From the NCBI GenBank assembly GCA_958295905.1, contig OY282382.1, positions 4,582,910-4,646,909 of the forward strand: DNA of 64,000 nt, written 5' to 3'. Under the pieces are notes generated by a model, which had not been told where the DNA came from, did not search any database, and worked only from the letters and a program-made list of their open reading frames with translations. Source of the DNA: an uncultured Vicinamibacterales bacterium (GTDB lineage: Bacteria > Acidobacteriota > Vicinamibacteria > Vicinamibacterales > UBA8438). Within the stretch, counting starts at the first letter, position 1. Each line of letters begins with the position of its first letter. Below, in pieces: positions 1 to 64,000 of this stretch. A program made the position numbers and the translations under genes.

Positions 1-328
1 GGCCGGCCGGCGCGGGGACGTAACCTTCGAGATCTTCCGCCGCCTCGGTCGGGCGCCCCGCCTGCACCCGCCCCAGCAGCGGCACCCAGCCCACCGGAGA
101 CGCCGGCCCGCCGCCGATCGGCAGGCGATAGCCCCGGGCCCTCCCCCGATCCGCCGACAGCCGCCGCTCGGCGACGAGCTTCTCCAGGTGATACCGCGCC
201 GTGTGCGGCGTGCGGAAGCCGAACATCCGCTGCACCTCGCGCACCGTCGGCGGATCGCCGGCGAGCAGCCGGTCGCGCACGAACCGGAACACCCGGTCGC
301 GGGTCTGCCCCGCCCGTGTCCGGCTCAT
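1..328 (-). CDS. lexA: LexA repressor, N-terminal part (gene runs off the left edge)
   Basis: My own minus-strand translation from ATG at 326-328 gives MSRTRAGQTRDRVFRFVRDRLLAGDPPTVREVQRMFGFRTPHTARYHLEKLVAERRLSADRGRARGYRLPIGGGPASPVGWVPLLGRVQAGRPTEAAEDLEGYVPAPAG. This shows a wHTH followed by the VPLLGRVxAG hinge/cleavage-region signature of LexA. It is absent from the ORF track because it is edge-truncated. Confidence 0.85.
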   Translation of the reverse strand, partial: MSRTRAGQTRDRVFRFVRDRLLAGDPPTVREVQRMFGFRTPHTARYHLEKLVAERRLSADRGRARGYRLPIGGGPASPVGWVPLLGRVQAGRPTEAAEDLEGYVPAPAG

Positions 329-335
329 ATCCGGA

Positions 336-364
336 GAATATAATACATCTGTATCATAAAGCAA
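336..364 (-). promoter_or_regulatory. putative lexA promoter with a palindromic operator (candidate SOS box)
   Basis: This is the only AT-rich stretch in the area. The minus strand reads GTTGCTTTATGATACAGATGTATTATATTCTCCGGAT-ATG. TTGCTT (-35-like) is followed by a 16-nt spacer and TATATT (-10-like) ending 8 nt before the ATG, which implies a leaderless or near-leaderless mRNA. The perfect palindrome ATACA-GA-TGTAT (343-354) lies in the spacer, the classical repressor position. Confidence 0.4.
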
Positions 365-578
365 CCCGGTTCCCGTTGAAGAGCGGAGACCGGAACCAGC
401 CGGCGCCGGTCGACCGCGCCCGGCCAGCACAAGGCCCCGGCCTTCAGCAGGCCCGAGCCGGACCAGCGCGCGTTTTCAAATCTTCACCTTCACGGGGCAG
501 GATCGCGGCCCGGCCCGGGCCCGCGATCTGTTCGCGCCAAGACCGCGCCGTTTCGTCCCATCTTCTGACGGTTTCGTC

Positions 579-747
579 CATGACCATCCCACTCGCCGCC
601 ACCGCCGTGCGCAGGCAGCATCGTGGCGGGTCCCGGGGCTCCGGACGTGCGGAATCGCGGGTCTCACGCGGCGCCGGCCGGCAAGACGGTGGCGACCCCT
701 CGAATCGGGGGCGAACCGTCACGCGCAGTCAGCGTGGGATGCCCCTG
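579..747 (-). mobile_element. MITE-like element, family 1 (copy A)
   Basis: A 169-bp element with imperfect terminal inverted repeats (CATGACCATCCCAC... and ...GTGGGATGCCCCTG). It is flanked by a perfect 10-bp direct repeat CGGTTTCGTC (569-578 and 748-757), which I read as a target-site duplication. The same element recurs at 19941, 35221, 35404, 46216 and 46400, with fragments at 9877 and 53212. It has no credible coding capacity. Confidence 0.75.
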
Positions 748-900
748 CGGTTTCGTCACCCGCCTCTTTCCCGTCATCCGCTTCCCGGCTACACTGGCCG
801 TACGGCGACAGCAATGCGCGCCACGCGCGGTCCGGGTGGGGGTCGCCGACTACGAGAAGATGCTGGAGATGAAGATGCTGGAGTTGCCGGGGAGGGCCTC

Positions 901-1340
901 GTGACCCGGGTGATCGGTCTCGCCGTCGCTCTCGGGTTCGGTTCGGCCGGGCTTGGCGGGGCGCAGGAACCGCCGGCGGCCGACCGGCAATGGGCCGCGC
1001 TCGTCGACGATCTCGACCGGTCCGTCATCGCGGGCGACGCGCAAGGAATGACCGCCGCGCGGGACGCCGCCCGGCGGGGGCTGGAGGAGGCGCCGCGCGG
1101 AGCGGCGCAGGCGCGGCTCCGGTACCTGCTCGCCTACGCGAACTGGCGTCTGCTCGGGGCGAATCCGGCGCCGGACGGCGACGAACGCGACGCCCTGGCC
1201 GACGAGGCGGAATCGATGCTGAGGGCGAATCTCGACGTGCGCGACGACGACGTCGAGGCGCACGCGCTGCTCGGCGCCGTCTACGGGATGAAGATCGGCT
1301 CCTCGATATGGCGCGGCATGACCCGTGCAGCGCCTCGGCC
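901..1340 (+). pseudogene. secreted helical-repeat (TPR-like) protein, apparently 3'-truncated
   Basis: A GTG at 901 gives a signal-like N-terminus (VTRVIGLAVALGFGSAGLGGAQEPP), followed by plausible helical-repeat sequence (RLRYLLAYANWRLLG...VEAHALLGAVYGMKIGS). Coding quality collapses after about 1320. The part of ORF 316-1461 upstream of 901 runs through MITE copy A and is not coding. Confidence 0.35.
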
Positions 1341-1430
1341 TGACGGGGGCGCTGCAACGCACGCTGCGTTCGACGAACAGCATCGAGAATCTGAAATGGC
1401 AGCGTCGAGCGCAACGGTGACTGGCTGTGG

Positions 1431-3865
1431 GTGGTATTCTGCGCCCAGATCAGTTCCTTGATGCGATTGGGACGGCCGAAGGGCTTCTCCTTCGAGTACT
1501 CGGCGACCTTCGGGCAGGCGGTCAAGGGCAACCCGGGCCTCGGCGACCTCTATGCCCGCGGCACCCTCTTCGACTACTCCTACCGCTGGTTCTACGGCGA
1601 CGGCTTCGGCAAGGACTACCGGATCCTGAACCTCGAAGACGACAGCAGCGCGGAATGGATGGCCAGCTACCTCACCGCCTGCCTGCTCGCCTTCTTCCAG
1701 CAGCAGCGGCTCTACCGCGAGCACGAGGCGGCGCTCCGTCCCTTCAACCTGGAGCGCCCGCTGTGGATCTTCGTCGGCGGCCGGGTCACGCTTGCGAAGC
1801 GCGACGCCTCGGACATCGTCGAGATCCTGCGCTTCCTGGCCGGCTACGTGTCGGACCGCGCCGGCAGCATCGCGCGCATCCGGGAGATCCTGACCCGCGG
1901 GCTCGTCTCCGCGTCCGGGGAGAACCTCTTTGCCGGGCGCTTCATCCATCTCGACACCAGCGGGCGGTCGCCCGAACAGGTGTTCGACGAGACCCTGGAG
2001 CTCCTCTTCAACGCGCCGCGCGGCGGTGCGCTGCACGTCGAGAACCTGAAGGGGGCCGCGGGGGAGGTGGCGTTGCGGGTGGGGGAAAACGAGCCCTTCG
2101 GGGTCATCAACGTCGGCGACGACGCCAAACTCGTGACCCTCTGCGAACGGGAAGGGTTCAACGTGGCCGAGCGGGAGTTCGCGGGCTCGCTCTTCCATGA
2201 TCTCGCCGCGCCCCGTTCGACCGTCAACGTGCTCATCGGCTCCCGGAAGTTCACCGAGGGGTGGAATAGCTGGCGCGTCGGCACCATGGGGCTGATGAAC
2301 GTCGGGCGCGGCGAGGGGGCGCAGATCATCCAGCTCTTCGGGCGCGGCGTGCGGCTCAAGGGCTGCGGAATGAGCCTCAAGCGCAGCGCGAGGGCGGAGC
2401 TCGCGGAGGGTCTGGAACGGCCGGACTCCATCGAATCCCTCGAAACGCTTCAGGTCTTCGGCATCCGCGCCAACTACATGGCCCAGTTCCGGGACTTTCT
2501 CGAAGAAGAGGGACTGCCCCCCGACGACGGACGGATCGAATTCCACCTGCCGATCGTCAAGAACCTCGGCACGCAGCCGCTCAAGACCATCCGGATCAGG
2601 AAGACCATCAACGGCGTCAGCACCGAGTCCGGCGACGCCTTCCGCAAGCTCGGACCCGTGCCGACCCTGCGGCCACCGGACGAAGCGCCGGCAGACGATG
2701 CGAGGGCGCAGGAAGCGGACTATCTCCAGCGGAATCAGGTGGCACTCAACTGGTATCCGAAGATCCAGGCCATGGATCCGGCGGCAGCAGCCGCCTCCGG
2801 CGAGGAGGGCGACGATGCCAGCGCGACGCCCGAACAGGCCCATCTGCAAGCGGCCCACCTCGCCTTTCTGGACATTGATGGCCTGTTCTTCGCGCTGGAG
2901 CGGTTCAAGGCGGAGCGAGGCTGGCACAACCTGAACCTGTCGCGCGCCGGCATCCGCGATCTCCTGGCCGACACCACTTGGTACCGCCTGCTCATCCCCG
3001 AATCCGCGCTCGCCGCCGACTCCATCGACAAGGTCCGCCTCTGGCAGGAGATCGCGCTTGCCCTGCTCAAGAAGTACACGGAGCGTTACTACACCTTCCG
3101 CAAGCGAGAGTGGGAGCTTCCGCACCTCGAATACCGGGCGCTGACCGGGGAGGACTCGATTTCCCCGGCGTGCGCGAGGAACGCGGTGAGTACGGGTACC
3201 GCGTCCTCGTCGAGAAATCGCGGCATGACGTCATGGCAAAGCTGGAGGAGCTGAAAGCGTCGATCAAGGGCGGCGCTCTGAGACCCTGGACCTTCCAGGG
3301 CATCAGCGCCGTCTGGTTCGACAAGCATCTGTACCAACCCTTGCTCGCCCTCGAAGGCGGGGTAGTGGAAATTTCGCCGGCGCCGCTCAACCGGGGCGAG
3401 CGCCGCTTCGTCGAGGACCTGAAGGCGTACTGCGACGGCAACGCCGCCGCCTTCGAGGGCAGGGAGCTCTACCTGTTGCGCAACCTGAGCCGGGGCCGCG
3501 GCATCGGCTTCTTCGAAGCGGGCAACTTCCACCCCGACTTCATTCTGTGGCTGCTCGCCGACGACCGGCAGCACGTCACCTTCGTCGACCCGAAGGGTAT
3601 CCGCAACGTCGGCGCGGACGATCCGAAGATCCGCTTCTTCGAGACCATCAAGGAGATCGAGCGGCGCCTCGGCGATCCGAAGGTCGCGCTGGATTCCTTC
3701 ATCGTGTCCAGTACGCCTTCACACGTGATGAAGAAGCTCTGGGGCATCGGCAAGCCCGAGATGGCGGCGCGGCACATCGCATTCCAGGAGGAAGACCGGG
3801 GTTCGTACATCGCTGCGATACTGCACGGCATCGGGGGCGAACGGGTCGCGAGGAGCGGGCGGTAA
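1431..3865 (+). pseudogene. SF2 (ResIII-type) helicase fused to a PD-(D/E)xK nuclease; 5'-truncated and frameshifted
   Basis: ORFs 1431-3254 and 2978-3865 are one gene in two frames, with the shift near 3150-3160. It carries helicase motif III (FEYSATF), helicase C-domain signatures ([24 protein letters not shown]) and a C-terminal PD-(D/E)xK-like core (FHPDFILWL...VTFVDPKG). The Walker A and DExH motifs are missing because the frame only opens at about 1431. The total length is not a multiple of 3. Confidence 0.7.
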
Positions 3866-3944
3866 TGGCGACGTACTCCGCACTGCACGGCATCGGAAAC
3901 GAACCGGTCGCGAGGGGTGGGCGGTAATGGCGGCGTACTCCGAT
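3821..3944 (+). repeat. 2 x 62-bp tandem duplication spanning a stop/start (TAATG) gene junction
   Basis: CTGCACGGCATCGG..GCGGTAATGGCG.CGTACTCCG occurs at 3821-3882 and again at 3883-3944, at roughly 85-90% identity by eye. Each copy contains a TAATG. The duplication creates a 20-codon mini-ORF at 3865-3927 (MATYSALHGIGNEPVARGGR). Confidence 0.85.
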
Positions 3945-5073
3945 GCCGAGCTCGAGGCGCTGATGTCGGATCTCGAATCCGATCTCGTGGAACGCAAGGA
4001 GTCGGCCGTTGACGGGACGAAGATCCGGCGCAACGTCTGCGCCTTCGCCAACGATCTGCCGGAAAACGGCAGGCCGGGGGTGGTGCTGGTCGGGGTACGG
4101 GACGACGCTTCCTGCGCCTCGTTGCCGATAGATGACGCCCTGTTGACGAGACTGGCAAACATCCACGGCGAAGGCGACATTCTGCCGCTGCCTTCGATGA
4201 CGGTACAAAAACGAGTGTTGAAGGGCTGCGAAGTCGCCGTCGTGTCCGTCGAGCCAGCGGCCGATACGCCCGTGCGTTACAAGGGCCGCGTCTGGGTCCG
4301 GGTCGGCCCGTCCGTTCGCGAAGGCTCCGTGGAAGACGAACGCCTGCTCACCGAACGCCGGCGCGCTGCCGACCTGCCCTTCGACTTGAGGGCGGTGGAC
4401 GCCGCGGGCCTGGATGACTTGGACCGAGACTTCGTGTGCGATTACTACCTGCCCAATGCGATCGCGCTCGAAGTGCTCGAACGGAACACTCGCCCACTTG
4501 AGCATCAGTTGCGTTCCCTGCGACTGGTTCAGGGAGAAAAGCCGACATGGGGTGCGGTTATTGCCTTCGGATTGGATCCGCAGGCATTCGTGCCCGGCGC
4601 TTACGTTCAATTCCTTCGTATCGACGGCACTGAAATTACCGATCCGATCCGGGATCAGAAGCAGCTCACCGGGCGACTGTACGACGTGGTTCGCCGGCTC
4701 GACGAGCTCCTCGACCTGAACGTTTCGGTTCGCACCCAGGTCGCGGGCGTGCCGCGGGAGAGACAGCGCCCCGACTACCCCGTCGATGCCTTGCGGCAAC
4801 TCGCGCACAACGCCGTCATGCACCGCAGCTACGAAGGAACCAACACCCCGGTACGGATACACTGGTTCTCCGACCGGATCGAGATTGCGAGCCCCGGCGG
4901 GTTGTACGGAAGGATCACGCGCGACAACTTCGGCACGGGAGACACCGTTCGCCCAACGCTTCGGCCTCGGCGTGCCGCTCGCTCGCAACGCCTTGGAAGC
5001 GAACGGCAATCCGGTGCCTGAATTCGGATTCGAACAGACTCTCGTCGTCGCCACGGTGAGGGCCGCACCGTGA
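3927..5073 (+). pseudogene. AlbA_2/Schlafen-type + HATPase_c_4-type putative DNA-binding ATPase ('RecG-like' regulator family), copy 1, internally deleted
   Basis: Motifs LESDLVERKES, VCAFANDL, GVVLVGV, LRQLAHNAVMHRSYE and IEIASPGGLYG are present. It is clearly paralogous to the intact gene at 13744-14955. Relative to that copy, about 50 nt are missing after ...DNFGTGDT (about 4945). This puts the conserved C-terminal tail (AQRFGLGVPLARNALEANGNPVPEF) into the frame that ends at 5073. The start ATG overlaps the upstream stop (TAATG). Confidence 0.7.
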
Positions 5074-6059
5074 AAAGTATCGCCGTGTTCAACAACAAGG
5101 GCGGCGTTGGAAAGACCTCCCTCGTCTACCATCTCGCCTGGATGTACGCGAGGCTCGACTTCAACGTCCTGGTGGCGGACCTCGACCCGCAGGCGAATCT
5201 CACCAGCATGTTCCTGAACGACGAGGAGCTTGAGGCTCTGTGGGAGGAAGATCGCGAGGATGGGACGATCTACACCTCTCTGCGACCGCTGCTGGAAGGC
5301 ACCGGAGACGTCACGACGCCGTATGTGACAGAGCCCGCGCCGGGTATCGGACTGGTAGCGGGCGACATGCTGCTTTCCGGGGCGGAAGACGAGCTGACGA
5401 GCCAATGGCCGGACTGCCTTGACCGAAAGCCCCGTGCATTCCGCGTGCTTTCAGCCATCTCGCGAGCCCTGCACGGGGCAGCGGAGAAGGTTGCCGCGGA
5501 CCTGATCCTGATGGACGTCGGCCCGAACCTCGGTGCGCTCAACCGGGCGGTGCTGGTCACCGCGGACCATGTCGTCGTACCGCTGGCGGCCGACCTCTAC
5601 TCCATTCGGGGCCTCTACAATCTCGGACCGACATTGCGCCGGTGGCGGCAGGAGTGGTCGGAGCGCCGGGAGCGCAACCCGGTGGCGGGTCTGGACGTGC
5701 CGCGCGGAGACATGGAGCCGATCGGGTACGTGGTGCTTCAACATGCGGTGCGGCTGAATCGTCCGGTCATGGCGTATGAACGCTGGATGGAACGCATACC
5801 GGGCGCGTACCGTGGTTTCGTGGTCGGCAAGGCCGCACGGCCCGCCCTTTCCATGGACGATGATAAGCACTGCCTGGCCACCCTCAGGCATTATCGAAGC
5901 CTAATGCCGCTCGCGCAGGAGGCGCGCAAACCGATGTTCGCCCTGAAGCCGGCGGACGGCGTCATCGGCAGCCAGGTCAATGCCGTGCGGGGGTGCTACC
6001 GCGACTTCCGGGCACTCGCCCACACCGTGGCCCAGCGATCCGGCGTGGCGACCGCCTGA
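5070..6059 (+). CDS. ParA/MinD-superfamily ATPase, copy 1
   Basis: It has the deviant Walker A (FNNKGGVGKTS), DLDPQANLT and LILMDVGPNLG. The GTG start overlaps the TGA of the upstream frame (GTGA). It is a paralogue of 12695-13744, including the unusual C-terminal region (HYRSLMPLAQEARKPMFALKPADG). Confidence 0.85.
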   Translation: MKSIAVFNNKGGVGKTSLVYHLAWMYARLDFNVLVADLDPQANLTSMFLNDEELEALWEEDREDGTIYTSLRPLLEGTGDVTTPYVTEPAPGIGLVAGDMLLSGAEDELTSQWPDCLDRKPRAFRVLSAISRALHGAAEKVAADLILMDVGPNLGALNRAVLVTADHVVVPLAADLYSIRGLYNLGPTLRRWRQEWSERRERNPVAGLDVPRGDMEPIGYVVLQHAVRLNRPVMAYERWMERIPGAYRGFVVGKAARPALSMDDDKHCLATLRHYRSLMPLAQEARKPMFALKPADGVIGSQVNAVRGCYRDFRALAHTVAQRSGVATA

Positions 6060-6492
6060 CGTTCTTCCGGGAGCGGCGGTGGCGCTGTCGGTCCTTCAAA
6101 GCGATTCGACGGTCACCGAGCCCCACCCGCAGCACCTCATCGGCCGGCGCAGGTTCGATCATCTGTTGCCGAACGCGTGAAAGCGATCGATTCGAGCCCG
6201 GTGCCGACCCCAAGATGTTGTGGTGGCCGGGGCATCGTCCGACCGACAGCTTCGGCGTGTGCTCGCCGCCGTCAAGGCGCGTCGCTTCGCTCCGCCCCCG
6301 CTTCGCGGGGCTCTCGGCTTGGACGGCGGCTCCGCGCACGCCTGTCCAGACCGGGCATTTGTCGGACGATGCCCAACCCGCTCCCCTACATCTTGTGGTC
6401 GACGACCTGTCCAGTTCGACGCACTTTCGGGCGACTGTTGACACTCACGCTCCGTTGTCTACCTCCAGACCTCGAGAGTCGCCCTCCAACCC

Positions 6493-6628
6493 CTAGCGGT
6501 CCGTCACATTATATTTTTCGGATAGACGGACTTGAGTTTGCAGCGCGCATCGTCGATCTTCATCTGCCAATCGACACCGCGCTGCGTGCCGTTGGTGTCG
6601 GTCGACCACGCCGACACTTTGCGTAATC
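6493..6628 (-). mobile_element. IS630/Tc1-family end remnant (a)
   Basis: CTAG is followed by CGGTCCGTCACATTATATTTTTCGGATAGACGGACTTGAGT. The minus-strand reading ends ...GVDWQMKIDDARCKLKSVYPKNIM*. As I recall it, this is the conserved extreme C-terminus of IS630-family transposases, with the stop codon inside the terminal repeat. Only about 135 bp survive, and the remnant abuts the truncated IS1182 copy. Confidence 0.5.
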
Positions 6629-7619
6629 CGGCGGATGAGACCGACGTGGCCGAGGACGTGCGGTTGGGTCCGGCGGTACGGGGCGACGAGTTGCCGGCGG
6701 AGTTGCGGCGGCGTGAGGATCGTTTGGCGGCGATCCGGGCGGCGCAGGCGCGTTTGGAGGCGGCGCAACGGGCTGCGGACGCCGCGCGCGGCCGGCAGCC
6801 GGGGCAGACCCGGAATCCGAAGGGGGGCCGGCCGTACAAGCGGGCGTACGGGGAGCCTGACGAGAAGTCGCAGAGCAACTTCACGGACCTGGAAAGCGGG
6901 ATCATGAAGACGGGCAACGAGGGCTTCCAGCAGTGCTACAACGCGCAGGCGGCGGTGGACGCCGAGCACCAGTTGTTGGTGGCGACGGATGTGACGGCGA
7001 ACGCGAGCGACCAGGGGGGGCTGCCGGTGTTGCTCGACCAAGTGCGGGAGACGTTCGAGACGCAGCCGGAGACGGTGCTGGCCGACGCGGGGTACTGCAA
7101 CGAGCGGGATTTGGCGGACCTGGAAACGCGGGGTGTTGACGGTTACGTGGCGGCGGGCCGGGAGGACAAGGGGGTCGCCGGCCGCGATCTGGAGAAACAT
7201 CCGGCGACGGGGCGGATGGTGGAGAAGCTGTCGACGCCGGCGGGGCGGGCGGTGTATGCGGAGCGGAAGTGGTTGTCGGAGGCGCCGTACGGCTGGGTCA
7301 AGCACGTGCTGGGCTTCCGGCGCTTCAGCCTGCGCGGCCTGGCGCAGGTGCGGGGCGAGTGGGACTTGGTGTGCCTGGCGGGTGAACGCCAAGCGTCTGC
7401 ACGCGCTGATGGCGGCGTAACAGGGCGGCTTTTCGGCTCTGCTGACCGGAATCGCAGTTGCGAATCGCGGCGTTTTGAGGGGTGTACGGCCTGTTTTCGG
7501 TTCGCGCCGCCGGCTGGTCGAAAATCACCTGCTCGTCGACCGCGGAAGACACCTTGACGGCGTGCGTCACGACGCAAGCCATCGGGGTTCCGCGAACTTC
7601 CTGCGGCGCAGACTCCTAG
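6629..7619 (+). mobile_element. IS1182-family element, 3' half only (transposase pseudogene)
   Basis: It is near-identical to the 3' ~990 bp of the complete copy at 41884-43470 (ADETDVAEDVRLGPAVRGDELPAELRRRE...VRGEWDLVCLA). It ends in the same terminal repeat CTGCGGCGCAGACTC+CTAG (7601-7619). The 5' half is absent, and one extra G near 7382 shifts the last ~12 codons. Confidence 0.85.
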
Positions 7620-7746
7620 TGGTCCGTCACGTCATAATTCTCGGATAGACGGACTTGAGTCGAATGATGCAATTCGCCTGCATGGGGAGACTCTTCTTGC
7701 TCCGAGGTGAGTTCCCGATGACCCAATATTTTCTCGTGACACCGCA
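7620..7746. mobile_element. IS630-derived MITE (b)
   Basis: A 127-bp element bounded by CTAG on both sides (7616-7619 and 7747-7750). This is consistent with the TA duplication within CTAG that is typical of IS630. The left end matches the IS630-type ends at 6497, 15013 and 44801. The right end is an imperfect inverted copy (15/25 matches). It has no ORF. Confidence 0.5.
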
Positions 7747-9591
7747 CTAGTCGATCTGGTACTCCGGCGTGCTCATGATGAGGTGCGTCACCATGCGCAG
7801 CGGGTCCTCCAGATAGGTCTCGGCGCGCGCGAGGTCCGCGGTGCCGAGCTCGCCGTCCAGTAGCGCCACCAGCGCGTCGCGCATGCCCGCCGACACCGGC
7901 ATCCGCAGGAAACGCGCCAGCAGGTAGTCGACCGCCTCGCCGGTGGTCGCCGCGCCGCTGTCCAGGACCATCCGGGTCATGTCCACCCGGGCCGCGCCGC
8001 GCGGGGTCGGAATCAGCTTCTGCATGGCCCGGGCCCACGCGAAGTAGCCGGAGACGCGGGTGTTGAACAGCTCGTCCCGCTCGAGCGCGGCGAGGTCGAA
8101 CGCGGTCATGTTGGCCGGGTCGTCGTCGAAGGCGATGGCGGCGCCGAAGTCGTAGCCCCGGCGCAGGCGGTCGCCCACGACCCCGTCCCCGCTGAGGGTG
8201 AGGAAATTCGGGTCGCGGAAGTTGACGATGTCGGGGAACAGGTAGTCGAAGGCGACGTTGCCCCGCTCCTGGAGGAGGGCGGGGGTGATCCACGCCCGGC
8301 CCTGCGCCCAGCCCGCGACCGACGGCGGGTTCAGCAGGTGCTGGCCCAGCGCAATCGCCGTGCTGTTGAAGTCGGGCACGCCGGGCACGTCCTCGGCCCC
8401 GAGGTGCTTCAGCATCGTGATGACGTGCTCGACCGGCCCCTTGATGTGGGCGCCGTAGCTCGCCTCGCTGTAGAAGTCGCGCGACAGGAAGATCGTCCGC
8501 ATGAGCGGCTTCAGCTCGTAGCCGTTGTCCCGGAAGACGGCGCCGAGCTCGGCCTGCAGGGCCGGCGACGGGTCCTCGCGGACGAAGAAGCGGTAGATCT
8601 TGGACGCAATGTACTCGGCGGTGACCGGCTGCTCGAGGATGATGCGGAGAACGTCCACGCCGTCGAAGTTGCCGGTGCGCCCCAGGAAGGTCTTCTCGTC
8701 GTCGTCGTGCTGACCGGCGTTGACCACGAAGTCGAGGTTCTCGAAGTTCCAGCCGGTGAAGGCCCGCGCCGCCTCGCGCACGTCCCGCTCGGTGTAGTTG
8801 CCCACCCCCATGGTGAACAGCTCCATCACCTCGCGGGCGAAGTTCTCGTTGGCCGCGCCCTTCACGTTCACCCCGGCATCGAGGTAGTAGAGCATCCCGG
8901 GATCCTGGGCCACCGCCACCAGCAGCTCGCCGAAGTTGCCGGTCGCGTGCCGCTCGAACGTCTCGATCTGCAGGAGCATCTTGCGGTAGTCGCGCACCTT
9001 GTTCTGGGCGGTGGCGAAATGGCCATGCCAGAACAGCGCCATCTTCTCTTCGAGCGGCCGGTGGGTGTCGAGCATCCGCTCGGCCCACCAGTAGCCGACC
9101 CGCCGGGTCTCCAGCCCGGTCGCCCGCAGCCAGTAGAAGAACCGATCGGAGAGCGGCTGTCCGTGCCGGTTGACGTGGTCGGGCTTGACCCGCACCCCCA
9201 TGCTCTCCCCGTTCCTCAGCCCCAGCTCGGTGGCGGCGGGCCGGCTCGGCGGAAAGTGCAGCAGCCCCTCGTCCCAGAAGCCGGAATGCTCGAACGGCGG
9301 AAGATGGCCGTTCGCGATGCCGTCGTAGTCCACGAGGGCGCGGACCGCCTCCTCGGGGGTCATCCCGGCCAGCTTCCGGACGTCGTCGGGCGCGCCGCTG
9401 AAGCCGGCGCGGCCCAGCAGGTGCTCGGCGCGGTCGTAGCTCCAGTCCGCGGCGGTGATCGGGGTCAGGTCCCCCCGCCAGGCGGCCGGTCCCGGCTCCC
9501 ACGTCTGCGAGCTCGCCGTCACGGCGCCGCCGGCGATGCACAGCGCCAGCGCGGCGCAGGCCGCCGCGGCGCGGTGGTATCGAGTCGTCAT
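7747..9591 (-). CDS. DUF1800-family protein
   Basis: A clean long ORF with family-typical stretches (FWHGHFAT, NENFAREVMELFTMG, FTGW, PPSVAGW). I moved the start to ATG 9591, which gives a signal-like N-terminus MTTRYHRAAAACAALALCIAGG. The upstream part of ORF 7747-9831 looks non-coding. Confidence 0.8.
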   Translation of the reverse strand: MTTRYHRAAAACAALALCIAGGAVTASSQTWEPGPAAWRGDLTPITAADWSYDRAEHLLGRAGFSGAPDDVRKLAGMTPEEAVRALVDYDGIANGHLPPFEHSGFWDEGLLHFPPSRPAATELGLRNGESMGVRVKPDHVNRHGQPLSDRFFYWLRATGLETRRVGYWWAERMLDTHRPLEEKMALFWHGHFATAQNKVRDYRKMLLQIETFERHATGNFGELLVAVAQDPGMLYYLDAGVNVKGAANENFAREVMELFTMGVGNYTERDVREAARAFTGWNFENLDFVVNAGQHDDDEKTFLGRTGNFDGVDVLRIILEQPVTAEYIASKIYRFFVREDPSPALQAELGAVFRDNGYELKPLMRTIFLSRDFYSEASYGAHIKGPVEHVITMLKHLGAEDVPGVPDFNSTAIALGQHLLNPPSVAGWAQGRAWITPALLQERGNVAFDYLFPDIVNFRDPNFLTLSGDGVVGDRLRRGYDFGAAIAFDDDPANMTAFDLAALERDELFNTRVSGYFAWARAMQKLIPTPRGAARVDMTRMVLDSGAATTGEAVDYLLARFLRMPVSAGMRDALVALLDGELGTADLARAETYLEDPLRMVTHLIMSTPEYQID

Positions 9592-9876
9592 GGGTCGTCC
9601 CCTCGTATCCAGGCCGGTCCCTTGATGCAGGGCCGCTCCGATTTCCAGAATCTCCATTGTGGACGGCCGGATGGCATTGTCAAGTCCGACGTGCTTTGTT
9701 GCGGTAAAATTGATGCCCGCGAGCGTTTCGCTCGACAGATGCGTCGCGGGCATGGCGGGCACGACGCCCACCGCCGCGGGCAGCGCGCTCTTCCGCACGG
9801 CCGCCGTGAGGCGGTACGGCCGATCCGCCACGGATTCGGCAGGAAGACCGTGGGTGCTCGAACCGTGATCCCGCGA

Positions 9877-9929
9877 TCCCCGATTCGAGGGGGCGGGCCG
9901 TCACGCGCAGTCAGCGTGGGATGCCCCTG
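9877..9929 (-). repeat. family-1 MITE end fragment (copy B, rearranged)
   Basis: The sequence ...CCCCGATTCGAGGGGGCGGGCCGTCACGCGCAGTCAGCGTGGGATGCCCCTG matches one MITE terminus. The internal CCCC-GATTCGA-GGGG hairpin is in the flipped orientation relative to the other copies. Confidence 0.5.
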
Positions 9930-10006
9930 CGCGGCGACCCGGGCACGGCCCGGCACGGCCCCGCCCGCGGGCCTCGATGTGAGATGATGGGCTGCTGGAT
10001 TCAGAG

Positions 10007-11143
10007 ATGACGAAGCCGACAATCGTGCTACTGGCGGCGGGCCTGACGCTGGGCGGCCTCTCCACGGCGCACGCCCAAAGCGGCGGCCCCTCCACGGCGC
10101 ACGCCCAAAGCGGCGGCCCCGGCGCGTGGGACCCGGACGCCGCCGCCGCCTATCTCGACCAGCGGGTGGACTGGTGGTCGGGCTGGGAGACGGCGGCGCG
10201 GGAGCGCGGCACGTTCTGCGTCTCCTGTCACACCACCGCCCCGTACGGCCTCGCCCGCCCGATGCTGCGGCCCGCGGGCGGCGCGGGCGCGGCATCACGG
10301 TACGAGCGCAAGCTGCTGGACAGCGTCACGACCCGCGTCGCCGGCTGGACCGAGGTCGGCCCGTTCTACCCCGACGAGCGCTACGGCGCGCCCAAGACCA
10401 GCCAGTCGCGCGGGACGGAAGCGATACTCAACGCCCTCGTCCTCGCCCGGCACGACGAGCGGAACGGCGTGCTGAGCGACCGCACGCGCCGGGCGTTCGA
10501 CAACCTCTGGGCGCTGCAACGCACGGACGGCGCCGACGCGGGCGCGTGGCCCTGGCTGCACTTCAACCTGGCGCCGTGGGAATCGGACGAGGGGCCGTAC
10601 CACGGGGCGGCGCTGGCCGCCGTCGCCGTCGGACTCGCGCCGGACGGCTACCGCGCCCGCGCCGAGATTCGGGACAACGTCGCGCGGCTCGGCGGCTATC
10701 TTCGGCGCCGGCTCGACGCCCAGCCGCCTTTCAACCGCGTCATGGCCCTCTGGGCCTCCGGCGCGCTTCCGGATCTGCTGACGGGCGCGCGGCGGCAGGC
10801 GATCGTCGACGAGATCGCCGACCTGCAGCGGAAGGACGGCGGCTGGAGCCTGTCGTCACTGGGCGCCTGGACCCGGCGGGACGGGACCCCCGCCGAGACG
10901 GGGAGCGACGGTTACGCGACCGGTCTGGTCACGCTCGCGCTCCGGCGGGCCGGCCTGCCGCGGGATCACGAGGCGGTCGCGGGCGGCCTCGACTGGCTCG
11001 TCCTGAACCAGGACCCCGACGGGTCGTGGCCCGCGTCGTCGCTCAACCGCGGGCGCGATCCGGCGTCGGACCGGGGGCGCTTCATGCGGGACGCCGCCAC
11101 CGCCTACGCGGTGCTGGCGCTGGCGGCGGACGACGGGCGCTGA
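10007..11143 (+). CDS. secreted prenyltransferase/squalene-cyclase-like alpha/alpha-repeat protein with an N-terminal CXXCH motif
   Basis: It has a signal peptide, FCVSCH, and then repeats typical of the terpenoid-cyclase/prenyltransferase fold (QRTDGADAGAWPW, QRKDGGWS, NQDPDGSWP). Confidence 0.65.
   Translation: MTKPTIVLLAAGLTLGGLSTAHAQSGGPSTAHAQSGGPGAWDPDAAAAYLDQRVDWWSGWETAARERGTFCVSCHTTAPYGLARPMLRPAGGAGAASRYERKLLDSVTTRVAGWTEVGPFYPDERYGAPKTSQSRGTEAILNALVLARHDERNGVLSDRTRRAFDNLWALQRTDGADAGAWPWLHFNLAPWESDEGPYHGAALAAVAVGLAPDGYRARAEIRDNVARLGGYLRRRLDAQPPFNRVMALWASGALPDLLTGARRQAIVDEIADLQRKDGGWSLSSLGAWTRRDGTPAETGSDGYATGLVTLALRRAGLPRDHEAVAGGLDWLVLNQDPDGSWPASSLNRGRDPASDRGRFMRDAATAYAVLALAADDGR
10061..10120 (+). 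repeat. perfect 2 x 30-bp in-frame tandem duplication inside the signal-peptide region
   Basis: TCCACGGCGCACGCCCAAAGCGGCGGCCCC is repeated exactly (10061-10090 and 10091-10120). This duplicates the peptide STAHAQSGGP, which includes the probable AHA-Q signal-peptidase site. Confidence 0.9.
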
Positions 11144-11255
11144 TCGGACCGGCGGACCGTGCCCCGGCGGGTCCGCCCGCCGCGTCCGGGCGCGTTCCGT
11201 GTCGAGGTCGAGACGTTGCAGTCCGGGACACGTGCGCACAGGAAGGGACCTTCAG

Positions 11256-12332
11256 ATGACGTATCGAGCAGGCATGCGGACGGCGTTGGCGGTGGTCGCG
11301 GCGGCGATCGTCTCGGCGGCTGCGCCGGCGCCGGCGCAGCCGGTCACCGGGCCGACCAACGAGCACCCCAACCCCTTCGAGACGATAAACGACCACTTCA
11401 AGCTGCCCGAGGGACGCACTTGGGGCTCGACCAGCGCCGTGGACATCGATCCCGACGGGACGTCGATCTGGGTCGGCGAGCGTTGCGGGGCGAACAGTTG
11501 CGCGGAATCGGACCTCGATCCGGTCCTCCAGTTCGACAGGGACGGCAACCTGCTGAAAAGCTTCGGCGGCGGCATGTTCATCTTCCCGCACGGCATCCAC
11601 GTCGACGGCCGCGGCAACGTGTGGGTCACCGACGCCCAGGGCCCGCGGGGACGCGGTCCCGCCTACGAGGGCAAGGGCCACGCCGTCTTCAAGTTCAACC
11701 CGGACGGCGAGCTGCTGATGACCCTGGGCCGCCCCGGCACCGCCGGCGACGGGTCGGGGCCGCTCCTCAACGAGCCGAACGACGTGCACGTCGCCCCCAA
11801 CGGCGACATCTTCGTCGCCGAGGGCCACAGCGGCCAGGGCGCGGGGGCGAGCTGGGACACCGTCGCCCGCGTCGTCAAGTTCGACCGCCAGGGCAACTTC
11901 ATCAAGTCGTGGGGCGGCATCGGGACCGCCCCCGGGCAGTTCCGGACGCCGCACGGCCTCGCCATGGACTCGCGCGGCCGCCTCTTCGTCGCCGACCGCG
12001 GCAACGTGCGCATCCAGATCTTCGACCAGGACGGCAACTTCATCGACCAGTGGAAGCAGTTCAGCCGCCTCAGCGGGATCTACATCGACGCCGACGACAA
12101 CATCTACGGCGCCGACTCCGAGTCGAGCCCCACGTCGAACCCGGGCTGGCGCCGGGGCATCCGCATCGGCAGCGCGGTGACCGGCCACGTCCGGTTCTTC
12201 ATCCCCGACCCCGCCGACGTGCCGCGGGGAACCACCGCGGCCGAGGGCGTGGCGGTCGACGCCGAGGGCAACGTCTATGGCGCCGAGGTCGGCCCGCGGC
12301 AGCTCGTCAAGTACGTCCGGCGCGGGCAGTAG
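11256..12332 (+). CDS. secreted NHL-repeat beta-propeller protein
   Basis: GGAAGGGA lies upstream of ATG 11256, followed by a signal peptide (MTYRAGMRTALAVVAAAIVSAAAPAPAQ). NHL-like blades recur (FIFPHGIHVDGRGNVWVTD, PNDVHVAPNGDIFVAE, FRTPHGLAMDSRGRLFVADRGNVRIQIFD). Confidence 0.8.
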   Translation: MTYRAGMRTALAVVAAAIVSAAAPAPAQPVTGPTNEHPNPFETINDHFKLPEGRTWGSTSAVDIDPDGTSIWVGERCGANSCAESDLDPVLQFDRDGNLLKSFGGGMFIFPHGIHVDGRGNVWVTDAQGPRGRGPAYEGKGHAVFKFNPDGELLMTLGRPGTAGDGSGPLLNEPNDVHVAPNGDIFVAEGHSGQGAGASWDTVARVVKFDRQGNFIKSWGGIGTAPGQFRTPHGLAMDSRGRLFVADRGNVRIQIFDQDGNFIDQWKQFSRLSGIYIDADDNIYGADSESSPTSNPGWRRGIRIGSAVTGHVRFFIPDPADVPRGTTAAEGVAVDAEGNVYGAEVGPRQLVKYVRRGQ

Positions 12333-12341
12333 TCGATTACG

Positions 12342-12380
12342 CCGGGTTCCGGAGGGCGCAAACGCCCTTCCGGGACCCGG
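12342..12380 (+). terminator. GC-rich hairpin downstream of the NHL gene (possible terminator; no U-tract)
   Basis: CCGGGTTCCGGAGGGCG-CAAA-CGCCCTTCCGGGACCCGG forms a ~17-bp stem with one wobble and one bulge, starting 10 nt after the stop codon. Confidence 0.3.
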
Positions 12381-12486
12381 CTCAACCACTTCGGCGTTCA
12401 CGTCGCTCTTCAACCGTGGCGAATACGGTAGAGCCGGGTGAGCCCGCCCGTTCGCGCAGGGCCTGACGGCCCATGGTGAAGTCCCT

Positions 12487-12698
12487 GCCGCATCCGGGCG
12501 GCGGGGCATCCCGCCTGACGCCCGCACGACGCCTTCCCACCTGGCGACGGGTGCCGCCCGTTCCCGATGACGGCGACGCAGGCATCCACTATGCCGCATC
12601 CGGGCAGCGGCGCATCCCGCCTGACGCCCGCACGACGCCTTCCCGCGTGGCGACGGGCGCCGCCCGTTCCCGATGACGGCGGCGCCGGCGTCCGCTAC
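12487..12698. repeat. 2 x 106-bp tandem repeat
   Basis: The unit GCCGCATCCGGGC.GCGG.GCATCCCGCCTGACGCCCGCACGACGCCTTCCC...CCGTTCCCGATGACGGCG starts at 12487 and again at 12593. It contains GGCATCCCGCCTGAC, which resembles the family-1 MITE terminus GGCATCCCACGCTGAC. Confidence 0.8.
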
Positions 12699-13744
12699 AC
12701 CGGTCCCGCTGGCGGCGCGGCGGACCGCGGCCGTTCCGCCGCGGCCGACGCGGCGTGCGTCCGTTGCAGCAGGTTCTCGACGAGCGCTCTGAAGTCGTGG
12801 AACGCGCCGCGGGCGGCGACGGCATGACTCCCGAGGGCGCCGTCTCCTGCGGACAGGGAAAAGATCGGCTTGCGCGCGTCCTGCGCCAGCGGAACGAGGC
12901 TGCGGTAGTGCTTCACGGTGGCGATGCAATGCTCGTCGGCTTGCGGATCCAACGCAGTTGCAGGAGTCTCTTCGCCCAGCACGCTGCGCGAGTACTCGGC
13001 CGGCATCTGCCTTGCCCACCGGTCGTAGGCCTTGACGGGACGGCTCAGTCGGACGCCGTGCTGCTGAATCAGGTAACCGATTGGCCGCATGTCACCGGTC
13101 GGCAGGTCGAAATCGGGCTCGGCCCAATTGCCGCGGCGCTTCTTCCAGTCGTCCCGCCAGCGGCGGAGGGTCGGACCCAGGTTGCGCAGCCCCTGCCGGG
13201 AGAACAGGTCGGCGGCCAGCGGCACCGCGACGAAGTCGGTGGCAATCAGGGCGGAACGGTTGATGGCCCCCAGGCTCGGGCCGACGTCGACCAGCACGAT
13301 GTCTGCGCCTGACTGCCCGGCGCCCTTTTGCACGACCTGCCAGAACGCGGTGATCACACGAAACGCGCGGTACAGGTTGGTGCTTCCCAGGCAGTTCGGC
13401 CATTCCGTGGACAGCAGGTCCTCGAAGCCCGACAACGCCAGATCGCCGGGCAGCAGGTAGAGCCCGTCCGCGGGTCGCTGCAACTCGGGGTCTCCGACGT
13501 CCCCGACCTTGGTGAGCGGCGCCACGCACTGGTGGATCGTCCTGCCCGACGAAGACGCCTGGTCGTTCCAGAGGTCGGCGAGCGTATCCTCGTCCAGAAA
13601 CGCCGCCGTGAGGTTGGCCTGGGGATCGAGATCGACGACCAGCACCGTATGGTCCAGCGCCGACAACATCCAGGCCGCGTGGTAGACCAGGGAGGTCTTT
13701 CCCACGCCACCTTTGTTGTTGAAGAACGTCAGGACGGGCGTCAT
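12695..13744 (-). CDS. ParA/MinD-superfamily ATPase, copy 2
   Basis: Motifs are MTPVLTFFNNKGGVGKTSLVYH, DLDPQANLT and IVLVDVGPSLG, and the C-terminal region is shared with copy 1 (HYRSLVPLAQDARKPIFSLSAGDG). The ATG at 13744 overlaps the upstream stop (TGATG). The longer 501-aa ORF in the track is an artefactual N-terminal extension. Confidence 0.85.
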   Translation of the reverse strand: MTPVLTFFNNKGGVGKTSLVYHAAWMLSALDHTVLVVDLDPQANLTAAFLDEDTLADLWNDQASSSGRTIHQCVAPLTKVGDVGDPELQRPADGLYLLPGDLALSGFEDLLSTEWPNCLGSTNLYRAFRVITAFWQVVQKGAGQSGADIVLVDVGPSLGAINRSALIATDFVAVPLAADLFSRQGLRNLGPTLRRWRDDWKKRRGNWAEPDFDLPTGDMRPIGYLIQQHGVRLSRPVKAYDRWARQMPAEYSRSVLGEETPATALDPQADEHCIATVKHYRSLVPLAQDARKPIFSLSAGDGALGSHAVAARGAFHDFRALVENLLQRTHAASAAAERPRSAAPPAGPV

Positions 13745-14955
13745 CACGCGCGGACCCTCACCGTGCAGTGAACCCAGTTCGGCTCGACGCGGAAGTCGGG
13801 TTCCGGTTGCCCATTGTTCAGCAGGGCGCGTCGCGCCGTCGGAATTCCCGCGCCGTAGCGTTGAGCCAGTCCGAGAACCCGCATCGCTTCCGCCAGAATC
13901 TGGTTGCGATAGTCCACGATGCCCGGCTGCCCGAAGTTCTCGGTGGTAAGGGCGCCGTAGGGGCCGCCCGGACTCGTGATCTCGACACGATCGTCGAACC
14001 AGTAGACATGGATCGGCGCATTCGTGCCTTCGTAGGTCCTGTGCATGACGGCGTTGCGAACGAGTTGCTGAAGCGCCGCCATGGGATACGTCGGCGTCCG
14101 CACTTCGACCGGACCCGACGTGAAGTCGACCGCGGTCCGATTGTGCGCCAGCAGCTTGTCGTCGAGACCGAGAACCAGGTGGGCAATCGGGCCGCTGCAT
14201 CGCCCGTCGTCGACCACGGGGTCGGCGAGATCCGTGCCGGCGATACGCAGAAACTGCACGAAGGCGGCCGGCAGGAAGTCCTGCGGGTTCTTGCCCAGGA
14301 CGAGAATGCCGGCGATCGTCGGCCTCGGGTCATCGACCGCGGCGATCATCTTGAGGGCCGCGAGACGCTGCTCCGTGCTCCGATCGTTCTCCGCAAGGGC
14401 CGTCGCGTCGACCGCCAGCGGGAGGTAATCCTCCTCGAAACGCCGCAAATCGAGATCGGCGACACTGGCGGTGGGCACCGGTTGCGCATCGAAGTGGGGG
14501 TCGCGATGCCGCCGCTTCTCGTTCAGAATCCGTTCGTCCTGGGCGCCGGCGACGGCCCGCCTCGGCCCCACGCGGATCCAGATCCGTCCCCGGTGGCGCA
14601 CCGGCGGCGTGTCCGACGGCACGACGGTAACGACCGCAACGGGAGTCCCGAGCAGCACGCGCCGGTCGACGGTCAGCGTCGGCGGCGGCACGATGTTGCC
14701 GTCCGTCTTCACGTCGGCGAGCTGCAACAGCATTTCGTCCGTGATCTCGAGGCCGACGGGCGCGCCGGCGTCGTCCGCTCCCACAAACACGACGCCGGGG
14801 CGCTGGTGGTCCGGCAGATCGTTGGCGAAGGCGCAGACCGCTTGCCGGATCTTGCGGGGACTGTCTCCCCGCAGCGATTCCTTCCGCTCGACCAAGTCCG
14901 ACTCCAGGTCCACCAGCATCGCTTCAAGCTCGTGCTGTGTATACGGCGCAGTCAC
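13744..14955 (-). CDS. AlbA_2/Schlafen-type + HATPase_c_4-type putative DNA-binding ATPase, copy 2 (intact)
   Basis: Motifs are LESDLVERKES, VCAFANDLPDH, GVVFVGADD, LQQLVRNAVMHRTYE, VEITSPGGPYG and the C-terminal tail AQRYGAGIPTARRALLNNGQPEPDF. It is full length (403 aa). Confidence 0.8.
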   Translation of the reverse strand: MTAPYTQHELEAMLVDLESDLVERKESLRGDSPRKIRQAVCAFANDLPDHQRPGVVFVGADDAGAPVGLEITDEMLLQLADVKTDGNIVPPPTLTVDRRVLLGTPVAVVTVVPSDTPPVRHRGRIWIRVGPRRAVAGAQDERILNEKRRHRDPHFDAQPVPTASVADLDLRRFEEDYLPLAVDATALAENDRSTEQRLAALKMIAAVDDPRPTIAGILVLGKNPQDFLPAAFVQFLRIAGTDLADPVVDDGRCSGPIAHLVLGLDDKLLAHNRTAVDFTSGPVEVRTPTYPMAALQQLVRNAVMHRTYEGTNAPIHVYWFDDRVEITSPGGPYGALTTENFGQPGIVDYRNQILAEAMRVLGLAQRYGAGIPTARRALLNNGQPEPDFRVEPNWVHCTVRVRA

Positions 14956-15012
14956 TCGATCGCCTCCGCGCGTTGAATCGCATCCCTCCGGTGCCTCCGG
15001 TGCCTACATTCC

Positions 15013-15065
15013 TGGTGGCCTGTCACGCCATAAGTTTCGGACAGACGGACTTGAGTCGAACGACG
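15013..15065 (-). repeat. IS630-family end remnant (c)
   Basis: TGGTGGCCTGTCACGCCATAAGTTTCGGACAGACGGACTTGAGTCGAACGACG is the same end as at 6497, 7620 and 44801. The minus-strand reading is ...VVRLKSVCPKLMA*. It lies in the 175-bp spacer between the Toprim-like gene and the AlbA_2 gene. Confidence 0.5.
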
Positions 15066-15130
15066 TATTCCATTCAACGATCGGCAAAATGGCCCTGACG
15101 ATCAAGTGGGACAGGCTGTCACGGTCGAGC

Positions 15131-15763
15131 TCAGGTTCTTGCCTCCACTGGAATGCCAAGTTGATCGAGAGCTGTCGTCGTGTCTGCCTCGAGCCGGGCG
15201 AATGCCGGCAAAGTTCGCAAAGCAGTCCAATCGCCGATCAGGTTCGCCAAGCGATGAGCGGCGCGGCCGGGTTTGAAGCTCTTCGCTCGTCTTCCTTTCG
15301 CTCCGTTGGCGGCACGCAGCGCATCGTGGAGGATTTTCTTGGGATCCGCCAACTTTTCCCATCGATGCGCCGGCGGCAACCCGAGGTTCTCCGTTCCAGA
15401 CGGCCGACCAGCCGCTTCACGAAGAGCAGACTCGTCGTGCAGAAGCCACGCCTCCTGCATTTTCACCGGTACGACGCAAACATGACTGAGGCCTGTACGA
15501 TTGGCGGCCCCGATCTCCTCATATCGAACACATGGGTCTTGTCTCTCCGCGTCTCGATGCACGAAGAGAAGCTGACACGGATACTCCTGAATCGCAACGG
15601 CGAGTCTCTCGGCCAGATCGCGGGGCCTGTCGCGAAGCACTCTGAGGTCTGCCCATTGGATTTCGAACGCTTGCGGCGTCAATCGGCTCATCAGCCACTG
15701 AAGAATCGGCATCAGCACGACATCCGACGCGCCATCGGTCACGAGTGTCACCCGTAGTGTCAT
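15131..15763 (-). CDS. Toprim-like predicted nuclease (DUF4276-like) partner of the upstream ABC ATPase
   Basis: MTLRVTLVTDGASD, LLFVHRDAE and VVPVKMQEAWLLHD give an acidic-residue pattern that fits a Toprim-like fold. As far as I can judge without HMMs it fits DUF4276. The ATG overlaps the ATPase stop (ATGA). G+C is visibly lower than in the surrounding DNA. Confidence 0.55.
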   Translation of the reverse strand: MTLRVTLVTDGASDVVLMPILQWLMSRLTPQAFEIQWADLRVLRDRPRDLAERLAVAIQEYPCQLLFVHRDAERQDPCVRYEEIGAANRTGLSHVCVVPVKMQEAWLLHDESALREAAGRPSGTENLGLPPAHRWEKLADPKKILHDALRAANGAKGRRAKSFKPGRAAHRLANLIGDWTALRTLPAFARLEADTTTALDQLGIPVEART

Positions 15764-17262
15764 TTTCCGGACCCGGTCGCCGAAGGCGGGAGCGGTAGCC
15801 CGGGTTGTTGCATGTCTTCCCGATGCATGACTCTCGTAGCGCCGACATGCGGCGCGGCGCCATCAACGTCGATGGCCTGCAGGGGGTTCAGGTAGGCCAA
15901 CAGGTCTCCCCGCGCAACCGTAGGCTCGTCAGAACTCTCTTCATGCCGCCACGTGCCCGGCAGGTGACGAATGGAGAGCCGTGACACCGCTGATTCCCCA
16001 CCGCGGCCGGCATGCGCCACGAGCAGCGCATCGTCATGAACGCACGCCACGACGGACGGCGAGTGCGTGTTGATGATGACCTGTCGAAGCGGGTTGTCGG
16101 CATCGACCGGTTCCGCAGCGTCCACGGCAAGCTCACCCAGCAGTTCAATCACGGCCGAGATTCGGAGCGGATGCATCCCGTTCTCGGGTTCTTCCAGGCA
16201 CAGAAGCCGCCTGCTCCCGGGATCGGATTCCATGACGGTGAGGGCGAGAAACCGCAGTGTGCCGTCGGACAACGCGCCCGCGACGTGCTCGGTGTCCTGG
16301 AGGTCCGTCATCACGATACTCAGAAGCTGTCGCTTGTCGTCTACGTCCACGGTAATCCCGCGCACGTTCTCGACCAGTTCGGAGAGCTTGTTCGCGACGC
16401 GGGCATAGACGTCCCGCTCTCCGCCGGGGTGATCCCGCTGCGCCGCCTGCGCAAGGTCGTGCAGCGTTGCGGGCAGGTGAGCGCCGCTCGGTCCCATGCT
16501 GCGCGGCGCCGTGAAGGCGTCCGGCACCCGCAGCGCCGAGGGCTCGAGCTGGAGTTGCGTCCATCGCGCCATTTCTTGACGGGCCAGCACCAACGTTCGG
16601 TGCTCGGCGGCATTGTTGACCGACGACAACATGGTGCGCGGCAGGTTCGCGGCGGAAACACGACGTGGGCGGCCGCCGCCCAGACCCGCCACGCTGTCTG
16701 CGTGCAGTGACACGACGGGTCCGCCTTCACCCTCGTTCTCCGTCGAAATATAGGGACTGGTGCGACGCCCCTTGACGACGGAGTCCCGCCACGGTTTCTT
16801 GTGCGGAAAACCGAGCCGATTCTTCGCCTCGGACCGGTTGATATGCACCAATCTCTCACGGACGATCTCCAGCCCGCCGATCGTTCTGATGGTGGGGTCC
16901 TGGCGATAGCGCAGCTCCAGCTCGTACTGGAGAAACGTCATCGATGCCTTGGCCGCCTGACCCAGTTCGTCTTCACCTTCCTCGGGAATCAGGAACTCGG
17001 CCGCGAACGTCATCTTGTCGGCGACGTGGTCGCCGTTGCGACGGAAGAGGCTCCACACATCACCTCGTCGAGAGTCCCCGCCCCGAACGGTTGACGCTGC
17101 TTCCACCAGCGGTTTGTCCGCCAACGCCGCGAGAAAGGAGATCGCGTCGAACAAATTGGACTTTCCGACGCCGTTGGGTCCGGCAATGCACGTGAAGGGG
17201 CCCAGCCGAACATCGATCCGGTCGAGATTCTTGAACCCGTCCACCTTGAGGCGCGTGAGCAC
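15760..17262 (-). CDS. ABC/SMC-type ATPase (AAA_15/AAA_21-like, as in OLD and PARIS AriA)
   Basis: LKVDGFKNLDRIDVRLGPFTCIAGPNGVGKSNLFDAISFL gives the N-terminal Walker A, and LLCLEEPENGMHP gives the Walker B/D-loop. I set the start at GTG 17262, just before the conserved N-terminus. The 75 codons further upstream in the ORF look non-coding. Confidence 0.8.
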   Translation of the reverse strand: MLTRLKVDGFKNLDRIDVRLGPFTCIAGPNGVGKSNLFDAISFLAALADKPLVEAASTVRGGDSRRGDVWSLFRRNGDHVADKMTFAAEFLIPEEGEDELGQAAKASMTFLQYELELRYRQDPTIRTIGGLEIVRERLVHINRSEAKNRLGFPHKKPWRDSVVKGRRTSPYISTENEGEGGPVVSLHADSVAGLGGGRPRRVSAANLPRTMLSSVNNAAEHRTLVLARQEMARWTQLQLEPSALRVPDAFTAPRSMGPSGAHLPATLHDLAQAAQRDHPGGERDVYARVANKLSELVENVRGITVDVDDKRQLLSIVMTDLQDTEHVAGALSDGTLRFLALTVMESDPGSRRLLCLEEPENGMHPLRISAVIELLGELAVDAAEPVDADNPLRQVIINTHSPSVVACVHDDALLVAHAGRGGESAVSRLSIRHLPGTWRHEESSDEPTVARGDLLAYLNPLQAIDVDGAAPHVGATRVMHREDMQQPGLPLPPSATGSGK

Positions 17263-17575
17263 TTTGTTGGATTGCCTTGGACGAGGCCATCTCTCGGAAA
17301 CGGGGGCCGGGAAGCGAAAATGAACCGGATCCGGCGCTCGATGTTTGTCGTCGCCGCCTGCCGACAGCCTACCACGGCGCACCGCTGCGCGACACGGTCG
17401 ATGTCCCCGGCGGGCAGGTCGGTCGTGCTCCAACTCAACCAAGGCAGATAGCAGACGATCGATCCATGCGCCGCTTTGTGGTTCCAACCTGACGCGATTC
17501 GAGAATCGGCGATAAGCTATTCAGTCATTTGGGGACCGTCCTGCGCGACGCTGGACACCTTCTGCGCGCCATCGG

Positions 17576-19801
17576 CTACTCAGGCAGGGAGAAGACGTAG
17601 AGCGCATTCCCGCCCTCCGGCTGGAAGATCTCCGGCGTGAGCTGCGCGGTGAGGCCCCGGAACGCGCCCCCCAGCGAAGCGGGGACGGCGATGAACTGCC
17701 GCCCGCCCGCCTCGTAGGTGATGGGATAGCCGTGCGCGGCGGCGCCGAGGCGGGTCTCCCAGAGGACCTCCCCGGTCCGGACGTCGAACGCCCGGTAGTA
17801 GCGGTCGGCGTCGCCCGCGAAGACGAGGCCGCCCGCCGTCGTCAGCGTCGACGTCAGGAACGCGGCCCGCTGCCCGCGGCTCCACAGCTCCTCCATCGTC
17901 CGGACGTCGTAGGCGGCGAGCTTCCCCACGTTCCCGTTCGAGCCGGGCATCCCGCGGAACTCGGACCGGCCCGCCACGCCGCCGCCGCCCTCGACGAACT
18001 CCACTTCGCGGCCGGTCAGGTACATGCAGGCTTGGTGGAGCGGAATCACGAGCGCGCCGGCCCCGGGGTGATACGCCGACGCCTGCCAGTTGTGGCCGCC
18101 GAGCAGGCTGGGACAGGCGGGCACGCGGTCGCCGATGCCGGCGTCACGGATGTCCTGCCGGTAGGTCAGCTCGCCGGTGGTGCGGTCGATCGACGCGAAG
18201 ACGTCCTGGTAGACGGTCTCGCGCAGGTCGACGAGCGCGCCGGTCCGCCGGTCGAGCTTCCAGAGGATGCCGTCCTTCCCGATCGTGAACAGCCACTTCT
18301 CGCCGTCGGCGTCGACGAGAACGCGCTCGTAGACGATGTCGAGGTCGAGGGTTTCGCCCGGGGCGTGCTGGAAGTACCACTCGACCTGCCCGGTGCGCGG
18401 GTTCAGAGCCAGCGTCGAGTTCGTGTACAGCGCGTCCTGCCGCGTCGTCATGCCGCGGCTCGCGGCCACCCACGGCTTGGTCTGCGCGGTGCCGATGTAG
18501 AAGAGACCGAGGTCCGGGTCGTAGCTGCCCGGGATCCACGAGTCGCCGCCCGCGCGCAGATACGGCGGCGTGTCGCCCCACGACGCGTCGTTCGGATCGC
18601 CGGGCAGGGCGATGGTCGAGGTCCGCCACAGCTCCTCGCCGGTCTCGGGGTCGTGCCCGGTGATGAAGCAGGTCTGCGCCTTGTAGCGATTGCAGCCGTT
18701 CATCCCGCTGATGACGACACCGTCGGCGACGACGGGGCCGGAGTTCTGGCGGAAGCCCTGCGTGTAGTCCGCCTTCACGGCGCGCCATGCCTCGGCCCCG
18801 GTCCGCGCGTCGAGGGCGACGAGGGCCGCGTCGTGGGTGGCCAAGTAGACCTTGTCGCCGTAGAGCGCAAGCGTGCGGGTCGCGGCCCGCTGCGGCGCAT
18901 CCTCGGGCAGCGGCCATCGATACTGCCAGATGACGTCGCCGGCCACCGCGTCTATCGCCTGCACCACGTTCCCCGGACTGGCGAGGAACATCACGCCGTC
19001 GTGCACCAGCGGCGTCGTCTGGTGGTTGCCCTCCCGAATCGCCAGCACCCAGGCCAGCCGCAGCTCGTCGACGTTGTCGCGCGTGATCCGGCCGAGGGGA
19101 CTGTAGCCGTGGCTGTCGCGCGTCCGCCGCCAGCTCAGCCAGTCGCCGGGCGGCGGGTCCGCGAGCAGCGCGTCGGTCACCGGGGTCAGATCGTGCGGCG
19201 CCTCCCGGTTGACGAACCGCGTCGGCCGGCGCCGCGGCGGCTCGCCTTGCTCGGCCGCGCGCCGCGCCTCGTCGACGTCAGCCGCACCGCCGATCGCCAC
19301 CGCCGCGCCGGGGGTCAGCGGCGCGGCGCCGGGCCGGGCACCGTTCGCATCGAGGATGTACGCGACCAGGTTCAGGTAGACCCGATCGCCGAGCGAGCCC
19401 CCGAGGCCGGGGGGCATCTCGTCGCGCACGTATGCGAACAACTCGTCCGTCGTCTGCCCCGCCCAGCCGTTCAGAAAGTCGACCCCGCGCAGCGGCGGGG
19501 CTTCCGCCCCGTCCAGCCCCTCGCCGTGGCATTCGCCGCACTGCCGCGCATACACCGTCCACCCGGCGGCGGCCTGTTCCGCCGTGAAGCCGCCGCCCGC
19601 CCCCTGGGCCCGCGCCGCCCCCGACGCCGCGGCGCCCCCGGGCCAGACAACCGATCCGCCGATGGAGCCGCCCGCCGCGATCAGTGCGGCGGCCGCCACC
19701 CGGACCACCGCCGGATTCCGTCCCCGGCGCGCGCGGGGGGTTTCTCCTTGCGCTCCGCGCCAACGCGATCCGCCGACGCCGACGCAAGTTCCCTTCGACA
19801 T
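17576..19801 (-). CDS. PQQ-dependent dehydrogenase with N-terminal cytochrome c domain
   Basis: [15 protein letters not shown]...LNLVAYIL is a class-I cytochrome c domain. It is followed by quinoprotein beta-propeller repeats ([64 protein letters not shown]). Confidence 0.85.
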
Positions 19802-19940
19802 GATCGCAACTCCCCGGCGCCGTCAGAGGGCGCCTCCAGATCGCGTAGCCGCCTGTGCCGCCGTTATATACCACCGACAGGGCGGCGGCGCCATGTGCCA
19901 CCGCCAGGGCGCCGTCCACGGCGCACTCCGGCCGGCATCC

Positions 19941-20102
19941 CAGGGCATCCCACGCTGACTGCGCGTAACGGCCCGCCCCCGATTCAAGGGGTCGCCACCG
20001 TCTTGCCGACCGGCCGGCGCCGCGTGAGACCCACGATTCCGCCCGTCCGGAGCCCCAAGACCCGCCTCGATTCTGCCGGCGCACGGCGGCGGCGGAGCGT
20101 GG
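19941..20102 (+). mobile_element. family-1 MITE copy C, left 162 bp (interrupted by IS21)
   Basis: CAGGGCATCCCACGCTGACTGCGCGTAACGG...GGCGGAGCGTGG breaks off 12-15 bp before the expected end. The remainder lies at 23199-23213. The matching 9-bp TSD is CCGGCATCC (19932-19940) and CCGGAATCC (23214-23222). Confidence 0.8.
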
Positions 20103-20152
20103 TGTTGTCGAGCGCCTGAAAGTGATCATTTCTGCACCGCCATCGACTGTGC

Positions 20153-20968
20153 TCACTGCTGACCGCCGTTGTCGGCTGCCCGTTTGCGGGACGGGCGTTT
20201 GCGGCTGCGCTGCTGCCGGGTGAGTTCGGCCTCGCGGCGGCGGTAGCTCTGGCCTTCGATGACGAGGAGCTCCGCGTGGTGGGTCAGGCGGTCGATCAGG
20301 GCGACGGCGCAGGAGGCATTGGGGAAGACGGTGTCCCAGTGCTTGAAGGGCAGGTTGGTGGTAATCAGCAGGGACCGGCGTTCGTAACGGCGGCTGACGA
20401 GCTGGAAGATGAGGTCGGCGGCGCGTGCATCGTAGGCGAGGTAGCCGACCTCGTCGACCGCGAGCAGCGAGGGCCGGGTGTAGTGCTTGAGGCGGCGTTC
20501 GAGGACCCGGGCAGTCTCCTGTCCGCTGAGGTCGAGGAGGAGGTCGGCGGCGGTGGTGAAGAGGGCGGAATGGCCGGCGAGGATGGCTTGGTGGGCGATG
20601 TTCTTGGCGAGCATGGTCTTGCCGAGGCCCTGGGCGCCGACGAGGATGACGTTCTCGCCGCGGGAGAGGAAGTCGAGGGAGAGGATGCGTTCGAGGGCGG
20701 GTCGGTCGAGGGTGGTCGGCCAGTTCCAGTCCCAGTCGGCGAGGGGCTTGAAGCGTCCGAGTCGGGCGCAGGTGAGTCGGCGCTCGACGCTGCGTCGCTG
20801 TCGGTCTTCGAGTTCGGCGGCGGCGATGTGTTCGAGCAGGGCGGTCGGGCTCCAGCGCTTGCGGGTGGCCATGGCGATGATGTCGTTGAGGTCGTCGGCG
20901 GTGCGGTTGAGTCCGAGTCGGCGGAGTTCAGTCGCCGGCGTCGTCGGGGTTGTGTCGGCCGAGGGCAT
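20153..20968 (-). CDS. istB: IS21 helper ATPase IstB
   Basis: Motifs are MPSADTTPT...RKRWSPTALLEHIAAAELEDRQRRSVERRL, Walker A (ILVGAQGLGKT) and Walker B (LLAVDEVGY). The start overlaps the end of istA. Confidence 0.85.
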   Translation of the reverse strand: MPSADTTPTTPATELRRLGLNRTADDLNDIIAMATRKRWSPTALLEHIAAAELEDRQRRSVERRLTCARLGRFKPLADWDWNWPTTLDRPALERILSLDFLSRGENVILVGAQGLGKTMLAKNIAHQAILAGHSALFTTAADLLLDLSGQETARVLERRLKHYTRPSLLAVDEVGYLAYDARAADLIFQLVSRRYERRSLLITTNLPFKHWDTVFPNASCAVALIDRLTHHAELLVIEGQSYRRREAELTRQQRSRKRPSRKRAADNGGQQ

Positions 20969-22429
20969 CGTAGGTCTCCAGGTCATGTGGCCGGACGTCG
21001 AGGTCCCGCAGTCCGGGTCGGTCGGGCAGAGCGAGGCGGAGCGGTGGTTTGAGTCCGCGCCGTCGCCGTCGCGTTTCGAGGATGTGGGCGATGGAGCCGG
21101 CGCCGGGGGCGTCACGTTGGAGGGCGTCGGCAACGGCGGCGGCGAGTTCCTGCGGCCCGTAATCGTCGAGGAGAGCGAGCAGTCGGGTGGCGTGGGGTCT
21201 GAGCGCTTCTCCGCGCTCGGCGAGTCGCTCGAAGAGGGCGGCGGTGGCGGGGACGGCGGCGCGGAGGCGGTCGCGGGTGGTGTGGGTGTTGGTCTGGCGG
21301 GTGGCGGCGAGGAGCCCTTCGAGATGGTCGGGTCCTCGACGGTCTGTGCGGTGTCGTAGCTGCGGCGGTGGCGGGCGAGCTCGGTCTGTTGATCGAGGAT
21401 GCGGACGCGGGTGTCGCCGGCGAGCAGCGTCAGGGGCTTTCGGACGTGGGTGTGGGGGATGGAGTAGAGATTGCGGTCGAAGCGGACGTAGGGGGTCTTT
21501 CCGGAGCGGACGGCGCGGACGAGTTCGGTCTCGAAGGGATGGGCGGGGAGCGGGAGCAGCCGGGGCTGCTCTTCGGCCCAGGCGTCGGTGACGGTGCGGT
21601 CCGGCATCTCGGGGTGGCGCCGTTGGTGGGCGACCCCGTCGCGCCGGCGCCGGAACTGGGTGTTGAGGTCGTCGAGGTCTCGGAAGGGCCTGGCGGCGAA
21701 GAAGGCATGCCGCAGGTATTGGATCTGTCGTTCGACCTTTCCTTTCTCGTTGCCGCGTCCCGGCGTGCAGGGGCGGGGGGCGAAGTGGTAGTGGCCGGCG
21801 AGTTCGAGCAGTCGGGGGTGGAACTGGACGGCGGCGCCGCGGCGGTCGAGGACGGCGGTTCGGAGGTTGTCGTAGACGAGGGTGCGGGCGACGTCGCCGA
21901 GGGCCTGGAAGGCCTCGACGTGTCCGCGGAGGAAGCTCTCGAGGGTCTGGTCGAGGGTGAAGAGGGCGGCGACGGCGCGGGAGTAGCCGAGGACCATGAC
22001 GAATCCGGAGACGGCGCGGGTGCCGCGTCCGATGCGGACCTTGCCGAAGGAGCCCCAGTCGACCTGTGCGGACTCGCCGGGCAGGGTGACGACGCGGCGG
22101 TAGACGGTGCGGGTGGACTCGGGGCGCAGGCGTCGGACGAGGCGTCGGACCTGGATGACGGAGCCGGGATAGCCGCGCTGGCGGACCATCTCGTGGATGC
22201 GGGTGGCGCGCAGGGTGGGGTACTGGGCCGGGGTGTCGCGGATGAACGGCAGATAGGGGTCGAGGGCGCTGGGCCGGCACGCGCCCCGGCGGACGCCCCC
22301 CGCCCCGCGCTCGACGGCGGCGCGGACGGTCTCACGGTGGAGGCCGAGTTGGGCCGCGATGGTGCCGAGCTTCCAGTGCTCGCCGTAATAGAGGCGCCGG
22401 ATCTCGGCGCGCTGCGCGGGCGTGATCAT
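20928..22429 (-). pseudogene. istA: IS21 transposase IstA, frameshifted
   Basis: The N-terminal HTH and DDE core (MITPAQRAEIRRLYYGEHW...AQVDWG...YDNLRTAV...NEKGKVER) are in one frame up to ...SYDTAQTVEDP. The conserved continuation (DHLEGLLAATRQ...DLETYDAL) is in the frame of ORF 20928-22280. One nt appears to be missing near 21330, and the length of 1502 nt is not a multiple of 3. Confidence 0.8.
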
Positions 22430-22811
22430 CGTCCCTCCCCCTCCGAACGCCGCCGGGCTCCGGCATCGGGACCAGCCACCGGCTCTGCCGGCCGCAGACC
22501 ACACAGCGCGTGGGCGCAGGCGCGGGAACCGGGGCGGCGTCGGGAACGGGGAGTCTGTCCGACGGCCGGGGTGCGGGGGAAGTGTGATCCGTCACACGAC
22601 GCCGGGCGCGGTAGGCGCGTTGCCGGTCGCGGTGGTCGAGGCGCCCTTCGGGGCTGCGCTGATGGCGGGCGTTGGCGGCTCGGACCGCCCGGCGGCGACC
22701 GGCCGCCCGGCACCGCGGCGTGCAGTAGGCCTGGCCGCGGTAACACGCCGCGCAGACGGCGAAGAGTCGGTGGCAGTGTCGGCAGGTCTTCTGGCGGAGG
22801 GGCTGGTCCAC
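22332..22811 (-). CDS. small Cys-rich basic protein carried inside the IS21 element (passenger ORF)
   Basis: MDQPLRQKTCRHCHRLFAVCAACYRGQAYCTPRCRAAGRRRAVRAANARHQRSPEGRLDHRDRQRAYRARRR has zinc-ribbon-like CxxC pairs followed by an Arg-rich tail. The true stop is uncertain because the ORF overlaps the istA start. Confidence 0.35.
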   Translation of the reverse strand: MDQPLRQKTCRHCHRLFAVCAACYRGQAYCTPRCRAAGRRRAVRAANARHQRSPEGRLDHRDRQRAYRARRRVTDHTSPAPRPSDRLPVPDAAPVPAPAPTRCVVCGRQSRWLVPMPEPGGVRRGRDDDHARAARRDPAPLLRRALEARHHRGPTRPPP

Positions 22812-23198
22812 GGCGTCGGAGCGCGCGGGGCGGTCTCCGACTGGACAACGAGCCTGAACCGTGGCACAACAGCAGGGACCGGCTCGGTCTGTCGGAGCTC
22901 GGGGCGGTCACGAGGGTCCGGGGGCACAACCGGACCCTCACCCCCCACGTCTGAGTCCGCTCCCTACGCTATCCGAACGCACTGCCGATCGCCAGCGCCG
23001 GGGCTGTGGACGCCGCCGCTCCCCATGGACGCAAAGAGCGCGCCCACAGGGAGCTTGGAAAACCGCGAAGAACGCGGTTTCCCACAGCGCCCACAGCCAT
23101 CATTTTCATCTTCTTCAAGATCTACACGAGAGACCGGTACCGGGGCCGGGCGCACCGGCGGATGTCGAGAATTGATCAGTTTTTCGCGACTCTTAACA

Positions 23199-23213
23199 CG
23201 GGGGGATGGTCCT
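23199..23213 (+). mobile_element. family-1 MITE copy C, right terminal 15 bp
   Basis: CGGGGGGATGGTCCTG is the canonical MITE end (...GTGGGATGGTCCTG). It is followed by the TSD partner CCGGAATCC. Confidence 0.7.
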
Positions 23214-23347
23214 GCCGGAATCCGGGCCCCCGCTTTGCGTTGACGGCACGGGGTGGCATGATGGGACGCACGCTCCGGGACCGACCGGACCAACCTTGCG
23301 ATCATGGGGCTGGCGGGCGAGGTCCCCGGACTATGGAGGAGGTTGGA

Positions 23348-25525
23348 ATGGCGCGCAGTGTGTTGTCTTCGAGCCGGATCGCGGTCGCGGGAGCGGTTGC
23401 CGTCACCCTGTCGCTGGTCGCGGCGCCCGCCGGTCAGGCGCCCGCCGGGGCGATCGCGATGGACGGCGACGACATCGCCGGGGTGGTCGCCGGCCCGAAC
23501 GGCCCCGAGGCCGGGGTCTGGGTGATCGCAGAGACGCGCAATCTGCCCACCCGCCACGCCAAGATCGTCGTGACGGACGATGCGGGACGCTACCTCCTCC
23601 CCGATCTGCCGCAGGCCACCTACGACGTGTGGGTGCGCGGCTACGGGCTGGTCGACTCCGAGAAGGTGCAGGCGCAGCCGGGCGCGGCCCTCGATCTCAC
23701 CGCGGTCGCCGCCCCCGACGCCGCGGCGGCGGCCGAGTACTACCCGGCGCAGGACTGGTTCGCCCTGCTCGAGGTCCCGGGGCCGGACGAGTTCCCCGGC
23801 ACGGGGTCGGCCGGGAACGGCATCTCGCCGGACATCGAGAGCCAGGGCGAGTGGATCCGCTCGGTCGTCAACACGGACGGCTGCACCGGATGCCACGCGC
23901 TGGGGAACAAGGCCACGCGGGAAATTCCCGATGCGCTCGGCGACTTCGACTCGCATCTCGCCGCGTGGGACCGCCGGGTGCAGTCCGGGCAGGCGGGCGC
24001 CGCCATGGACGCGCGGCTGGCCGTGGTCGGGCGCGACCGCGCGCTGGCGATGTACGCCGACTGGACCGACCGCATCCAGGCCGGCGAGTACCCGATGACA
24101 CCGCCGGCCCGCCCCCGGGGCGTGGAGCGGAACGTCGTCGTCAGCTTGTGGGACTGGTCGGATCCGCAGGCGTACATGCATGACCTGATCTCCGCCGACA
24201 AGCGCGACCCCACCGTCAACGCGAACGGCCCGGTCTACGGCGCCCCCGAGAACAGCACCGACGACATGCCCGTCGTCGACCCGAACACGCACATGGCCGG
24301 CGTGGTGCCGCTGCAGGTCCGCGACGCAGACACGCCGAGCTCGGCGTCGACCCCGCCCAAGATGCCGTCGCCGTACTGGGGCGGCGAGGTCATCTGGCAC
24401 AGCCGCAGCGTCGCCCACAGCTTCGCCATGGACAGCCGGGCGCGCGTCTGGATCGCGGCCCGGGTGCGTGCGGCCGAGACCCCGGCCTTCTGCCGGCCGG
24501 GGTCGACTCATCCGTCCGCGCAGGCGTTCCCCATCGAGCGCAGCAACCGGCAGGTCCAGATGTACGACCCCGAGACGCAGGAGGTCACCACCGTCAACAC
24601 CTGCTTCGGGACCCACCACCTGAACTTCGCCTACGACGACAAGCTGTGGTTCTGCGGCAGCGGGCCGGTGGTCGCGTGGTTCGACACGAAGGTGTTCGAC
24701 GAAACCGGCGACGAAGAGCTGGCGCAGGGCTGGACGGTGCAGGTGCTGGACACCAACGGCAACGGCCGGCGGGACGAGTACGTCGAGCCGGGCGAGCCGC
24801 TGGATCCCGCGAAGGACATGCGCATCGAGCGCGGCTTCTACGGTGTCGCCCCCAGTCCGCTCGACGGATCGATCTGGGGCTCGACCCTGGGGTTTCCGGG
24901 CGGGCTCGTGAGACTCGTGCCGGGCGGCGATCCGGTCAACACCGCGCTGGTGGAGTTCTACGAGGTGCCCTGGAACGACCCCGACGCGCCGGTGCAGGGG
25001 TTCTCGCCCCGCGGCATGGACGTCGACAGCGACGGCGTCGTGTGGACGGTGCTGGCGAGCGGCCACTTCGCGAGCTTCGACCGCACGACGTGCACGGGTG
25101 CGCTCAACGGGCCCACCGCCACCGGCCGGCACTGCCCGGAGGGCTGGGCCCTCCATCAGTTCCCGGGGCCGAACTTCAAGGGGGCGGTCGATTCCGGGAG
25201 CGCCGAGTCGGCGTACTACAACTTCACCGACCGGTTCGACCTGCTGGGGCTCGGCGAGAACGTCCCGCTCGCCACCGGCAACCTGTCCGAGGGGGTGCTG
25301 GCGCTGGTGGACGGCGAGTTCCTCAACTTCCGCGTGCCCTACCCGCTCGGGAGCTTCTTCGGCAAGGGCCTCGACGGGCGGATCGACGACCCCGGCGCCG
25401 GCTGGAAGGGGCGGGGGATCTGGACGACGTCGGGCAGCCGCGCCCCGTTCCACGCCGAGGGCGGGACCGACCGCGTGGCGCCGGTCTTCAAGTTCCAGGT
25501 ACGGCCGGATCCGCTGGCCCACTAG
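23348..25525 (+). CDS. secreted protein with carboxypeptidase-regulatory-like domain and one CXXCH haem motif
   Basis: GGAGGA lies upstream of ATG 23348, followed by a signal peptide. VVAGPNGPEAGVWVIAETRNLPTRHAKIVVTDDAGRYLLPDLPQATYDVWV is CarboxypepD_reg-like, and it is followed by DGCTGCHALG. The antisense 895-aa ORF is a shadow ORF. Confidence 0.7.
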   Translation: MARSVLSSSRIAVAGAVAVTLSLVAAPAGQAPAGAIAMDGDDIAGVVAGPNGPEAGVWVIAETRNLPTRHAKIVVTDDAGRYLLPDLPQATYDVWVRGYGLVDSEKVQAQPGAALDLTAVAAPDAAAAAEYYPAQDWFALLEVPGPDEFPGTGSAGNGISPDIESQGEWIRSVVNTDGCTGCHALGNKATREIPDALGDFDSHLAAWDRRVQSGQAGAAMDARLAVVGRDRALAMYADWTDRIQAGEYPMTPPARPRGVERNVVVSLWDWSDPQAYMHDLISADKRDPTVNANGPVYGAPENSTDDMPVVDPNTHMAGVVPLQVRDADTPSSASTPPKMPSPYWGGEVIWHSRSVAHSFAMDSRARVWIAARVRAAETPAFCRPGSTHPSAQAFPIERSNRQVQMYDPETQEVTTVNTCFGTHHLNFAYDDKLWFCGSGPVVAWFDTKVFDETGDEELAQGWTVQVLDTNGNGRRDEYVEPGEPLDPAKDMRIERGFYGVAPSPLDGSIWGSTLGFPGGLVRLVPGGDPVNTALVEFYEVPWNDPDAPVQGFSPRGMDVDSDGVVWTVLASGHFASFDRTTCTGALNGPTATGRHCPEGWALHQFPGPNFKGAVDSGSAESAYYNFTDRFDLLGLGENVPLATGNLSEGVLALVDGEFLNFRVPYPLGSFFGKGLDGRIDDPGAGWKGRGIWTTSGSRAPFHAEGGTDRVAPVFKFQVRPDPLAH

Positions 25526-25558
25526 GAGTCTGCGCCGCAGACTGTGAGTCGAACGCGG
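25522..25558. repeat. solo IS1182-type terminal repeat plus IS630-end-like tail
   Basis: CTAGGAGTCTGCGCCGCAG is identical to the IS1182 terminus at 41884. It is followed by ACTGTGAGTCGAACGCGG (compare ACTTGAGTCGAACGACG at IS630 ends). The TAG inside the CTAG is the stop codon of the upstream gene. Confidence 0.6.
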
Positions 25559-25559
25559 C

Positions 25560-25810
25560 CTGATGGACGCGCTCGGGGCGGATGCCCCAGCCGACCAGCC
25601 ATGCGGGGAGGTTGCGCAGCCACGGCAGGGCGGGGCGATCCGGGCCGGCATCGGCGAGCCCGAGATCGTCGAGCATCTCGAGCGTGGAGGGATGCACGGT
25701 GTCCCCGCGAAACGCCCGGTCGAAGTCGTCCCTGGCCTCGATCAGGACCGTCGGCACACCCGCCGCGCGAAAAGCAGGGTGAGGACCGCACCCGCCGGTC
25801 CTCACCCCAC
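25560..25810 (-). pseudogene. FAD-dependent monooxygenase remnant (large internal deletion)
   Basis: AAGVPTVLIEARDDFDRAFRGDTVHPSTLEMLDDLGLAD is an N-terminal family signature. It is joined directly to a C-terminal-type tail (ALPWLRNLPAWLVGWGIRPERV). The GxGxxG motif is degenerate. Confidence 0.4.
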
Positions 25811-25882
25811 GATGCAACCCTTCGCCGGCGCACATCCGTCCAGCGCCGGACCCCGCCGTCCGTTCGTCCTTCACGACCCCGG

Positions 25883-26359
25883 TCAGCGGGTGCCCGTCGT
25901 CCACACTTCCCCGTAGGGGGAATCCTGTTCGCGCCGATCCAATGTGACGGGGAAGGCATCGCCGGACATCAAGACCTTGCGGCACGGCATCCCGGCCGCG
26001 CCCTTGACGCCCTTCGGCAGCCTCACACCCCACGTGCCGTCGTCAAGGCGAGCCGCCGTCACCGTCAGCGGCTCGTGGTTGCCCTCCGAGCTCGTGAAGG
26101 TGTCAGCGTAGCAGGACCACGCCTCGCGTTCTTGACGCAACGGGCCCATGAACTCCACGACATCGCCCTTGGCGACGCCCGCCGCCCGTTCCCGATCCAG
26201 GGGCCGGCGGCCGGTCACGATGACGTCAACGAATCGCGCGGGGTCCTCCACGGCCAGCCGGACCTTCACCAGCACGTATTTCGTCCCTCTCTTGGAAATC
26301 CTGACCTCCGCGTCCCCGACCGCGTAGCCTTTCCTGTTCAGGGTCGGTGTCCCGCCCAT
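25883..26359 (-). CDS. hypothetical protein (158 aa)
   Basis: GGAGG lies 6-7 nt upstream of ATG 26359, and the composition is coding-like (MGGTPTLNRKGYAVGDAEVRISKRGTKYVLVKVRLAVEDPARFVDVIVTG...). I recognise no family. Confidence 0.45.
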   Translation of the reverse strand: MGGTPTLNRKGYAVGDAEVRISKRGTKYVLVKVRLAVEDPARFVDVIVTGRRPLDRERAAGVAKGDVVEFMGPLRQEREAWSCYADTFTSSEGNHEPLTVTAARLDDGTWGVRLPKGVKGAAGMPCRKVLMSGDAFPVTLDRREQDSPYGEVWTTGTR

Positions 26360-26649
26360 GGTGCAACCTCCATCAGCCGAATCGGCCTCTCTGGCCGGCA
26401 CTTTACAACGGATTCCGTCCGCCGGTATCCAGGCTCTCGCTCCCGCATCCAGACGGGCGGCCAACGATTCCCGGACCTTCTGACAGCCAAATGGCGCGGG
26501 CCGGCGAGCGAGGGAGAGGAAGCCGCCACCGTGAACCACCCGGTGCGGTAGTAACCGCCCGCCGCGTCCGCTGCGCTCGCTACCAGTCGATCCGGCCGGG
26601 GTCGCCGGCGTAGACCGACCGGATGAACGCCAGGATCTTCCACACCTCG

Positions 26650-27067
26650 TCATCCTCCCTCGCAAGCCGACCACGCCAACACGAGCGCCGCCTCGGACAT
26701 CCCCGATGCAAGAGCCCTCTCCGCCTGTTCAGTCCGCTCAAGAACGTTTCCACGATCGAACGAGCGCGCGCCTTCCGGCGCGTCCAGCTTCTCCGGCTCC
26801 GCCACAAGCAGCAACTCGAAGCTCCATCCGGGTCTGGCGTCGACAGCCCGCGCCAACTCTCTGATTCTGGGATCCGCGGCCAGCGACGATCGAGACTTCA
26901 CCTCCACCACCTTTACTTCGTCGTCCCTCACTGACAACCAAGTCCGCACGAAAGCCCGGCAGGAAATCGAGCGGAGCCTCGAGGGCAACCTCGTAGCCCC
27001 TCCTCCGGTACTCCGCCGCCGCCTCGCGGGCCCGCAGGTACTCGGCATTGGATGCTTCGTCGATCAC
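26650..27067 (-). pseudogene. small PD-(D/E)xK-like nuclease, frameshifted
   Basis: ORFs 26738-27067 and 26650-27048 join as MIDEASNAEYLRAREAAAEYRRRGYEVALEAPLDFLPGFRADLVV / RDDEVKVVEVKSRSSLAADPRIRELARAVDARPGWSFELLLV. This gives a D...E-V-K nuclease-core pattern. The shift is near 26925, and the length is not a multiple of 3. Confidence 0.35.
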
Positions 27068-27349
27068 AACACCACCTCCCGGGTGACCGCCCCGGTCACC
27101 GCAATGTGGAGAACCGGTCGGGCGTCACGAAGGAAGTCCAGTAGAGTCGCCGACGGGTTCTCAATCAGCAGTTCTTCGCGCAGATTCCTCTTGCGGCAAA
27201 GCAGGTCGGACACCTGGAAATCGTCCGAATAGACGAGTCCCTTCAGTGCATCCAGGATTGGCTTGGGGAAGCGAAGAATCGTCGGCGTCCCGACGGTCTG
27301 CGCAAGACCCGCGTTCCGCTTCCGAATGCAGCTCGGTAATAGACGCCGC

Positions 27350-28912
27350 TCAGAGACGCTGGGCGCCGGGCCGCCCGTCCTCGACGAGGAACGAAGCGCG
27401 CGTGGCGATCGGGCTGCCCGGCCGGGTGACGTACTCCACGACCTCGTAGTCGGCCCGGCACCGCTCCGGGTTCACGTCGCAGCGCACGTAGCCGCGCTGG
27501 CCGTTGTAGAACCGGATCGACGGGTTCTCGGCGAGCAGCGCGGCGGTCGAGTCGCGGACGTCGACACCGTCGCCGCCAGAGCTGATCGAGGTGCCCACGA
27601 GCTCGGTCGCGACCACCGGCGCGGCGGGGTCCCGGTAGTCCACCTTGAGGTCCGTCACCCAGTTGCTGTGGATGTCGCCGGTCAGGACGACGGGGTTCGC
27701 GGGCCGGCGGGTCGCCAGGAACTCCATCAGCCGGCGCCGCGCGACCTCGTAGCCGGACCAAACATCCGCGGAATAGGACTCGCCGTCCCCCGGGGCGAAG
27801 TCGATCCGCGCCATCATGACCTGCTGCGGGATGACGTTCCAGCGGGCCGTCGAGCCGTCGAGCCCGTCCATCAGCCAGCGCTCCTGCCTCTCGCCGAGCA
27901 GGGTCGCGGCGGGGTCGTGGATGCCGTCGCAGTTGCCGCGCCGGTCGCCGCACGGCTGGTCGGTGCGGTACTGGCGCGTGTCGAGCACGTGGAACGAGGC
28001 GAGGTCGCCCCAGGCGAAGGCGCGGTAGAGCTGCAGGTCCGGGCCGTTCCGCAGGGACGACCGCCTCAGCGGCATGTGCTCGTAGTACGCCTGGTACGCG
28101 GCGGCGCGGCGCCGCAGGAACAGCTCGGCCGGCAGTCCCGACTCCTCCGACACCGCGTTCGCGTAGTTGTTGTCGACCTCGTGGTCGTCCCACGTCACGA
28201 CCCACGGGAACGCCGCGTGCGCCGCCTGCAGGTCCGGGTCGCTGCGGTAGAGGGCGTAGCGGTTGCGGTAGTCGTCGAGCAGCTCGATTTCGTCGCCGGT
28301 GTGCCTGCGTACCCGCCCCTCGCGTCCCTCGTACTCGTAGATGTAGTCGCCGAGGTGGAAGACGAGGTCGAGGTCGTCCTCGGCCATGTGGCGGTACGCG
28401 GTGTAGTACCCCTGCTCGTAGTGCTGGCACGAGGCGAACGCGAACCGCAGCCGGTCGGCGCCCGCACCGGCCGCGGGGAGCGTGCGGGTCCGGCCGACGG
28501 CGCTCTCGTCGGCGCCGCTGCGGAACCGGTACCAGTACCAGCGCCCCGGCTCCAGCCCCTCCACCTCGACGTGGACGCTGTGCCCGAGGATCGCGCGGCC
28601 AACGGCCGTGCCGCGTTGGACCACGTCAGCCATCCGCTCGTCCCGCGCGACCTCCCACACCACCTCCACGTCCTCCCGGGGCATGCCGCCGCCGTGCAGC
28701 GGATCCAGGGCGAGGCGGGTCCACAGCACGACGCCGTCCGGCGTCGGATCGCCGGACGCGACGCCGAGCGGAAAGAGCGACGGCTGAAAGAGAGTGCGGC
28801 CCGAGGTGCGGTGGGCGGCCCCGAGACCAAGCAGAGCCAGACCGCCGGTCAGCAGATCGCGGCGGTCCAACCGACGCCGCAGCAACGAGTCGAAACGAAC
28901 TTGATGGGTCAT
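27350..28912 (-). CDS. phoD: PhoD-family alkaline phosphatase (Tat-exported)
   Basis: It has a twin-arginine signal ([20 protein letters not shown]) and PhoD signatures ([56 protein letters not shown]). Confidence 0.85.
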
Positions 28913-29039
28913 CGCTTGTCCTCGGTTTCTCGACGGTCCGGGCCATGCCGCGGGTCGGCAAGGGTACGGCAACCGTCCCAACGGTCGCTCAATGACCGTG
29001 GTCTTGCGCCCGCGCGGCCTCCCCGCCCTGATCCCGGCC

Positions 29040-29639
29040 TCAGCCCACGGGGATGCGGATGACGACGCCGCCCATGGTGTCGCCCACCTCGAAGTCGTCG
29101 CGGGCGCTGTCCGGGTGCGCGTTGTGGCAGTTGACGCAGGCCTCCGCGACCGCCACGTCCGGGTAGACCGCCGTGAAGTAGTCCACCCCGCCGAGGGTCT
29201 CCGTTCCGTAGAACGGCTGTGACGGGTCGGCGGCGACCGCGTCGAGACCGGCCGCCTCCATCTCCGTCTTGGGCGCGTTCTGCGCGTTGACCGGCCACTT
29301 CGAGAGGAGCGCGTAGCGGAAGAGGTCCGTCTGCTCCGCCGCCAGCTCCGCCCCCATTCGGAACATCTGCGCCGGCAGGGGCAGGGCCCGGTCGTCCTGC
29401 CAGTGCTCGCTGGCCTCGATCACCTGCTCCTCGTCCTGCAGCCGGTTCACGACGTGGCGCGCGTAGACCGTGCGGTCCGACTCGATGACGGTGCGCAACG
29501 CGTCGGCCATCACCTGCGGGGAGATCCCGCCCGGCTCGTCCCCGCCCGCGCCCGAACCGCCTCCGCAGGCGGCGAGCACGGCCCCGAGGGCCACGGCGGC
29601 GATCGCCGGCGGGCGCCGATCGACAAGCAGCTTCATCAT
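29040..29639 (-). CDS. DUF3365-like lipoprotein with C-terminal CXXCH
   Basis: It has a lipobox (LAAC), then [14 protein letters not shown]...PLPAQMFR...[16 protein letters not shown]...[22 protein letters not shown]. Confidence 0.7.
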
Positions 29640-29666
29640 GACGGCCAGTTTACTCCCGGCGGGCCT

Positions 29667-29995
29667 CCGCACGTGAGCCGGGGCGCCGGCGAAGCCCGCG
29701 ACCCAGCCCCCAATGCCCGCGGCCCTTACGCAGCGAGCCGGAGCGCCGGGAATGCGATCGAACCTCGCCGGCTCGAGTAGGCCCCTTATCCGCACGCGAG
29801 CCGGGGCGCCGGCGAAGCCCGCGACCCAGCCCCCAATGCCCGCGGCCCTTACGCACGCGAGCCGGAGCGCCGGGAATGCGATCGAACCTCGCCGGCTCGA
29901 GTGGGGCCCCTTCCGCACACGCGCCGGGGCGGCCACGCCCGCCGCCATCATGAGCGGGGTCGTGCCGGCCCCTTCCGCACGCGAGCCGGGGCGCC
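29667..29995. repeat. ~123-bp tandem repeat (2 good units plus a degenerate third)
   Basis: Units start at 29667, 29790 and 29913. Each contains two copies of the submotif CC(T)T.CGCA..CGAGCCGG.GCGCCGG. It lies between the cytochrome stop and the DUF3365 start. Confidence 0.8.
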
Positions 29996-30071
29996 CTTTC
30001 GAGGCGCATCACGCGGGGCCGCGGCCGCACGCCGGTCCGACGCTTCCCCCCTGGCCCCGGGGCCATCGAAG

Positions 30072-31385
30072 TCACTCGCGGCGGGACCGCGCCATGTCGA
30101 TGCTCTCGACGTGGCGCGCGGGACGCCCCGCGAAGTTGCGCCGGATCAGCGCGGGATCGGCGAGCGCGTCGATCGAGAGGCGGAGCGAGTGGCAACGCAG
30201 GCAGACGCCGCGGATCATCTTCTCGTTGGGGCGCAGGTTCGCGTTCTGGTTGTGCTCGACGACGACGCCTTCCCCGCCGGCGACGCGGCGCGGCTCGCGC
30301 GGCAGATGGCACGAGGCGCAGCTCACCCCGCTGCCCGGCGGCCCCGCGCCGGACCGCTCGCGCGCCCACGCCCGGGCATGGGGCGAGTCGGCGTACGCGG
30401 CCGAGTGCTCGTCGTCGTGACACGTCAGGCAGCCGTCGACCGCCGCACGCCGCACGTCAACAGCGTGGGCATCGTGGCACGTCCCGCAGCCCAGGACCAG
30501 CGGCTGCGCGTCCTGACGCATCGGCAACCGCGCGTGCGCGGGCGACAGCGCATCCAGGCCGGCGGCCAGGCGCATGCCGTGACGGCCGGCGAGAAAGCCC
30601 TCCGGCTCGAGCTCGTGGCAGGCGGCGCAGGCCGACAGCGCCGGGTCGTCGGTCCACGCCGCGCCCGCGGGCCGGTGGCAATCGGCGCACGCCACGCCCG
30701 CCGCGGCGTGCGCAGAGCCGGCCCAGGCGTCGATCAGCGCCCGATCGCCGGCCGCCGCGGCCGGGGCGTCGGCATCGGCGGCGGTCAGCGGCGTCGGTTC
30801 AGCGGCCTCCCACGACACCCACGTCCCGCGCGGCGGCATCACGCCCGCGAACGTCTCCGGTCCGCTGTCGCCCTGCTCCACGAGGAAGTCCTCGTACAGC
30901 GCCCGGTTGTCGTGGTAGTTGTGGCACCCCGCCGACGCGCACGTGTCGATCGACAGCCCGCGGTGGGTCGGCCGGTCTTCGGCCACCGACTCGTGACACG
31001 GCGCGCAGAAGTCGGCGGGCAGCGTGACGCCCATCGCCGCGGTGATTTCGGGCCGGTGCTCGGTGTGGCAGGTGATGCACGCGCGCACGTCGATCCGATT
31101 CAGGTCGGCGGCGTTGCGCGGGTCGTCGAAGATCGACGCGGCGTGCGAATCGAGCGCGGCTTCCAGTTCGGCCGCGTGGCAATCCAGACAGGCCTCCTGC
31201 CGCACGCCCCCGAACGGCGTGTGGCAGCGCCCGCAGGCGATCTCGATCTGATGGTGGCCGTCCGTCAGCGGTCCGGGCTGGAAGACGCGGCGGTCAGCGC
31301 CCGGGCTGGCGAGGGTGAAGGCGAGCCCGCCGGCGAGACCGACGGTGGCCAGCAGCCAGACGAGCCTGAAAAAGGTGGAATGCAT
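30072..31385 (-). CDS. multihaem c-type cytochrome (10 CXXCH + 1 CX4CH)
   Basis: It has a signal/anchor (MHSTFFRLVWLLATVGLAGG). The haem motifs are CGRCH, CLDCH, CITCH, CAPCH, CASAGCH, CADCH, CAACH, CGTCH, CLTCH, CASCH and CLRCH. The N-terminus is homologous to the decahaem protein at 57139-58722 (GPL..H...C..CHTPFGGVR..AC..CH). Confidence 0.85.
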   Translation of the reverse strand: MHSTFFRLVWLLATVGLAGGLAFTLASPGADRRVFQPGPLTDGHHQIEIACGRCHTPFGGVRQEACLDCHAAELEAALDSHAASIFDDPRNAADLNRIDVRACITCHTEHRPEITAAMGVTLPADFCAPCHESVAEDRPTHRGLSIDTCASAGCHNYHDNRALYEDFLVEQGDSGPETFAGVMPPRGTWVSWEAAEPTPLTAADADAPAAAAGDRALIDAWAGSAHAAAGVACADCHRPAGAAWTDDPALSACAACHELEPEGFLAGRHGMRLAAGLDALSPAHARLPMRQDAQPLVLGCGTCHDAHAVDVRRAAVDGCLTCHDDEHSAAYADSPHARAWARERSGAGPPGSGVSCASCHLPREPRRVAGGEGVVVEHNQNANLRPNEKMIRGVCLRCHSLRLSIDALADPALIRRNFAGRPARHVESIDMARSRRE

Positions 31386-31531
31386 GGCGTCGGACCCGCG
31401 GCTTCGCGCCGGAGCGCACCGCCTCGAAACGCACCGCCTCGACAACGCATCGCGTCAGACGCTCGAGACCGCGATCGATAAAGGACTGGCCGGCGTCAGT
31501 CAGAGGAAGCGCAGCCGGCAGTTCGCTTTTT

Positions 31532-31752
31532 CCGGGAACACCGGACTCCGCAAACCAGTGCTCGTCACGTTCCAGGGCGTCAGACACCGGGAACACCGGA
31601 CTCCGCACCCCAGTGCTCGTCACATTCCAGGGCGTCAGACGCCGGAAACACCGGACACCGCAAACCAGTGCTCGTCACGTTCCAGGGCGTCGGACGCCGG
31701 GAACACCGGACTCCGCAACCCAAGTGCTCGTCAGGTTCACAGGGCGTCAGAA
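31532..31752. repeat. 4 x 55-bp tandem repeat in an intra-operon spacer
   Basis: CCGGGAACACCGGACTCCGCAAACCAGTGCTCGTCACGTTCCAGGGCGTCAGACA starts at 31532, 31587, 31642 and 31697. There are no unique spacers, so it is not CRISPR. Confidence 0.85.
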
Positions 31753-33750
31753 GAAATAGGCCGACAGGATGTGAATGACGAGCAGCGCCGGCAGCGGCCA
31801 GACCGCGAGCAGATGCAGCCACGAGGTCACGCGCGCATGCCGGTGCTCCAGCCCCACCGCGGCGGCGCTGCCGAGCGCCGCCGCGGCCAGGAACGTGACC
31901 AACAGGACGCGGTTGAAGCCCGACCCGATGCGCATGCCGGTATGCGCGACCAGCACCAGCAGGGCCAGCGCGCCGACCGCGCCGTGCGCCATCCGCCACG
32001 CCGCAAGACTCCCCCACCGCGCGCGCGGCCAGTGCTTCCGGACCGAGTACCCGAGGGTGCCGATCAGGGCGCAGGCGAGCGCGCCGTAGCCGGTGGCCTG
32101 CCGCCACCACCCGTCCCGGTACAGCACGTCCCAGACGAAGCTCCCGCGCAGGCGGGCGGCGAGCGGGAACGGGGTGCTTGCCGCTATCAGCAGCGCCAGC
32201 AGCGCCGCGGCGAGGGCGGCGAACAGCAGACCCTCCCGCCAACGGTGCCCCGCCGCGGCCGGGCCGCCGCCGGCGAGCTCGGCCAGCAGCGGCCGGCACG
32301 AGCCGCAGACGCGGGACGCGCCGGTGCGCTCGATCAGCTCGTCCACGGTGGCGCAGCCCGCGGCGCTGGCCGCGCTCAGCGCGCCGCGCGTGATCTCCAG
32401 GCAGTTGCACACCATCGCCGACGCCGGCCACTCCGCCACCGGGCGCCGCGCCGTCGGGTCCTCGAACGAGCCGGTCCGGAAGAACCGGTGGAGCACCCAC
32501 GGGGCGACGGCGCGTCCCCGGCGGATCAGGTCCTGCGTGAAGCCCAGCTCCGCCCACGGGCCGACGGCCGACGCCGCGACCATGCGGCGCCCGCGCATCG
32601 TGACCTGACGACAGGCGCCGTCGCCGCTCCACGTGACGCGCGTGCCCGGCTGCCCCTGGTCGCCCAGCGACCACACGTCGATGCCGATCAGCCGCAGCCG
32701 CACCGCCGGCGTGTAGCCGCGGAACCGACCGCGGCGGCCGGCGAGAGTCTCGGCCAAGGTCTCCGCCATGCGGAATCCCGGCACCGCGAGGCCGTAGACC
32801 ACGCCCGCGTGCGAGGCGCACTCGCCGATGGCGTGGATGGCCGGGTCGATGGTCCGCAACTCGTCGTCGACGACGATGCCGCCCGGTCCCGGCGCGACCT
32901 CCAGGCCGGCGTTCCGCGCCAACTCGTCCCGCGGACGCACGCCCGCGGCGATGACGACGACGCCGGCGTCGAGCGGCTCCGCCCCGCCGTCGATCGTCAG
33001 CGCGAGGCCGTCGCCCCGCGGCTCGATCCGCCGGACCCGGGCGCCGGTGATCGTGCGAACCCCCGTCTCGCGGACCCGCGCCTCGAGCCGCGCCGCCGCG
33101 TCCGCATCGAGCTGCCGGCTCATCAGGTGGGGCGCCGCCTCCACCAGGATCACGTCGAGGCCCAGCCGCCGCAGCGCGTCGGCCGCCTCCAGCCCGAGCA
33201 GGCCGCCGCCGAGCACGACGGCGCGGCGCACGCGCCCGGCCCGCCTGCGCAGGCGGAGAAGATCGTCGAGGGTGCGGTAGACGAACACACCGTCGTGGTC
33301 CGCCCCCTCGATGGGGGGGACGAACGGGGCCGAGCCGGTGGCCAGGACCAGGCGGTCGTAACCGATCTGCGCCCCGCCGGCCGCCCGAACGAGCCTCCGT
33401 TCGCGGTCGATGGAGGCCACCCGCATGCCGGTGACGACCCGAATGCCGAGCGCCTCCGCCCAGCCCGGGCGGGCGAGGGCAAGCCGATCGGGGTCACGGT
33501 GGTCGAGCCACTCGGTGAGCCGGACGCGGTCGTAGGCGGGATGCCGCTCCTCGCCGACCACGGTGACGTCGTAGCGCCACAACGCGTCGAGGGCCGCCAG
33601 CCGCTCGACGAGCTTGAACCCGACCATGCCGAAGCCGGCCACCACGAGGCGCGCCGGGGCTCGGCGGGGCGCGCAGGACACGGATGCGCGGGTGTCCTGC
33701 CGCCCTCCGGCGCCCTCGCCGGTCTCGTTGACAACTCGAGGCTTCACCAC
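31747..33750 (-). CDS. NirB-N-terminal-like FAD/NAD(P) oxidoreductase fused to a BFD-like [2Fe-2S] domain and a His-containing polytopic membrane domain
   Basis: Motifs are LVVAGFGMVG and VVLGGGLLGLE (two dinucleotide folds), IHAIGEC, and CNCLEITRG...VCGSCRP (BFD-like 2Fe-2S). About 5 TM helices follow, with WRMAHGAVGALALLVLVAHTG, ending HILSAYFF. The tail is homologous to the separate membrane protein at 58727-59554. Confidence 0.8.
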   Translation of the reverse strand: MVKPRVVNETGEGAGGRQDTRASVSCAPRRAPARLVVAGFGMVGFKLVERLAALDALWRYDVTVVGEERHPAYDRVRLTEWLDHRDPDRLALARPGWAEALGIRVVTGMRVASIDRERRLVRAAGGAQIGYDRLVLATGSAPFVPPIEGADHDGVFVYRTLDDLLRLRRRAGRVRRAVVLGGGLLGLEAADALRRLGLDVILVEAAPHLMSRQLDADAAARLEARVRETGVRTITGARVRRIEPRGDGLALTIDGGAEPLDAGVVVIAAGVRPRDELARNAGLEVAPGPGGIVVDDELRTIDPAIHAIGECASHAGVVYGLAVPGFRMAETLAETLAGRRGRFRGYTPAVRLRLIGIDVWSLGDQGQPGTRVTWSGDGACRQVTMRGRRMVAASAVGPWAELGFTQDLIRRGRAVAPWVLHRFFRTGSFEDPTARRPVAEWPASAMVCNCLEITRGALSAASAAGCATVDELIERTGASRVCGSCRPLLAELAGGGPAAAGHRWREGLLFAALAAALLALLIAASTPFPLAARLRGSFVWDVLYRDGWWRQATGYGALACALIGTLGYSVRKHWPRARWGSLAAWRMAHGAVGALALLVLVAHTGMRIGSGFNRVLLVTFLAAAALGSAAAVGLEHRHARVTSWLHLLAVWPLPALLVIHILSAYFF

Positions 33751-33753
33751 GGC

Positions 33754-33948
33754 TCACGGTCCGGACCGTCCGCTTTGGCCAAGGGTCAATCGCTGGCGGC
33801 ACCAGGCCGCCAATTCGGATTCCGCCACCGCACCCGCCGCAGTCGCTTCCATGATCCGGATGGCGTCGGTGACGTACCGATGCCCATTGCCTTCCGGGAA
33901 GAGGCGCGCCACCACCCGCGCGATACGCTTGTTTCCATCGACGACCCA
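33754..33948 (-). pseudogene. Doc/Fic-family toxin C-terminal fragment
   Basis: My translation is WVVDGNKRIARVVARLFPEGNGHRYVTDAIRIMEATAAGAVAESELAAWCRQRL... It contains the (F/V)xDGNKR core of the Fic/Doc motif. The N-terminal half is missing, and the fragment abuts the palindromic element at 33961. Confidence 0.45.
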
Positions 33949-33960
33949 TGATTCGGCGGC

Positions 33961-34012
33961 CCGGAGTCTGCGCCGTAGAACGGTGCGGACTCCTGGAGGG
34001 TTGGTTGGGCGG
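33961..34012. repeat. palindromic element built from two IS1182-like termini (copy 1)
   Basis: CCGGAGTCTGCGCCG-TAGAA-CGGTGCGGACTCCTGG is followed by AGGGTTGGTTGGGCGG. The arms resemble the IS1182 terminus GGAGTCTGCGCCGCAG. A second copy lies at 41358-41405. Confidence 0.6.
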
Positions 34013-34119
34013 CAATCGGAGCCGCCGACGACGATTTCCGGGCCAAGTCGGCGGCGTCGGGCGCACCGTCTGCGGCCAACCGGCGGAGCCGCGCGAGTGC
34101 GGCTTCGACAGCGCCGGAA

Positions 34120-34212
34120 TCACTTCGGCGTCTTCACCAGCCGCACCAGCCGCTTGCGCCGCCCGGCGTCGAACGCGGGCAGCCGGAAGGCGATGAAGCC
34201 AGCTTCCAGAAC
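34120..34212 (-). pseudogene. 30-codon fragment of a DUF4143-type ATPase
   Basis: VLEAGFIAFRLPAFDAGRRKRLVRLVKTPK* aligns with ILEASFIAFHLPAFSMKQRKRLVKMPK of the intact gene at 43507-44709. Confidence 0.45.
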
Positions 34213-34262
34213 GCATGACGCCAGGCCGATTCAAGTCTCATTTTGCGATTGGCCTTTTGGCG

Positions 34263-35165
34263 TCATCGAACGCGCTCCTCGGCGCGGGCACCGCCCAGGA
34301 TGAGGGGCATGCTGTAGTTGCCCTCGTGGCAGGCGTTCTCGAAGACGGGGCCGGCGGCGCGGGTGATCGGGAACGTCACCGTCCAGGGGGCGGCGAACGA
34401 CTCGGGGTCGTGCGCCGTGAACTCGTAGTGCAGCGCATCGGCGCCGGCGAGCCGGATGCGCTCGACGTAGCGCGCGTTCGGCCCGGCACCCTGGATCGTC
34501 CACGCGCCGTTGAAGCCCGTGGTCTCGACGACGAGGGTGTCGCCCTCCCAGCGGCCGCGCGAGCTGCCCTGCCACTGGCGAATCGGCGCCGGGAGCGGCG
34601 GCCGGCCGTCGAGGGGGATGATGCGCAGGTCCGAGTTCTGCTCGTGCAGGATGGCGACGAGGTCGGGCGTCTGGAAGATCTGCGCCAGCCGGTTGGGCGA
34701 CACCGCCATCAGCGGCACCGTCCGCCCCATGATGCAGCGTTCGTAGCGCTCGCGGTCCTCCGGACCGTCGGCCGACCGCGACCGGATGGCGATGCCCAGC
34801 GTGCGCGCCCGCCCGCGGCCGGCCGCGGTGCGCGCCGGCAGCCGGCCGTCGGGCGGGTCGACGATCAGCGACGTCCGGCCGGCCGTCAGGCCGCCCGGCT
34901 GCCACCAGTCGGCGTTCAGTTGCAGGTCGCGCTCGCGCCCGATGGCGGCGTGGCGCCCGACCAGGTACTCCGCCTCTTCCTCGGGGGTGAGCACCTCCCG
35001 GCCCCCGAGCGCCTCCGGCCGCTCGAGCGGCGTCGTGCTGCGGTACTCCCAGTAGCCGCTCAGGTCCGGCACCGCCCAGGGCGTGAGCGGCGCCTCGGCC
35101 TCCTGCGCCGGCAAGGAGACCGGGACCATCGACAGCAAGAGGGCGGTGGCCGGCAGGCTGCGCAT
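34263..35165 (-). CDS. secreted hypothetical protein
   Basis: It has a signal peptide (MRSLPATALLLSMVPVSLPAQEA) and good coding character throughout (WEYRSTTPLERPE...RWEGDTLVVETTGFNG...ACHEGNYSMPLIL). I cannot name the family. Confidence 0.65.
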   Translation of the reverse strand: MRSLPATALLLSMVPVSLPAQEAEAPLTPWAVPDLSGYWEYRSTTPLERPEALGGREVLTPEEEAEYLVGRHAAIGRERDLQLNADWWQPGGLTAGRTSLIVDPPDGRLPARTAAGRGRARTLGIAIRSRSADGPEDRERYERCIMGRTVPLMAVSPNRLAQIFQTPDLVAILHEQNSDLRIIPLDGRPPLPAPIRQWQGSSRGRWEGDTLVVETTGFNGAWTIQGAGPNARYVERIRLAGADALHYEFTAHDPESFAAPWTVTFPITRAAGPVFENACHEGNYSMPLILGGARAEERVR

Positions 35166-35220
35166 GACGATTCACCTTACCGCAGAATGAGGTCGCGCGC
35201 ACGCCGTCCACGCCCAGGGG

Positions 35221-35393
35221 CAGGACCATCCCACGCGCCGCCACCGCCGTGCGCAGGCGGAATCGCGGCGGGTCCTGGGGCTCCGGACGGGCGGAATCGT
35301 GGGTCTCACGCGGCGCCGGCCGGTCGGCAAGACGGTGGCGACCCCTCGAATCGGGGGCGGGCCGTCACGCGCAGTCAGCGTGGGATGCCGCTG
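35221..35393 (-). mobile_element. family-1 MITE copy D1
   Basis: CAGGACCATCCCACGCG...CAGCGTGGGATGCCGCTG, flanked by CGCCCAGGGG on both sides (35211-35220 and 35394-35403). Confidence 0.8.
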
Positions 35394-35403
35394 CGCCCAG
35401 GGG

Positions 35404-35578
35404 CAGGACCATCCCACGCGCCGCCACCGCCGTACGCAGGCGGAATCGCGGCGGGTCCTGCCGGGCTCCGGACGGGCGGAATCGTGGGTCTCACGCGGCA
35501 CCGACCGGTCGACTGGACGGTGGCGACCCCTCGAATCGGGGGCGGGCCGTCACGCGCAGTCAGCGTGGGATGCCGCTG
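35404..35578 (-). mobile_element. family-1 MITE copy D2 (tandem with D1)
   Basis: It has the same termini as D1. It is preceded by CGCCCAGGGG and followed by CCCAGGGG. Confidence 0.8.
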
Positions 35579-35743
35579 CCCAGGGGAGGGCCCCCCGTGC
35601 AGTTGTCGAGTGCGGCCGGGAGAGCGCGGACCGCGGCCCTTGCGGACGGATACCGACGGATCCCCCCCGCCCCGCCGACGGATACCCTTATAATGAGGCG
35701 GGTGTTCGCGGCAATGCCGCGCGGCACCCGTGGAGGCGTTCCG

Positions 35744-35971
35744 ATGTTCGACTCTCTCGTTCGGCCGTCGACCGTCGCGGGCATCGATCGCGGCCACGCA
35801 GACGCGATCGCGGATGCCGTCCGGCAGGCTGCCGACCCTGGCGACCACGTGACCACCGACCGGTTCACCGCCGGGCTCGCGGCGCTGGAGCTTCGGCTGA
35901 TCAAGTGGATCATCGGCACCGGGGTCGCAGTCACCGGCGCCGTGGTCGGCCTGATACGGCTGCTCGATTAG
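35744..35971 (+). CDS. small C-terminally membrane-anchored protein (75 aa)
   Basis: TGGAGG lies 7 nt upstream of the ATG. The protein is MFDSLVRPST...TDRFTAGLAALELRLIKWIIGTGVAVTGAVVGLIRLLD, a coiled segment plus one TM helix. The pattern resembles DUF1640-type small proteins. Confidence 0.5.
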   Translation: MFDSLVRPSTVAGIDRGHADAIADAVRQAADPGDHVTTDRFTAGLAALELRLIKWIIGTGVAVTGAVVGLIRLLD

Positions 35972-36009
35972 CGGATATCCCGGCGACTCGGACCATCCGG
36001 GAGGTGCCG

Positions 36010-38475
36010 ATGCCAAAGCCTGAAGCCGCCGATCCGGACGACGCCTTCTCGGCCTCGCGGCGGGACTTTCTGAAGTGGAGCGCCCTCGTCGGGGGCGCGG
36101 CCGCGCTCGGGGGCGGCGGGCTCCTCCTGTCCCGCTGTCCGACCGGCGGGGCGCCGGCCGGGGTCTCCGGCGCCGGGGCCGGCGCGGCGGCCGTAACCCG
36201 CATCTTCCGCACCGCGAACACCCCCGAGTGCCTGCACTGCGCGCTCCTCGCGCACGTCGAGGACGGCCGCCTCGTCAAGGTGACCGGCGACCCCGACTTC
36301 AACGTGCTCGCCTGCGCCCGCGGCATCTCCCGCATCCGCCAGCTCTACAGCCCCCACCGCCTGAAGTACCCCATGCGCCGGGCGGGCCGGCGGGGCGGGG
36401 ACCGGTGGGAGCGCGTCACGTGGGAGGAGGCCCTCGACACCATCGCCGAGCGCTACCGCCGGATTCTCGAGGAGGACGGCAACCGGGCGTTCCTCGCCTT
36501 CGGGGGGACCGGCAACTGGTCGGCCCTGTCTACGGGGGTGCGGGGCCTCTACTCGGCGTTCTGGAACCGCTTCGGGGGCGCGACGCCGATCATCTCCCAG
36601 CTCTGCTGCGCCTCCGTCAGTTCGGGATTCAACGCGACCTTCGGCGGCGGGCGCTCCGAGTTCCGCGACGAGTGGGTCCACAGCCGCTTTTTCCTGGCTT
36701 GGGGCAACAACCCGGCGGTCTCCAACCAGGGCTACATGAAGAACCTCTTCCAGGCGCGGGAGGAGCACGGCGCAAGGCTGGTGACCATCGACCCGCGACT
36801 GAGCGAGACGGCGGCCCTCTCGGACCGCTGGATCCAGATCCGGCCGGGCACCGACGCCGCCTTCGCCCTCGGCATGATCAAGGTGCTGCTCGACGAAGGG
36901 CTCTTCGACGAGGAGTACGTCCGCCGGCACACCAACGCGCCGTTCCTGGTGCGGCTCGGCGAGCGCGGCTACGACCTGCAGGGGGCGTCGCGGGGCTGGC
37001 CGGCGGGCGGCGAAACGCTGCCCGTCGATCTGCGCGGCCTGCGGCTCCTGACCGGCGGCGGCAGCGGCGCGGGGAGCTTCGTCGTCTGGGACGAGCGCGG
37101 CGGCCGGCCGGTCCCCGCCGACACGCCGGGCGCGCAGGCGGCCCTGCGCGGCAGCTTCACGATCGACGGCGTCCGCCACCAGCCGGTCTTCGAGTGGATG
37201 CGCGCCATCGCGGCGCGCTACACCCCCGAGGCCGTGCACCGCATCACCGGCGCCTCGGCCGATGCCGTCGCCGCGGTGGCGCGCGAGTACGCGTCCGTCA
37301 AGCCGGCCGCGATCATCCAGAACATGGCCGGCGCGCAGCGCACCGACCACGGCACGCTGACGGTCATCGGCCACCTGTACCTGGCCTCGCTCACCGGCAA
37401 CGTCGGCTTGCTCGGGGGGGGCGTCAACGACAACGGCGGCTACCTGAGCGAGGGCGGGACCATCAACACCCCGGTGCCGACGCAGCGCAACCCCCGCATC
37501 GACGGCATCCCCGCCACCAAGCTCGGCGAGTACCTGGTCGAGCGCAAGCCGCATCCCATCCGGGCCATCCACGTGGCGGGCGCCGGGGTGCTCACCCAGT
37601 ATCCGAACACGCGCCGGATCATCGCCGGGCTCGACAACATCGATCTGATGGTCGTGCAGGACATCTTCATGACGACGACGGCGCGCTACGCCGACTTCGT
37701 CCTGCCGGTGACCACCCTCTTCGAGACCCGCAACCTGCTCGCGGGCATCCGCAGCCGCTACATCCAGCTCATGGAGCAGGCCATCGAGCCGCTGTTCGAG
37801 TCGCGCTCCGACCGCTGGATCATGACCGAGCTGGCCACGCGCCTCGGCTTCGGCGACGACTTCGACAAGCCCGACGACGAGCTGCTGCGGCACGTGCTCG
37901 AGCCGACCGGGGTCAGCCTGGAGCAGCTCGAGGAGGGCCCCGTCAATCCCATGCCCGACCCGTGGATCCCGTTCGCCGACAAGAAGTTCAACACGCCGTC
38001 GGGCCGCATCGAGTTCTTCTCGCTGTATCTGCAGGAGAGGGGCTTCGACCCGCTGCTCGAGTACCTGCACCCGGTCGAGGCCCCCTGGGTGGACGAGACG
38101 CGGGCCGCGCGCTATCCGCTGCAGCTCATCAACCGCAAGAACCACAACCACGTCAACTCGAGCTTCCACCACCACGACTTCCTGACCGAGATCTGGGCCA
38201 GCCAAGTGCTGCAGATCCACCCCGAGGACGCGAAGCCCCGCGGCATCGAGGACGGCGCCCGCATCCGCGTCTTCAACGACCGCGGGGAGATCGAGGCGAT
38301 GGCGCAGGTGACGCGCGGCATCATGCGCGGGGTGGTGAGCGTGACGACGGGCTGGGGCGGCGTGAACGAGAAGCAGACGGCCAGCATCCTGAGCCCCGAC
38401 AAGTACGAGCCGATCTCGCTGGGCCACACGCTGAACTCGTCGATGGTGGACGTCGCGGGGGGAGGCGCCGCATGA
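36010..38475 (+). CDS. Tat-exported molybdopterin oxidoreductase catalytic subunit (DMSO-reductase superfamily, Psr/Phs/Dms-like)
   Basis: GGGAGG lies upstream of the ATG, followed by a Tat signal (SRRDFLKWSALVGGAAAL). Family blocks are VTWEEALDTIA, FGGTGNW, NNPAVSNQ, LVTIDPRLSETA, IRPGTDAA, DLMVVQDIFMTTTARYADFVLP and VLQIHPEDA. The N-terminal Fe-S motif reads C-LH-C-ALL-A...AC, so the third Cys is replaced. Confidence 0.9.
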   Translation: MPKPEAADPDDAFSASRRDFLKWSALVGGAAALGGGGLLLSRCPTGGAPAGVSGAGAGAAAVTRIFRTANTPECLHCALLAHVEDGRLVKVTGDPDFNVLACARGISRIRQLYSPHRLKYPMRRAGRRGGDRWERVTWEEALDTIAERYRRILEEDGNRAFLAFGGTGNWSALSTGVRGLYSAFWNRFGGATPIISQLCCASVSSGFNATFGGGRSEFRDEWVHSRFFLAWGNNPAVSNQGYMKNLFQAREEHGARLVTIDPRLSETAALSDRWIQIRPGTDAAFALGMIKVLLDEGLFDEEYVRRHTNAPFLVRLGERGYDLQGASRGWPAGGETLPVDLRGLRLLTGGGSGAGSFVVWDERGGRPVPADTPGAQAALRGSFTIDGVRHQPVFEWMRAIAARYTPEAVHRITGASADAVAAVAREYASVKPAAIIQNMAGAQRTDHGTLTVIGHLYLASLTGNVGLLGGGVNDNGGYLSEGGTINTPVPTQRNPRIDGIPATKLGEYLVERKPHPIRAIHVAGAGVLTQYPNTRRIIAGLDNIDLMVVQDIFMTTTARYADFVLPVTTLFETRNLLAGIRSRYIQLMEQAIEPLFESRSDRWIMTELATRLGFGDDFDKPDDELLRHVLEPTGVSLEQLEEGPVNPMPDPWIPFADKKFNTPSGRIEFFSLYLQERGFDPLLEYLHPVEAPWVDETRAARYPLQLINRKNHNHVNSSFHHHDFLTEIWASQVLQIHPEDAKPRGIEDGARIRVFNDRGEIEAMAQVTRGIMRGVVSVTTGWGGVNEKQTASILSPDKYEPISLGHTLNSSMVDVAGGGAA

Positions 38476-39026
38476 GCAGGCAGGTCGCGTTCTTCTTCGA
38501 CGCCAATCGCTGCACCGGCTGCCGCACCTGCGAGGTCGCCTGCAAGGTCGAGAACGGGGTCGAGCTGGGGCCGCGCTGGCGCAAGGTGCGGACGGTGGAG
38601 GGCGACGGCCGCGGCGGGCCGTACATGTACCACGTGTCGATGTCGTGCAACCACTGCGAGGTCCCGGTCTGCGCCGAGGCCTGTCCGTCGGGGGCCATCA
38701 CGAAGCGGCCCGACGGCATCGTCATCGTCGACGAGAGCAAGTGCATCGGCGCCCGTCTCTGCGCCTGGGCGTGTCCCTACGACGCGCCGCAGTTCAGCGA
38801 AGAGACCGGCAAGATGGAGAAGTGCAACTTCTGCTCGCACCGCATCGACGCCGGCACGGGTGGGCCCGCGTGCGCCGAGGCGTGCCCGACCAAGGCGCTG
38901 CAGTGGGGCCCGCTGGACGAGGTGGCCGCGAAGCAGGGCGCCACCGACCGGTTCGGGCCGCTGCCCGACGCGGACATCACCAAACCGGCGATCCGCTTCA
39001 TCCCCCTCAAGCTCGTCCGCGCCTGA
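38472..39026 (+). CDS. 4Fe-4S ferredoxin-type electron-transfer subunit (DmsB/PsrB-like)
   Basis: CTGCRTCEVAC, CNHCEVPVCAEACP, CIGARLCAWACP and CNFC...CAEACP give four cluster motifs. The ATG overlaps the upstream TGA (ATGA). Confidence 0.9.
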   Translation: MSRQVAFFFDANRCTGCRTCEVACKVENGVELGPRWRKVRTVEGDGRGGPYMYHVSMSCNHCEVPVCAEACPSGAITKRPDGIVIVDESKCIGARLCAWACPYDAPQFSEETGKMEKCNFCSHRIDAGTGGPACAEACPTKALQWGPLDEVAAKQGATDRFGPLPDADITKPAIRFIPLKLVRA

Positions 39027-39039
39027 CCCGCGCCCCGGC

Positions 39040-40338
39040 ATGGAGACGCGCGACTGGTCGCTCGTGGTCTTCACGGTCCTGACCCAGGCGGCGGTGGGGG
39101 CGTTCCTCGTCCTGCAGGTCCTGCGGTATGTGGCCGCACCGCGCGCCGCTCGTGCAGGCGCGCGGGCGACGCGACGCGGACCGGACGCGGGCCGCGCGAG
39201 AGGCGGCGCGCAGAGCGGCGGTCCGGAGGCGGCCCCCCCACGGGACGACGGCCCCCGACCGGGCGGGGCACGGGGCGACGGTCCGGAGGCAGGCGGTGCG
39301 TGGTACGACGACCCCGGACCGGGCGGCGCGCGCAGCGACGGTGCGGAGGCGGGCGGCGCATGGAGCCGCGGTCATCGGGCACCGGTTCCGGCCGCGGTCG
39401 TGCTCGCCGTGCTGTCGGCCGGCCTCTTCGCGGCCCTGTTTCACCTCTCCACCCCACTCCAGGCGGCGCGCGCCGTCGTGAACTTCTCGTCGTCGTGGCT
39501 GAGCCGCGAGATCGTCTTCGGGAGCCTCTTCGCGGCGCTGTTGGGCTTGCTGGCGGCGCAGGAGCGGCGCGCGGCCAACTCGACGCCGGCGAGTTCGGCG
39601 CAGAAGGCACGGAAGAGGCGGGCGGCCGGTCCGGCGCCGGCGGGTCCGGCCGCGGTGAACTCAAGGCGGGAGCGGCGCGCGGCGCCGGCCGGTCCGGCCG
39701 CGGCCACGTGGCTGCCCCATCTCACCGCCGCCGCCGGCATCGCGTTCCTGTGCTGCCAGACCGCCATCTACCTGCTGCCGGCCCAGCCCGCCTGGAACAG
39801 CTTCGCGACCCCCGCCGCGTTCGGAGGCACGGCGTTGCGACTGGGCATCCTCGGCGTGGCGGCGGGACTGGTCGTGCGCGGACCCGCGCCGGGAGGCGGC
39901 GATGCGGCTCGGCCCGCCGGTTCGCCGGGGCCGGCGGCACGGAACCTCCCGCCCGCCGACACCGACCCGACCGGGCCCGGCATGTCATCGGCGACCGTGC
40001 GCGGACTCGTGCTGGCCGGCCTTGCGGCGCTGGCCCTGGAGTTCTTCGTCCTGCCGCTCCACCTCGCCGAGCTCGCCGCCGACGCCTCGCCGGCCGCCGC
40101 CGCGAGCGCCCAGCGGCTGACCGGCAGCTACGGCGGCGTGCTCCTGCTGCGGCTCGGGCTGCTGGCGGCGGCCGCGGCGGCGCTGGGCGGCATCCCCGCG
40201 GTCATCCGTGGACCCGCCCGGTCTTCCGGCCGCAGACTCGCCGCCGCCCTCGCCTGCGGGGCTTTCGGCCTCGTCGTGGTGTCGGAGGTGTGCGGACGCT
40301 TCCTGTTCTATGCCATGCAGGTGAGGGTCGGCATTTGA
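39040..40338 (+). CDS. DmsC-like membrane anchor subunit with large low-complexity insertions
   Basis: METRDWSLVVFTVLTQAAVGAFLV...HLSTPLQAARAVVNFSSSWLSREIVF... match DmsC-type helices. Three Gly/Pro/Ala/Arg-rich inserts (about 39130-39400, 39560-39700 and 39880-39990) carry internal ~60-bp repeats and inflate the protein to 432 aa. Confidence 0.7.
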   Translation: METRDWSLVVFTVLTQAAVGAFLVLQVLRYVAAPRAARAGARATRRGPDAGRARGGAQSGGPEAAPPRDDGPRPGGARGDGPEAGGAWYDDPGPGGARSDGAEAGGAWSRGHRAPVPAAVVLAVLSAGLFAALFHLSTPLQAARAVVNFSSSWLSREIVFGSLFAALLGLLAAQERRAANSTPASSAQKARKRRAAGPAPAGPAAVNSRRERRAAPAGPAAATWLPHLTAAAGIAFLCCQTAIYLLPAQPAWNSFATPAAFGGTALRLGILGVAAGLVVRGPAPGGGDAARPAGSPGPAARNLPPADTDPTGPGMSSATVRGLVLAGLAALALEFFVLPLHLAELAADASPAAAASAQRLTGSYGGVLLLRLGLLAAAAAALGGIPAVIRGPARSSGRRLAAALACGAFGLVVVSEVCGRFLFYAMQVRVGI

Positions 40339-40555
40339 CCGCTCCCGCGCCGAACAAGGGTGAGGGCCGGTCCATGACCGCTCCCGCGTCGAAACGAGGG
40401 TGAGGGTGTGCGGACGCTTCCTGTTCTATGCCATGCAGGTGAGGGTCGGCATTTGACCGCTCCCGCGTCGAACGAGGGTGAGGGTCGGTCCGTGACGGCT
40501 CCCGTCTCGAACGAGGGTGAGGACCGGTCCGTGACGGCTCCCGTCTCGAACGAAG
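40288..40555 (+). repeat. 118-bp duplication containing ~39-bp sub-repeats across the dmsC-torD junction
   Basis: GTGTGCGGACGCTTCCTGTTCTATGCCATGCAGGTGAGGGTCGGCATTTGACCGCTCCCGCG occurs at 40288 and again at 40406, so the last codons and stop of dmsC are duplicated. The subunit GGTGAGGG.CGG....TGAC.GCTCCCG..TCGAAC.A. occurs about 6 times. Confidence 0.85.
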
Positions 40556-41232
40556 AGCCGATTGTCCCCGTCGAGTGGCGGCGGCGGCAGGACGAGCAGG
40601 CTCTCGCCTACCACTTTCTGGGCCGCTGCTTCTACGAGACGCCGCACCGCGAGTGGCTGGCCCCTCTCGCCGAGGATCGGTTGTTCGAAGCTTGGCCGTT
40701 CCCGTCCCGCGACGACCGGACCACGGCCGGGCTCGCCCTGCTGGCCGCGTTCTGCGCAGGCTGGGACCCCGCCCGGCTCGGCGCGCTCGAATGGGACTTC
40801 AACCGACTCTTCGTCGGTCCCGGCGAGATGTTGGCCCCGCCGTGGGAGTCGGTACACCGCAGCAAGACGAAGCTCACCTTCCAAGAGCCCACGCTCCAAG
40901 TGCGCGCGCTCTACGTGCGCTTCGGGGTGCAGGCGCCGGCCGTCCACCGCGAGCCGGACGACCACCTCGGGCTCGAGCTCGCCTTCATGGCGACCCTGTC
41001 GGACCTCGCCGCCCGGGCCGCGGCCCGGGACGACGCGGCGCAGCTCGCGACCTGTTTCCGGACCCAGAGGGACTTCCTGCGGGACCACCTGCTCGCGTGG
41101 GCCCCCGCCTGCCTCGGGCTCGTCGAGGAGCACGCCGAAACCGACTACTACCGCGGCGCGGCCCGTCTGGCTCTCGGGTCGCTCTCCGAGTCGGCGTGTC
41201 TCTGCGACGCCGGCTCGGGCGCCGGGATATGA
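40408..41232 (+). CDS. TorD/DmsD-family redox-enzyme maturation chaperone (start uncertain)
   Basis: YHFLGRCFYETP...FNRLFVGPGEMLAPPWESVH...EPDDHLGLELAFMA...FLRDHLLAWAP is the TorD signature. The first ~50 codons of the ORF lie in the repeat array (APASNEGEGRSVTAPVSNEGEDRSVTAPVSNEE). The true start is probably about 40490-40560. Confidence 0.7.
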   Translation: MRTLPVLCHAGEGRHLTAPASNEGEGRSVTAPVSNEGEDRSVTAPVSNEEPIVPVEWRRRQDEQALAYHFLGRCFYETPHREWLAPLAEDRLFEAWPFPSRDDRTTAGLALLAAFCAGWDPARLGALEWDFNRLFVGPGEMLAPPWESVHRSKTKLTFQEPTLQVRALYVRFGVQAPAVHREPDDHLGLELAFMATLSDLAARAAARDDAAQLATCFRTQRDFLRDHLLAWAPACLGLVEEHAETDYYRGAARLALGSLSESACLCDAGSGAGI

Positions 41233-41357
41233 CCTCACGCCGTGCGCATAGCCGCCGCCAGGAGTCTGAGCGTTGTGACGTGACGAACCACCAGCGCATC
41301 GCCACGACTAAAATAGGGTCGCCGGGGCACTCACCTCGAACCGCAGGGACGGACCAC

Positions 41358-41405
41358 CAAGAGTCTTCGCCGTAGAACGGCGCGGCCTCCTGGTTGGTTG
41401 GGCGG
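41358..41405. repeat. palindromic IS1182-terminus-like element (copy 2)
   Basis: CAAGAGTCTTCGCCG-TAGAA-CGGCGCGGCCTCCTGG is followed by TTGGTTGGGCGG. It is the same architecture as at 33961. Confidence 0.55.
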
Positions 41406-41448
41406 TGAGCACTGAACTTCATGAGGCCACTTCGCTACCGTGGCGGGC

Positions 41449-41823
41449 ATGAAGATTCAGAATCAAGTCATGCGGAGGCTGCGGGACAACCTCGCCCGCC
41501 TGCGCGATGTGCTGGGGAGCGCGGTGGCGCAGGGCATCGGCAGCCGCGGGCAGGTCGCCGACCGCGTGTGTGAAGCGTTCGATTTCCGCGATGGGCGTGG
41601 CCGGTGGCAGCGCGCGAGCTGCGCCTCGGCGTTGGCCGCCCTCGAGGCGGCAGGCCAAGTCGCGCTCCCGCCGGGCTGCCGCCCCCGACCCGCCTCGGCA
41701 ACGCCGTCGGACTGGTCGGGCGCCTCGGCGGCTGGCTCGGGCGCCGCCGCGTCCCGCCCGGCGCGCAACTCCTGTGGCACGGCTACACCCAGCTCGCCGC
41801 CATGGTCTTCGCCTTCGAACTGA
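41449..41823 (+). pseudogene. DUF4338-like N-terminal fragment, truncated at the IS1182 insertion
   Basis: MKIQNQVMRRLRDNLARLRDVLGSAVAQGIGSRGQVADRVCEAFDFRDGRGRWQRASCASALAALEAAGQVALPP fits the N-terminal pattern I recall for DUF4338 proteins (...SR.QLSR.VCE...W...G.LK.MSCRVAL..LE..G...LPP). Coding quality is lost afterwards. Confidence 0.3.
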
Positions 41824-41883
41824 GGGACGAATACGGGTGATCTTTCAGCCGGAGAGATCTGGGGCAAGGGCAGTCCTAGCCTC

Positions 41884-43470
41884 CTAGGAGTCTGCGCCGC
41901 AGGAAGGTCGCGGAACCCCGGTGGCTTGCGTCGTGACGCACGGCGTCAAGGTGTCTTCCGCGGTCGACGAGCAGGTGATTTTCGACCAGCCGGCGGCGTG
42001 AACCGAAAACAGGCCGTACACCCCTCCAAACGCCGCGATTCGCACCCGATTCTCGGTCGGTGGGGGCAGGATCCACCCCTTTACGCCGCCATCAGCGCGT
42101 GCAGGCGCTTGGCGTTCACCGCCAGGCACACCAAGTCCCACTCGCCCCGCACCTGCGCCAGGCCGCGCAGGCTGAAGCGCCGGAAGCCCAGCACGTGCTT
42201 GACCCAGCCATACGGCGCCTCCGACAACCACTTCCGCTCCGCATACACCGCCCGCCCCGCCGGCGTCGACAGCTTCTCCACCATCCGCCCCGTCGCCGGA
42301 TGCTTCTCCAGATCGCGGCCGGCGACCCCCTTGTCCTCCCGGCCCGCCGCCACGTAACCGTCAACACCCCGCGTTTCCAGGTCCGCCAAATCCCGCTCGT
42401 TGCAGTACCCCGCGTCGGCCAGCACCGTCTCCGGCTGCGTCTCGAACGTCTCCCGCACCTGGTCGAGCAACACCGGCAGCCCCCCCTGGTCGCTCGCGTT
42501 CGCCGTCACATCCGTCGCCACCAACAACTGGTGCTCGGCGTCCACCGCCGCCTGCGCGTTGTAGCACTGCTGGAAGCCCTCGTTGCCCGTCTTCATGATC
42601 CCGCTTTCCGGGTCCGTGAAGTTGCTCTGCGACTTCTCGTCGGGCTCCCCGTACGCCCGCTTGTACGGCCGGCCCCCCTTCGGATTCCGGGTCCGCCCCG
42701 GCTGCCGGCCGCGCGCGGCGTCCGCAGCCCGTTGCGCCGCCTCCAAACGCGCCTGCGCCGCCCGGATCGCCGCCAAACGATCCTCACGCCGCCGCAACTC
42801 CGCCGGCAACTCGTCGCCCCGTACCGCCGGACCCAACCGCACGTCCTCGGCCACGTCGGTCTCATCCGCCGACCGCAACAGCGCGTCGACCTCGCCGGCC
42901 AGACGCCGTTCCTCCTCCTGCATCCGACCGTAGCTCATCGCCTTGCGCTTGCTCGCATTCGCGCGCACCTTCGTCCCGTCGATCGACAGCTTCCCGAACC
43001 GGGCCAGCCCCAATTCCCGCGCCAGACCGACCACCTCGACGAACAACCGCTTGAAATCGGCCAGGTGCCGGCGCCGGAACTCGCAAATCGTCCGATGCTG
43101 CGGGAAGTTGCCGGCGGCCAGCACCCGGAACGCGACGTCCTCTTCCAGCTTCTTCGCGATCCTCCGCGACGAAAACACCCCCGTCGCGTAGGCGTAGAGC
43201 AGCACCTTCACCATCATCCGAGGAGAATACGGCGCGTTGCGACGACCGTCCCCCTCGTACGGCGCGTAGAACGCCGTCAGATCCAGACCTTCAACCAGAT
43301 CGCTGATGTGGTGCGCCAAGTGACCCTCGGGCAGCCACTCCCGCACATCGGGCGGCAACAACAGCGACTGCTCGGGCACGTAGGGGCGAAACGTGGTCGA
43401 CATCAAGCTCCCTCTCGTCGTCGGCTCGTCTACAATTGTCGCATCGATTTTCTGCGGCGCAGACTCCTAG
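41884..43470 (-). mobile_element. complete IS1182-family insertion sequence (1587 bp)
   Basis: It has perfect 19-bp termini including CTAG: CTAGGAGTCTGCGCCGCAG (41884-41902) and CTGCGGCGCAGACTCCTAG (43452-43470). The CTAG may be a 4-bp TSD or part of the inverted repeat. It encloses one intact transposase gene. Confidence 0.85.
42081..43406 (-). CDS. IS1182-family (IS5-like DDE) transposase
   Basis: A 441-aa protein. The N-terminal DUF772-type region is LPEGHLAHHISDLVEGLDL...PYSPRMMVKVLLYAYATGVFSSRRI. A coiled-coil insert (RRREDRLAAIRAAQARLEAAQRAAD) and a DDE core (LADAGYCNE...) follow. Confidence 0.85.
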   Translation of the reverse strand: MMSTTFRPYVPEQSLLLPPDVREWLPEGHLAHHISDLVEGLDLTAFYAPYEGDGRRNAPYSPRMMVKVLLYAYATGVFSSRRIAKKLEEDVAFRVLAAGNFPQHRTICEFRRRHLADFKRLFVEVVGLARELGLARFGKLSIDGTKVRANASKRKAMSYGRMQEEERRLAGEVDALLRSADETDVAEDVRLGPAVRGDELPAELRRREDRLAAIRAAQARLEAAQRAADAARGRQPGRTRNPKGGRPYKRAYGEPDEKSQSNFTDPESGIMKTGNEGFQQCYNAQAAVDAEHQLLVATDVTANASDQGGLPVLLDQVRETFETQPETVLADAGYCNERDLADLETRGVDGYVAAGREDKGVAGRDLEKHPATGRMVEKLSTPAGRAVYAERKWLSEAPYGWVKHVLGFRRFSLRGLAQVRGEWDLVCLAVNAKRLHALMAA

Positions 43471-43506
43471 CCGGACGGAGCCGGCCCGTCAATTCCGCAC
43501 GAGTGG

Positions 43507-44709
43507 TCAACATTCGCTGGAAGCCACCGATCGTACGCGGCGCCACGGAATCAACCGGGCGCCGGTGCGCTGCTGGAGCTCCTCACCCCCATAGACCACC
43601 GCCGCGTCACATGCCGGGCGCAGGTCCTGCAGATGCGGGCGCACGCGTTTCAAACCGTCCATCAGACTCGCGGACGCCGTGGCGGAGGACTTGGCCTCGA
43701 CGAGCGTCAGGGCGTCCCGCTCGTCAATCACCAGGTCGAGCTCGGCGCCGTTGCGGTCCCGGTAGAACGACAAGCCCCCACTCTCGCCGTGGTGGGTGCG
43801 GTGCTTCAGCACCTCGGAGACCACCCAGGTCTCGAACAGGGCTCCGCGCAGCGGATGGGCGCGAAGTTGCCGCGGCTCCCGGATGCCCAACAGCCAACAC
43901 GCCAGGCCTGTGTCGTGAAAGTACAGCTTGGGCATCTTCACCAGCCGCTTGCGCTGCTTCATGCTGAACGCCGGCAGGTGGAACGCGATGAAGCTCGCCT
44001 CCAGAATGCTGAACCACGTCTTGGCGGTCGGCTGCGAGATGCCGCAGTCGTCGGCCAGGGAGGCGTAGTTGAGCAGTTGCGCGCTCCGGCCGGCGCACAG
44101 CTCCACGAAGCGCTGGAACGCCGTCAGATCGCCGACGCCGCCGATCCTGCGCACGTCCCGCTCGATGTAGGTGGCGACGTAGGAACGAAGCCAGTCCGCC
44201 GGATTGTGACCCCGATCGAAGATAACGGGATAGCCGCCGCTGAAGAGGGCCTCGTCGAGATCGACGGGACGCCGGGGGAAGCGGCTGATCTCGTCCCAGG
44301 ACAAGGGCAGAAGCCGATGCATCGCGGTTCTGCCCGCCAACGACTGGCTGATCGATTCCAGCCGCGTGAAGTTCTGCGACCCGCTCAGGATCCAACGCCC
44401 CGGGGCCCGGTCGGCGTCGATGATGCCCTGCAGGTACGACAGCAGATCCGGGGCGCGCTGCACCTCGTCGAGGATGGCGCCGTGCCGGAACTGCGCGAGG
44501 AACGCCTTCGGGTCCTCCGCCGCAAACGCCCGTTCGTCCGGCGCCTCCAGGGATCGATAGGGATGGTCCGGGAACACCGCCCGGCACAGCGTCGTCTTCC
44601 CGCTCTGCCGCGGACCCGTGAGCGTGATGGACGGGGCCCACGCAGCCGCGCGCTCCAGCACCGCCGCCAAATCTCGATGGATCACGGGCACATCCTCGCA
44701 CAGTGCCAC
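43507..44709 (-). CDS. AAA+ ATPase with DUF4143 domain (AAA_14/DUF4143 family)
   Basis: Motifs are Walker A (LTGPRQSGKTT), ILDEVQRAPDL, LSGSQNF, FQRFVELCAGRSAQLLNYASLADDCGISQPTAKTWFSILEASFI and KLYFHDTGL. Confidence 0.8.
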   Translation of the reverse strand: MALCEDVPVIHRDLAAVLERAAAWAPSITLTGPRQSGKTTLCRAVFPDHPYRSLEAPDERAFAAEDPKAFLAQFRHGAILDEVQRAPDLLSYLQGIIDADRAPGRWILSGSQNFTRLESISQSLAGRTAMHRLLPLSWDEISRFPRRPVDLDEALFSGGYPVIFDRGHNPADWLRSYVATYIERDVRRIGGVGDLTAFQRFVELCAGRSAQLLNYASLADDCGISQPTAKTWFSILEASFIAFHLPAFSMKQRKRLVKMPKLYFHDTGLACWLLGIREPRQLRAHPLRGALFETWVVSEVLKHRTHHGESGGLSFYRDRNGAELDLVIDERDALTLVEAKSSATASASLMDGLKRVRPHLQDLRPACDAAVVYGGEELQQRTGARLIPWRRVRSVASSEC

Positions 44710-44750
44710 GCCAATCCCAAGTCCAATTTTGAGTTAGCCTACCCCCCCGA

Positions 44751-44845
44751 CATCGTTCGACTTCAAGTCCGTCTGTCCGAAATTTATGACATGACGGGCC
44801 ACTAGGAGTCTGGCCGCAGGAAATTATGACCACCATTGGGTGCCG
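44751..44845 (+). repeat. IS630-family end (d) abutting an IS1182 5'-end remnant at a shared CTAG
   Basis: CATCGTTCGACTTCAAGTCCGTCTGTCCGAAATTTATGACATGACGGGCCA is followed by CTAG, then GAGTCTGGCCGCAGGAAATTATGACCACCATTGGG. The last part resembles the transposase-proximal end of the IS1182 copy (GCAGAAAATCGATGCGACAATTG). Confidence 0.5.
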
Positions 44846-45025
44846 TCGCTGGAGGCGCTGCAACGGGCGCCGGGGGGCGGCTCCACCGCGGGCCGGTCCT
44901 TCGGCACGTCGACGTCGATACCCTTCAGATTGCGAGTCCGGGCGCCGAGAATCTCGATGTGGGGTCACCTGCTTGGGTCCCCGCTGGAATAAGATCGTCG
45001 ATCTCGTTGGAAGAGGAGCACACCT

Positions 45026-45679
45026 GTGACGCCAATCCGCCCAGTTGCCTTCACCCTTCGGATGACCGCCGCGGTCGGCGCCGCCGTCGCGGCGCTGACC
45101 GTCGCGCAAGACGACGCCCTCGCGCAGGCGCGGCGCATCCTCAGTCCGCCCGGCCATTCGGCCGTCCAGGTCGGCGGCACCTTCGACCCCGTGCAGTACG
45201 GCTACCTCGGCGGCCGGTGGATCGATGTGCGCTACGGCCGACCCCTCAAGCGCGGGCGGGACCTGTTCGGGCCGCCGGATTGGGCGGAGATGCTCAACGA
45301 CGGCGCCCCGGTCTGGCGCGCCGGCGCCAACCAGTCGACGCGCCTCGTCACCGAGGCGCCGCTGATCATCGGCGGCACGCGGGTCGAACCGGGTGAATAC
45401 ACGCTGTTCATCGAGCTGGCCGACGACGTCTGGACCTTCATCCTCTCGAGCTGGCCGGCGCAGACCACCTACGACTACGAGAACCGGGACGCGCTCTTCG
45501 GCGCCTTCGACTACACCGCCGACCGCGACGTCCTGCGGACGCCGATGGCCCTGGAGACCCTGCCCGCCGCCTTCGACCAGCTCTCGTGGCAGTTCCTGGA
45601 CATGACCGCACGCGGCGGGCGGCTCGCGCTGATCTGGGGCACGAAGATGGCGTCGGTGCGGTTCACCGCCGCCGAGTAG
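45026..45679 (+). CDS. DUF2911-family secreted protein
   Basis: It has a signal-like N-terminus, then WRAGANQSTRLVTEAPLIIGGTRVEPGEYTLFIE...WTFILS, which is typical of DUF2911. The start is either GTG 45026 or ATG 45062. Confidence 0.7.
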   Translation: MTPIRPVAFTLRMTAAVGAAVAALTVAQDDALAQARRILSPPGHSAVQVGGTFDPVQYGYLGGRWIDVRYGRPLKRGRDLFGPPDWAEMLNDGAPVWRAGANQSTRLVTEAPLIIGGTRVEPGEYTLFIELADDVWTFILSSWPAQTTYDYENRDALFGAFDYTADRDVLRTPMALETLPAAFDQLSWQFLDMTARGGRLALIWGTKMASVRFTAAE

Positions 45680-45809
45680 CGCCCCGCCGCCGGAGAAATC
45701 CGGTATCCGCGGCGCGGCGCTCGACCCGGCGCGGCGCCCGGAGCCGGGAGCAGGACGAGGAGCAGCCGCCCCGGCCGCGGCCAGGGGCGGCACGAGGATC
45801 GTCTTCGGG

Positions 45810-45989
45810 TCAGCCCATCCAGAACCCCTTGCGCTGCGAGATCCCCAGCACCTTCCGGCACGCGGCGCAGAAGTAGATGTAACGCTTGCCGAGCAGGCCG
45901 GAGAGCACGCGGTACTGGACGGTGCGGATCGGCTTGTCGCAGTGCGGGCAGACCGGTGTGACGTCGTTGCGTTCTTCGGTTTCGATCAT
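45810..45989 (-). CDS. 59-aa zinc-ribbon protein (below the ORF-track size cut-off)
   Basis: My translation is MIETEERNDVTPVCPHCDKPIRTVQYRVLSGLLGKRYIYFCAACRKVLGISQRKGFWMG*, with two CxxC pairs. A dead copy of its 5' end and upstream region lies at 47103-47368. Confidence 0.5.
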   Translation of the reverse strand: MIETEERNDVTPVCPHCDKPIRTVQYRVLSGLLGKRYIYFCAACRKVLGISQRKGFWMG

Positions 45990-46198
45990 GTGATTCTCCG
46001 ACAGTAGTTACGGCCGGCCGCGGGATCTATTCGGACCGGACCCGATGCCGCAGCCGGGCCGCGAGCGATCGAAGGAACGTCCGAAATCCGGCCGGCGCAC
46101 GCACCCCCGGCCCTGGGCACGGGCGGACACCCTGCCGCACCGGCTGCTCCGCAGACTCGGTCGGCATGGCCTTCGGGCCGGGGCCGGCGCCGGCCGAG
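45949..46198. repeat. ~250-bp direct repeat, copy 1
   Basis: CAGACCGGTGTGACGTCGTTGCGTTC.TCGGTTTCGATC.TGTGATT.CTCCGACAGTAGTTACGGCCGGCCGCGGGATCTATTCGGACC... is repeated at 47103-47368. It includes the first 14 codons and the upstream region of the zinc-ribbon gene. Confidence 0.85.
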
Positions 46199-46215
46199 CC
46201 GTATCGGTCGCTAAC

Positions 46216-46391
46216 CAGGGGCATCCCACGCTGACTGCGCGTGACGGCCCGCCCCCGATTCGAGGGGTCGCCACCGTCTTGCCGACCGGCCGGCGCCGCG
46301 TGAGACCCACGATTCCGCACGTCCGGAGCCCCGACAGGACCCGCCGCGATTCCGCCTGCGCACGGCGGCGGCGGAGCGTGGGATGGTCCTG
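46216..46391 (+). mobile_element. family-1 MITE copy E1
   Basis: A 176-bp element: CAGGGGCATCCCACGCTGACTGCG...GGAGCGTGGGATGGTCCTG. It is flanked by GGTCGCTAAC (left) and GTCGCTGAC (right). Confidence 0.8.
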
Positions 46392-46399
46392 GTCGCTGA

Positions 46400-46575
46400 C
46401 AGGGGCATCCCACGCTGACTGCGCGTGACGGCCCGCCCCCGATTCGAGGGGTCGCCACCGTCTTGCCGACCGGCCGGCGCCGCGTGAGACCCACGATTCC
46501 GCACGTCCGGAGCCCCGACAGGACCCGCCGCGATTCCGCCTGCGCACGGCGGTGGCGGAGCGTGGGATGGCCCTG
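46400..46575 (+). mobile_element. family-1 MITE copy E2 (tandem with E1)
   Basis: A 176-bp element preceded by GTCGCTGA and followed by GGTCGCTGAC, so the same target sequence brackets both tandem copies. Confidence 0.8.
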
Positions 46576-46624
46576 GGTCGCTGACGGTGGTGGTCCGTGA
46601 TGGTAAAATCGTCGAGGGTGAAGC

Positions 46625-46801
46625 GTGAGTCAGGAGGTGATCGCGACGGTACTCACCGGCGCTGGAGTCCTGATCGGGGTCTGGCGCATGGTCGAGGGCG
46701 TGCGGCGGGATCTCGCCAGCCGGATCGAGACCGTGGACCGGCGCGTTGACGCGGTGAATACGCGGATCGACAACATCCTGTTGGCGGACCGGAATGCGTG
46801 A
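46625..46801 (+). CDS. 58-aa protein with an N-terminal TM helix and coiled tail (hypothetical)
   Basis: GAGGG lies 6 nt upstream of GTG 46625. The protein is VSQEVIATVLTGAGVLIGVWRMVEGVRRDLASRIETVDRRVDAVNTRIDNILLADRNA*. Confidence 0.35.
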   Translation: MSQEVIATVLTGAGVLIGVWRMVEGVRRDLASRIETVDRRVDAVNTRIDNILLADRNA

Positions 46802-47102
46802 CCGATGGGGAGGATCGATGAAGCGGTTCAGGGTATTCGCCGCTCCTCCGCCCTCACCTCCTCCGCGAGGCGCGGCTTGCAGCGTGCTTCGCGCCGCAGG
46901 ATGCGCTCCCGTTCCTTCGCGTCGCCCCGCCCCCGGCTCCTCGGGCGGGCTGAAGTCCCACTCGTAGCCCTGGAGCGCGGGTCCTGGACGCGGGCATCCC
47001 GCAAGAGCCCGTCAATCACCGCCTGCCGAGCGGCTATCTCGGTCAGCCGCGCCGTCATGATCGCGGGGCCGTCGGACACCTTGTCAATGAGCATGCCCGC
47101 GA

Positions 47103-47368
47103 CAGACCGGTGTGACGTCGTTGCGTTCCTCGGTTTCGATCCTGTGATTTCTCCGACAGTAGTTACGGCCGGCCGCGGGATCTATTCGGACCGGACCCGA
47201 TGCCGCGGCCGGGGCGCGAGCGATCCGAGCGATCGAAGGAACGTCCGACTCCGGCCGGCGCACGCACCCTGACCCGGGCACGGGCGGACACCTTGCCGCA
47301 CCGGTTGCTCCGCAGGCTCGGTCCGCATGGCCTTCGGGCCGGGGCCGGCGCAGGCCGGCGCAGGCCGA
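47103..47368. repeat. ~250-bp direct repeat, copy 2
   Basis: See 45949-46198. In this copy the zinc-ribbon start codon is destroyed (GATCCTGTG versus GATCATGTG). It lies immediately upstream of the PQQ dehydrogenase gene. Confidence 0.85.
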
Positions 47369-47429
47369 GAAAACCTCCTGCGCTATGATCGCAGACCCCC
47401 CGCGACGCGTGCTTTCGTCAGGAGGACCG

Positions 47430-49352
47430 ATGTCCAACGCCGCGATACGTCGTCTGGCCGGGTTGCTGTTCGTGATCGGCGCGGTGCCGGCGCCGCCGCA
47501 GGCCCTCGCCCAGACCGGCGCCGACCCGGCAGAGTGGCGCTTCTACGGGGGCGATCCCGGCCACACGAAGTACACCCCGCTCGACCAGATCACGGCGGAC
47601 AACGTCGACCGGCTCCGCATCGCGTGGACCTGGACGTCGGTGGACGAGAAGCTGCGCGCGGAGAACCCGGTCATCGGGGAAGGGCGCCGATTCCGCACCT
47701 ACGCCTACGAGGTCACTCCCCTGGTGGTCGACGGCGTGCTCTACGCCACCACCAACCTCGGGCAGGTCGCGGCGATAGACCCGGCGAGCGGCAAGACGAT
47801 CTGGAGCTACGACCCCGGCCTCTACCTCGACGGCCGCCCCGCCGTGCACGGCTTCCTGTCGCGGGGGCTCGCGTACTGGTCGGACGGCGAAGAAGCCCGG
47901 CTGCTCTACGCGGGCGGGCGGACCTGGCTGGTCTCGGTCGACGCGAAGACCGGCCGGCCCGACCCCGACTTCGGCCGGAACGGCCGGGTCGACCTGACGC
48001 GGGGGCTCGGCCGCACCATCGACACAAGCCAGTACGCGGTCAGCTCGGCACCGCTCGTGGCCGGCGGCACGGTGGTCGTCGGCTCGGCGATCACCGAGGG
48101 CACCGGCCGGAAGGAGGCGCCGCCGGGGCACGTCCGCGGCTACGACGTGCGGACCGGCGAGATGAAGTGGATCTTCCACACGATCCCCCAGCCCGGCGAG
48201 TTCGGCCACGAGACCTGGGGCAACGACTCGTGGCGGTGGGCGGGCGGGGCCAACGTCTGGTCTAACATGAGCGCCGACCCCGAGCTCGGCTACGTGTACC
48301 TGCCGATCGGATCGCCGGTGACCGACTACTACGGAGGTCACCGCCCCGGCGACAACCTGTTCGCGAACTCTCTGGTCTGCCTCGACGCCGAGACCGGCGA
48401 GCGGGTGTGGCACTTCCAGTTCGTGCACCACACGGTGTGGGACTACGACCTGCCGGCGGCCCCGAACCTGATCGACATCACCGTCGACGGGCGGGAGATC
48501 GAGGCGGTCGCCCAGATCACGAAGCAGGGGTTCACGTTCGTGTTCGACCGGGCGACCGGCGAGCCGGTCTGGCCCATCGAGGAGCGGCCGGCGCCGCCTT
48601 CGACGGTGCCCGGCGAACGCACCTCCCCCACCCAGCCGTACCCGACGAAGCCGCCGGTCTACCTGACGAACGGGGCGCTCGAAGAGGACTTGATCGACTT
48701 CACCGACGAACTGCGGGCCGAGGCGCTGGAGATCTACGGGAGACACACCGCCGGCCCCCTCTACACCCCGCCGGCGCTGGGCGGCAACATCGTGCGGCCC
48801 GGCTGGAGCGGCGGCGCCAACTGGTGGGGCGCCGCCTTCGACCCCGAGACGGGGCGGCTCTACGTGCCGAGCTGGGCCCACTTCTCGTTCGTGGTGCTCG
48901 AGCCGGGCGACCCCGCGCGATCCGACCTGACGATCCGGCCGCGCGTGAGCAACCTGCCGGGTCCGCGGGGGCTCCCCCTGTTCAAGCCGCCGTACTCGCA
49001 ACTAGCGGCCCTGGACATGAACGCGGGCGAGAAACTGTGGAGCGTGCCCCTCGGCGACGGCCCCCGCGACCACGAGGCGCTGCGCGGCATGGACCTGCCG
49101 CCCCTCGGCAACTACGAGAAGAGCGGCGGCCCCCTGCTGACGAAGACCCTGCTCTTCATCGGCCAGGGCATCGAATCGAACCGCCTGCGCGCTTTCGACA
49201 AGGACACCGGCTACGAGCGGTTCGAGATGGAGCTGCCGGCGCGGTCGTCGTCGGCCCCCATCAGCTACCTGGCCGGCGGCCGGCAGCACATCGTCCTCGC
49301 CGTCGGCGGCGGGGACGCCCGCGAGCAGCTCGTCGCGCTGGCCCTGCCGTAG
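47430..49352 (+). CDS. PQQ-dependent dehydrogenase (quinoprotein beta-propeller)
   Basis: AGGAGG lies 6 nt upstream of the ATG, followed by a signal peptide. Motifs are EWRFYGGDPGHTKYTPLDQI, TPLVVDGVLYATT, AIDPASGKTIWSY, NVWSNMSADPELGYVYLP and HHTVWDYD. Confidence 0.85.
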   Translation: MSNAAIRRLAGLLFVIGAVPAPPQALAQTGADPAEWRFYGGDPGHTKYTPLDQITADNVDRLRIAWTWTSVDEKLRAENPVIGEGRRFRTYAYEVTPLVVDGVLYATTNLGQVAAIDPASGKTIWSYDPGLYLDGRPAVHGFLSRGLAYWSDGEEARLLYAGGRTWLVSVDAKTGRPDPDFGRNGRVDLTRGLGRTIDTSQYAVSSAPLVAGGTVVVGSAITEGTGRKEAPPGHVRGYDVRTGEMKWIFHTIPQPGEFGHETWGNDSWRWAGGANVWSNMSADPELGYVYLPIGSPVTDYYGGHRPGDNLFANSLVCLDAETGERVWHFQFVHHTVWDYDLPAAPNLIDITVDGREIEAVAQITKQGFTFVFDRATGEPVWPIEERPAPPSTVPGERTSPTQPYPTKPPVYLTNGALEEDLIDFTDELRAEALEIYGRHTAGPLYTPPALGGNIVRPGWSGGANWWGAAFDPETGRLYVPSWAHFSFVVLEPGDPARSDLTIRPRVSNLPGPRGLPLFKPPYSQLAALDMNAGEKLWSVPLGDGPRDHEALRGMDLPPLGNYEKSGGPLLTKTLLFIGQGIESNRLRAFDKDTGYERFEMELPARSSSAPISYLAGGRQHIVLAVGGGDAREQLVALALP

Positions 49353-49594
49353 CAGCCGGTGGCGAACACCGAGAGCGGCGGGGGCGCCGGCGGGCTGAAC
49401 CCGCCCTGACAAGGCGTGAGGGCGCCTGTTGGGCATAGGCAACCCGACGGACCAACGCCGGCAGGCGGGATGCATCGCCGCTCGAATGCAGCGGGGGAAC
49501 TCCGCCGCGGGCTGATCGGCTGGCCGGCTCTCCGGGGCCGAACGTCCGCGTCGAGTCGGTCCGGGAAACCGCTCGTGCGAGGGGAGAATGCGCC

Positions 49595-50005
49595 ATGAGG
49601 ACCGTCATCGCCGCCGTCGCGCTGGCCTGCGCCGCGGCGACTGCGCAGGGAGAAGCGGCGCGGCAGGACGAGCGCCCGTGGGTCTTTCAGCGCGTCTGCA
49701 ACATCGTACCCGGCCAGGAGGCGGCGGCCGCGGCGCTCGCGCGCGAAATGGTCGCCCTGGTCGAGCGGAAGTACCCCGGCGCCGAGATGTCGGCGAGGAC
49801 CGGCCGCTGGATGACCGGTTTTCAGAACATCGAGCGGCCGGTCGACCAGATCCTCTTCAGCGAGCGGCACCCCGATGCGGACATGCGCCGGATCTTCAAC
49901 GAGATCCTCATGGGCGACGACGAGTTCCGCGCCCTGCAACAGAAGACCGCAGGGGTCGTCGACTTCGGCCGATGCACCGAGAACCGGTTCCGCGCACGTC
50001 CGTGA
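49595..50005 (+). CDS. small secreted hypothetical protein
   Basis: It has a signal peptide (MRTVIAAVALACAAATAQG) and a coding-like body (WVFQRVCNIVPGQ...ILFSERHPDADMRRIFNEILMGDDEFRALQ). Confidence 0.55.
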   Translation: MRTVIAAVALACAAATAQGEAARQDERPWVFQRVCNIVPGQEAAAAALAREMVALVERKYPGAEMSARTGRWMTGFQNIERPVDQILFSERHPDADMRRIFNEILMGDDEFRALQQKTAGVVDFGRCTENRFRARP

Positions 50006-50366
50006 CCCCCTTCGAGGGCCGTCACCAGGACGTTCCACATGCGATGCGCCGGGACCCGGTTCGGCGCACGTCCGTGACCGGGCCGACCGGACCGTACTTG
50101 ATTCCGGCGCCGGCTGCATCCCCGCGCCGCCGCGGACCTGCCGACGCACCGAAACCCCGGTAAACCTGAGCGACCTTGGGGTCCTTGAGTGACCGGACCG
50201 GGCCGACCGGACCGCACTTGATTCCGGCGCCGGCTGCATCCTCGCGCCGCCGCGGACCTGCCGACGCACCGTGACCCGGTTCGGTGCACATCCGTGACCG
50301 GACCGGACCGCACTTGATTCCGGCCGCCGGCAGCGTCCTGGCGCCGCCGCGTCGGACCCGGCGACC
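49985..50366. repeat. ~115-120-bp tandem repeat array (about 3 units)
   Basis: GTGACCGG(.)CCGACCGGACCG.ACTTGATTCCGGCGCCGGCTGCATCC.CGCGCCGCCGCGGACCTGCCGACGCACC occurs at about 50074, 50189 and 50294. The linker motif CCGGTTCGG.GCAC.TCCGTGACC also recurs. Confidence 0.8.
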
Positions 50367-50738
50367 AGCCGGCGGAGCGGGCGCATGCCCTCGACGGCGT
50401 CCCGGCGCGGCTCAACCGTGCCGATCGGTCCGGACGGCGGGCGGAAACGCGGCCGCGTCTGGCGGCGCCGGCCACGCCGGTGCTACCATGTATGCGCCCG
50501 GGACGCGAACGTTGCGGGTGCTCCTGTCGGCGTTTCTCACACCGTCGGCGCAACCGCCGGTGGCCGCGGCGCGGGAGCCGAGCGATGTCCCGCCGCCAGG
50601 ACCGCGGGTAGGCGGGAAGATTCCAAACTTCGCCGCGCGTACTCCCCAGACGTGTCGCGATCACGCATGGCGGGTTCCGATCCGGTGCGCCCCCGCCGGG
50701 ACGCACCGGCGCCCCGGGAGAGCGGCCCGCGCCAGAGG

Positions 50739-51674
50739 ATGTCCCGCACGATGACCACCCGCGCCGCACTGCCCCGCCGTTGGTTCCTGCTGCCGTTGCT
50801 GATCGGCCTCGCGGCCGGCCCCGCCCTCGCGCAGCCCTACCTGAGCAGCGGCCTGGGAGCGCACGTGGCCGCACCGCTGGAGGTGGCCGGGCAGAGCAAC
50901 GACAAGGCCAGCTACTGCGACGAGTACTTCAACCCGCATTACGCGCTCATCGAGCCGTGCCTGCGGCCCGGCGGCGGAATGTGGCGGCTGGATTTCGGCG
51001 GCGCGGCCGGGGTCCACGCCGAGACGGCTGTCGGCTATCGGATCGGCCGCCGATTTCGCGTCGAAGGCGAGTACGTCTTCCGATCCTCGGGGTACGATCA
51101 GTTCGCCCCCGCCATGTCCGCCGACCGAACCATCTTCGGCAAGCTCGACGGCGAGATCGTGCGGGCTGAAGAGTACGTCGGCGACCTGAACGCCCACGGC
51201 GCCTTCGTGAACGCCTACGTCGACTTCCCCAACGCCAGCCGGTTCACGCCGTACGCCGGGGCCGGGGCCGGGGTCGGCTTCCACGAGATGGACTACGGCG
51301 CCGTCTGGGCCCGCAACCTCGACCCCGCCCAGATCACGTCGGGCCGCGAACTGAACATTCCCGACTACGAACGGTTCCGGAGCACCCTCGCCGGCACCGT
51401 AACCACGCACCACGATCAGTTCACCGCCGCGCTCGCCGGCTGGCAGGTCCTCGCCGGCGGCGACGTCGCGCTCTCGGACGCGGTGTCGCTCGGCGTCAAG
51501 GCGCGATGGGTCCGTTTCCGCCGGCTGGCGATCGAGGAACCGCGCGGCTGGGATCAGCTTCGGAGCCACGCTTCCAATATCCGGCTCGACGGCAGCGAGC
51601 CGGCGACGTTCCGCCTCGAGACCGACGACGTCGGATGGATCGGCGTCAACCTGGTGCTGAAGTACACCTTCTGA
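50739..51674 (+). CDS. outer-membrane beta-barrel protein
   Basis: It has a signal peptide (RRWFLLPLLIGLAAGPALAQ), alternating beta-strand pattern and a C-terminal ...NLVLKYTF. It is a paralogue of 52146-53042. Confidence 0.75.
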   Translation: MSRTMTTRAALPRRWFLLPLLIGLAAGPALAQPYLSSGLGAHVAAPLEVAGQSNDKASYCDEYFNPHYALIEPCLRPGGGMWRLDFGGAAGVHAETAVGYRIGRRFRVEGEYVFRSSGYDQFAPAMSADRTIFGKLDGEIVRAEEYVGDLNAHGAFVNAYVDFPNASRFTPYAGAGAGVGFHEMDYGAVWARNLDPAQITSGRELNIPDYERFRSTLAGTVTTHHDQFTAALAGWQVLAGGDVALSDAVSLGVKARWVRFRRLAIEEPRGWDQLRSHASNIRLDGSEPATFRLETDDVGWIGVNLVLKYTF

Positions 51675-51789
51675 GCCGGTCGGGCGCGAGTTCGGGTTCT
51701 CCTTGAACCGGCGTGGGTCGCCTCAGGCCCCGATCGGCGGTTCGACGAGGGTGTCCGCCCCGGGCCTCGCCGGGGTGCGGGCGGGCGCC

Positions 51790-52135
51790 CTCGCGGGCGA
51801 CGCGGGGTTCCGCCACACCTTGGTTGGCGAGCGGATCGAGGTAGCGCTTGTCGACGCGGGCACCCTTGCGGCGCAACGCGGGGTTCCACGACGGACGGTC
51901 CCGGCTCGAAAGCGTCCCCCCTGTCCAGACCGGTACTTTCAAGCGAGGTCCCCGCCGGGTGCGGGCGCGCCCTTGTCACTCGCGGCAACGCGGGGTTCCG
52001 CCACGAGCTGTCCCGGCTCGTAGAGTCGTCAGCCTGTCAGAAACTTGGTGCTCATGCCGAGGTCCCCGCCGGGTATGGGCGGGCGCTCCCGGCGCGACGC
52101 GGGGTTCCACGACGGACGGTCCCGGCTCGAAAGCC
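51790..52135. repeat. REP-like repeat cluster between the convergent OMP genes
   Basis: GC(G/A)ACGCGGGGTTCC(G/A)C(C/G)AC occurs 4 times. Longer ~90-bp units (GAGGTCCCCGCCGGGT..GGGCG.GC...GCGGGGTTCC.C.ACG..C.GTCCCGGCTCG.A.AG) are repeated. Confidence 0.7.
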
Positions 52136-52145
52136 GTCCAGCTGT

Positions 52146-53042
52146 TCAGAACCGGTACTTCAAGCCGAGACTCACGCTCCAGAACCTGCTGTCGTCCGTC
52201 GTCATCCGATAGAGGACGTCTTCGCCGCGGCCGACGTTCGACTCATGGCTGCGCAGTTGATCCCAGAGCGTCGGCTCGCTCATGAACCCGCCGAAATCCG
52301 CCCAGCGGAACTTCACGCCCAGCGTGACCCGCTCGCCGAGCCGGCGATCCACGCCCGCCAGCACTTGATAGCCGGCAACGACATCGGTCAGCCGGGCGTC
52401 GCCGATGGAGATCGAGCCGGCGATTTTGGCGCGCAGCAGCGGATCGACGAACGTCGTGATCCGCTCGGGATCGTCGTTGCGCTTCCACATGGAACCGTAG
52501 TCGAGGGTCGCCCGTTCCACGCCGACTCCGGCGCCGACGTACGGCGTCCAGGACGAAGACACGGTCGCGAAGTCGTAATACACATTCGCGAAGACGCCGT
52601 GCGCCTGCAGGTCGTCGACACGGCCGACCGCCAGCTCGATTTCCTGCTCCTGCTTGTCGATCGTCACGTCGTCGAAGATGCCCGTGTCCCTGCGATCGTT
52701 GTAGGCCGTGACCCGGTGGGAATACTCACCTTCGAGCCTGATCCCCCCCCAGTCGTATCCGAGCGCGAACCCCGACCGGATGCCGCGGCCGCCGCCGAAC
52801 TGGTTCGTCCATGACGTCAGCGGCGGCGTGACGTCGCATTCGGCGCCCGCCTCCACCCCGAGCGGGTTGATGATCAGATCGCACTTGGTGCCCCAGTCGT
52901 TGTCCACCCCTTCTACCCCGAGCGACGGCGCAACCGCCATTCCCAGGTCCATCTGGATGTACGGCCCCGTCTGGGCCCCGGCTTCGCCGACCCACCCCGT
53001 CAGGACCATGACAATCGCCGGAAATCCCAGTCGCCCACGCAT
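52146..53042 (-). CDS. outer-membrane beta-barrel protein (paralogue)
   Basis: It has a signal peptide (MRGRLGFPAIVMVLTGWVGEAGAQ) and shares blocks with the neighbour (HGVFANVYYDF, TPYVGAGVGV, GYQVLAGVD, WDQLRSHESN). It ends ...LGLKYRF. Confidence 0.8.
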   Translation of the reverse strand: MRGRLGFPAIVMVLTGWVGEAGAQTGPYIQMDLGMAVAPSLGVEGVDNDWGTKCDLIINPLGVEAGAECDVTPPLTSWTNQFGGGRGIRSGFALGYDWGGIRLEGEYSHRVTAYNDRRDTGIFDDVTIDKQEQEIELAVGRVDDLQAHGVFANVYYDFATVSSSWTPYVGAGVGVERATLDYGSMWKRNDDPERITTFVDPLLRAKIAGSISIGDARLTDVVAGYQVLAGVDRRLGERVTLGVKFRWADFGGFMSEPTLWDQLRSHESNVGRGEDVLYRMTTDDSRFWSVSLGLKYRF

Positions 53043-53211
53043 CGTTGCTCCCGTTCCGGTCCACCCCGCCCTGCTGCTCGACGCGCGCCGCGCCCGGGCC
53101 CGCGCGACGCTCGGCCGACTCCGCGCCTGCGCCGGTCACTCCACAAGCAGCCCGACGGAAGAATCATACCGCAGCCCAAGCGACGGCGGGCGACGGGGGG
53201 CACGGCGGGAC

Positions 53212-53293
53212 ACAAGACCATCCCACGCTCCGCCACCGCCGTGCGCAGGCAGAATCGCGGCGGGTCCTGGCTGGGGCTCCGGACGGGCGGAAT
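53212..53293 (-). repeat. family-1 MITE fragment (copy F, one half only)
   Basis: CAAGACCATCCCACGCTCCGCCACCGCCGTGCGCAGGCAGAATCGCGGCGGGTCCTGGCTGGGGCTCCGGACGGGCGGAAT matches the first ~80 bp of copies A and D, after which the similarity stops. Confidence 0.65.
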
Positions 53294-53394
53294 TGCTCTC
53301 AACTGACCCCGGCGTTCTGAGGTTGCAACGCGAGGGTGATCGCTGGCGCTGGCGGGCGATCGGTGCCGGTCGCGCCGCCATCCGCGTGAGGCGC

Positions 53395-53407
53395 GGGGGG
53401 GGGGGGG
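53395..53407 (+). repeat. G13 homopolymer 4 nt upstream of a start codon
   Basis: GCGC-GGGGGGGGGGGGG-TGCC-ATG. I counted 13 consecutive G (53395-53407) directly in front of ATG 53412. Confidence 0.9.
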
Positions 53408-53411
53408 TGCC

Positions 53412-54473
53412 ATGCTTTCCCACGAAGCGCGGGTGCTGGCGGAACCGACGCATCACGTCATCCTGCGCGTAGTCTTCGCGACCCTCGACTGGAACCCGTA
53501 CGTGCACAATGGCGGTGGGTGGCCATCGGCCGTGTATCCGGTCAAGGAGAGCGAGAGCCTGAAGTACTTCGAGGCCGCCATCTGGGAGGAGACACGCGCG
53601 ATCCACTTGTACGAGTTTGACAACGACTTCGAGCCATCCCTGAACGGCAGAACGCCAGAGCAATGGGTCGCTCACCGGGAGAGCTACAGGGTGATGCAGG
53701 TTCCCGGAATGCCGCTTCCCCCGCGGGACGACTACTATTCTCCAGAGATCAGCTTATTCATCCGGGAAGCGTTCAAGGACTTCGCCACCTACATCGTGTC
53801 GCGGTACCCCGACTCGGGCCAACACTTGGTGTATGACGGACACGGCGGCCCGGGTGGGCGCCTCTTCGCGGGGCATCTCTTCTACTCGGACGCGCACGAA
53901 ATGCTGGCGCACTGGACCACGGCGCTTGGGCGGTCCCTGGGCGTGATCGACATGGGAGGCCCCTGCGTCAAAGGAGGGGTCGAGGATCTGATCAACTTCT
54001 GCCGGCACGCGCGGTTCTATATCGCGTCGGACCTGCCCAACGGCGGGTATACGATGGATGACTGGACTATAGAAAAGGACAACGAGACCAATCCCGACGT
54101 GCAGTACCACCGGCTGTTTGCGGCTGCTCGTGGGCTGCGCGCCGCGCTGATTGGCCGCGTCGACCTCAAGCGGAAGGCGTACGAGTACTCGCGGCAGAAC
54201 ATGATGGAATCTCAGGTGATGCAGGCCAACTACTTGTACTCGTGCCGGGCGTTCACACCGTTCAGCGAGCAGTTCCTGGCGTTCCTGGATGACACGAGGG
54301 CATCCTGGAGCTACGGCGATGACCTGCTGGAGTTCTTGCAGACCAACGGCGCGGGTGTGGGATTGTTGAGGGCGTTCCAGCAGGTCATCTCCCACCGGGC
54401 CGATAACAAGGACTTCTTCGAATGGCCGGAGACCCGGAACGGAGTGCTCATGCCCACGCGGCTACGCCCGTGA
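53412..54473 (+). CDS. clostripain-like (peptidase C11 / caspase-fold) protein, no signal peptide
   Basis: LVYDGHGGPGG is a His-Gly motif, VIDMGGPCVKGGVEDL contains a candidate catalytic Cys, and FYIASDLPNGGYTMDDW follows. The order and spacing resemble C11 peptidases. G+C is visibly lower than in the flanking DNA. Confidence 0.5.
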   Translation: MLSHEARVLAEPTHHVILRVVFATLDWNPYVHNGGGWPSAVYPVKESESLKYFEAAIWEETRAIHLYEFDNDFEPSLNGRTPEQWVAHRESYRVMQVPGMPLPPRDDYYSPEISLFIREAFKDFATYIVSRYPDSGQHLVYDGHGGPGGRLFAGHLFYSDAHEMLAHWTTALGRSLGVIDMGGPCVKGGVEDLINFCRHARFYIASDLPNGGYTMDDWTIEKDNETNPDVQYHRLFAAARGLRAALIGRVDLKRKAYEYSRQNMMESQVMQANYLYSCRAFTPFSEQFLAFLDDTRASWSYGDDLLEFLQTNGAGVGLLRAFQQVISHRADNKDFFEWPETRNGVLMPTRLRP

Positions 54474-54906
54474 TCGGGCCGGTCAACGCGTTTCCCAGAA
54501 GACAGGCCCGTGACATGGCCGGTCTCATCCGTAGAGACACTGTACCAGTCCAAACGGCGCATCGGTCAACCGATTCGTGCTATCCGTCCAGTTCGGCCCG
54601 GCGGTCGCCCAGTAGAGCGCCTCGAGCGCAGCCCGGTCGAACGTCGCCTTGGGCGCGCCTGCCGCAGTCGCGGGTCTTGTCCAATGACACATGCAGCATC
54701 TCGTCGGTGACGGGCACGAAGCCGGGCGCGGGCTGGGCGTGCGCGGCGGCCGACGCCAGAGAAAACGGCAGCCGACGCCAAGGCGCCCCCGACGAGGCCG
54801 GGAACCGCACGGTTGATCGAAGACGTGTTCGCATCACGACAACCCCTTCGCAAGGCTCGCCGCAAACCGCCGCGGCGCAATCGTTGGCAGCCTCCGCCCC
54901 GGGCGG

Positions 54907-57120
54907 CTATCCATCCACGATCTCGACGACCACCGGTCCCGTCGGCCGCGCCATGCACGCCAGTCGATGGGTTTCGGGATCCACGGCGCAGATCTCCTCG
55001 AGCGTCTCCCGTTCCGCGCCGCTCATCGGGTTCAGGCGCTCTGCGCCGGAAACGATCCGGACCGGATCGCTGCCGCAGATTCCAGCGTGGCAGTCGGCTG
55101 ATATTTCGACGCCGCCGGCCTCGGCGGCATCGCAGATGGTCTGGCCCCTCTTGAACGGACACGGCCGGCTGCGGTTCCTGAACGTCACGGTCAGCGCTTC
55201 CGCCAGCGGCTCGCCGGCCGCGGGCAGGTTGACCGTCCGGGAATCGACCCGCCGGGACTCGGAAACCGCTTCCGCGCCGAGAAGAGAAAACCGAAGCGTC
55301 TGACGACCGACCCGCACGACGTCACCGTCCTGGAGCCCGCATGAACCGTCGACCTTGAGATAAGTCCCGTTCACGCTGTTGAGGTCCCGCACGAACAGGC
55401 TTGCGCCGACGGCCACGATAGACGCGTGCCGGCGGGACAGCGACAGGTCGTCGGGCGCCAACGTGATGTCCGGCGCGTTGCGCCCGATGACGTGCGTGCC
55501 TTCCGAGATCTGGTGACGCCCGACCAGCCGTCCGTCCGGGTCATGGTGGGCCAGGAGCCACGGGTTGCGCATCGAGCCCAGGATCAGCCACTGGCGTCCG
55601 AGCCGCGCGACGGTCCCCGGCTCGACGGCGCGCTCGCGGCCATCGGTGAGATGCAGGAACACGCCGGCCGACGAATCTTCGCCGCGCACGCGGTATGCCG
55701 TCCCGTCCGGCACGATCGCCGCGTGGCGATCGACGAGTTCGGAATCGTCTTCGAAGCGGATGTCGCCGCCGCGTCTGCCGATGGTCGTGGCGCGGTCGGA
55801 ATGCAGCACGAACTGTTCGGCTTCGACCGCGCCGTCGAGCAACCGCGTGAGCGCCGCCGGCGGCGCGCCGCCGGTCGCCGACGGCGTGGCGACGGTGGCA
55901 CCCACGAAATCGAGAGCGACACGGATTTCAGCCTTCCCCGCCAGCCGCTGCGCAATCACGTCGGCCACCTTGACGCCGTCGATCAACGACGCCTTGATGT
56001 TGCCGCGGTGCGTGACCTTGCGGAACCCGGACACGTCGCCGTCGAAGTCCCCGCACTCGAGATAGGCCGGGTTGAGCGTGTCTCCGATCACGTAGACGTT
56101 CGGTTGCCGGCACTCCAGCAGAGCATTGAGCGGGATCGCCTTGCGGACGTGCGGTCCGCCGGCGACCTGAAAGATGCCCATGCCGTTCATCAGCTTCCAG
56201 TCGATCTCCTGGCCGATGCAGGCGATGACCCGCGAAGCCTCGAACTCCAGGACGGTCCTTGCGACCGGCGCCTCGGGCTCACGCTCGTGCCCGACCCGTA
56301 CGCGCAGGACCTTGCCCGAACCGGACTCCACCACCTCGCCCGCCTCACTGCCGGCCAGGAATCGCACGTTGCGGTTGACCGAGACCGCCCGCGCCATCGG
56401 CGCCTCCAGTGCGCGCGGCGCTTTCGGCATCTCTCGTCCGCGGTGCGACCAGTACACGCCGGTGTCGTCGCCGGCGGCGGCCTTCGCATCCGATATCGCG
56501 ATGACCGCTTCGACCGCCGACACGCCGCCGCCGATGACGCAGGCGGAGGCGCCGACGTAACGGCTCGCGGTCGAAAACCGATGACTGATCGCTCGAACGT
56601 CGCCCGGCACGTCGAGCCACCGCGGCATGCCGGCGCCCAGCGCCAGCACGACGTGCCCCGCGCTCAGGACGCCGTTCTGTCCGGTCCGGTGATTCCGCAC
56701 GAGCGCGCGCCAGACGCGGTCGCCGCCCGGCTCCAATCCGACGAGTTCGACGCCGGTCCGCACCGGCACGCCATGCCGGCGGTACAGCGCCTTCCAGGCG
56801 TCGCACAGATCGCGGGGGCGAACGTCCGTGAAGAAATGCAACTGTTCGATCAGCTCGCCGCCCTTCGGAAACCCCATCTGCTTGCCGGCGCCGAAGTCGG
56901 GCTTGATCGGCTTGTCCTTGTCATAGTCGCGTATCCGTTTCAGGATGTCGTCCAGCTCGATCACGAGGGCCGACAGCCCCAGCTCTCTCGCCCGAAAGGC
57001 GGCTCCCGTTCCCGCCGGGCCGCCACCGACGATCAGCAGGTCGAGCAGGTCGGACGACTCGGCCTCGGCGTCGAGTCGGAGGCGGCCGTCAGGCGGGACT
57101 TCCAATGGCTCGTCGGTCAT
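54907..57120 (-). CDS. FAD/NAD(P) pyridine-nucleotide-disulfide-type oxidoreductase fused to two FHA domains and a C-terminal 2Fe-2S-ferredoxin-like domain
   Basis: LLIVGGGPAGTG, VIGGGVSAVE and VYVIGDT mark the oxidoreductase. FHA1 is TTIGRRGGDIRFEDDSELVDRHAAI. FHA2 is HVIGRNAPDITLAPDDLSLSRRHASIV...VRDLNSVNGTY. The tail has CHAGICGSD...LAC, a C-X4-C-X2-D...C pattern in which the third Cys of the plant-type motif is replaced by Asp. Confidence 0.8.
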   Translation of the reverse strand: MTDEPLEVPPDGRLRLDAEAESSDLLDLLIVGGGPAGTGAAFRARELGLSALVIELDDILKRIRDYDKDKPIKPDFGAGKQMGFPKGGELIEQLHFFTDVRPRDLCDAWKALYRRHGVPVRTGVELVGLEPGGDRVWRALVRNHRTGQNGVLSAGHVVLALGAGMPRWLDVPGDVRAISHRFSTASRYVGASACVIGGGVSAVEAVIAISDAKAAAGDDTGVYWSHRGREMPKAPRALEAPMARAVSVNRNVRFLAGSEAGEVVESGSGKVLRVRVGHEREPEAPVARTVLEFEASRVIACIGQEIDWKLMNGMGIFQVAGGPHVRKAIPLNALLECRQPNVYVIGDTLNPAYLECGDFDGDVSGFRKVTHRGNIKASLIDGVKVADVIAQRLAGKAEIRVALDFVGATVATPSATGGAPPAALTRLLDGAVEAEQFVLHSDRATTIGRRGGDIRFEDDSELVDRHAAIVPDGTAYRVRGEDSSAGVFLHLTDGRERAVEPGTVARLGRQWLILGSMRNPWLLAHHDPDGRLVGRHQISEGTHVIGRNAPDITLAPDDLSLSRRHASIVAVGASLFVRDLNSVNGTYLKVDGSCGLQDGDVVRVGRQTLRFSLLGAEAVSESRRVDSRTVNLPAAGEPLAEALTVTFRNRSRPCPFKRGQTICDAAEAGGVEISADCHAGICGSDPVRIVSGAERLNPMSGAERETLEEICAVDPETHRLACMARPTGPVVVEIVDG

Positions 57121-57138
57121 GTGGATCTCACGCCGGGG

Positions 57139-58722
57139 TCACGGCAGCAGCCGGAACCGAGCGCCGCGGTCCGGGTGGAAGACGTGGCACGTCACGCAGC
57201 GGTCGGACACCGCATCGGGCCGGTGGCACTGCCGGCAGACGGCCACCGTGGGCACGTTCTGGATGGCCGCGTTGTCCAGCCGCGGATCGACCGCCTCGTC
57301 GGCCCCCAGATAGTCGCTGAAGGGAATCCGGGTATGGCAGTCCAGGCAGCCGCGCTGAATGACGTGGGCGCCGTGGTCGAACCCGGCGCGCCGAAGGACC
57401 CGCTGTTCCTGCCGCACCCGCCGGAGGGTGGCGCGTTCCACCGTGTGGCACAACGCGCACGGCTCTGCGACCTCGGCCGCGAAGCGGTCCATCTCGGCCA
57501 ACTGCCCGTCCGTCAACCGCGGGTCCCTGACGTTCAGTCGGAACCGCGTATCGTCGAGCGCCGTGTTCGGGTCGGCCATGCGCCGTTCGAGGGCGCCCAT
57601 CGACTGGTCGAACTCCAGCAGGGCCGCCTGCACCCATTCCTCGCCGCGCCCGCGGAGGTCATCCGCGTGGTTCCTCAACTCGTCCAGGGCCTCGTCGTAC
57701 AGCTCCCGCCGGTCGGCCCGGGCGACGTCCGCCGAGGTAACGAGCAGGTCGGCGAGCCCGCGGGACGGGTAGATGGCGCGCCGCAGGCGCCTCAGGTTGT
57801 GCAGCACCCAGGGGTCCGCGTGGACGATCCCGGTCTTCACCACGAACCCGTCGTCCACATCGAAACCGGCTGCGCTCATGCGGGCCGCCCATCCCCCGCC
57901 CGGCGCCGTCCGCGCGCGCACCGTTTCGAGCGTCTCCACCCCGAGCGTCAGTTCCACGCCGTCGCCCGAGGCGCGAACCACCGGCGTACGGGGCGGCTGG
58001 ATCGGCAGCTCGGCCGACTCGTCGTGCGGCCCCAGATGGCAGTCTCCGCACGCCGCCTCGAAACGGATGGGCTGAAACCCCCGGGCGTCGGCCGTCGCCT
58101 CGTGGCAGGCCAGACACGCCGCCTCCACGTTCTCGCCGCCGCGGTCGTCGAGCACCCGATCGACGTGCCTGATGTGGGTGAAGGCCAGCCCGGCGTCGTC
58201 GGGGACGCCCCCGGCCGCGAACGCGAACTCCGGATGGTCGCCGTGGAACCCGCCGATCCCGTGACAACCCGCGCACCGGGCATCCGGTGACGCGGCCCGC
58301 GGGTCCGCCCGCCGTCCCTCGTGTTCGCCGTGGCACGCGGCGCACCCTGTCTCGTTCTCGCGGCCGAAAGCCCGCGTCCGATCGCCGGAGGCATAGACGT
58401 AGTGCGCGTTGAACGAATAGGCGCCGATGGCGTCGTCGAACCGATCGTGGCACGCCGAACACGCGCTCGAACGCACGCCGCCGAACGGCGTGTGGCACGC
58501 CGCGCAGCGCCCCTCCAGCGCCGCGTGCGCCGACGACAGCGGTCCGTTGGCCACCAGATCGCCGGCACCGAGTCCCAGATCGACGGTCAGAAGGCCCGCG
58601 GCGAGCGCGGCCGGCACCGCGCCGATCCAGACGATGCGGTTGCGGCTGCGCGGACGGACGTACCCCGCGGAGACCGGAAGCCGCGCATCTCCGAACGCTC
58701 CCTTGCCGTCGTCGTCAGCCAT
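57139..58722 (-). CDS. decahaem c-type cytochrome
   Basis: It has an N-terminal anchor (IVWIGAVPAALAAGLLTV). The ten CXXCH motifs are CAACH, CSACH, CAACH, CAGCH, CLACH, CGDCH, CALCH, CLDCH, CRQCH and CVTCH. The start ATG 58722 lies 4 nt after the upstream stop. Confidence 0.85.
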   Translation of the reverse strand: MADDDGKGAFGDARLPVSAGYVRPRSRNRIVWIGAVPAALAAGLLTVDLGLGAGDLVANGPLSSAHAALEGRCAACHTPFGGVRSSACSACHDRFDDAIGAYSFNAHYVYASGDRTRAFGRENETGCAACHGEHEGRRADPRAASPDARCAGCHGIGGFHGDHPEFAFAAGGVPDDAGLAFTHIRHVDRVLDDRGGENVEAACLACHEATADARGFQPIRFEAACGDCHLGPHDESAELPIQPPRTPVVRASGDGVELTLGVETLETVRARTAPGGGWAARMSAAGFDVDDGFVVKTGIVHADPWVLHNLRRLRRAIYPSRGLADLLVTSADVARADRRELYDEALDELRNHADDLRGRGEEWVQAALLEFDQSMGALERRMADPNTALDDTRFRLNVRDPRLTDGQLAEMDRFAAEVAEPCALCHTVERATLRRVRQEQRVLRRAGFDHGAHVIQRGCLDCHTRIPFSDYLGADEAVDPRLDNAAIQNVPTVAVCRQCHRPDAVSDRCVTCHVFHPDRGARFRLLP

Positions 58723-58726
58723 GATC

Positions 58727-59554
58727 TCAGTAGTAGAAGACCGCGAACACGTGAAACCCCACGAGCACCGCCAACAGAACCACCGGCGGCACGTGCAGGC
58801 GCAGCCACCAGCGCAGCGCACCCTGCAAGGTGTAGTGGGCGTCCATCTCGAACTTGGCGCGGACCAGCACCCGCAGCTCGTCCAGGCGTCGGGCGTCGTC
58901 TTCGTCCAGCAACCGCTTCAGGTAGTCGAAACGCCGCATGCACGACTGAACGCCGCCGGTGACGTCGAAGAAATAGACCAACGACACGGTGGGACCGGCC
59001 AGCACGGGAGCCAGGTCCGCGTCATGGAACTTCCTGACGGACTCGCCGCCGGAGGCCGCCAGCACCTCGACCCTCTTCCGCACCGCTTCCACGAGATCCG
59101 GAATCCGGTCGTAGTGAACCTCGGTCGACAGCCCCGAGGTCAGCGCGGGCGGTATCCACTTCTGAATGAAGACGCCGGCCAGCCCCGTACCGACGACCCA
59201 CAGGCTCGACGCCCACAGGCCCCACGCCAGCGCCCCCTGGGGCGAAGCGGCGCCGGTGTGCGCCGCGAGCAGGAACAGGAAGAGCACGCCGCCGTAGACG
59301 TGCGCCTGCACCCAGTGGTGGAGGGCGCCCGGTCCCCGCCGCGGCATTCGCCGCCGCGCGCCGTAGGCCAGCGCGACCAACAGCAGCGCGGTCGCTGCGA
59401 CGCCGTAGGCGACCGTCCAGGCGCCGTCCCCGCCCGGGACGCCGGGGACGCGCCGGACGAGCGGCGCCGCCAGCGAGAGCGCCGCGCCGGCCAGAAAGAC
59501 GCGCCACCAGCCGGCCGAAACGGCGGTGCGGGGCGAGAACAACCGGCGCATCAT
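58727..59554 (-). CDS. polytopic membrane protein with conserved His pairs (DUF4405/cytochrome-b-like)
   Basis: It has about 5-6 TM helices, with HHWVQAHVYGGVLFLFLLAAHTG, and ends HVFAVFYY. It is homologous to the C-terminal membrane domain of 31747-33750. The ATGATGA sequence overlaps the upstream stop. Confidence 0.7.
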   Translation of the reverse strand: MMRRLFSPRTAVSAGWWRVFLAGAALSLAAPLVRRVPGVPGGDGAWTVAYGVAATALLLVALAYGARRRMPRRGPGALHHWVQAHVYGGVLFLFLLAAHTGAASPQGALAWGLWASSLWVVGTGLAGVFIQKWIPPALTSGLSTEVHYDRIPDLVEAVRKRVEVLAASGGESVRKFHDADLAPVLAGPTVSLVYFFDVTGGVQSCMRRFDYLKRLLDEDDARRLDELRVLVRAKFEMDAHYTLQGALRWWLRLHVPPVVLLAVLVGFHVFAVFYY

Positions 59555-61164
59555 CGTCCGTCCGACCGTTGGAGCGCCCGGAACTCCTCGACGGAGCCGA
59601 CGCGAAAGGCGCAGTGATGGGGACAGTTCCGCACGCACGCCGGCCCGGCCGGCGAGGCGTAACAGAGATCGCACTTGCTGGCGACGGCGCGCGGCGTCCC
59701 GCGGAGAGCCTTCGGCAACGCGTCGTCCGGCCACGCCCCGCCGGTGTCGTGCATCACGATCGCGTCGTACGGGCAGTTGTCGTGGCAGGTGGCGCAACCG
59801 ATGCAGATCTCGTCCTTGATCTCCACGACGTCACCCACGTCCGCGCGCCGGATGGCCCCGGTCGGGCAGCCGACGAGGCACACCGGGTCACGGCAGTGAT
59901 AGCAGGACCGCGCGATCAGCAGATTGTCGTACCGGTCTCCTTCGCGCACGAACCGCGGCCGCCCCCCGTGCGTGTCGGCGCACGCGCGCACGCAGTCGTC
60001 GCAACGCGTGCACCGGTCGAGGTCCATCACCAGGATGCTGCTGCCCTCCACCAGTCCCTTGTCGAGGGCGAACTCGACGAACTCGGACGATCCCGGATCG
60101 GCCAGCCGCCCCCCGGTCTCCTTGATCCGGTCGACCGCCTGCCGCCAGAGCTCCCGCCCGCCGGCGGGGGCGGCGCGCAGCACATCGAACAGATCGCTCC
60201 GGGCGATGCGGACCAGCTCTCCGTACCCCACCGACGACACCGTGAAACGGGCGCGGTCCAGGCCGTCGACGAGCAGCTCGACCTCGCCCACGGTCATGCC
60301 CTTCGACAGGTAGGTGACGGTGACGTGCCCCGCCCCCATCCTGCGCGACAGCCGCAGGAACCCCGACCGCACCAGATACAGCGCGTCGGCCGCCGCCCCT
60401 TCCTCGAAGACGACTTCGCCCGGGTCGCACGGCACCAGCTCGACGCGCTGCGCGAGCTCGGCGAGCAGCGGCCGGGGACACTCGCGGAACACCGGACAGG
60501 CCCCCAACTGGGACAACAGCGCGCGCTCCCGGTAGACCGCTTCGATCTTCCGCCTGAAGGCGCTCGACCGCCGCTTCAACAGACGCAGCGCCGGCACGCG
60601 GATCTGCACGACCCGGCACGCGGTGAGCGCCCTGACCGTCACCGACTGCGGCCAGCCGTTCAGCGCGCCGATCTCGCCGAAGAACTCGCCCGGTCCGAGC
60701 GTCTGCACGTCGGAATCGCCGCCCAGGTCGAAGTCCATCGCCGAGAGCAGCATCGTCCCTCCGCCGCCCCCCCGTTCGCTCTGCCGATGGTGGACGGTCG
60801 CGGCCGACGCCCCGGCGGGGTTCTCGGTCCCGGCCGAGTCGGCGGCGGCCGAGACCGATTCAGGATCGACGTACTTCGACAGATAGGCCGCCGCCTTGCC
60901 TTCGACCAGGAAGAACGCGACGTCGACGTGGCTGCCCTCCTCGAACAGCACCGCCCCTTTTCGCCATACCGCGACCGAGACGTCGGGGCTGATGGTTTCG
61001 AGGACCTGGTCCTTGAAACCCTCGAACACCTCATAGCCCTTCAACTCGCCGGCGCTCAAGCGCTGGGAGAGGTGCTCGATGCCGCTCTCGGCGCCGTACA
61101 GGCTCCAGCGGTCGCGATGCTGCTCGTCACGGCGAAGGAGGGTCCGGCCGGTCAGGTCGGTCAT
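59551..61164 (-). CDS. protein with two cyclic-nucleotide-binding-like domains and a C-terminal multi-[4Fe-4S] ferredoxin domain
   Basis: GEFFGEIGALNGWPQSVTVRA is cNMP-like, but the phosphate-binding Arg is replaced by Gln. A second domain has GMTVGEVELL...RFTVSS. Then come CTRCDDCVRAC, CYHCRDPVCLVGCP, CIGCATCHDNCP and CDLC...CVRNCP. Confidence 0.85.
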   Translation of the reverse strand: MTDLTGRTLLRRDEQHRDRWSLYGAESGIEHLSQRLSAGELKGYEVFEGFKDQVLETISPDVSVAVWRKGAVLFEEGSHVDVAFFLVEGKAAAYLSKYVDPESVSAAADSAGTENPAGASAATVHHRQSERGGGGGTMLLSAMDFDLGGDSDVQTLGPGEFFGEIGALNGWPQSVTVRALTACRVVQIRVPALRLLKRRSSAFRRKIEAVYRERALLSQLGACPVFRECPRPLLAELAQRVELVPCDPGEVVFEEGAAADALYLVRSGFLRLSRRMGAGHVTVTYLSKGMTVGEVELLVDGLDRARFTVSSVGYGELVRIARSDLFDVLRAAPAGGRELWRQAVDRIKETGGRLADPGSSEFVEFALDKGLVEGSSILVMDLDRCTRCDDCVRACADTHGGRPRFVREGDRYDNLLIARSCYHCRDPVCLVGCPTGAIRRADVGDVVEIKDEICIGCATCHDNCPYDAIVMHDTGGAWPDDALPKALRGTPRAVASKCDLCYASPAGPACVRNCPHHCAFRVGSVEEFRALQRSDGR

Positions 61165-61171
61165 GGCGTGG

Positions 61172-63400
61172 TCACCCGGACTCTCCCCGCAACACGCGAT
61201 ACAGGCGCTCGATCCGCTCGCGAAGCGCGTCGAGCATCTCTTCGACCGATGCGTCGGGATTCGGACGCAACGCGTCCAGCCCCGGATCGTCGACGGGAGC
61301 CGGCGCGCCGCGGGGACTCCGGCGGCTTCCCGGGCCGCTAGGCGGCGGGCCCGAGCGCGGCGGGCGCACCGGGGGGACCGGTGCGGGCGACACTTCCGCC
61401 GGAGCCGGGCGCGCGCCGGTGCCCGGCCCCGGGGAGGAGGCCGGCGGCGCGGTCACCGGCGCGGCCGGCGTCGCAGACGGGGTCGGCGGGGCCGGCGGCG
61501 CGGGGGCCGGCACGGGACCGCGGGAGGCGACGGCTTCCGCGTAGGCGGCGGCGAGCGCCGCGCGGTCGACGGGTCGGGTGTCGCGGCCGAAGTCGGCCCC
61601 CCAATGCACGACGTCGCCGATGCGCGCGCCCACGTCGAAGGCGTCGCCCGCCGGATGGCCGGCGCCGATCAACCCCGGGTCGGTGACGTAGTGACAGCCG
61701 GCGCAGGTGGCGGCCTGCACCTCCGGATCGCGCAGGTCCGTCAATCCCAGCGCCAACGCGCCGGCATAGCCGACGGTCTCGTGCGGTTCGAGGTAATCCG
61801 CCCCCGCCCCGTGGCAGCGCTGGCAGCCGACGCCGGCACGCACCTTCCGCGACGGCGCGGACACCGGCGTCCCGTGACACCACATGCAGATGCGGTCCCC
61901 CCGCGCCATGTCCGCGGCGGCCACCCCGTAGGCCTGCGCGATCTCCACGTGCCGGGGCTCGTTCGCGCGGAACGGCCTCGCGGCCGTCGAATGCGGATCG
62001 CTCCGCCACCACCGCTCCTGGGCGTTGTGGCAGCGCCCGCAAGGGACCTTCACGAAGCCGTGCGCGGGCGGGTCGCGCCACCGCGGGCGCGTGAGCGTCT
62101 CCGTCCGCGCCGGCACCGGGCGCGGCAGCGACGCCGCGACGGGCTCGGGAGCCGCGGCGGCCGGCCCGGCCGCGACCGGCGGCGGCGACGCGGCCGCGGG
62201 CCGCGGGGCCGCCCCGCCATCGCGCGGATCCGAGGCCGGGGGCGCCGCGCCGCCCGCCACGGCGTCCCCGCTCGCCGGCAGCGACACGGCCGGCAGGCCG
62301 GCAATCTCGGTAACCCGCGCCGGGGCCCCGGCGTCGGTGACCGCCGCGTCCCACAACGGGTCCAGCGCGGCCAGCCCGGCCCCGTCGATGGCGGCAATGA
62401 ACCGCCTCGTCGACGCCTGCATGAGGTCGGCGGCCCCGCGCAGCCGGGCGGGGTCGCCGATCGACACGTCGATCGCGTCCCACGCCGCGATGATCCCGCG
62501 CAGCGGGGCCACGTCCACGCGGTCGGCGATTTCGAGCAACTCGTCGACGGCGGCGCCCGCGCGGTCGCTCATCGCCAGGAAGTACAGCTCGTCCCGCCGC
62601 GTCGCCGCGGCCAGGCCCCGTACGGCGTACTCCAGGTCGAGCGCGCGGCCGACGACGTACATCTTCCGCTTCCAGTCCCGCGGCCGCTCGGCGTTGGTCC
62701 GCCCGTCGGCCGTCTTGTACGACTCCAGGAAGTTGTGCCGTATGCGGTCGCTCCAGGCCACGATCTCGAAGTCGCTACCGGTCGAGTGGCCGCCGCGGTT
62801 CACGAGGTCCTCGTTGGGCACGGTGTGGCATCCGAAACAATTGGCGGCGACGTCGTACAAATCCGAGGGACGCCGCATGCCGGCCGCCCGGCTGTCCGCA
62901 ATCCGCTGCGTCCGGTGCTCCGGGGTCTCGAGCCGCGCGGCCCTCTGGAAGTCCGCCTCGGCCACGCCGTAGTCGTTGTGCGTCGACACCCAGTCGCGCG
63001 CGGCTCCGTGGCACGACTCGCAGGTAACGCCGGCGCCGGCCCGCAGTTCGCCGCGCCGCAGCACCGGCGTGTAATGGCAGCTCAGACAGGCGGGGGTCGC
63101 CTCGTCCGTGCCGCGCTTGATCAGCCGCAGACCCAGGAGTCGATAGATCTCCTTGGCGCGGTCCCGCCGGTGCAGCGTGTCGAATCCGGCCGCGTGCGCC
63201 GTCGTCTCCCACACCTCGAACTCGGCCGCGTGGCACTCGCCGCACCGCTCGGGAAGCACGATGCGCTCGGCCGTCGCGGCGAGGGCGGCCCGGAGATCGA
63301 GGTGCGCCGCGCCGCCGGCGGGCGGTTGCGGCCAAGCGGAACCGGCCGCGAAGAGCAGGACGGACGCCGCGAGCGCGGCGATTCTCGTCATGACGGTCAT
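61172..63400 (-). CDS. octahaem c-type cytochrome with a Pro/Ala-rich linker and tail
   Basis: It has a signal peptide (MTVMTRIAALAASVLLFAAGSAWPQ). The eight CXXCH motifs are CGECH, CLSCH, CESCH, CFGCH, CGRCH, CMWCH, CQRCH and CAGCH. Confidence 0.85.
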   Translation of the reverse strand: MTVMTRIAALAASVLLFAAGSAWPQPPAGGAAHLDLRAALAATAERIVLPERCGECHAAEFEVWETTAHAAGFDTLHRRDRAKEIYRLLGLRLIKRGTDEATPACLSCHYTPVLRRGELRAGAGVTCESCHGAARDWVSTHNDYGVAEADFQRAARLETPEHRTQRIADSRAAGMRRPSDLYDVAANCFGCHTVPNEDLVNRGGHSTGSDFEIVAWSDRIRHNFLESYKTADGRTNAERPRDWKRKMYVVGRALDLEYAVRGLAAATRRDELYFLAMSDRAGAAVDELLEIADRVDVAPLRGIIAAWDAIDVSIGDPARLRGAADLMQASTRRFIAAIDGAGLAALDPLWDAAVTDAGAPARVTEIAGLPAVSLPASGDAVAGGAAPPASDPRDGGAAPRPAAASPPPVAAGPAAAAPEPVAASLPRPVPARTETLTRPRWRDPPAHGFVKVPCGRCHNAQERWWRSDPHSTAARPFRANEPRHVEIAQAYGVAAADMARGDRICMWCHGTPVSAPSRKVRAGVGCQRCHGAGADYLEPHETVGYAGALALGLTDLRDPEVQAATCAGCHYVTDPGLIGAGHPAGDAFDVGARIGDVVHWGADFGRDTRPVDRAALAAAYAEAVASRGPVPAPAPPAPPTPSATPAAPVTAPPASSPGPGTGARPAPAEVSPAPVPPVRPPRSGPPPSGPGSRRSPRGAPAPVDDPGLDALRPNPDASVEEMLDALRERIERLYRVLRGESG

Positions 63401-63412
63401 GCCTCCCGCCGC

Positions 63413-64000
63413 TCAGAACTTCACCACGAACTCGGCCCGGCCGCCGACGCGCCGGCGGCTCGCGCCCCCCGCGCCGTCGAGCATCGAGAGGCCTCGCAGG
63501 GTCTCGCGGGCGACGAAGGCGTCGAGCACGAGCACGCCGCGCCGGCCCACCGCCGCCTGGTAACGCACCCCGCCGGCGACCGCATGCGGTTCGCACACCA
63601 CCGACACGGTCGCGCACGCGGCCGTCGAGTATCGCGCGGCCCCCTCGAACAGCAGTTGCCGGCGCGTGCCGGCCAAGAACTTCTGGTGGCCGAACGCGCC
63701 GCCCGCCACGTCGCGGGCGGCCGGCGACAGCGCGCCCGCCCCCACGCCGGGCACGTCGCCGAGGCCCGAGCCGGCGAAGAGGATGCCGGCGCGGGCGAGC
63801 GGCCCCGGAACCAGCACGTCGAGGGCTGCGGGCCGGTACGCGCCGTGGGCGTAGAAGCCGGTGGCGTAGAAGAAGTCCTTTCCGCGGTGCGGCGTCCACG
63901 ACAGCTCGGAGAAGACCAGCGCGCCGCGGCTCATCGGATTGGCGATGCCGGCCGCCGCCGCCGCGGCGGCCGGCGCGTCGCCGAACGGCATCGAGGCGAC
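63413..64000 (-). CDS. outer-membrane beta-barrel (porin-like) protein, C-terminal part (gene runs off the right edge)
   Basis: It has alternating beta-strand character and a terminal ...GGRAEFVVKF*. The stop lies 12 nt upstream of the octahaem cytochrome start. Confidence 0.6.
   Translation of the reverse strand, partial: VASMPFGDAPAAAAAAAGIANPMSRGALVFSELSWTPHRGKDFFYATGFYAHGAYRPAALDVLVPGPLARAGILFAGSGLGDVPGVGAGALSPAARDVAGGAFGHQKFLAGTRRQLLFEGAARYSTAACATVSVVCEPHAVAGGVRYQAAVGRRGVLVLDAFVARETLRGLSMLDGAGGASRRRVGGRAEFVVKF

Follow-up and report, generated by a model that had tools for sequence, protein, structure and literature searches.

A conserved two-gene cassette pairing a predicted Schlafen-type RNase/ATPase with a ParA-like ATPase occurs as two diverged copies in an uncultured Vicinamibacterales bacterium

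The window examined here, a 64,000-nt stretch from the genome of an uncultured Vicinamibacterales bacterium, contains two diverged copies of a widespread two-gene cassette encoding a Schlafen-type RNase/ATPase (protein A) and an unusual ParA-like ATPase (protein B). The two copies and their surroundings comprise the following features.

1431-3865, plus strand: H1, gene remnant in two frames (1431-3254 and 2978/3233-3865) of a type III-like restriction enzyme, identified by PADLOC as REase_III
3820-3942, plus strand: 62-nt tandem duplication at the junction of the H1 stop and the A1 start, with TAATG present twice
3927-5073, plus strand: A1, pseudogene paralogue of A2 (annotated ORF 3927-5021; the ancestral frame ends at TGA 5071-5073)
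5070-6059, plus strand: B1, paralogue of B2, intact, 329 aa; Walker A motif canonical
6532-7557, plus strand: DDE_Tnp_1 transposase fragment directly 3' of B1
12486-12697, unstranded: two tandem 106-nt repeats starting at the B2 stop codon
12695-13744, minus strand: B2, intact, 349 aa, ParA/Soj-fold ATPase of the DIP2308-like subfamily
13744-14955, minus strand: A2, intact, 403 aa, Schlafen (AlbA_2) and GHKL (HATPase_c_4) domains and a C-terminal wHTH; predicted RNase effector
15010-15063, unstranded: IS-end-like 54-nt repeat within the gap between HEC-01B and A2, with further copies at 6491-6544, 7614-7667 and 44763-44807
15131-15763, minus strand: HEC-01B, TOPRIM-like partner of HEC-01A (PADLOC, 2.8e-28)
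15760-17262, minus strand: HEC-01A, ABC-type ATPase (PADLOC, 3e-98; Pfam AAA_21/AAA_15), a candidate defense gene

Both genes of copy 2 (A2/B2, 14955-12695, minus strand) are intact, and this copy is probably functional. Its paralogue is copy 1 (A1/B1, 3927-6059, plus strand), and the identities between copies, 46% for A and 51% for B, agree with the initial annotation, which had described two paralogous but diverged gene pairs, each translationally coupled, with one copy decaying. The coupling holds for copy 2, where the A2 stop and B2 start codons share a single base (TGATG); the GTGA overlap of A1 and B1 is confined to the frame that follows a 44-nt deletion at ~4946/4947. A1 is a pseudogene, since the deletion takes out 15 codons, the conserved DYRN motif among them, and changes the frame; its N-terminal Ex4ExK motif is still intact. 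Copy 1 is a wreck, with a dead effector and an ATPase gene that is still open. The TAATG junction proposed to couple A1 to an upstream nuclease gene is also present, but it has been duplicated by the 62-nt repeat, creating a 20-codon mini-ORF (3865-3927) between H1 and A1. H1 has REase_III matches of 1.7e-113 and 5.8e-30 in PADLOC and none in Pfam; the gene is a frameshifted fragment that covers positions 376-1121 of the 1154 in the model and lacks the N-terminal part, approximately the first 375 residues.

As the initial annotation had supposed from the letters alone, protein A is AlbA_2/HATPase_c_4-like: A2 matches SLFN_AlbA_2 at 4.1e-13 and HATPase_c_4 at 3.7e-19 in Pfam, and A1 matches both families, the latter match being cut short. 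A2 contains the motif ESDLVERK, which conforms to Ex4ExK, and the catalytic nuclease residues are conserved across the A family. An AF2 model of A2 (pLDDT 86, pTM only 0.61) matched 3LMM, the SAMD9 tRNase domain, SLFN11/12/14 and histidine-kinase CA domains in Foldseek searches, and no HEPN domain was found by Pfam. The initial annotation recognized no named defense system here; the pair does match no system in PADLOC v2, but protein A belongs to the published pSlfn-HisKinase-HTH or "Schlatpase" class and is thus not an unknown protein. Members of this class have been described as embedded backup effectors in BREX and BREX-related loci (PMC12839542; 10.64898/2026.05.29.728809; 10.1101/2025.07.24.666596), with close linkage to such cores in at least 1017 taxa (PMC12839542), and are also known from inside Hma loci. 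Defense by pSlfn proteins works through tRNA cleavage (10.1101/2025.07.24.666596), and Schlafen proteins of other architectures confer phage defense (10.1101/2025.07.24.666596; PMC13552941); for the HisKinase-type pSlfns assayed so far, no protection has been reported.

B1 and B2 match AAA_31/CbiA in Pfam and are ParA-type ATPases. B2 contains a KGGVGKT deviant Walker A motif, DLDPQ, the Walker B Asp and a hallmark C-terminal motif at residues 280-305. No part of the B family is more conserved than this motif, which the initial annotation had noticed as a conserved C-terminal extension: among 97 representatives, P293 and L297 never vary, and conservation is at least 90% at K292, F295, D301, G302 and G305. 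The AF2 model of B2 (pLDDT 94.3, pTM 0.92) ranked 3PG5 first in Foldseek, followed by Soj/ParA, and the B family profile matches 3PG5 with E=5.8e-54. B belongs to a distinct DIP2308-like subfamily of the ParA/Soj fold, marked by the C-terminal motif; its sole PADLOC v2 match, PDC-M28B, is confined to the P-loop. Walker A is canonical in B of 110 of 125 loci and absent in that form from two-thirds of the 50%-identity cluster representatives, so the family may be able to do without ATP hydrolysis.

The pairing of A and B cannot be put down to chance, since A lies directly upstream of B in 77 of 80 metagenome loci. The same order was found in 26 of 30 testable genome loci, with A remnants in the remaining four, and these loci come from Acidobacteriota, Spirochaetia, Actinomycetes and Burkholderiales; genomes under Planctomycetota and Gemmatimonadota (Ca. 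Palauibacter) names also contain B2 homologues, likewise with A directly upstream. The pairwise identities of A track those of B (r=0.87, Mantel p=0.001), indicating that the two proteins co-evolve, A and B are naturally fused in two proteins (P0144 and P0262), and stop and start codons overlap. Together, these results support the conclusion that A and B are a conserved unit with coupled translation whose genes occur together far above chance. The patchy distribution of the B family, with ~70% identity between phyla, implies horizontal transfer.

The neighbors of the cassette behave differently. The initial annotation correctly placed an ABC ATPase and Toprim-like pair, identified by PADLOC as HEC-01A/B, 175 nt upstream of copy 2 in IS-rich surroundings (DDE_Tnp_1 at 6532-7557 and again at 41970-42887, IS21-like genes at 20153-22504). 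Its proposal of a conserved core with swappable NTPase-nuclease partners did not hold: neither HEC-01 nor a REase_III-like gene adjoins A-B in any of ~190 other loci. H1 and HEC-01A/B are neighbors outside the cassette, and the IS-end-like repeat at 15010-15063 marks a rearrangement joint. Where the window has HEC-01, syntenic Vicinamibacterales genomes have a HicA toxin gene with its partner, and gene cluster c7, beside a DUF1800 gene, stands there in place of the DDE_Tnp_1 fragment. Elsewhere the neighbors vary, comprising housekeeping genes (often the immediate ones), Hma, BREX and RM systems, and this variability, with HEC-01 and the type III-like enzyme recurring in no other locus, indicates that the cassette is autonomous. 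The alternative is that A-B is an accessory backup effector of BREX or Hma or, in this genome, of HEC-01 and the type III-like genes. The published BREX linkage of A-type proteins and the embedded arrangements PglX-A-B-PglZ and SNF2 helicase-A-B-DUF1156 speak for such a role, but in most sampled loci no BREX or Hma core adjoins the pair, none lies near either copy in the window, and here an IS-end remnant parts HEC-01 from A2. We consider a dependent role very unlikely.

Recognized defense genes adjoin only about a quarter to a third of A-B loci, and several loci lie among housekeeping genes. In Vicinamibacterales the pair holds a conserved chromosomal site, which resembles vertical inheritance more than a mobile defense island. 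Such a site among housekeeping genes, seen in other genomes as well, would also suit a housekeeping function in which A is a wHTH DNA-binding adaptor for a ParA-type ATPase that segregates or positions DNA or cellular cargo, as would the C-terminal wHTH of A, the ParA fold and deviant Walker A of B and the Soj/ParA structures as its nearest characterized relatives. That function is nevertheless extremely improbable. No ParB or parS accompanies the pair, and, in line with the doubt already raised in the initial annotation, it is no plasmid partition system: a relative occurs on only 23 of 72,556 plasmids, always at <36% identity, with ParB adjoining none of the three loci inspected. The patchy, cross-phylum distribution also counts against it, as do the NADase and RES toxin domains (SIR2_2, RES) that partner B-like proteins, the frequent inactivation of A and the conservation of its catalytic nuclease residues. 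The cassette looks like an unnamed toxin-plus-regulator immunity module rather than a DNA-partition system.

The swappable element is the effector that is paired with the ParA-like protein. In addition to the Schlafen-GHKL protein, B-like genes are followed by defense-type SIR2_2 genes in three loci (L142, L146 and L197), and P0196 is a fusion of a B-like protein with a RES domain; the C-terminal hallmark is kept irrespective of the partner. Solo B-like genes occur in defense-rich plasmid regions and in phage accessory-gene slots, one of them in the immunity region of P22-like phages beside the PADLOC candidate PDC-S43.

Loss of the two genes is asymmetric. In raw locus counts that ignore kinship, and in which some "damaged" calls may reflect assembly errors in long-read MAGs, both genes were intact in 73 loci, A was damaged or absent with B intact in 17, B was damaged with A intact in one, and both were damaged in one; copy 1 of the window is a further A-dead, B-intact case. 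This asymmetry fits A being a toxic effector and B its regulator. After A loss, B acquired Walker A substitutions in several loci (L031/L033/L034, L072, L116), and its dN/dS is 0.31-0.38 without A versus 0.10-0.28 with A. Since purifying selection persists without A (dN/dS ~0.3), B may have a function of its own.

The same pattern, toxin lost and "antitoxin" kept, would be expected of a plain toxin-antitoxin or addiction module that stabilizes itself or adjacent DNA and has no immune role. The IS-rich region, the HicA toxin gene and partner in the neighboring slot of syntenic genomes and the 2013 prediction that cast such dyads as toxin-antitoxin systems (PMC3710099) agree with this idea. We judge it to be quite unlikely, given that the cassette is repeatedly enclosed in BREX and Hma operons or adjacent to RM systems, that B-like genes occupy immunity-region slots of prophages, and that Schlafen proteins of other architectures defend against phages; many toxin-antitoxin modules also defend, such that the two readings overlap.

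The reading that we favor, and consider probable, is that A and B form an autonomous two-gene conflict module of the abortive-infection or toxin-regulator type. A would be the effector, a putative RNase with the Ex4ExK catalytic motif that Schlafen tRNases of eukaryotes and prokaryotes use; oligomerization into an active nuclease is probably driven by its ATP-binding GHKL domain, by analogy with SLFN-pAgo, for which such assembly has been shown, and its wHTH would add nucleic-acid binding. B, an ATP switch of the ParA/Soj fold, is predicted to control A, presumably through physical contact, and the overlapping stop and start codons would ensure that B is made in fixed proportion to A. Most likely, B keeps A inactive until an infection cue, for which foreign DNA or protein, nucleoid damage and nucleotide depletion are candidates, alters the nucleotide or DNA-bound state of B. 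Released A would then cleave tRNA or other RNA, causing growth arrest that could protect against phages.

B could instead be a sensor and activator rather than an inhibitor, with ATP-bound B dimers on DNA detecting invader DNA or a phage protein and switching A on, modeled on the role of the NTPase in other NTPase-nuclease defense systems. Pairing with unrelated effectors is the usual pattern of a shared sensor, and the conservation of the C-terminal motif with any partner and the contexts of the solo genes are in keeping with one. If B were an activator and nothing else, however, losing B should do no more harm than losing A, yet A has been lost 17 times per B loss, and the one prediction in print for such dyads gives the ATPase an antitoxin-like role (PMC3710099); we assign this alternative a modest chance. 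The conflict-module reading draws support from that earlier postulate of a ParA/Soj ATPase as the antitoxin of RNase toxins, from the pairing of B-like proteins with other toxin domains and from embedding in BREX and Hma. Counting against it are the HisKinase-type pSlfns assayed without reported protection, the minority of loci beside recognized defense genes, the conserved chromosomal site in Vicinamibacterales, the purifying selection on B alone and the non-canonical Walker A motifs common among cluster representatives.

In the literature searched, we found neither a name nor an experiment for the A-B pair, and no mention of an obligate ParA-like partner of Schlafen proteins. The closest prior art is the in silico prediction of RNase and ParA/Soj dyads as toxin-antitoxin systems (PMC3710099), in which HEPN proteins of the MAE_18760 family, some carrying a Schlafen fusion (Anantharaman et al. 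2013, PMC3710099), are paired with ParA/Soj-like ATPases as proposed antitoxins or regulators. The effector there is HEPN, and here Schlafen plus GHKL; both combine a proposed RNase toxin with a ParA/Soj-like ATPase, and the HEPN dyads, like the function of A-B, are a prediction. A1 and A2 share with the pSlfn-HisKinase-HTH class the architecture of AlbA_2 and PF13749 GHKL (plus HTH), the Ex4(E/D)xK motif and the BREX and Hma contexts, and prokaryotic Schlafen defense (the pSlfn class, SLFN-pAgo, Cash) provides the template of ATP-driven oligomerization followed by tRNA cleavage. Published pSlfns, however, are single-gene effectors or sensor fusions (Ig-like, DUF262, pAgo, Csx15), unlike the two-gene unit described here, and the tests published on HisKinase-type members cover none together with its ParA partner.

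B shares its fold, deviant Walker A, DxD and Walker B with the ATPases of ParABS/type I partition systems (Soj, ParA, SopA, ParF), but A-B is without ParB/parS, the gene upstream of B encodes a nuclease-type partner, the C terminus of B is extended by a region whose motif is specific to the subfamily, and the B family is nearly absent from plasmids; NCBIfam partition models score B far under their cut-off (60 bits vs 180). The top structural matches of B2 and A2 are DIP2308 (PDB 3PG5) and DIP2311 (PDB 3LMM) of Corynebacterium diphtheriae, respectively, uncharacterized structural-genomics targets with ~20-28% identity, of which 3PG5 is a full-length sequence relative of B that includes the C-terminal region. 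Unlike A and B, their genes are ~7 kb apart with housekeeping genes between them and thus form no operon. Finally, A-B appears to follow the logic of HEC-01, PARIS, Gabija and SIR2-HerA, with exchangeable toxic effectors under the control of an NTPase, but its NTPase is of the SIMIBI-class ParA type rather than the ABC, AAA+/HerA or STAND ATPase found in NTPase-effector pairs.

The window contains two copies of a two-gene cassette in which gene A, encoding a protein with Schlafen (AlbA_2), GHKL (HATPase_c_4) and wHTH domains, precedes gene B, encoding a ATPase of the ParA/Soj fold. The genes of both copies, together with those upstream of them, are as follows.

Genes of the two A-B copies and their upstream neighbours
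Start 3927, plus strand: A1, dead; SLFN_AlbA_2 match at 8.7e-12
5070-6059, plus strand: B1, intact, canonical Walker A
14955-13744, minus strand: A2, 403 aa; SLFN_AlbA_2 at 4.1e-13, HATPase_c_4 at 3.7e-19
13744-12695, minus strand: B2, 349 aa; AAA_31/CbiA, ParA/MinD type
Upstream of A1: H1, type III-like restriction enzyme remnant; PADLOC REase_III profile positions 376-1121 of 1154, in two frames
175 nt upstream of A2: HEC-01A and HEC-01B; PADLOC matches at 3e-98 and 2.8e-28

The initial annotation had assigned A to the AlbA_2/HATPase proteins and B to the ParA/MinD-type ATPases, and profile searches bear out both assignments: A1 and A2 match SLFN_AlbA_2 (PF04326) above the gathering score and also match HATPase_c_4, B2 matches AAA_31/CbiA, and B1 and B2 share the deviant Walker A (KGGVGKT), Walker A' (DLDPQ) and Walker B (D153) motifs of SIMIBI ATPases. 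The pairs are indeed paralogous and well diverged, with A1 and A2 46% and B1 and B2 51% identical, indicating either an old duplication or a second acquisition. The closest B2 homologues outside the window, 82-90% identical at the amino acid level, come from metagenome-assembled genomes of Vicinamibacterales (Acidobacteriota); the G+C content of the window is ~70%. Translational coupling, proposed for both pairs, holds for copy 2, where the A2 stop and B2 start codons have one base in common (TGATG), but the GTGA overlap with B1 is present solely in the second, post-deletion frame of A1. A1 aligns with its closest relatives up to window position 4946, and the alignment picks up again one base further on in a different frame, a lesion corresponding to a 44-nt deletion that removed 15 codons, the conserved DYRN motif among them, and that reduced the GHKL domain to profile positions 2-33. 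One copy is therefore decaying, as had been supposed.

The sequence ESDLVERK in A1 and A2 fits the catalytic Ex4(E/D)xK motif of Schlafen tRNases. Across 76 members of the A family, conservation is 90% or higher at E18, S19, E23 and R24 and in the N-box and G-box motifs of the GHKL domain (conserved GHKL motifs: NAxxHRxY, DRxEIxxPGGxxG and NFG..DYRN), which in A2 covers positions 2-87 of the 89 in PF13749. The best structural match to an AF2 model of A2 (pLDDT 86, pTM 0.61) is 3LMM, the structure of DIP2311 from Corynebacterium diphtheriae, followed by the SAMD9 tRNase domain, SLFN11/12/14 and the CA domains of histidine kinases. A is a member of the class published as pSlfn-HisKinase-HTH or “Schlatpase” (10.1101/2025.07.24.666596; 10.64898/2026.05.29.728809), which is reported to lie within BREX and BREX-related loci as a backup effector (PMC12839542). 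Schlafen-GHKL is the commonest architecture among prokaryotic Schlafens, and no phenotype has been reported for the class tested alone.

The AF2 model of B2 (pLDDT 94.3, pTM 0.92) matches first 3PG5, the structure of the uncharacterised C. diphtheriae protein DIP2308, and then Soj/ParA proteins at E values of 1e-12 to 1e-13; a profile of the B family matches 3PG5 over its full length (5.8e-54). The best-conserved parts of B are not in the P-loop; they are D38/D40, D153 and a C-terminal motif, R-K-P-x-F-x-L-x-x-A-D-G-x-x-G. We define a DIP2308-like ParA subfamily of ~330-350 aa, in which the ParA core is followed by the motif S-L-x-P-x-x-Q-(4)-P-[IV]-F-x-[LC]-(3)-D-G-x-x-G. B1, B2, 97 cluster representatives and 3PG5 all carry it, as do members paired with SIR2_2, fused to RES or encoded by phages and plasmids, and it is kept in distant members (23-38% identity) regardless of partner. 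The C-terminal extension singled out in the initial annotation is therefore a mark of the whole subfamily. The canonical Walker A motif, KGGxGK[ST], is found in 110 of 125 loci close to B2 and in only 32 of the 97 representatives (clustered at 50% identity); in the non-canonical representatives the P-loop lysine is frequently T, R or Q, while D38, D40, D153 and the C-terminal motif are near-invariant. This points either to decay in many lineages or to a role of the family that does not depend on ATP hydrolysis. A match of B to the PADLOC candidate PDC-M28B spans only ~40 residues around the P-loop and so does not indicate membership.

B2 has more than 8000 relatives, many of them ~70% identical across phyla, and the full-length B family comprises 479 clusters (50% identity, E <= 1e-30). 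Of the 30 testable genome loci (32 in all), 26 have A immediately upstream of B, the remaining four holding short remnants of the 3' end of A, and A adjoins B in 77 of 80 metagenome loci whose B is 47-84% identical to B2, with A remnants in two of the three exceptions. These counts rest on tblastn and not on called genes, because GC3-based calling erred on some low-GC island genes (HEC-01B, for example, was put on the wrong strand), and loci were scanned with a 14-sequence alignment since the 97-sequence one was too diverse. In loci with called genes, the stop codon of A and the start codon of B overlap. Pairwise identities of A and B are correlated (66 pairs, r=0.87, Mantel p=0.001), and natural A-B fusions exist (P0144, 731 aa; P0262, 690 aa). 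The co-occurrence of the two genes thus extends well beyond the window.

The two genes are not lost equally. Both are intact in 73 of the 92 loci judgeable for both; A is damaged or absent and B intact in 17, A is intact and B damaged in one, and both are damaged in one, counts (17 versus 1) that are not phylogenetically independent, with the losses of A in L031, L033 and L034 probably reflecting one common event. Copy 1 of the window is an additional case of a dead A with an intact B. Several lesions in A remove specifically the Schlafen domain. Once A is lost, B tends to acquire Walker A substitutions, and its dN/dS rises from 0.10-0.28 to 0.31-0.38, still below 1. This asymmetry fits a model in which the cell tolerates the loss of A, the partner that is costly or toxic, and B cannot go first.

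The initial annotation had placed this conserved core next to swappable NTPase-nuclease modules, a claim that the surroundings of the cassette do not support. H1 has no Pfam match, and with an incomplete Res and no adjoining methyltransferase it does not constitute a type III restriction-modification system. Nor does it resemble the helicase of L001, a locus with the order helicase-A-B-DUF1156, so the comparison does not identify copy 1 as a decayed Hma locus. A 62-nt tandem duplication (3820-3942) spans the H1-A1 junction, doubling the TAATG stop/start overlap and giving rise to a 20-codon chimeric mini-ORF (3865-3927). Upstream of A2, the ABC ATPase HEC-01A and the TOPRIM-like HEC-01B occur together with a 4-nt gene overlap and constitute HEC-01, here not embedded in Hma; HEC-01 gave no protection in tests (Payne 2024). 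The 175-nt gap between HEC-01B and A2 contains one copy of a 54-nt IS-end-like repeat that also flanks a DDE transposase fragment at 6532-7557. The two copies are separated by ordinary genes, encoding DUF1800, squalene-cyclase-like and NHL-repeat proteins, and past HEC-01 lie a PQQ dehydrogenase gene and then IS21-like genes.

Several repeats and mobile-element remnants were also observed. A further copy of the 54-nt repeat is located at 44763-44807, and a second, stop-interrupted copy of the 6532-7557 transposase (89% amino-acid identity) at 41970-42887 on the minus strand. One long ORF on the minus strand (20153-22504), coinciding with a GC-skew spike, contains Mu-transposase C-terminal and IstB_IS21 domains. 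The B2 stop codon marks the exact start of two tandem 106-nt repeats (12486-12697, 92-94% identical), with no other copy in the window or related loci. A ~165-nt interspersed repeat, its copies 87-92% identical, occurs at least eight times in the 64 kb, twice as tandem pairs. Its ends are complementary over ~10 nt, its predicted fold is strong (-77 kcal/mol), and its appearance is that of a MITE or of a REP-like element; an Rfam search of positions 1-22000 gave no match, this repeat included.

Copies of the ~165-nt repeat
582-744
9889-9926
19943-20109, minus strand
35224-35389
35407-35574
46219-46388, minus strand
46403-46570, minus strand
53216-53293

In other genomes the immediate neighbours of A-B are heterogeneous and, aside from helicases, methylases and PglX-like genes, are housekeeping genes. 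Upstream, a SNF2-NOV_C helicase gene was found at 3 of 34 loci, along with a few methylase or PglX-like genes; downstream, a DUF1156 methylase gene was found at 5 of 31, plus other methylases. Among 129 neighbours from 16 loci, PADLOC recognised mad3, PglX, BrxC, BrxL, PglZ, HmaA and DrmD, most neighbours having no match, and on three long contigs A-B stands alone amid housekeeping genes. The association with defence islands is only moderate. Embedding in BREX or Hma is seen in L048/L050, L001 and some metagenome loci, the order in Burkholderiales being PglX-A-B-PglZ, and both window copies lack BREX and Hma core genes beside them. At the site of copy 2, the syntenic order in Vicinamibacterales is PQQ dehydrogenase, a HicA toxin gene with its partner, A-B, NHL and DUF1800, such that HEC-01 stands in the window where those genomes hold the HicA pair. 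At a second Vicinamibacterales site (L011), A-B is followed by a sirtuin gene, MutM and then a longer HATPase_c_4+DuOB protein. The SIR2 adjoining B at L011-L020 was not counted as an effector; it is a canonical sirtuin (PF02146) followed by MutM, and its sequence suggests a housekeeping CobB-like gene. Neither HEC-01 nor the REase-like gene adjoins A-B in any other locus fetched. Together with the heterogeneity of the neighbours, this indicates that the cassette is autonomous and its neighbours in the window are incidental. The observation made in the initial annotation is confirmed and its interpretation partly supported. What can be swapped is the effector that accompanies B rather than the NTPase-nuclease pair upstream.

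Distant B-like genes are solitary in defence-rich plasmid regions. In three other loci (L142:5122-6995, L146:8001-9865 and L197:8001-9889), a distant B-like gene is directly followed by a defence-type SIR2_2 gene. This seems to be a further two-gene arrangement, also unnamed, that uses an ATPase of the same subfamily. The SIR2_2 proteins resemble the effectors ThsA, LmuA and Dsr; the two genes overlap by 4 nt in L142, and two of the three loci come from contigs predicted to be viral. In P0196 (545 aa), a B-like protein is fused to a C-terminal RES toxin domain, and the Walker A motif is degenerate (GAVGTT). In a P22-like phage slot directly downstream of the c2 repressor gene, the B-like orf23 is accompanied by orf24, a DUF3024 protein matching the PADLOC candidate PDC-S43 at 2.2e-41; in Salmonella phage ST160 (NC_014900.1, 11482-13035) orf23 is annotated as a ‘ParA-like partition protein’. 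In lambda the corresponding slot is occupied by rexAB, suggesting a prophage-encoded exclusion function rather than partition. In Corynebacterium epidermidicanis (CP011541.1, 4988-9056), an island with MmeI-type restriction-modification and a GmrSD_N protein also contains a DIP2308-like gene; directly before that gene is an unannotated one of 332 aa, weakly matching GIY-YIG, which may encode another effector partner.

The best reading of these data is that A-B is an immunity module composed of a toxin and its regulator. Judging from its motif and fold and from work on SLFN-pAgo and pSlfn, A would be an ATP-assembled Schlafen RNase, and B a co-translated ParA-type switch that gates it. B would most likely be an inhibitor released on infection, given the decay asymmetry and the precedent of PMC3710099; it is possible that B instead activates A. 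If a large clade of Schlafen-GHKL proteins can act only with a co-translated ParA-like ATPase, this would explain the negative single-gene tests and make 12695-14955 a concrete two-gene unit for testing. It would also bring the SIMIBI/ParA type into the small set of NTPase classes that control immune effectors, and would give the orphan structural-genomics structures 3PG5 and 3LMM a role. That this ATPase subfamily also occurs next to toxins of the SIR2_2 and RES types points to a wider modular family. We tentatively propose, as a conjecture that we consider rather unlikely, that DIP2308-like ParA proteins are a widespread, unrecognised class of immune switch, in which a nucleoid-binding ATPase with a C-terminal motif gates toxic effectors that can replace one another (a Schlafen-GHKL RNase, a SIR2_2 NADase, a RES toxin and perhaps PDC-S43). 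If so, they would form a new modular defence family in bacteria, plasmids and prophages, and what is sensed would be the state of the cell's DNA or partition-type machinery.

The view that the pair is not a named system agrees with PADLOC v2, which has no name or model for a Schlafen-GHKL protein with a ParA, and with the searchable literature on ParA with Schlafen, SIR2 or anti-phage functions, which holds no description, name or experiment for it, the sole exception being a prediction of HEPN-ParA/Soj dyads. Ordinary partitioning, already doubted in the initial annotation, does not account for A-B: in contrast to ParABS, no ParB-like gene adjoins either window copy or the related loci, NCBIfam partition models score B far below their cut-offs, and 72,556 plasmids contain only 23 relatives of B, all distant. 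Among solved structures, B2 and A2 match best DIP2308 and DIP2311, both uncharacterised and both encoded in the same C. diphtheriae genome (L194), although not as an operon: ~7 kb with housekeeping genes, Fpg/MutM among them, separates the two genes. The second Vicinamibacterales site (L011) is comparable in having MutM between A-B and the longer HATPase_c_4+DuOB protein. A-B is not a member of the HEPN(MAE_18760)-ParA/Soj dyads (Anantharaman 2013, PMC3710099), because Pfam detects no HEPN family in A, whose R300-x4-H305 string sits in the N-box helix of the GHKL domain; in its predicted function, however, A-B is like these dyads.

Follow-up and report, generated by a model that had tools for sequence, protein, structure and literature searches.

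A stretch of DNA of 64,000 nucleotides from an uncultured Vicinamibacterales bacterium (the window) was found to hold most of a ptd-type redox operon. The cluster is a protein-phosphorylation-linked variant of the ptd system, so its core is not wholly new. Six co-directional minus-strand genes, five complete and one (B) truncated at the window edge, follow one another at re-measured spacings of 12, 7, -4, 4 and 18 nt, in agreement with a sequence-only reading that had joined six genes at -4 to 18 nt. The operon does not end at coordinate 64000: genes for a free-standing FHA protein and a Ser/Thr kinase follow. We consider, with moderate confidence, that the operon encodes a quinone-independent path by which electrons of NAD(P)H are exported to the outer membrane under the control of Ser/Thr phosphorylation. 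The genes, domains and motifs described in the sequence-only reading were largely confirmed, while its porin ORF, operon end, first FHA domain and type of ferredoxin had to be revised.

Table. Genes and domains of the ptd-type operon in the window.
Feature	Residues	Coordinates	Strand	Description
B (partial)		63413..64000	-	last ~196 codons of a 1121-aa fusion; PtdA-like pentahaem + PtdB-like outer-membrane beta-barrel
O		61172..63400	-	742-aa periplasmic octahaem cytochrome; 8 CXXCH; Cytochrome_C554 4.1e-23 in two stretches
N		59551..61164	-	537-aa, predicted cytoplasmic, PtdE-like; two cNMP-binding-like domains + HycB/HydN-type domain, four [4Fe-4S] motifs
N, first cNMP-like domain	~55-185	60610..61002	-	phosphate-binding cassette FGEIGALNGWPQSVTV; Gln173 replaces Arg
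N, four-cluster ferredoxin domain	378-530	59575..60033	-	four Cys motifs read from sequence
M		58727..59554	-	275-aa, PtdF-like; five predicted TM helices + cytoplasmic helical insert; His H85, H99, H254, H268
D		57139..58722	-	527-aa decahaem cytochrome, PtdG-like; one N-terminal membrane helix; 10 CXXCH
R		54907..57120	-	737-aa cytoplasmic flavoprotein; Pfam Pyr_redox_2 1.2e-21, FHA 1.2e-14, Fer2 1.8e-6
R, FAD + NAD(P)-binding Rossmann folds	27-349	56074..57042	-	GGGPAG, GGGxSAxE invariant
R, first FHA domain	440-510	55591..55803	-	degenerate here; Yop-YscD_cpl 6.5e-4, sub-threshold
R, canonical FHA domain	544-605	55306..55491	-	Pfam FHA 54.9 bits
R, plant-type [2Fe-2S] ferredoxin domain	653-727	54940..55164	-	motif C677-x4-C682-x2-D685...C722

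The ptdABCDEFG operon was named in a 2024 preprint, which described it in silico and called its function "completely unknown"; it encodes a pentahaem protein with a beta-sandwich (PtdA), the porin PtdB, an FAD/NAD(P) oxidoreductase (PtdC), a tetrahaem protein (PtdD), a cNMP and 4Fe-4S protein (PtdE), a membrane protein (PtdF) and a decahaem protein (PtdG), with marine Proteobacteria, Nitrospirales and Planctomycetes as hosts (bioRxiv 10.1101/2023.11.21.568154). The window operon has the same component list in the same order. Two loci with the exact ptd layout, L087 and L089, encode proteins that were 55-63% (PtdA), 38-40% (PtdB), 36-43% (PtdD), 34-36% (PtdE), 27-35% (PtdF) and ~26% (PtdG, the 10-haem proteins compared with D) identical to those of the window. 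Compared with ptd, the window operon has a single fused gene for PtdA and PtdB, an octahaem protein that is a doubled PtdD, and a Gln at the phosphate-binding Arg of PtdE. In place of PtdC stands a TrxR-type flavoprotein with two FHA domains that is not homologous to it except in the Fer2 part, with its Asp ligand; the set also gains a free-standing FHA protein and a Ser/Thr kinase. Hosts of the window subfamily include Acidobacteriota, Bacteroidota and relatives, Gemmatimonadota and Myxococcota, in contrast to those of the preprint.

We compared 81 loci, all from metagenome-assembled genomes (MAGs) and many ending at contig edges. The order O-N-M-D was kept throughout, in about ten phyla (Acidobacteriota, Rhodothermales and other Bacteroidota, Ignavibacteria, KSB1, Calditrichia, Gemmatimonadota, Myxococcota and Zixibacteria among the hosts), and because of this recurrence the gene arrangement is far beyond chance. 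N, M and D were found together in 76 loci, and the counts for the other genes were 59 (O), 53 (R), 50 (FHA protein) and 32 (B); 27 of 35 kinase matches fell no more than 1.5 kb from the edge of the cluster. The genes, syntenic in relatives, form one conserved unit. N and M form one ORF in 10 of the 76 loci, also in distant representatives, and these fusions, seen in KSB1 and Calditrichia, put the N-terminus of M in the cytoplasm. Just upstream of M in Ca. Nitrohelix, Fer2, FAD_binding_6, NAD_binding_1, cNMP and Fer4 make up one 864-aa protein, and an FNR-type gene (NAD_binding_1 and Fer2) lies within the cluster of Gammaproteobacteria and Phycisphaerales. Most variants thus pair N-M with a reductase of the NAD(P)H type that carries a [2Fe-2S] domain, a part supplied here by R; KSB1-type loci, with R absent within 10 kb, are the exception. 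These FNR-reductase/Fe-S and Fe-S/membrane fusions back the earlier proposal that the components run from the cytoplasm through the inner membrane and periplasm to the outer membrane.

R stands in for PtdC. Its FAD/NAD(P) part is TrxR/YpdA-like and lacks a CxxC; two FHA domains follow, the first degenerate and the second canonical, and then a [2Fe-2S] Fer2 domain (28.2 bits; cut-off, 21). Only this last domain is shared with the FNR-type PtdC-like protein of L089. PDB sequence matches were to TrxR-like 7a76 and YpdA/Bdr 7a7b, a W-S-[YH]-R-G motif was conserved in 38 homologues, and the motifs of the protein predict the use of NAD(P)H. Two FHA domains had been assigned to R: the second is canonical (G546, R547, S562, R563 and N584 invariant; H565 in 36/38), but the first is degenerate in the window copy, with Val at the pThr-contacting Ser463 position (Ser in 24/38 homologues), whereas the corresponding domain of homologues is clearly FHA (1e-12 to 9e-8). 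The C-X4-C-X2-D...C motif at the end of R is present as read, and belongs to a plant-type [2Fe-2S] Fer2 domain; it is not peculiar to this copy, since the three Cys are invariant and the Asp occurs in 37 of the 38 homologues.

Matches in Pfam (cNMP_binding 3.3e-28 over two stretches; Fer4_11 and related models), NCBIfam (AegA, DmsB and HydN for the ferredoxin domain) and the PDB (HycB3 7qv7 at 1.4e-15; tandem CNB domains of PKA-R) bore out the two cNMP-like domains and the poly-[4Fe-4S] domain recognised earlier in N. No signal peptide was visible in its sequence, and its Fe-S part is like HycB and HydN, which are electron-wire subunits of the cytoplasm; both points support a cytoplasmic location. 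A Gln does occupy the position of the cyclic-phosphate Arg in the first cNMP-like domain, but it cannot be regarded as an oddity of a single copy, since 62 of 63 subfamily members have it, with W-P-Q-S conserved. In ptd relatives further afield the canonical PRT[AS]T is retained, and loss of the Arg from the phosphate-binding cassette is confined to the FHA/kinase-linked subfamily.

The membrane protein M had no match in Pfam or NCBIfam, nor did Foldseek and a PDB sequence profile match it to known folds or structures; its AF2 model had a pLDDT of 88. Its four His form two i/i+14 pairs on two predicted TM helices, a spacing also found in cytochrome b of bc1, and were invariant in 46 close and 148 distant homologues, as had been anticipated for haem ligands. 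Because of these four invariant His, we regard M as a putative di-haem b subunit, its pattern of His suggesting that haem may be bound.

The counts of eight and ten haem motifs given earlier for the periplasmic cytochromes held. O consists of two c554-like tetrahaem modules, with a helical region and Pro/Ala-rich linkers between them, and is therefore a doubled PtdD; it matches PDB 1bvb at 1e-6, each of its halves matches the L087 and L089 tetrahaem proteins, and its N-terminus is signal-like. D matches Pfam Cytochrome_C7 and c3_2 and has a hydrophobic stretch (residues 29-55) preceded by RPRSRNR, and 65 of 70 homologues also have 10 CXXCH.

The porin-like protein of the sequence-only reading is indeed a barrel, but not a stand-alone one. 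Contig L001, ~98% identical to the window across the overlap, supplies the full B ORF, in which the barrel is the C-terminal ~450 aa and the N-terminal half is a pentahaem cytochrome (5 CXXCH; PDB 5ze8 at 5e-11). Cytochrome and barrel share a single ORF in Vicinamibacterales and in one locus from Myxococcota, and are adjoining genes elsewhere; the barrel thus always has a cytochrome fused to it or next to it, and is not an unrelated porin. The AF2 model of B has about 18 long strands (residues 677-1120), the C-terminus reads ...VVKF, and a Foldseek search with the barrel model found AlgE (7e-11), MOMP and OprD-type barrels. A barrel of ~18 strands is too narrow to sheath a multihaem cytochrome. 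No significant MtrB/PioB-type match was obtained with Pfam, NCBIfam or Foldseek, no surface cytochrome is encoded in the cluster, and we rejected the Mtr/Pcc-type conduit whose logic had been seen in these genes. MtrCAB, PioAB and Pcc have in common with the window operon the overall idea of multihaem cytochromes with an outer-membrane barrel, but the operon lacks a 20-26-strand sheath, an inserted MtrA-like decahaem protein, a surface lipoprotein cytochrome and a significant sequence match to them. Cyc2 of Fe(II) oxidisers resembles B in carrying a cytochrome domain and a beta-barrel in one outer-membrane polypeptide. Its cytochrome domain is monohaem and its barrel has about 16 strands, whereas in B a ~620-aa pentahaem domain stands ahead of an 18-strand barrel, and the two parts are separate in most phyla. 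The N-terminal domain of Cyc2 has been proposed to plug its own barrel (PMC5566968). The earlier interpretation therefore stands in part: the conserved unit and its layout are supported, but not the Mtr/Pcc type, the substitutions as oddities or a wholly new system.

We propose that electrons would pass from NAD(P)H to FAD and on to the Asp-ligated [2Fe-2S] domain, all on R, and would then be relayed by the four [4Fe-4S] clusters of N. M, with its cytoplasmic helical insert docked to N, could carry them across the inner membrane through two bis-His haems b. The periplasm would be crossed by membrane-anchored D and by O with its long Pro/Ala linkers, and electrons would arrive at the pentahaem domain of B, tethered to the 18-strand barrel. 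The final step would most likely be the reduction of an extracellular acceptor, or of a small solute or shuttle passing through the barrel. The cofactors, contacts and direction of this path are what we infer from sequence features. Several points count against export: KSB1-type loci lack R, the modelled barrel is too narrow for an Mtr-like inserted cytochrome, with no surface cytochrome encoded, and the identity of the pentahaem domain between phyla (55-70%) is more suggestive of catalysis than of a wire.

That unusually high conservation would fit a chain, fed by NAD(P)H, which ends at a catalytic pentahaem domain while the barrel imports a soluble substrate (a metal chelate, an oxyanion such as selenite or tellurite, or a nitrogen oxide) and no electrons leave the cell. 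We consider this possible but clearly less probable than export. The barrel resembles ~18-strand substrate channels (AlgE, OprD/OccK, chitoporin), its even strand number would place the fused cytochrome on the periplasmic side by general OMP topology, and the authors of the ptd preprint likewise raise a role in the nitrogen cycle (bioRxiv 10.1101/2023.11.21.568154). The extHIJKL(MNOPQS) cluster of Geobacter sulfurreducens also has a porin-like barrel gene beside a pentahaem cytochrome (PMC6148476, PMC5877670), and the pentahaem family of B includes T. tepidum c552, ExtKL and GSU2801 (PMC11976967). Loss of the porin ExtI, whose gene adjoins that of ExtKL, lowers selenite and tellurite reduction (PMC5877670), but a strain with only extHIJKL partly reduced Fe(III) and Mn(IV) oxides (PMC6148476). 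The ext cluster, too, has deca-/dodecahaem cytochromes and an inner-membrane redox module; its module is, however, a quinol-linked Rieske/cytochrome b in place of our flavoprotein/Fe-S chain and new four-His protein, and the window operon lacks the rhodanese lipoprotein ExtH and selenocysteine. Against catalysis, neither an open-coordination haem nor a catalytic motif could be recognised in the pentahaem domain, where 11 conserved non-motif His exceed the need of five bis-His haems, and the 23 haems of the whole chain are long merely for feeding a periplasmic enzyme.

Electrons might instead be taken up from an extracellular or periplasmic donor and pass through the cytochromes, M, N and R to NAD(P)+ or a ferredoxin-like pool, which we regard as improbable. 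Hmc, Tmc and DsrMKJOP of sulfate reducers, which carry electrons inward, are similarly built of periplasmic multihaem cytochromes and, as in NarGHI, a cytoplasmic Fe-S subunit docked on a two-haem-b membrane subunit (the haems of M being putative), and weak NCBIfam matches to DsrJ and DsrO were obtained. M is, however, unrelated to NarI-type cytochrome b in sequence or predicted fold, and on the cytoplasmic side it is partnered by a polyferredoxin that is HycB-like and has cNMP-like domains, not by an HdrD/CCG protein; the modules on that side are reductases of the NAD(P)H type rather than HdrD/CCG-type acceptor enzymes. Lithoautotrophic nitrite oxidisers carry ptd genes, and the Fe(II) oxidiser Ferrigenium straubiae expresses a triad, alike by description alone, of a cytosolic [4Fe-4S] protein, a five-TM protein that InterPro does not match and a multihaem cytochrome with a single TM helix; here too the redox machinery bears an FHA domain, although on the nine-haem cytochrome itself, unlike in the window operon (bioRxiv 10.64898/2026.01.22.701106). 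Inward movement would oppose the membrane potential, with the NAD(P)+ couple strongly uphill from Fe(II) or nitrite, and no proton-coupling module (NrfD, Nuo-like, Rnf-like) is present in the cluster. It is very unlikely that the haems and clusters merely sense periplasmic or extracellular redox state for the FHA, kinase and cNMP-like modules without bulk flux: sensor-type domains are dense (two cNMP-like, up to four FHA per cluster, a linked Ser/Thr kinase) and a CHASE2-cyclase gene adjoins one gammaproteobacterial cluster, but the conserved parts form an unbroken chain from the reductase through four [4Fe-4S] clusters and 23 haems to the barrel, which fits flux and is far more hardware than in any known redox sensor.

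Export from NAD(P)H, which the membrane potential would favour, thus remains our preferred reading. No evidence of a quinone site was found in the window operon. The chain would bypass the quinone pool and therefore resemble a much extended NADPH-oxidase/ferric-reductase (NOX/FRE) arrangement, in which an NAD(P)H-flavin module reduces two stacked bis-His haems across the membrane under phosphorylation control; the operon has no ferric-reductase-domain match, M has five TM helices against six, and Fe-S relays and a periplasm-spanning cytochrome chain are added. A further point against export is that respiratory Fe(III) reduction is unlikely in the aerobic nitrite oxidisers that have ptd clusters, including the Ca. 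Nitrohelix locus, and in the Fe(II) oxidiser with a similar triad. In the window subfamily, the linked kinase would make phosphothreonine sites, for which R and the stand-alone FHA protein would be the readers through their FHA domains, and this phosphorylation input may have replaced the cyclic-nucleotide input of the ancestral PtdE.

The genes of the operon are closely spaced (12, 7, -4, 4 and 18 nt) with a GC3 of 0.85-0.94, and domain searches, CXXCH counts and reading of the protein sequences bore out the domain content that had been described for the six products. These are B (a pentahaem cytochrome fused to a barrel), O (an octahaem cytochrome), N (a protein with cNMP-like and Fe-S domains), M (a four-histidine membrane protein), D (a decahaem cytochrome) and R (a flavoprotein). 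L001, a metagenome contig of 1.37 Mb, shares ~98% identity with the window where the two overlap and encodes an identical N. Upstream of B, it carries genes for a stand-alone FHA protein of 82 aa and a Ser/Thr kinase of 864 aa. Apart from the corrections described here, the association noticed in the sequence-only reading is genuine and not random: synteny and gene fusions led us to reject chance juxtaposition of the operon genes. Gene order, domains, conserved residues and fusions could be observed directly.

Features of the window and of related loci (positions without a prefix are those of the window)
Feature	Position	Strand	Length	Content
Operon	54907-64000	-		five complete genes and one truncated
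R		-	737 aa	Pyr_redox_2 + FHA + Fer2
D		-	527 aa	10 CXXCH; single N-terminal hydrophobic helix
M		-	275 aa	membrane protein; no family match
N		-	537 aa	two cNMP_binding stretches; four [4Fe-4S] motifs
O		-	742 aa	8 CXXCH across two c554-like modules
B, window fragment		-		C-terminal end ...VVKF
Second flavoprotein-cytochrome pairing	29040-33750	-		next three rows
Flavoprotein	31747-33750	-	667 aa	Pyr_redox_2 + BFD-like [2Fe-2S]
Multihaem cytochrome	30072-31445	-	457 aa
Tll0287-like protein	29040-29951	-
Molybdopterin oxidoreductase ORF	35299-38475	+		TAT signal at residues 253-271 of listed ORF
Transposase and ATPase genes	42081-44709	-		DDE transposase (DUF772/DDE_Tnp_1); AAA_14/DUF4143 ATPase
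GC-skew spike	20001-22000			+0.27
ORF at the spike	20153-22504	-
Small outer-membrane beta-barrel	50385-51674	+
Small outer-membrane beta-barrel	52146-53042	-
Barrel domain of B	L001:6900-7755			SWTPHH, GHQxF, CxPHAxAGG
Cyclase gene	L087:12302-14239	-		CHASE2 + guanylate/adenylate cyclase
Decahaem with Cys-rich segment	L086:3263-5587
Decahaem with Cys-rich segment	L087:8901-11405
Decahaem with Cys-rich segment	L089:9838-12477
KSB1 cluster	L076:3528-15675
Split decahaem gene	L005:10838-14206			~1.7-kb insertion
Split flavoprotein gene	L008:13490-17645			~1.9-kb insertion

The truncated gene had been read as a porin. A barrel does form its C-terminus, but the window ORF is only the last part of a 1121-aa protein that is complete in L001, with a signal-like N-terminus and five CXXCH motifs. 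The N-terminal half matched the pentahaem cytochrome c552 of Thermochromatium tepidum (5ze8; 5.4e-11) over both domains, and contains GHNVPTGF, the H-x-x-P-T-G motif of the C-terminal Ig-like domain. The CXXCH count, the motif and the similarity to 5ze8 place B in the pentahaem family in which T. tepidum c552 has been grouped with Geobacter ExtKL and GSU2801 (PMC11976967). In the predicted model, the C-terminal ~450 residues form ~18 long antiparallel strands (pLDDT mostly 70-93), whose best structural matches were the 18-strand AlgE (7e-11), Campylobacter MOMP, OprD/OccK and chitoporin. A Pfam search with five stand-alone barrel proteins gave no match for this barrel family at E <= 10. Conserved His/Cys motifs were seen in the barrel domain (alignment A4).

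The inner-membrane protein M gave no match in Pfam and NCBIfam scans, and its close relatives fall into 113 clusters, every one labelled 'hypothetical'. Searched as a profile against 1.84 billion representative proteins, M retrieved 3813 relatives at E <= 1e-3. As the earlier reading had anticipated, M keeps conserved histidines: H85, H99, H254 and H268 are invariant in 46 close homologues and, wherever the position is covered, in all of the best 148 distant representatives. Five helices long enough to cross the membrane and a helical insert of ~70 residues are seen in the AF2 model (pLDDT 88); one histidine pair (H85/H99) lies on helix 78-100 and the other (H254/H268) at the end of helix 218-274. 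Two such pairs on two transmembrane helices, with an i/i+14 (13-14 residue) spacing, are the pattern of di-haem cytochromes b (bc1 cytochrome b, NarI, FdnI, b561). The Arg-rich 2-3 loop, together with naturally occurring fusions that join N to the N-terminus of M, suggests that this terminus and the insert are cytoplasmic; H85 and H254 would therefore face the cytoplasm, and H99 and H268 the periplasm. Ten distant relatives gave only one sub-threshold match, to Ni_hydr_CYTB (0.005). Since the profile of M found nothing below E = 0.28 among PDB sequences, and the best Foldseek match of its model to the PDB had an E-value of 0.1, no known fold relative can be named. These sequence and fold searches showed no homology to a known cytochrome b family, and M appears to represent a previously unrecognised family, a putative di-haem protein without detectable relatives.

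We scanned species-representative genomes and kept 80 loci, all of them in metagenome-assembled genomes (MAGs), so that none of these loci points to a cultured or culturable host. Those closest to the window are from Vicinamibacterales (81-84% identity), and the other hosts include Thermoanaerobaculia, Holophagales, Rhodothermales and other Bacteroidota, Ignavibacteria, KSB1, Calditrichia, Gemmatimonadota, Myxococcota, Zixibacteria and further groups. Co-occurrence was counted by tblastn with eight L001 proteins in 81 loci, many of which are broken by contig ends. N and D adjoin M in 76/81, and the proposed co-occurrence of a cNMP/Fe-S protein with a multihaem cytochrome thus stood up in the gene neighbourhoods; the counts for the other parts were 59/81 for O, 53/81 for R, 50/81 for the FHA protein, 33/81 for the kinase and 32/81 for B. 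The commonest order was B-O-N-M-D-FHA-R. One Vicinamibacterales chromosome (OY761475.2; L002 and L003) carries two complete paralogous clusters ~3.6 Mb apart, with M proteins 81% and 84% identical to that of the window. The insertions splitting a decahaem gene in L005 and a flavoprotein gene in L008 may be insertion elements or assembly artefacts.

Several parts of the cluster are naturally fused. In Vicinamibacterales and one Myxococcota locus, a single ORF encodes both the pentahaem cytochrome and the barrel; otherwise neighbouring genes encode them, and the barrel then has its own signal peptide. N and M are a single ORF in 10/76 loci and in distant representatives, and in Ca. Nitrohelix one 864-aa protein directly upstream of M joins Fer2, FAD_binding_6, NAD_binding_1, cNMP and Fer4 domains. 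A variant in KSB1 keeps the N-M-D core with a kinase, and has a different barrel (DUF5777) and an LVIVD-repeat cytochrome. In L076 this cluster comprises a 1238-aa LVIVD-repeat cytochrome, a 337-aa c554-type cytochrome, an 825-aa N-M fusion at L076:8327-10804, a decahaem cytochrome, the Ser/Thr kinase and then the barrel, and no R-type flavoprotein was found within 10 kb of it. This variant marks the inner-membrane core as the constant module.

A gammaproteobacterial and a Phycisphaerales locus (L087 and L089) were informative about the wider family. Their genes encode, in order, a pentahaem cytochrome, a barrel (1e-126 to 1e-140 against the barrel HMM), a NAD_binding_1 + Fer2 protein, a c554-type tetrahaem cytochrome, N, M and a 10-haem cytochrome, exactly the ptdABCDEFG layout of a 2024 preprint, which named it from MAGs of marine oxygen-deficient zones (bioRxiv 10.1101/2023.11.21.568154). 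In that preprint the function is called 'completely unknown', with iron reduction or nitrogen cycling suggested, and PtdF is termed 'ferric reductase-like' (bioRxiv 10.1101/2023.11.21.568154). The name ptd occurred in no second paper in the literature searched. Identities of the window proteins to those of L087 and L089 were 55-63% (PtdA), 38-40% (PtdB), 34-36% (PtdE), 27-35% (PtdF) and ~26% (PtdG), and both halves of O are 36-43% identical to PtdD. The co-linear Ptd core of pentahaem cytochrome, porin, tetrahaem cytochrome, cNMP/4Fe-4S protein, membrane protein and decahaem cytochrome is therefore present. The window differs from it in that PtdA and PtdB are fused, giving the order B(=A+B)-O-N-M-D in both window and L001, and in that PtdD is doubled. 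Furthermore, the FNR-type PtdC gives way to a TrxR/YpdA-like flavoprotein with two FHA domains and an Asp-ligated [2Fe-2S] site. In L086, L087 and L089 the decahaem protein has a ~95-residue Cys-rich segment before the membrane helix, which is absent from D of the window and is a possible binding site for metal or Fe-S facing the cytoplasm.

The TrxR/YpdA-like flavin part of R lacks a CxxC motif. Pfam found Pyr_redox_2 in R instead of the FAD_binding_6 and NAD_binding_1 domains of an FNR-like PtdC, and alignment with the PtdC-like protein of L089 was limited to Fer2. Judged from its sequence, R is a functional replacement of the FNR-type PtdC and not its orthologue. Of the two FHA domains proposed for R, the second is canonical, with the phosphothreonine-binding G-R, S-x-x-H and N-G residues all conserved, but the first, canonical in homologues, is degenerate in the window's own copy. 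The ferredoxin-like tail was correctly read as having Asp in place of Cys: the third ligand departs from the C-x4-C-x2-C...C pattern of plant-type [2Fe-2S] ferredoxins in 37/38 homologues, and the domain scores above the Pfam cut-off nonetheless. Asp occupies the same [2Fe-2S] ligand position in E. coli SdhB.

The cNMP_binding fold match of N was strong (3.3e-28). The CxxCxxCxxxC(P) pattern of its four Cys motifs is that of the HycB/HydN/DmsB four-cluster ferredoxins, with matches to HycB3 (1.4e-15) and, in NCBIfam, to AegA, DmsB and HydN. The replacement by Gln of the Arg that binds the cyclic phosphate, reported earlier for the first cNMP-like domain, holds in 62/63 members (GWPQS at the PR[ST]A cassette), and no conserved Arg was found in the second domain among the aligned members. 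Canonical cAMP/cGMP sensing by N in the FHA/kinase-linked subfamily was rejected because the Arg is missing family-wide. All four wider ptd relatives examined keep it, as PRT[AS]T in three and as SRSAT in Ca. Nitrohelix. A cyclase gene adjoins the ptd cluster of L087, whose PtdE has the canonical Arg. The FHA/kinase-linked clusters are accompanied by a Ser/Thr kinase and a separate protein bearing either one FHA domain or two, and kinase matches are concentrated at the edges (27/35 within 1.5 kb). We infer that the regulatory input may have been swapped from cyclic nucleotide to phosphothreonine. The window operon is a new variant of the Ptd system, linked to protein phosphorylation and built around the M family.

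Other known systems fitted less well. The gene chain partly supports the conduit logic of the Mtr/Pcc type that had been proposed, but the system itself is not Mtr/Pcc-like: we rejected membership because the barrel has ~18 strands, compared with 20-26 in the MtrB/PioB/OmbB sheath, and because no family match was obtained. The match to the DmsE family (TIGR03508) reached only 21 bits against a cut-off of 192, and the cluster contains no further cytochrome gene and no surface lipoprotein cytochrome. Cyc2 is likewise a cytochrome-barrel fusion, with a monohaem N-terminal domain and ~16 strands, whereas B has a ~620-aa domain with five haems and ~18 strands, and its parts are separate genes in most phyla; this type was rejected. 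The rhodanese domain of ExtH in the ExtHIJKL cluster was not seen in L001, L082 or L084. A triad in Ferrigenium straubiae, of a [4Fe-4S] protein, a domainless five-TM protein and an FHA-bearing nonahaem cytochrome of unknown function, resembles N-M-D as judged from the published descriptions; according to its authors, no earlier report had linked FHA domains with multihaem cytochromes (bioRxiv 10.64898/2026.01.22.701106). A NOX/FRE ferric-reductase domain was rejected, as Ferric_reduct matched neither M nor ten distant relatives, and so was the Hmc/Tmc/Dsr type, with neither a CCG (HdrD-like) domain nor a NarI match in Pfam and NCBIfam.

Elsewhere in the window, we observed a second pairing of a flavoprotein with a cytochrome. 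The true start of the molybdopterin oxidoreductase is probably ~250 codons downstream of the listed one. The adjoining transposase and ATPase genes, in a region whose GC skew (-0.18) is the lowest found in the window, are likely a mobile element, and a sharp skew spike stands out from the about +/-0.05 seen elsewhere. Just downstream of the operon are two paralogous small barrels, also present in L001 as OMP_b-brl / Surface_Ag_2 types.

Functional statements on the cluster are deduced from sequence. Electrons would pass in R from NAD(P)H through FAD to [2Fe-2S], then to the four [4Fe-4S] clusters of N, the two putative haems b of M, the ten haems of D and the eight of O, and the chain would end at the five haems of B on the periplasmic face of the barrel. 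Outward flow is favoured, since the membrane potential works with electron export and against inward transfer to the NAD(P)+ couple, and since the cluster has no proton-coupling module. A barrel of 18 strands is too narrow to sheath a multihaem protein. In the last step, a small acceptor or shuttle may pass through the barrel, or the pentahaem domain may itself be a periplasmic reductase; the latter would agree with the 55-70% identity of this domain across phyla.

Vicinamibacterales, Gemmatimonadota, Rhodothermales and KSB1 are abundant, mostly uncultured groups of soil and sediment, and we know of no textbook electron-export system in them. To our knowledge, phosphothreonine control of respiratory-type redox chains is barely documented in bacteria. 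To the ptd gene list, the analysis adds the likely order of the electron path from natural gene fusions, the four invariant histidines of M as precise targets for mutagenesis, and a whole subfamily in which phosphothreonine control has probably replaced that by cyclic nucleotides. Running from an NAD(P)H-type flavoprotein to a barrel in the outer membrane, a conserved chain of this kind would let the hosts reduce external or periplasmic substrates, bypassing the quinone pool. A broader proposal, which we consider rather unlikely as it stands, is that Ptd-type clusters are a widespread, quinone-independent route of electron export from cytoplasmic NAD(P)H to the cell surface in diderms, a bacterial parallel to NADPH oxidases and ferric reductases that is based on a previously unrecognised di-haem membrane family (3813 representative clusters), in which soil and sediment lineages exchanged an ancestral cyclic-nucleotide switch for one of Ser/Thr kinase and FHA domains. 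If true, this could account for cases in which aerobic heterotrophs reduce extracellular Fe(III) or produce superoxide without known extracellular electron-transfer (EET) genes.
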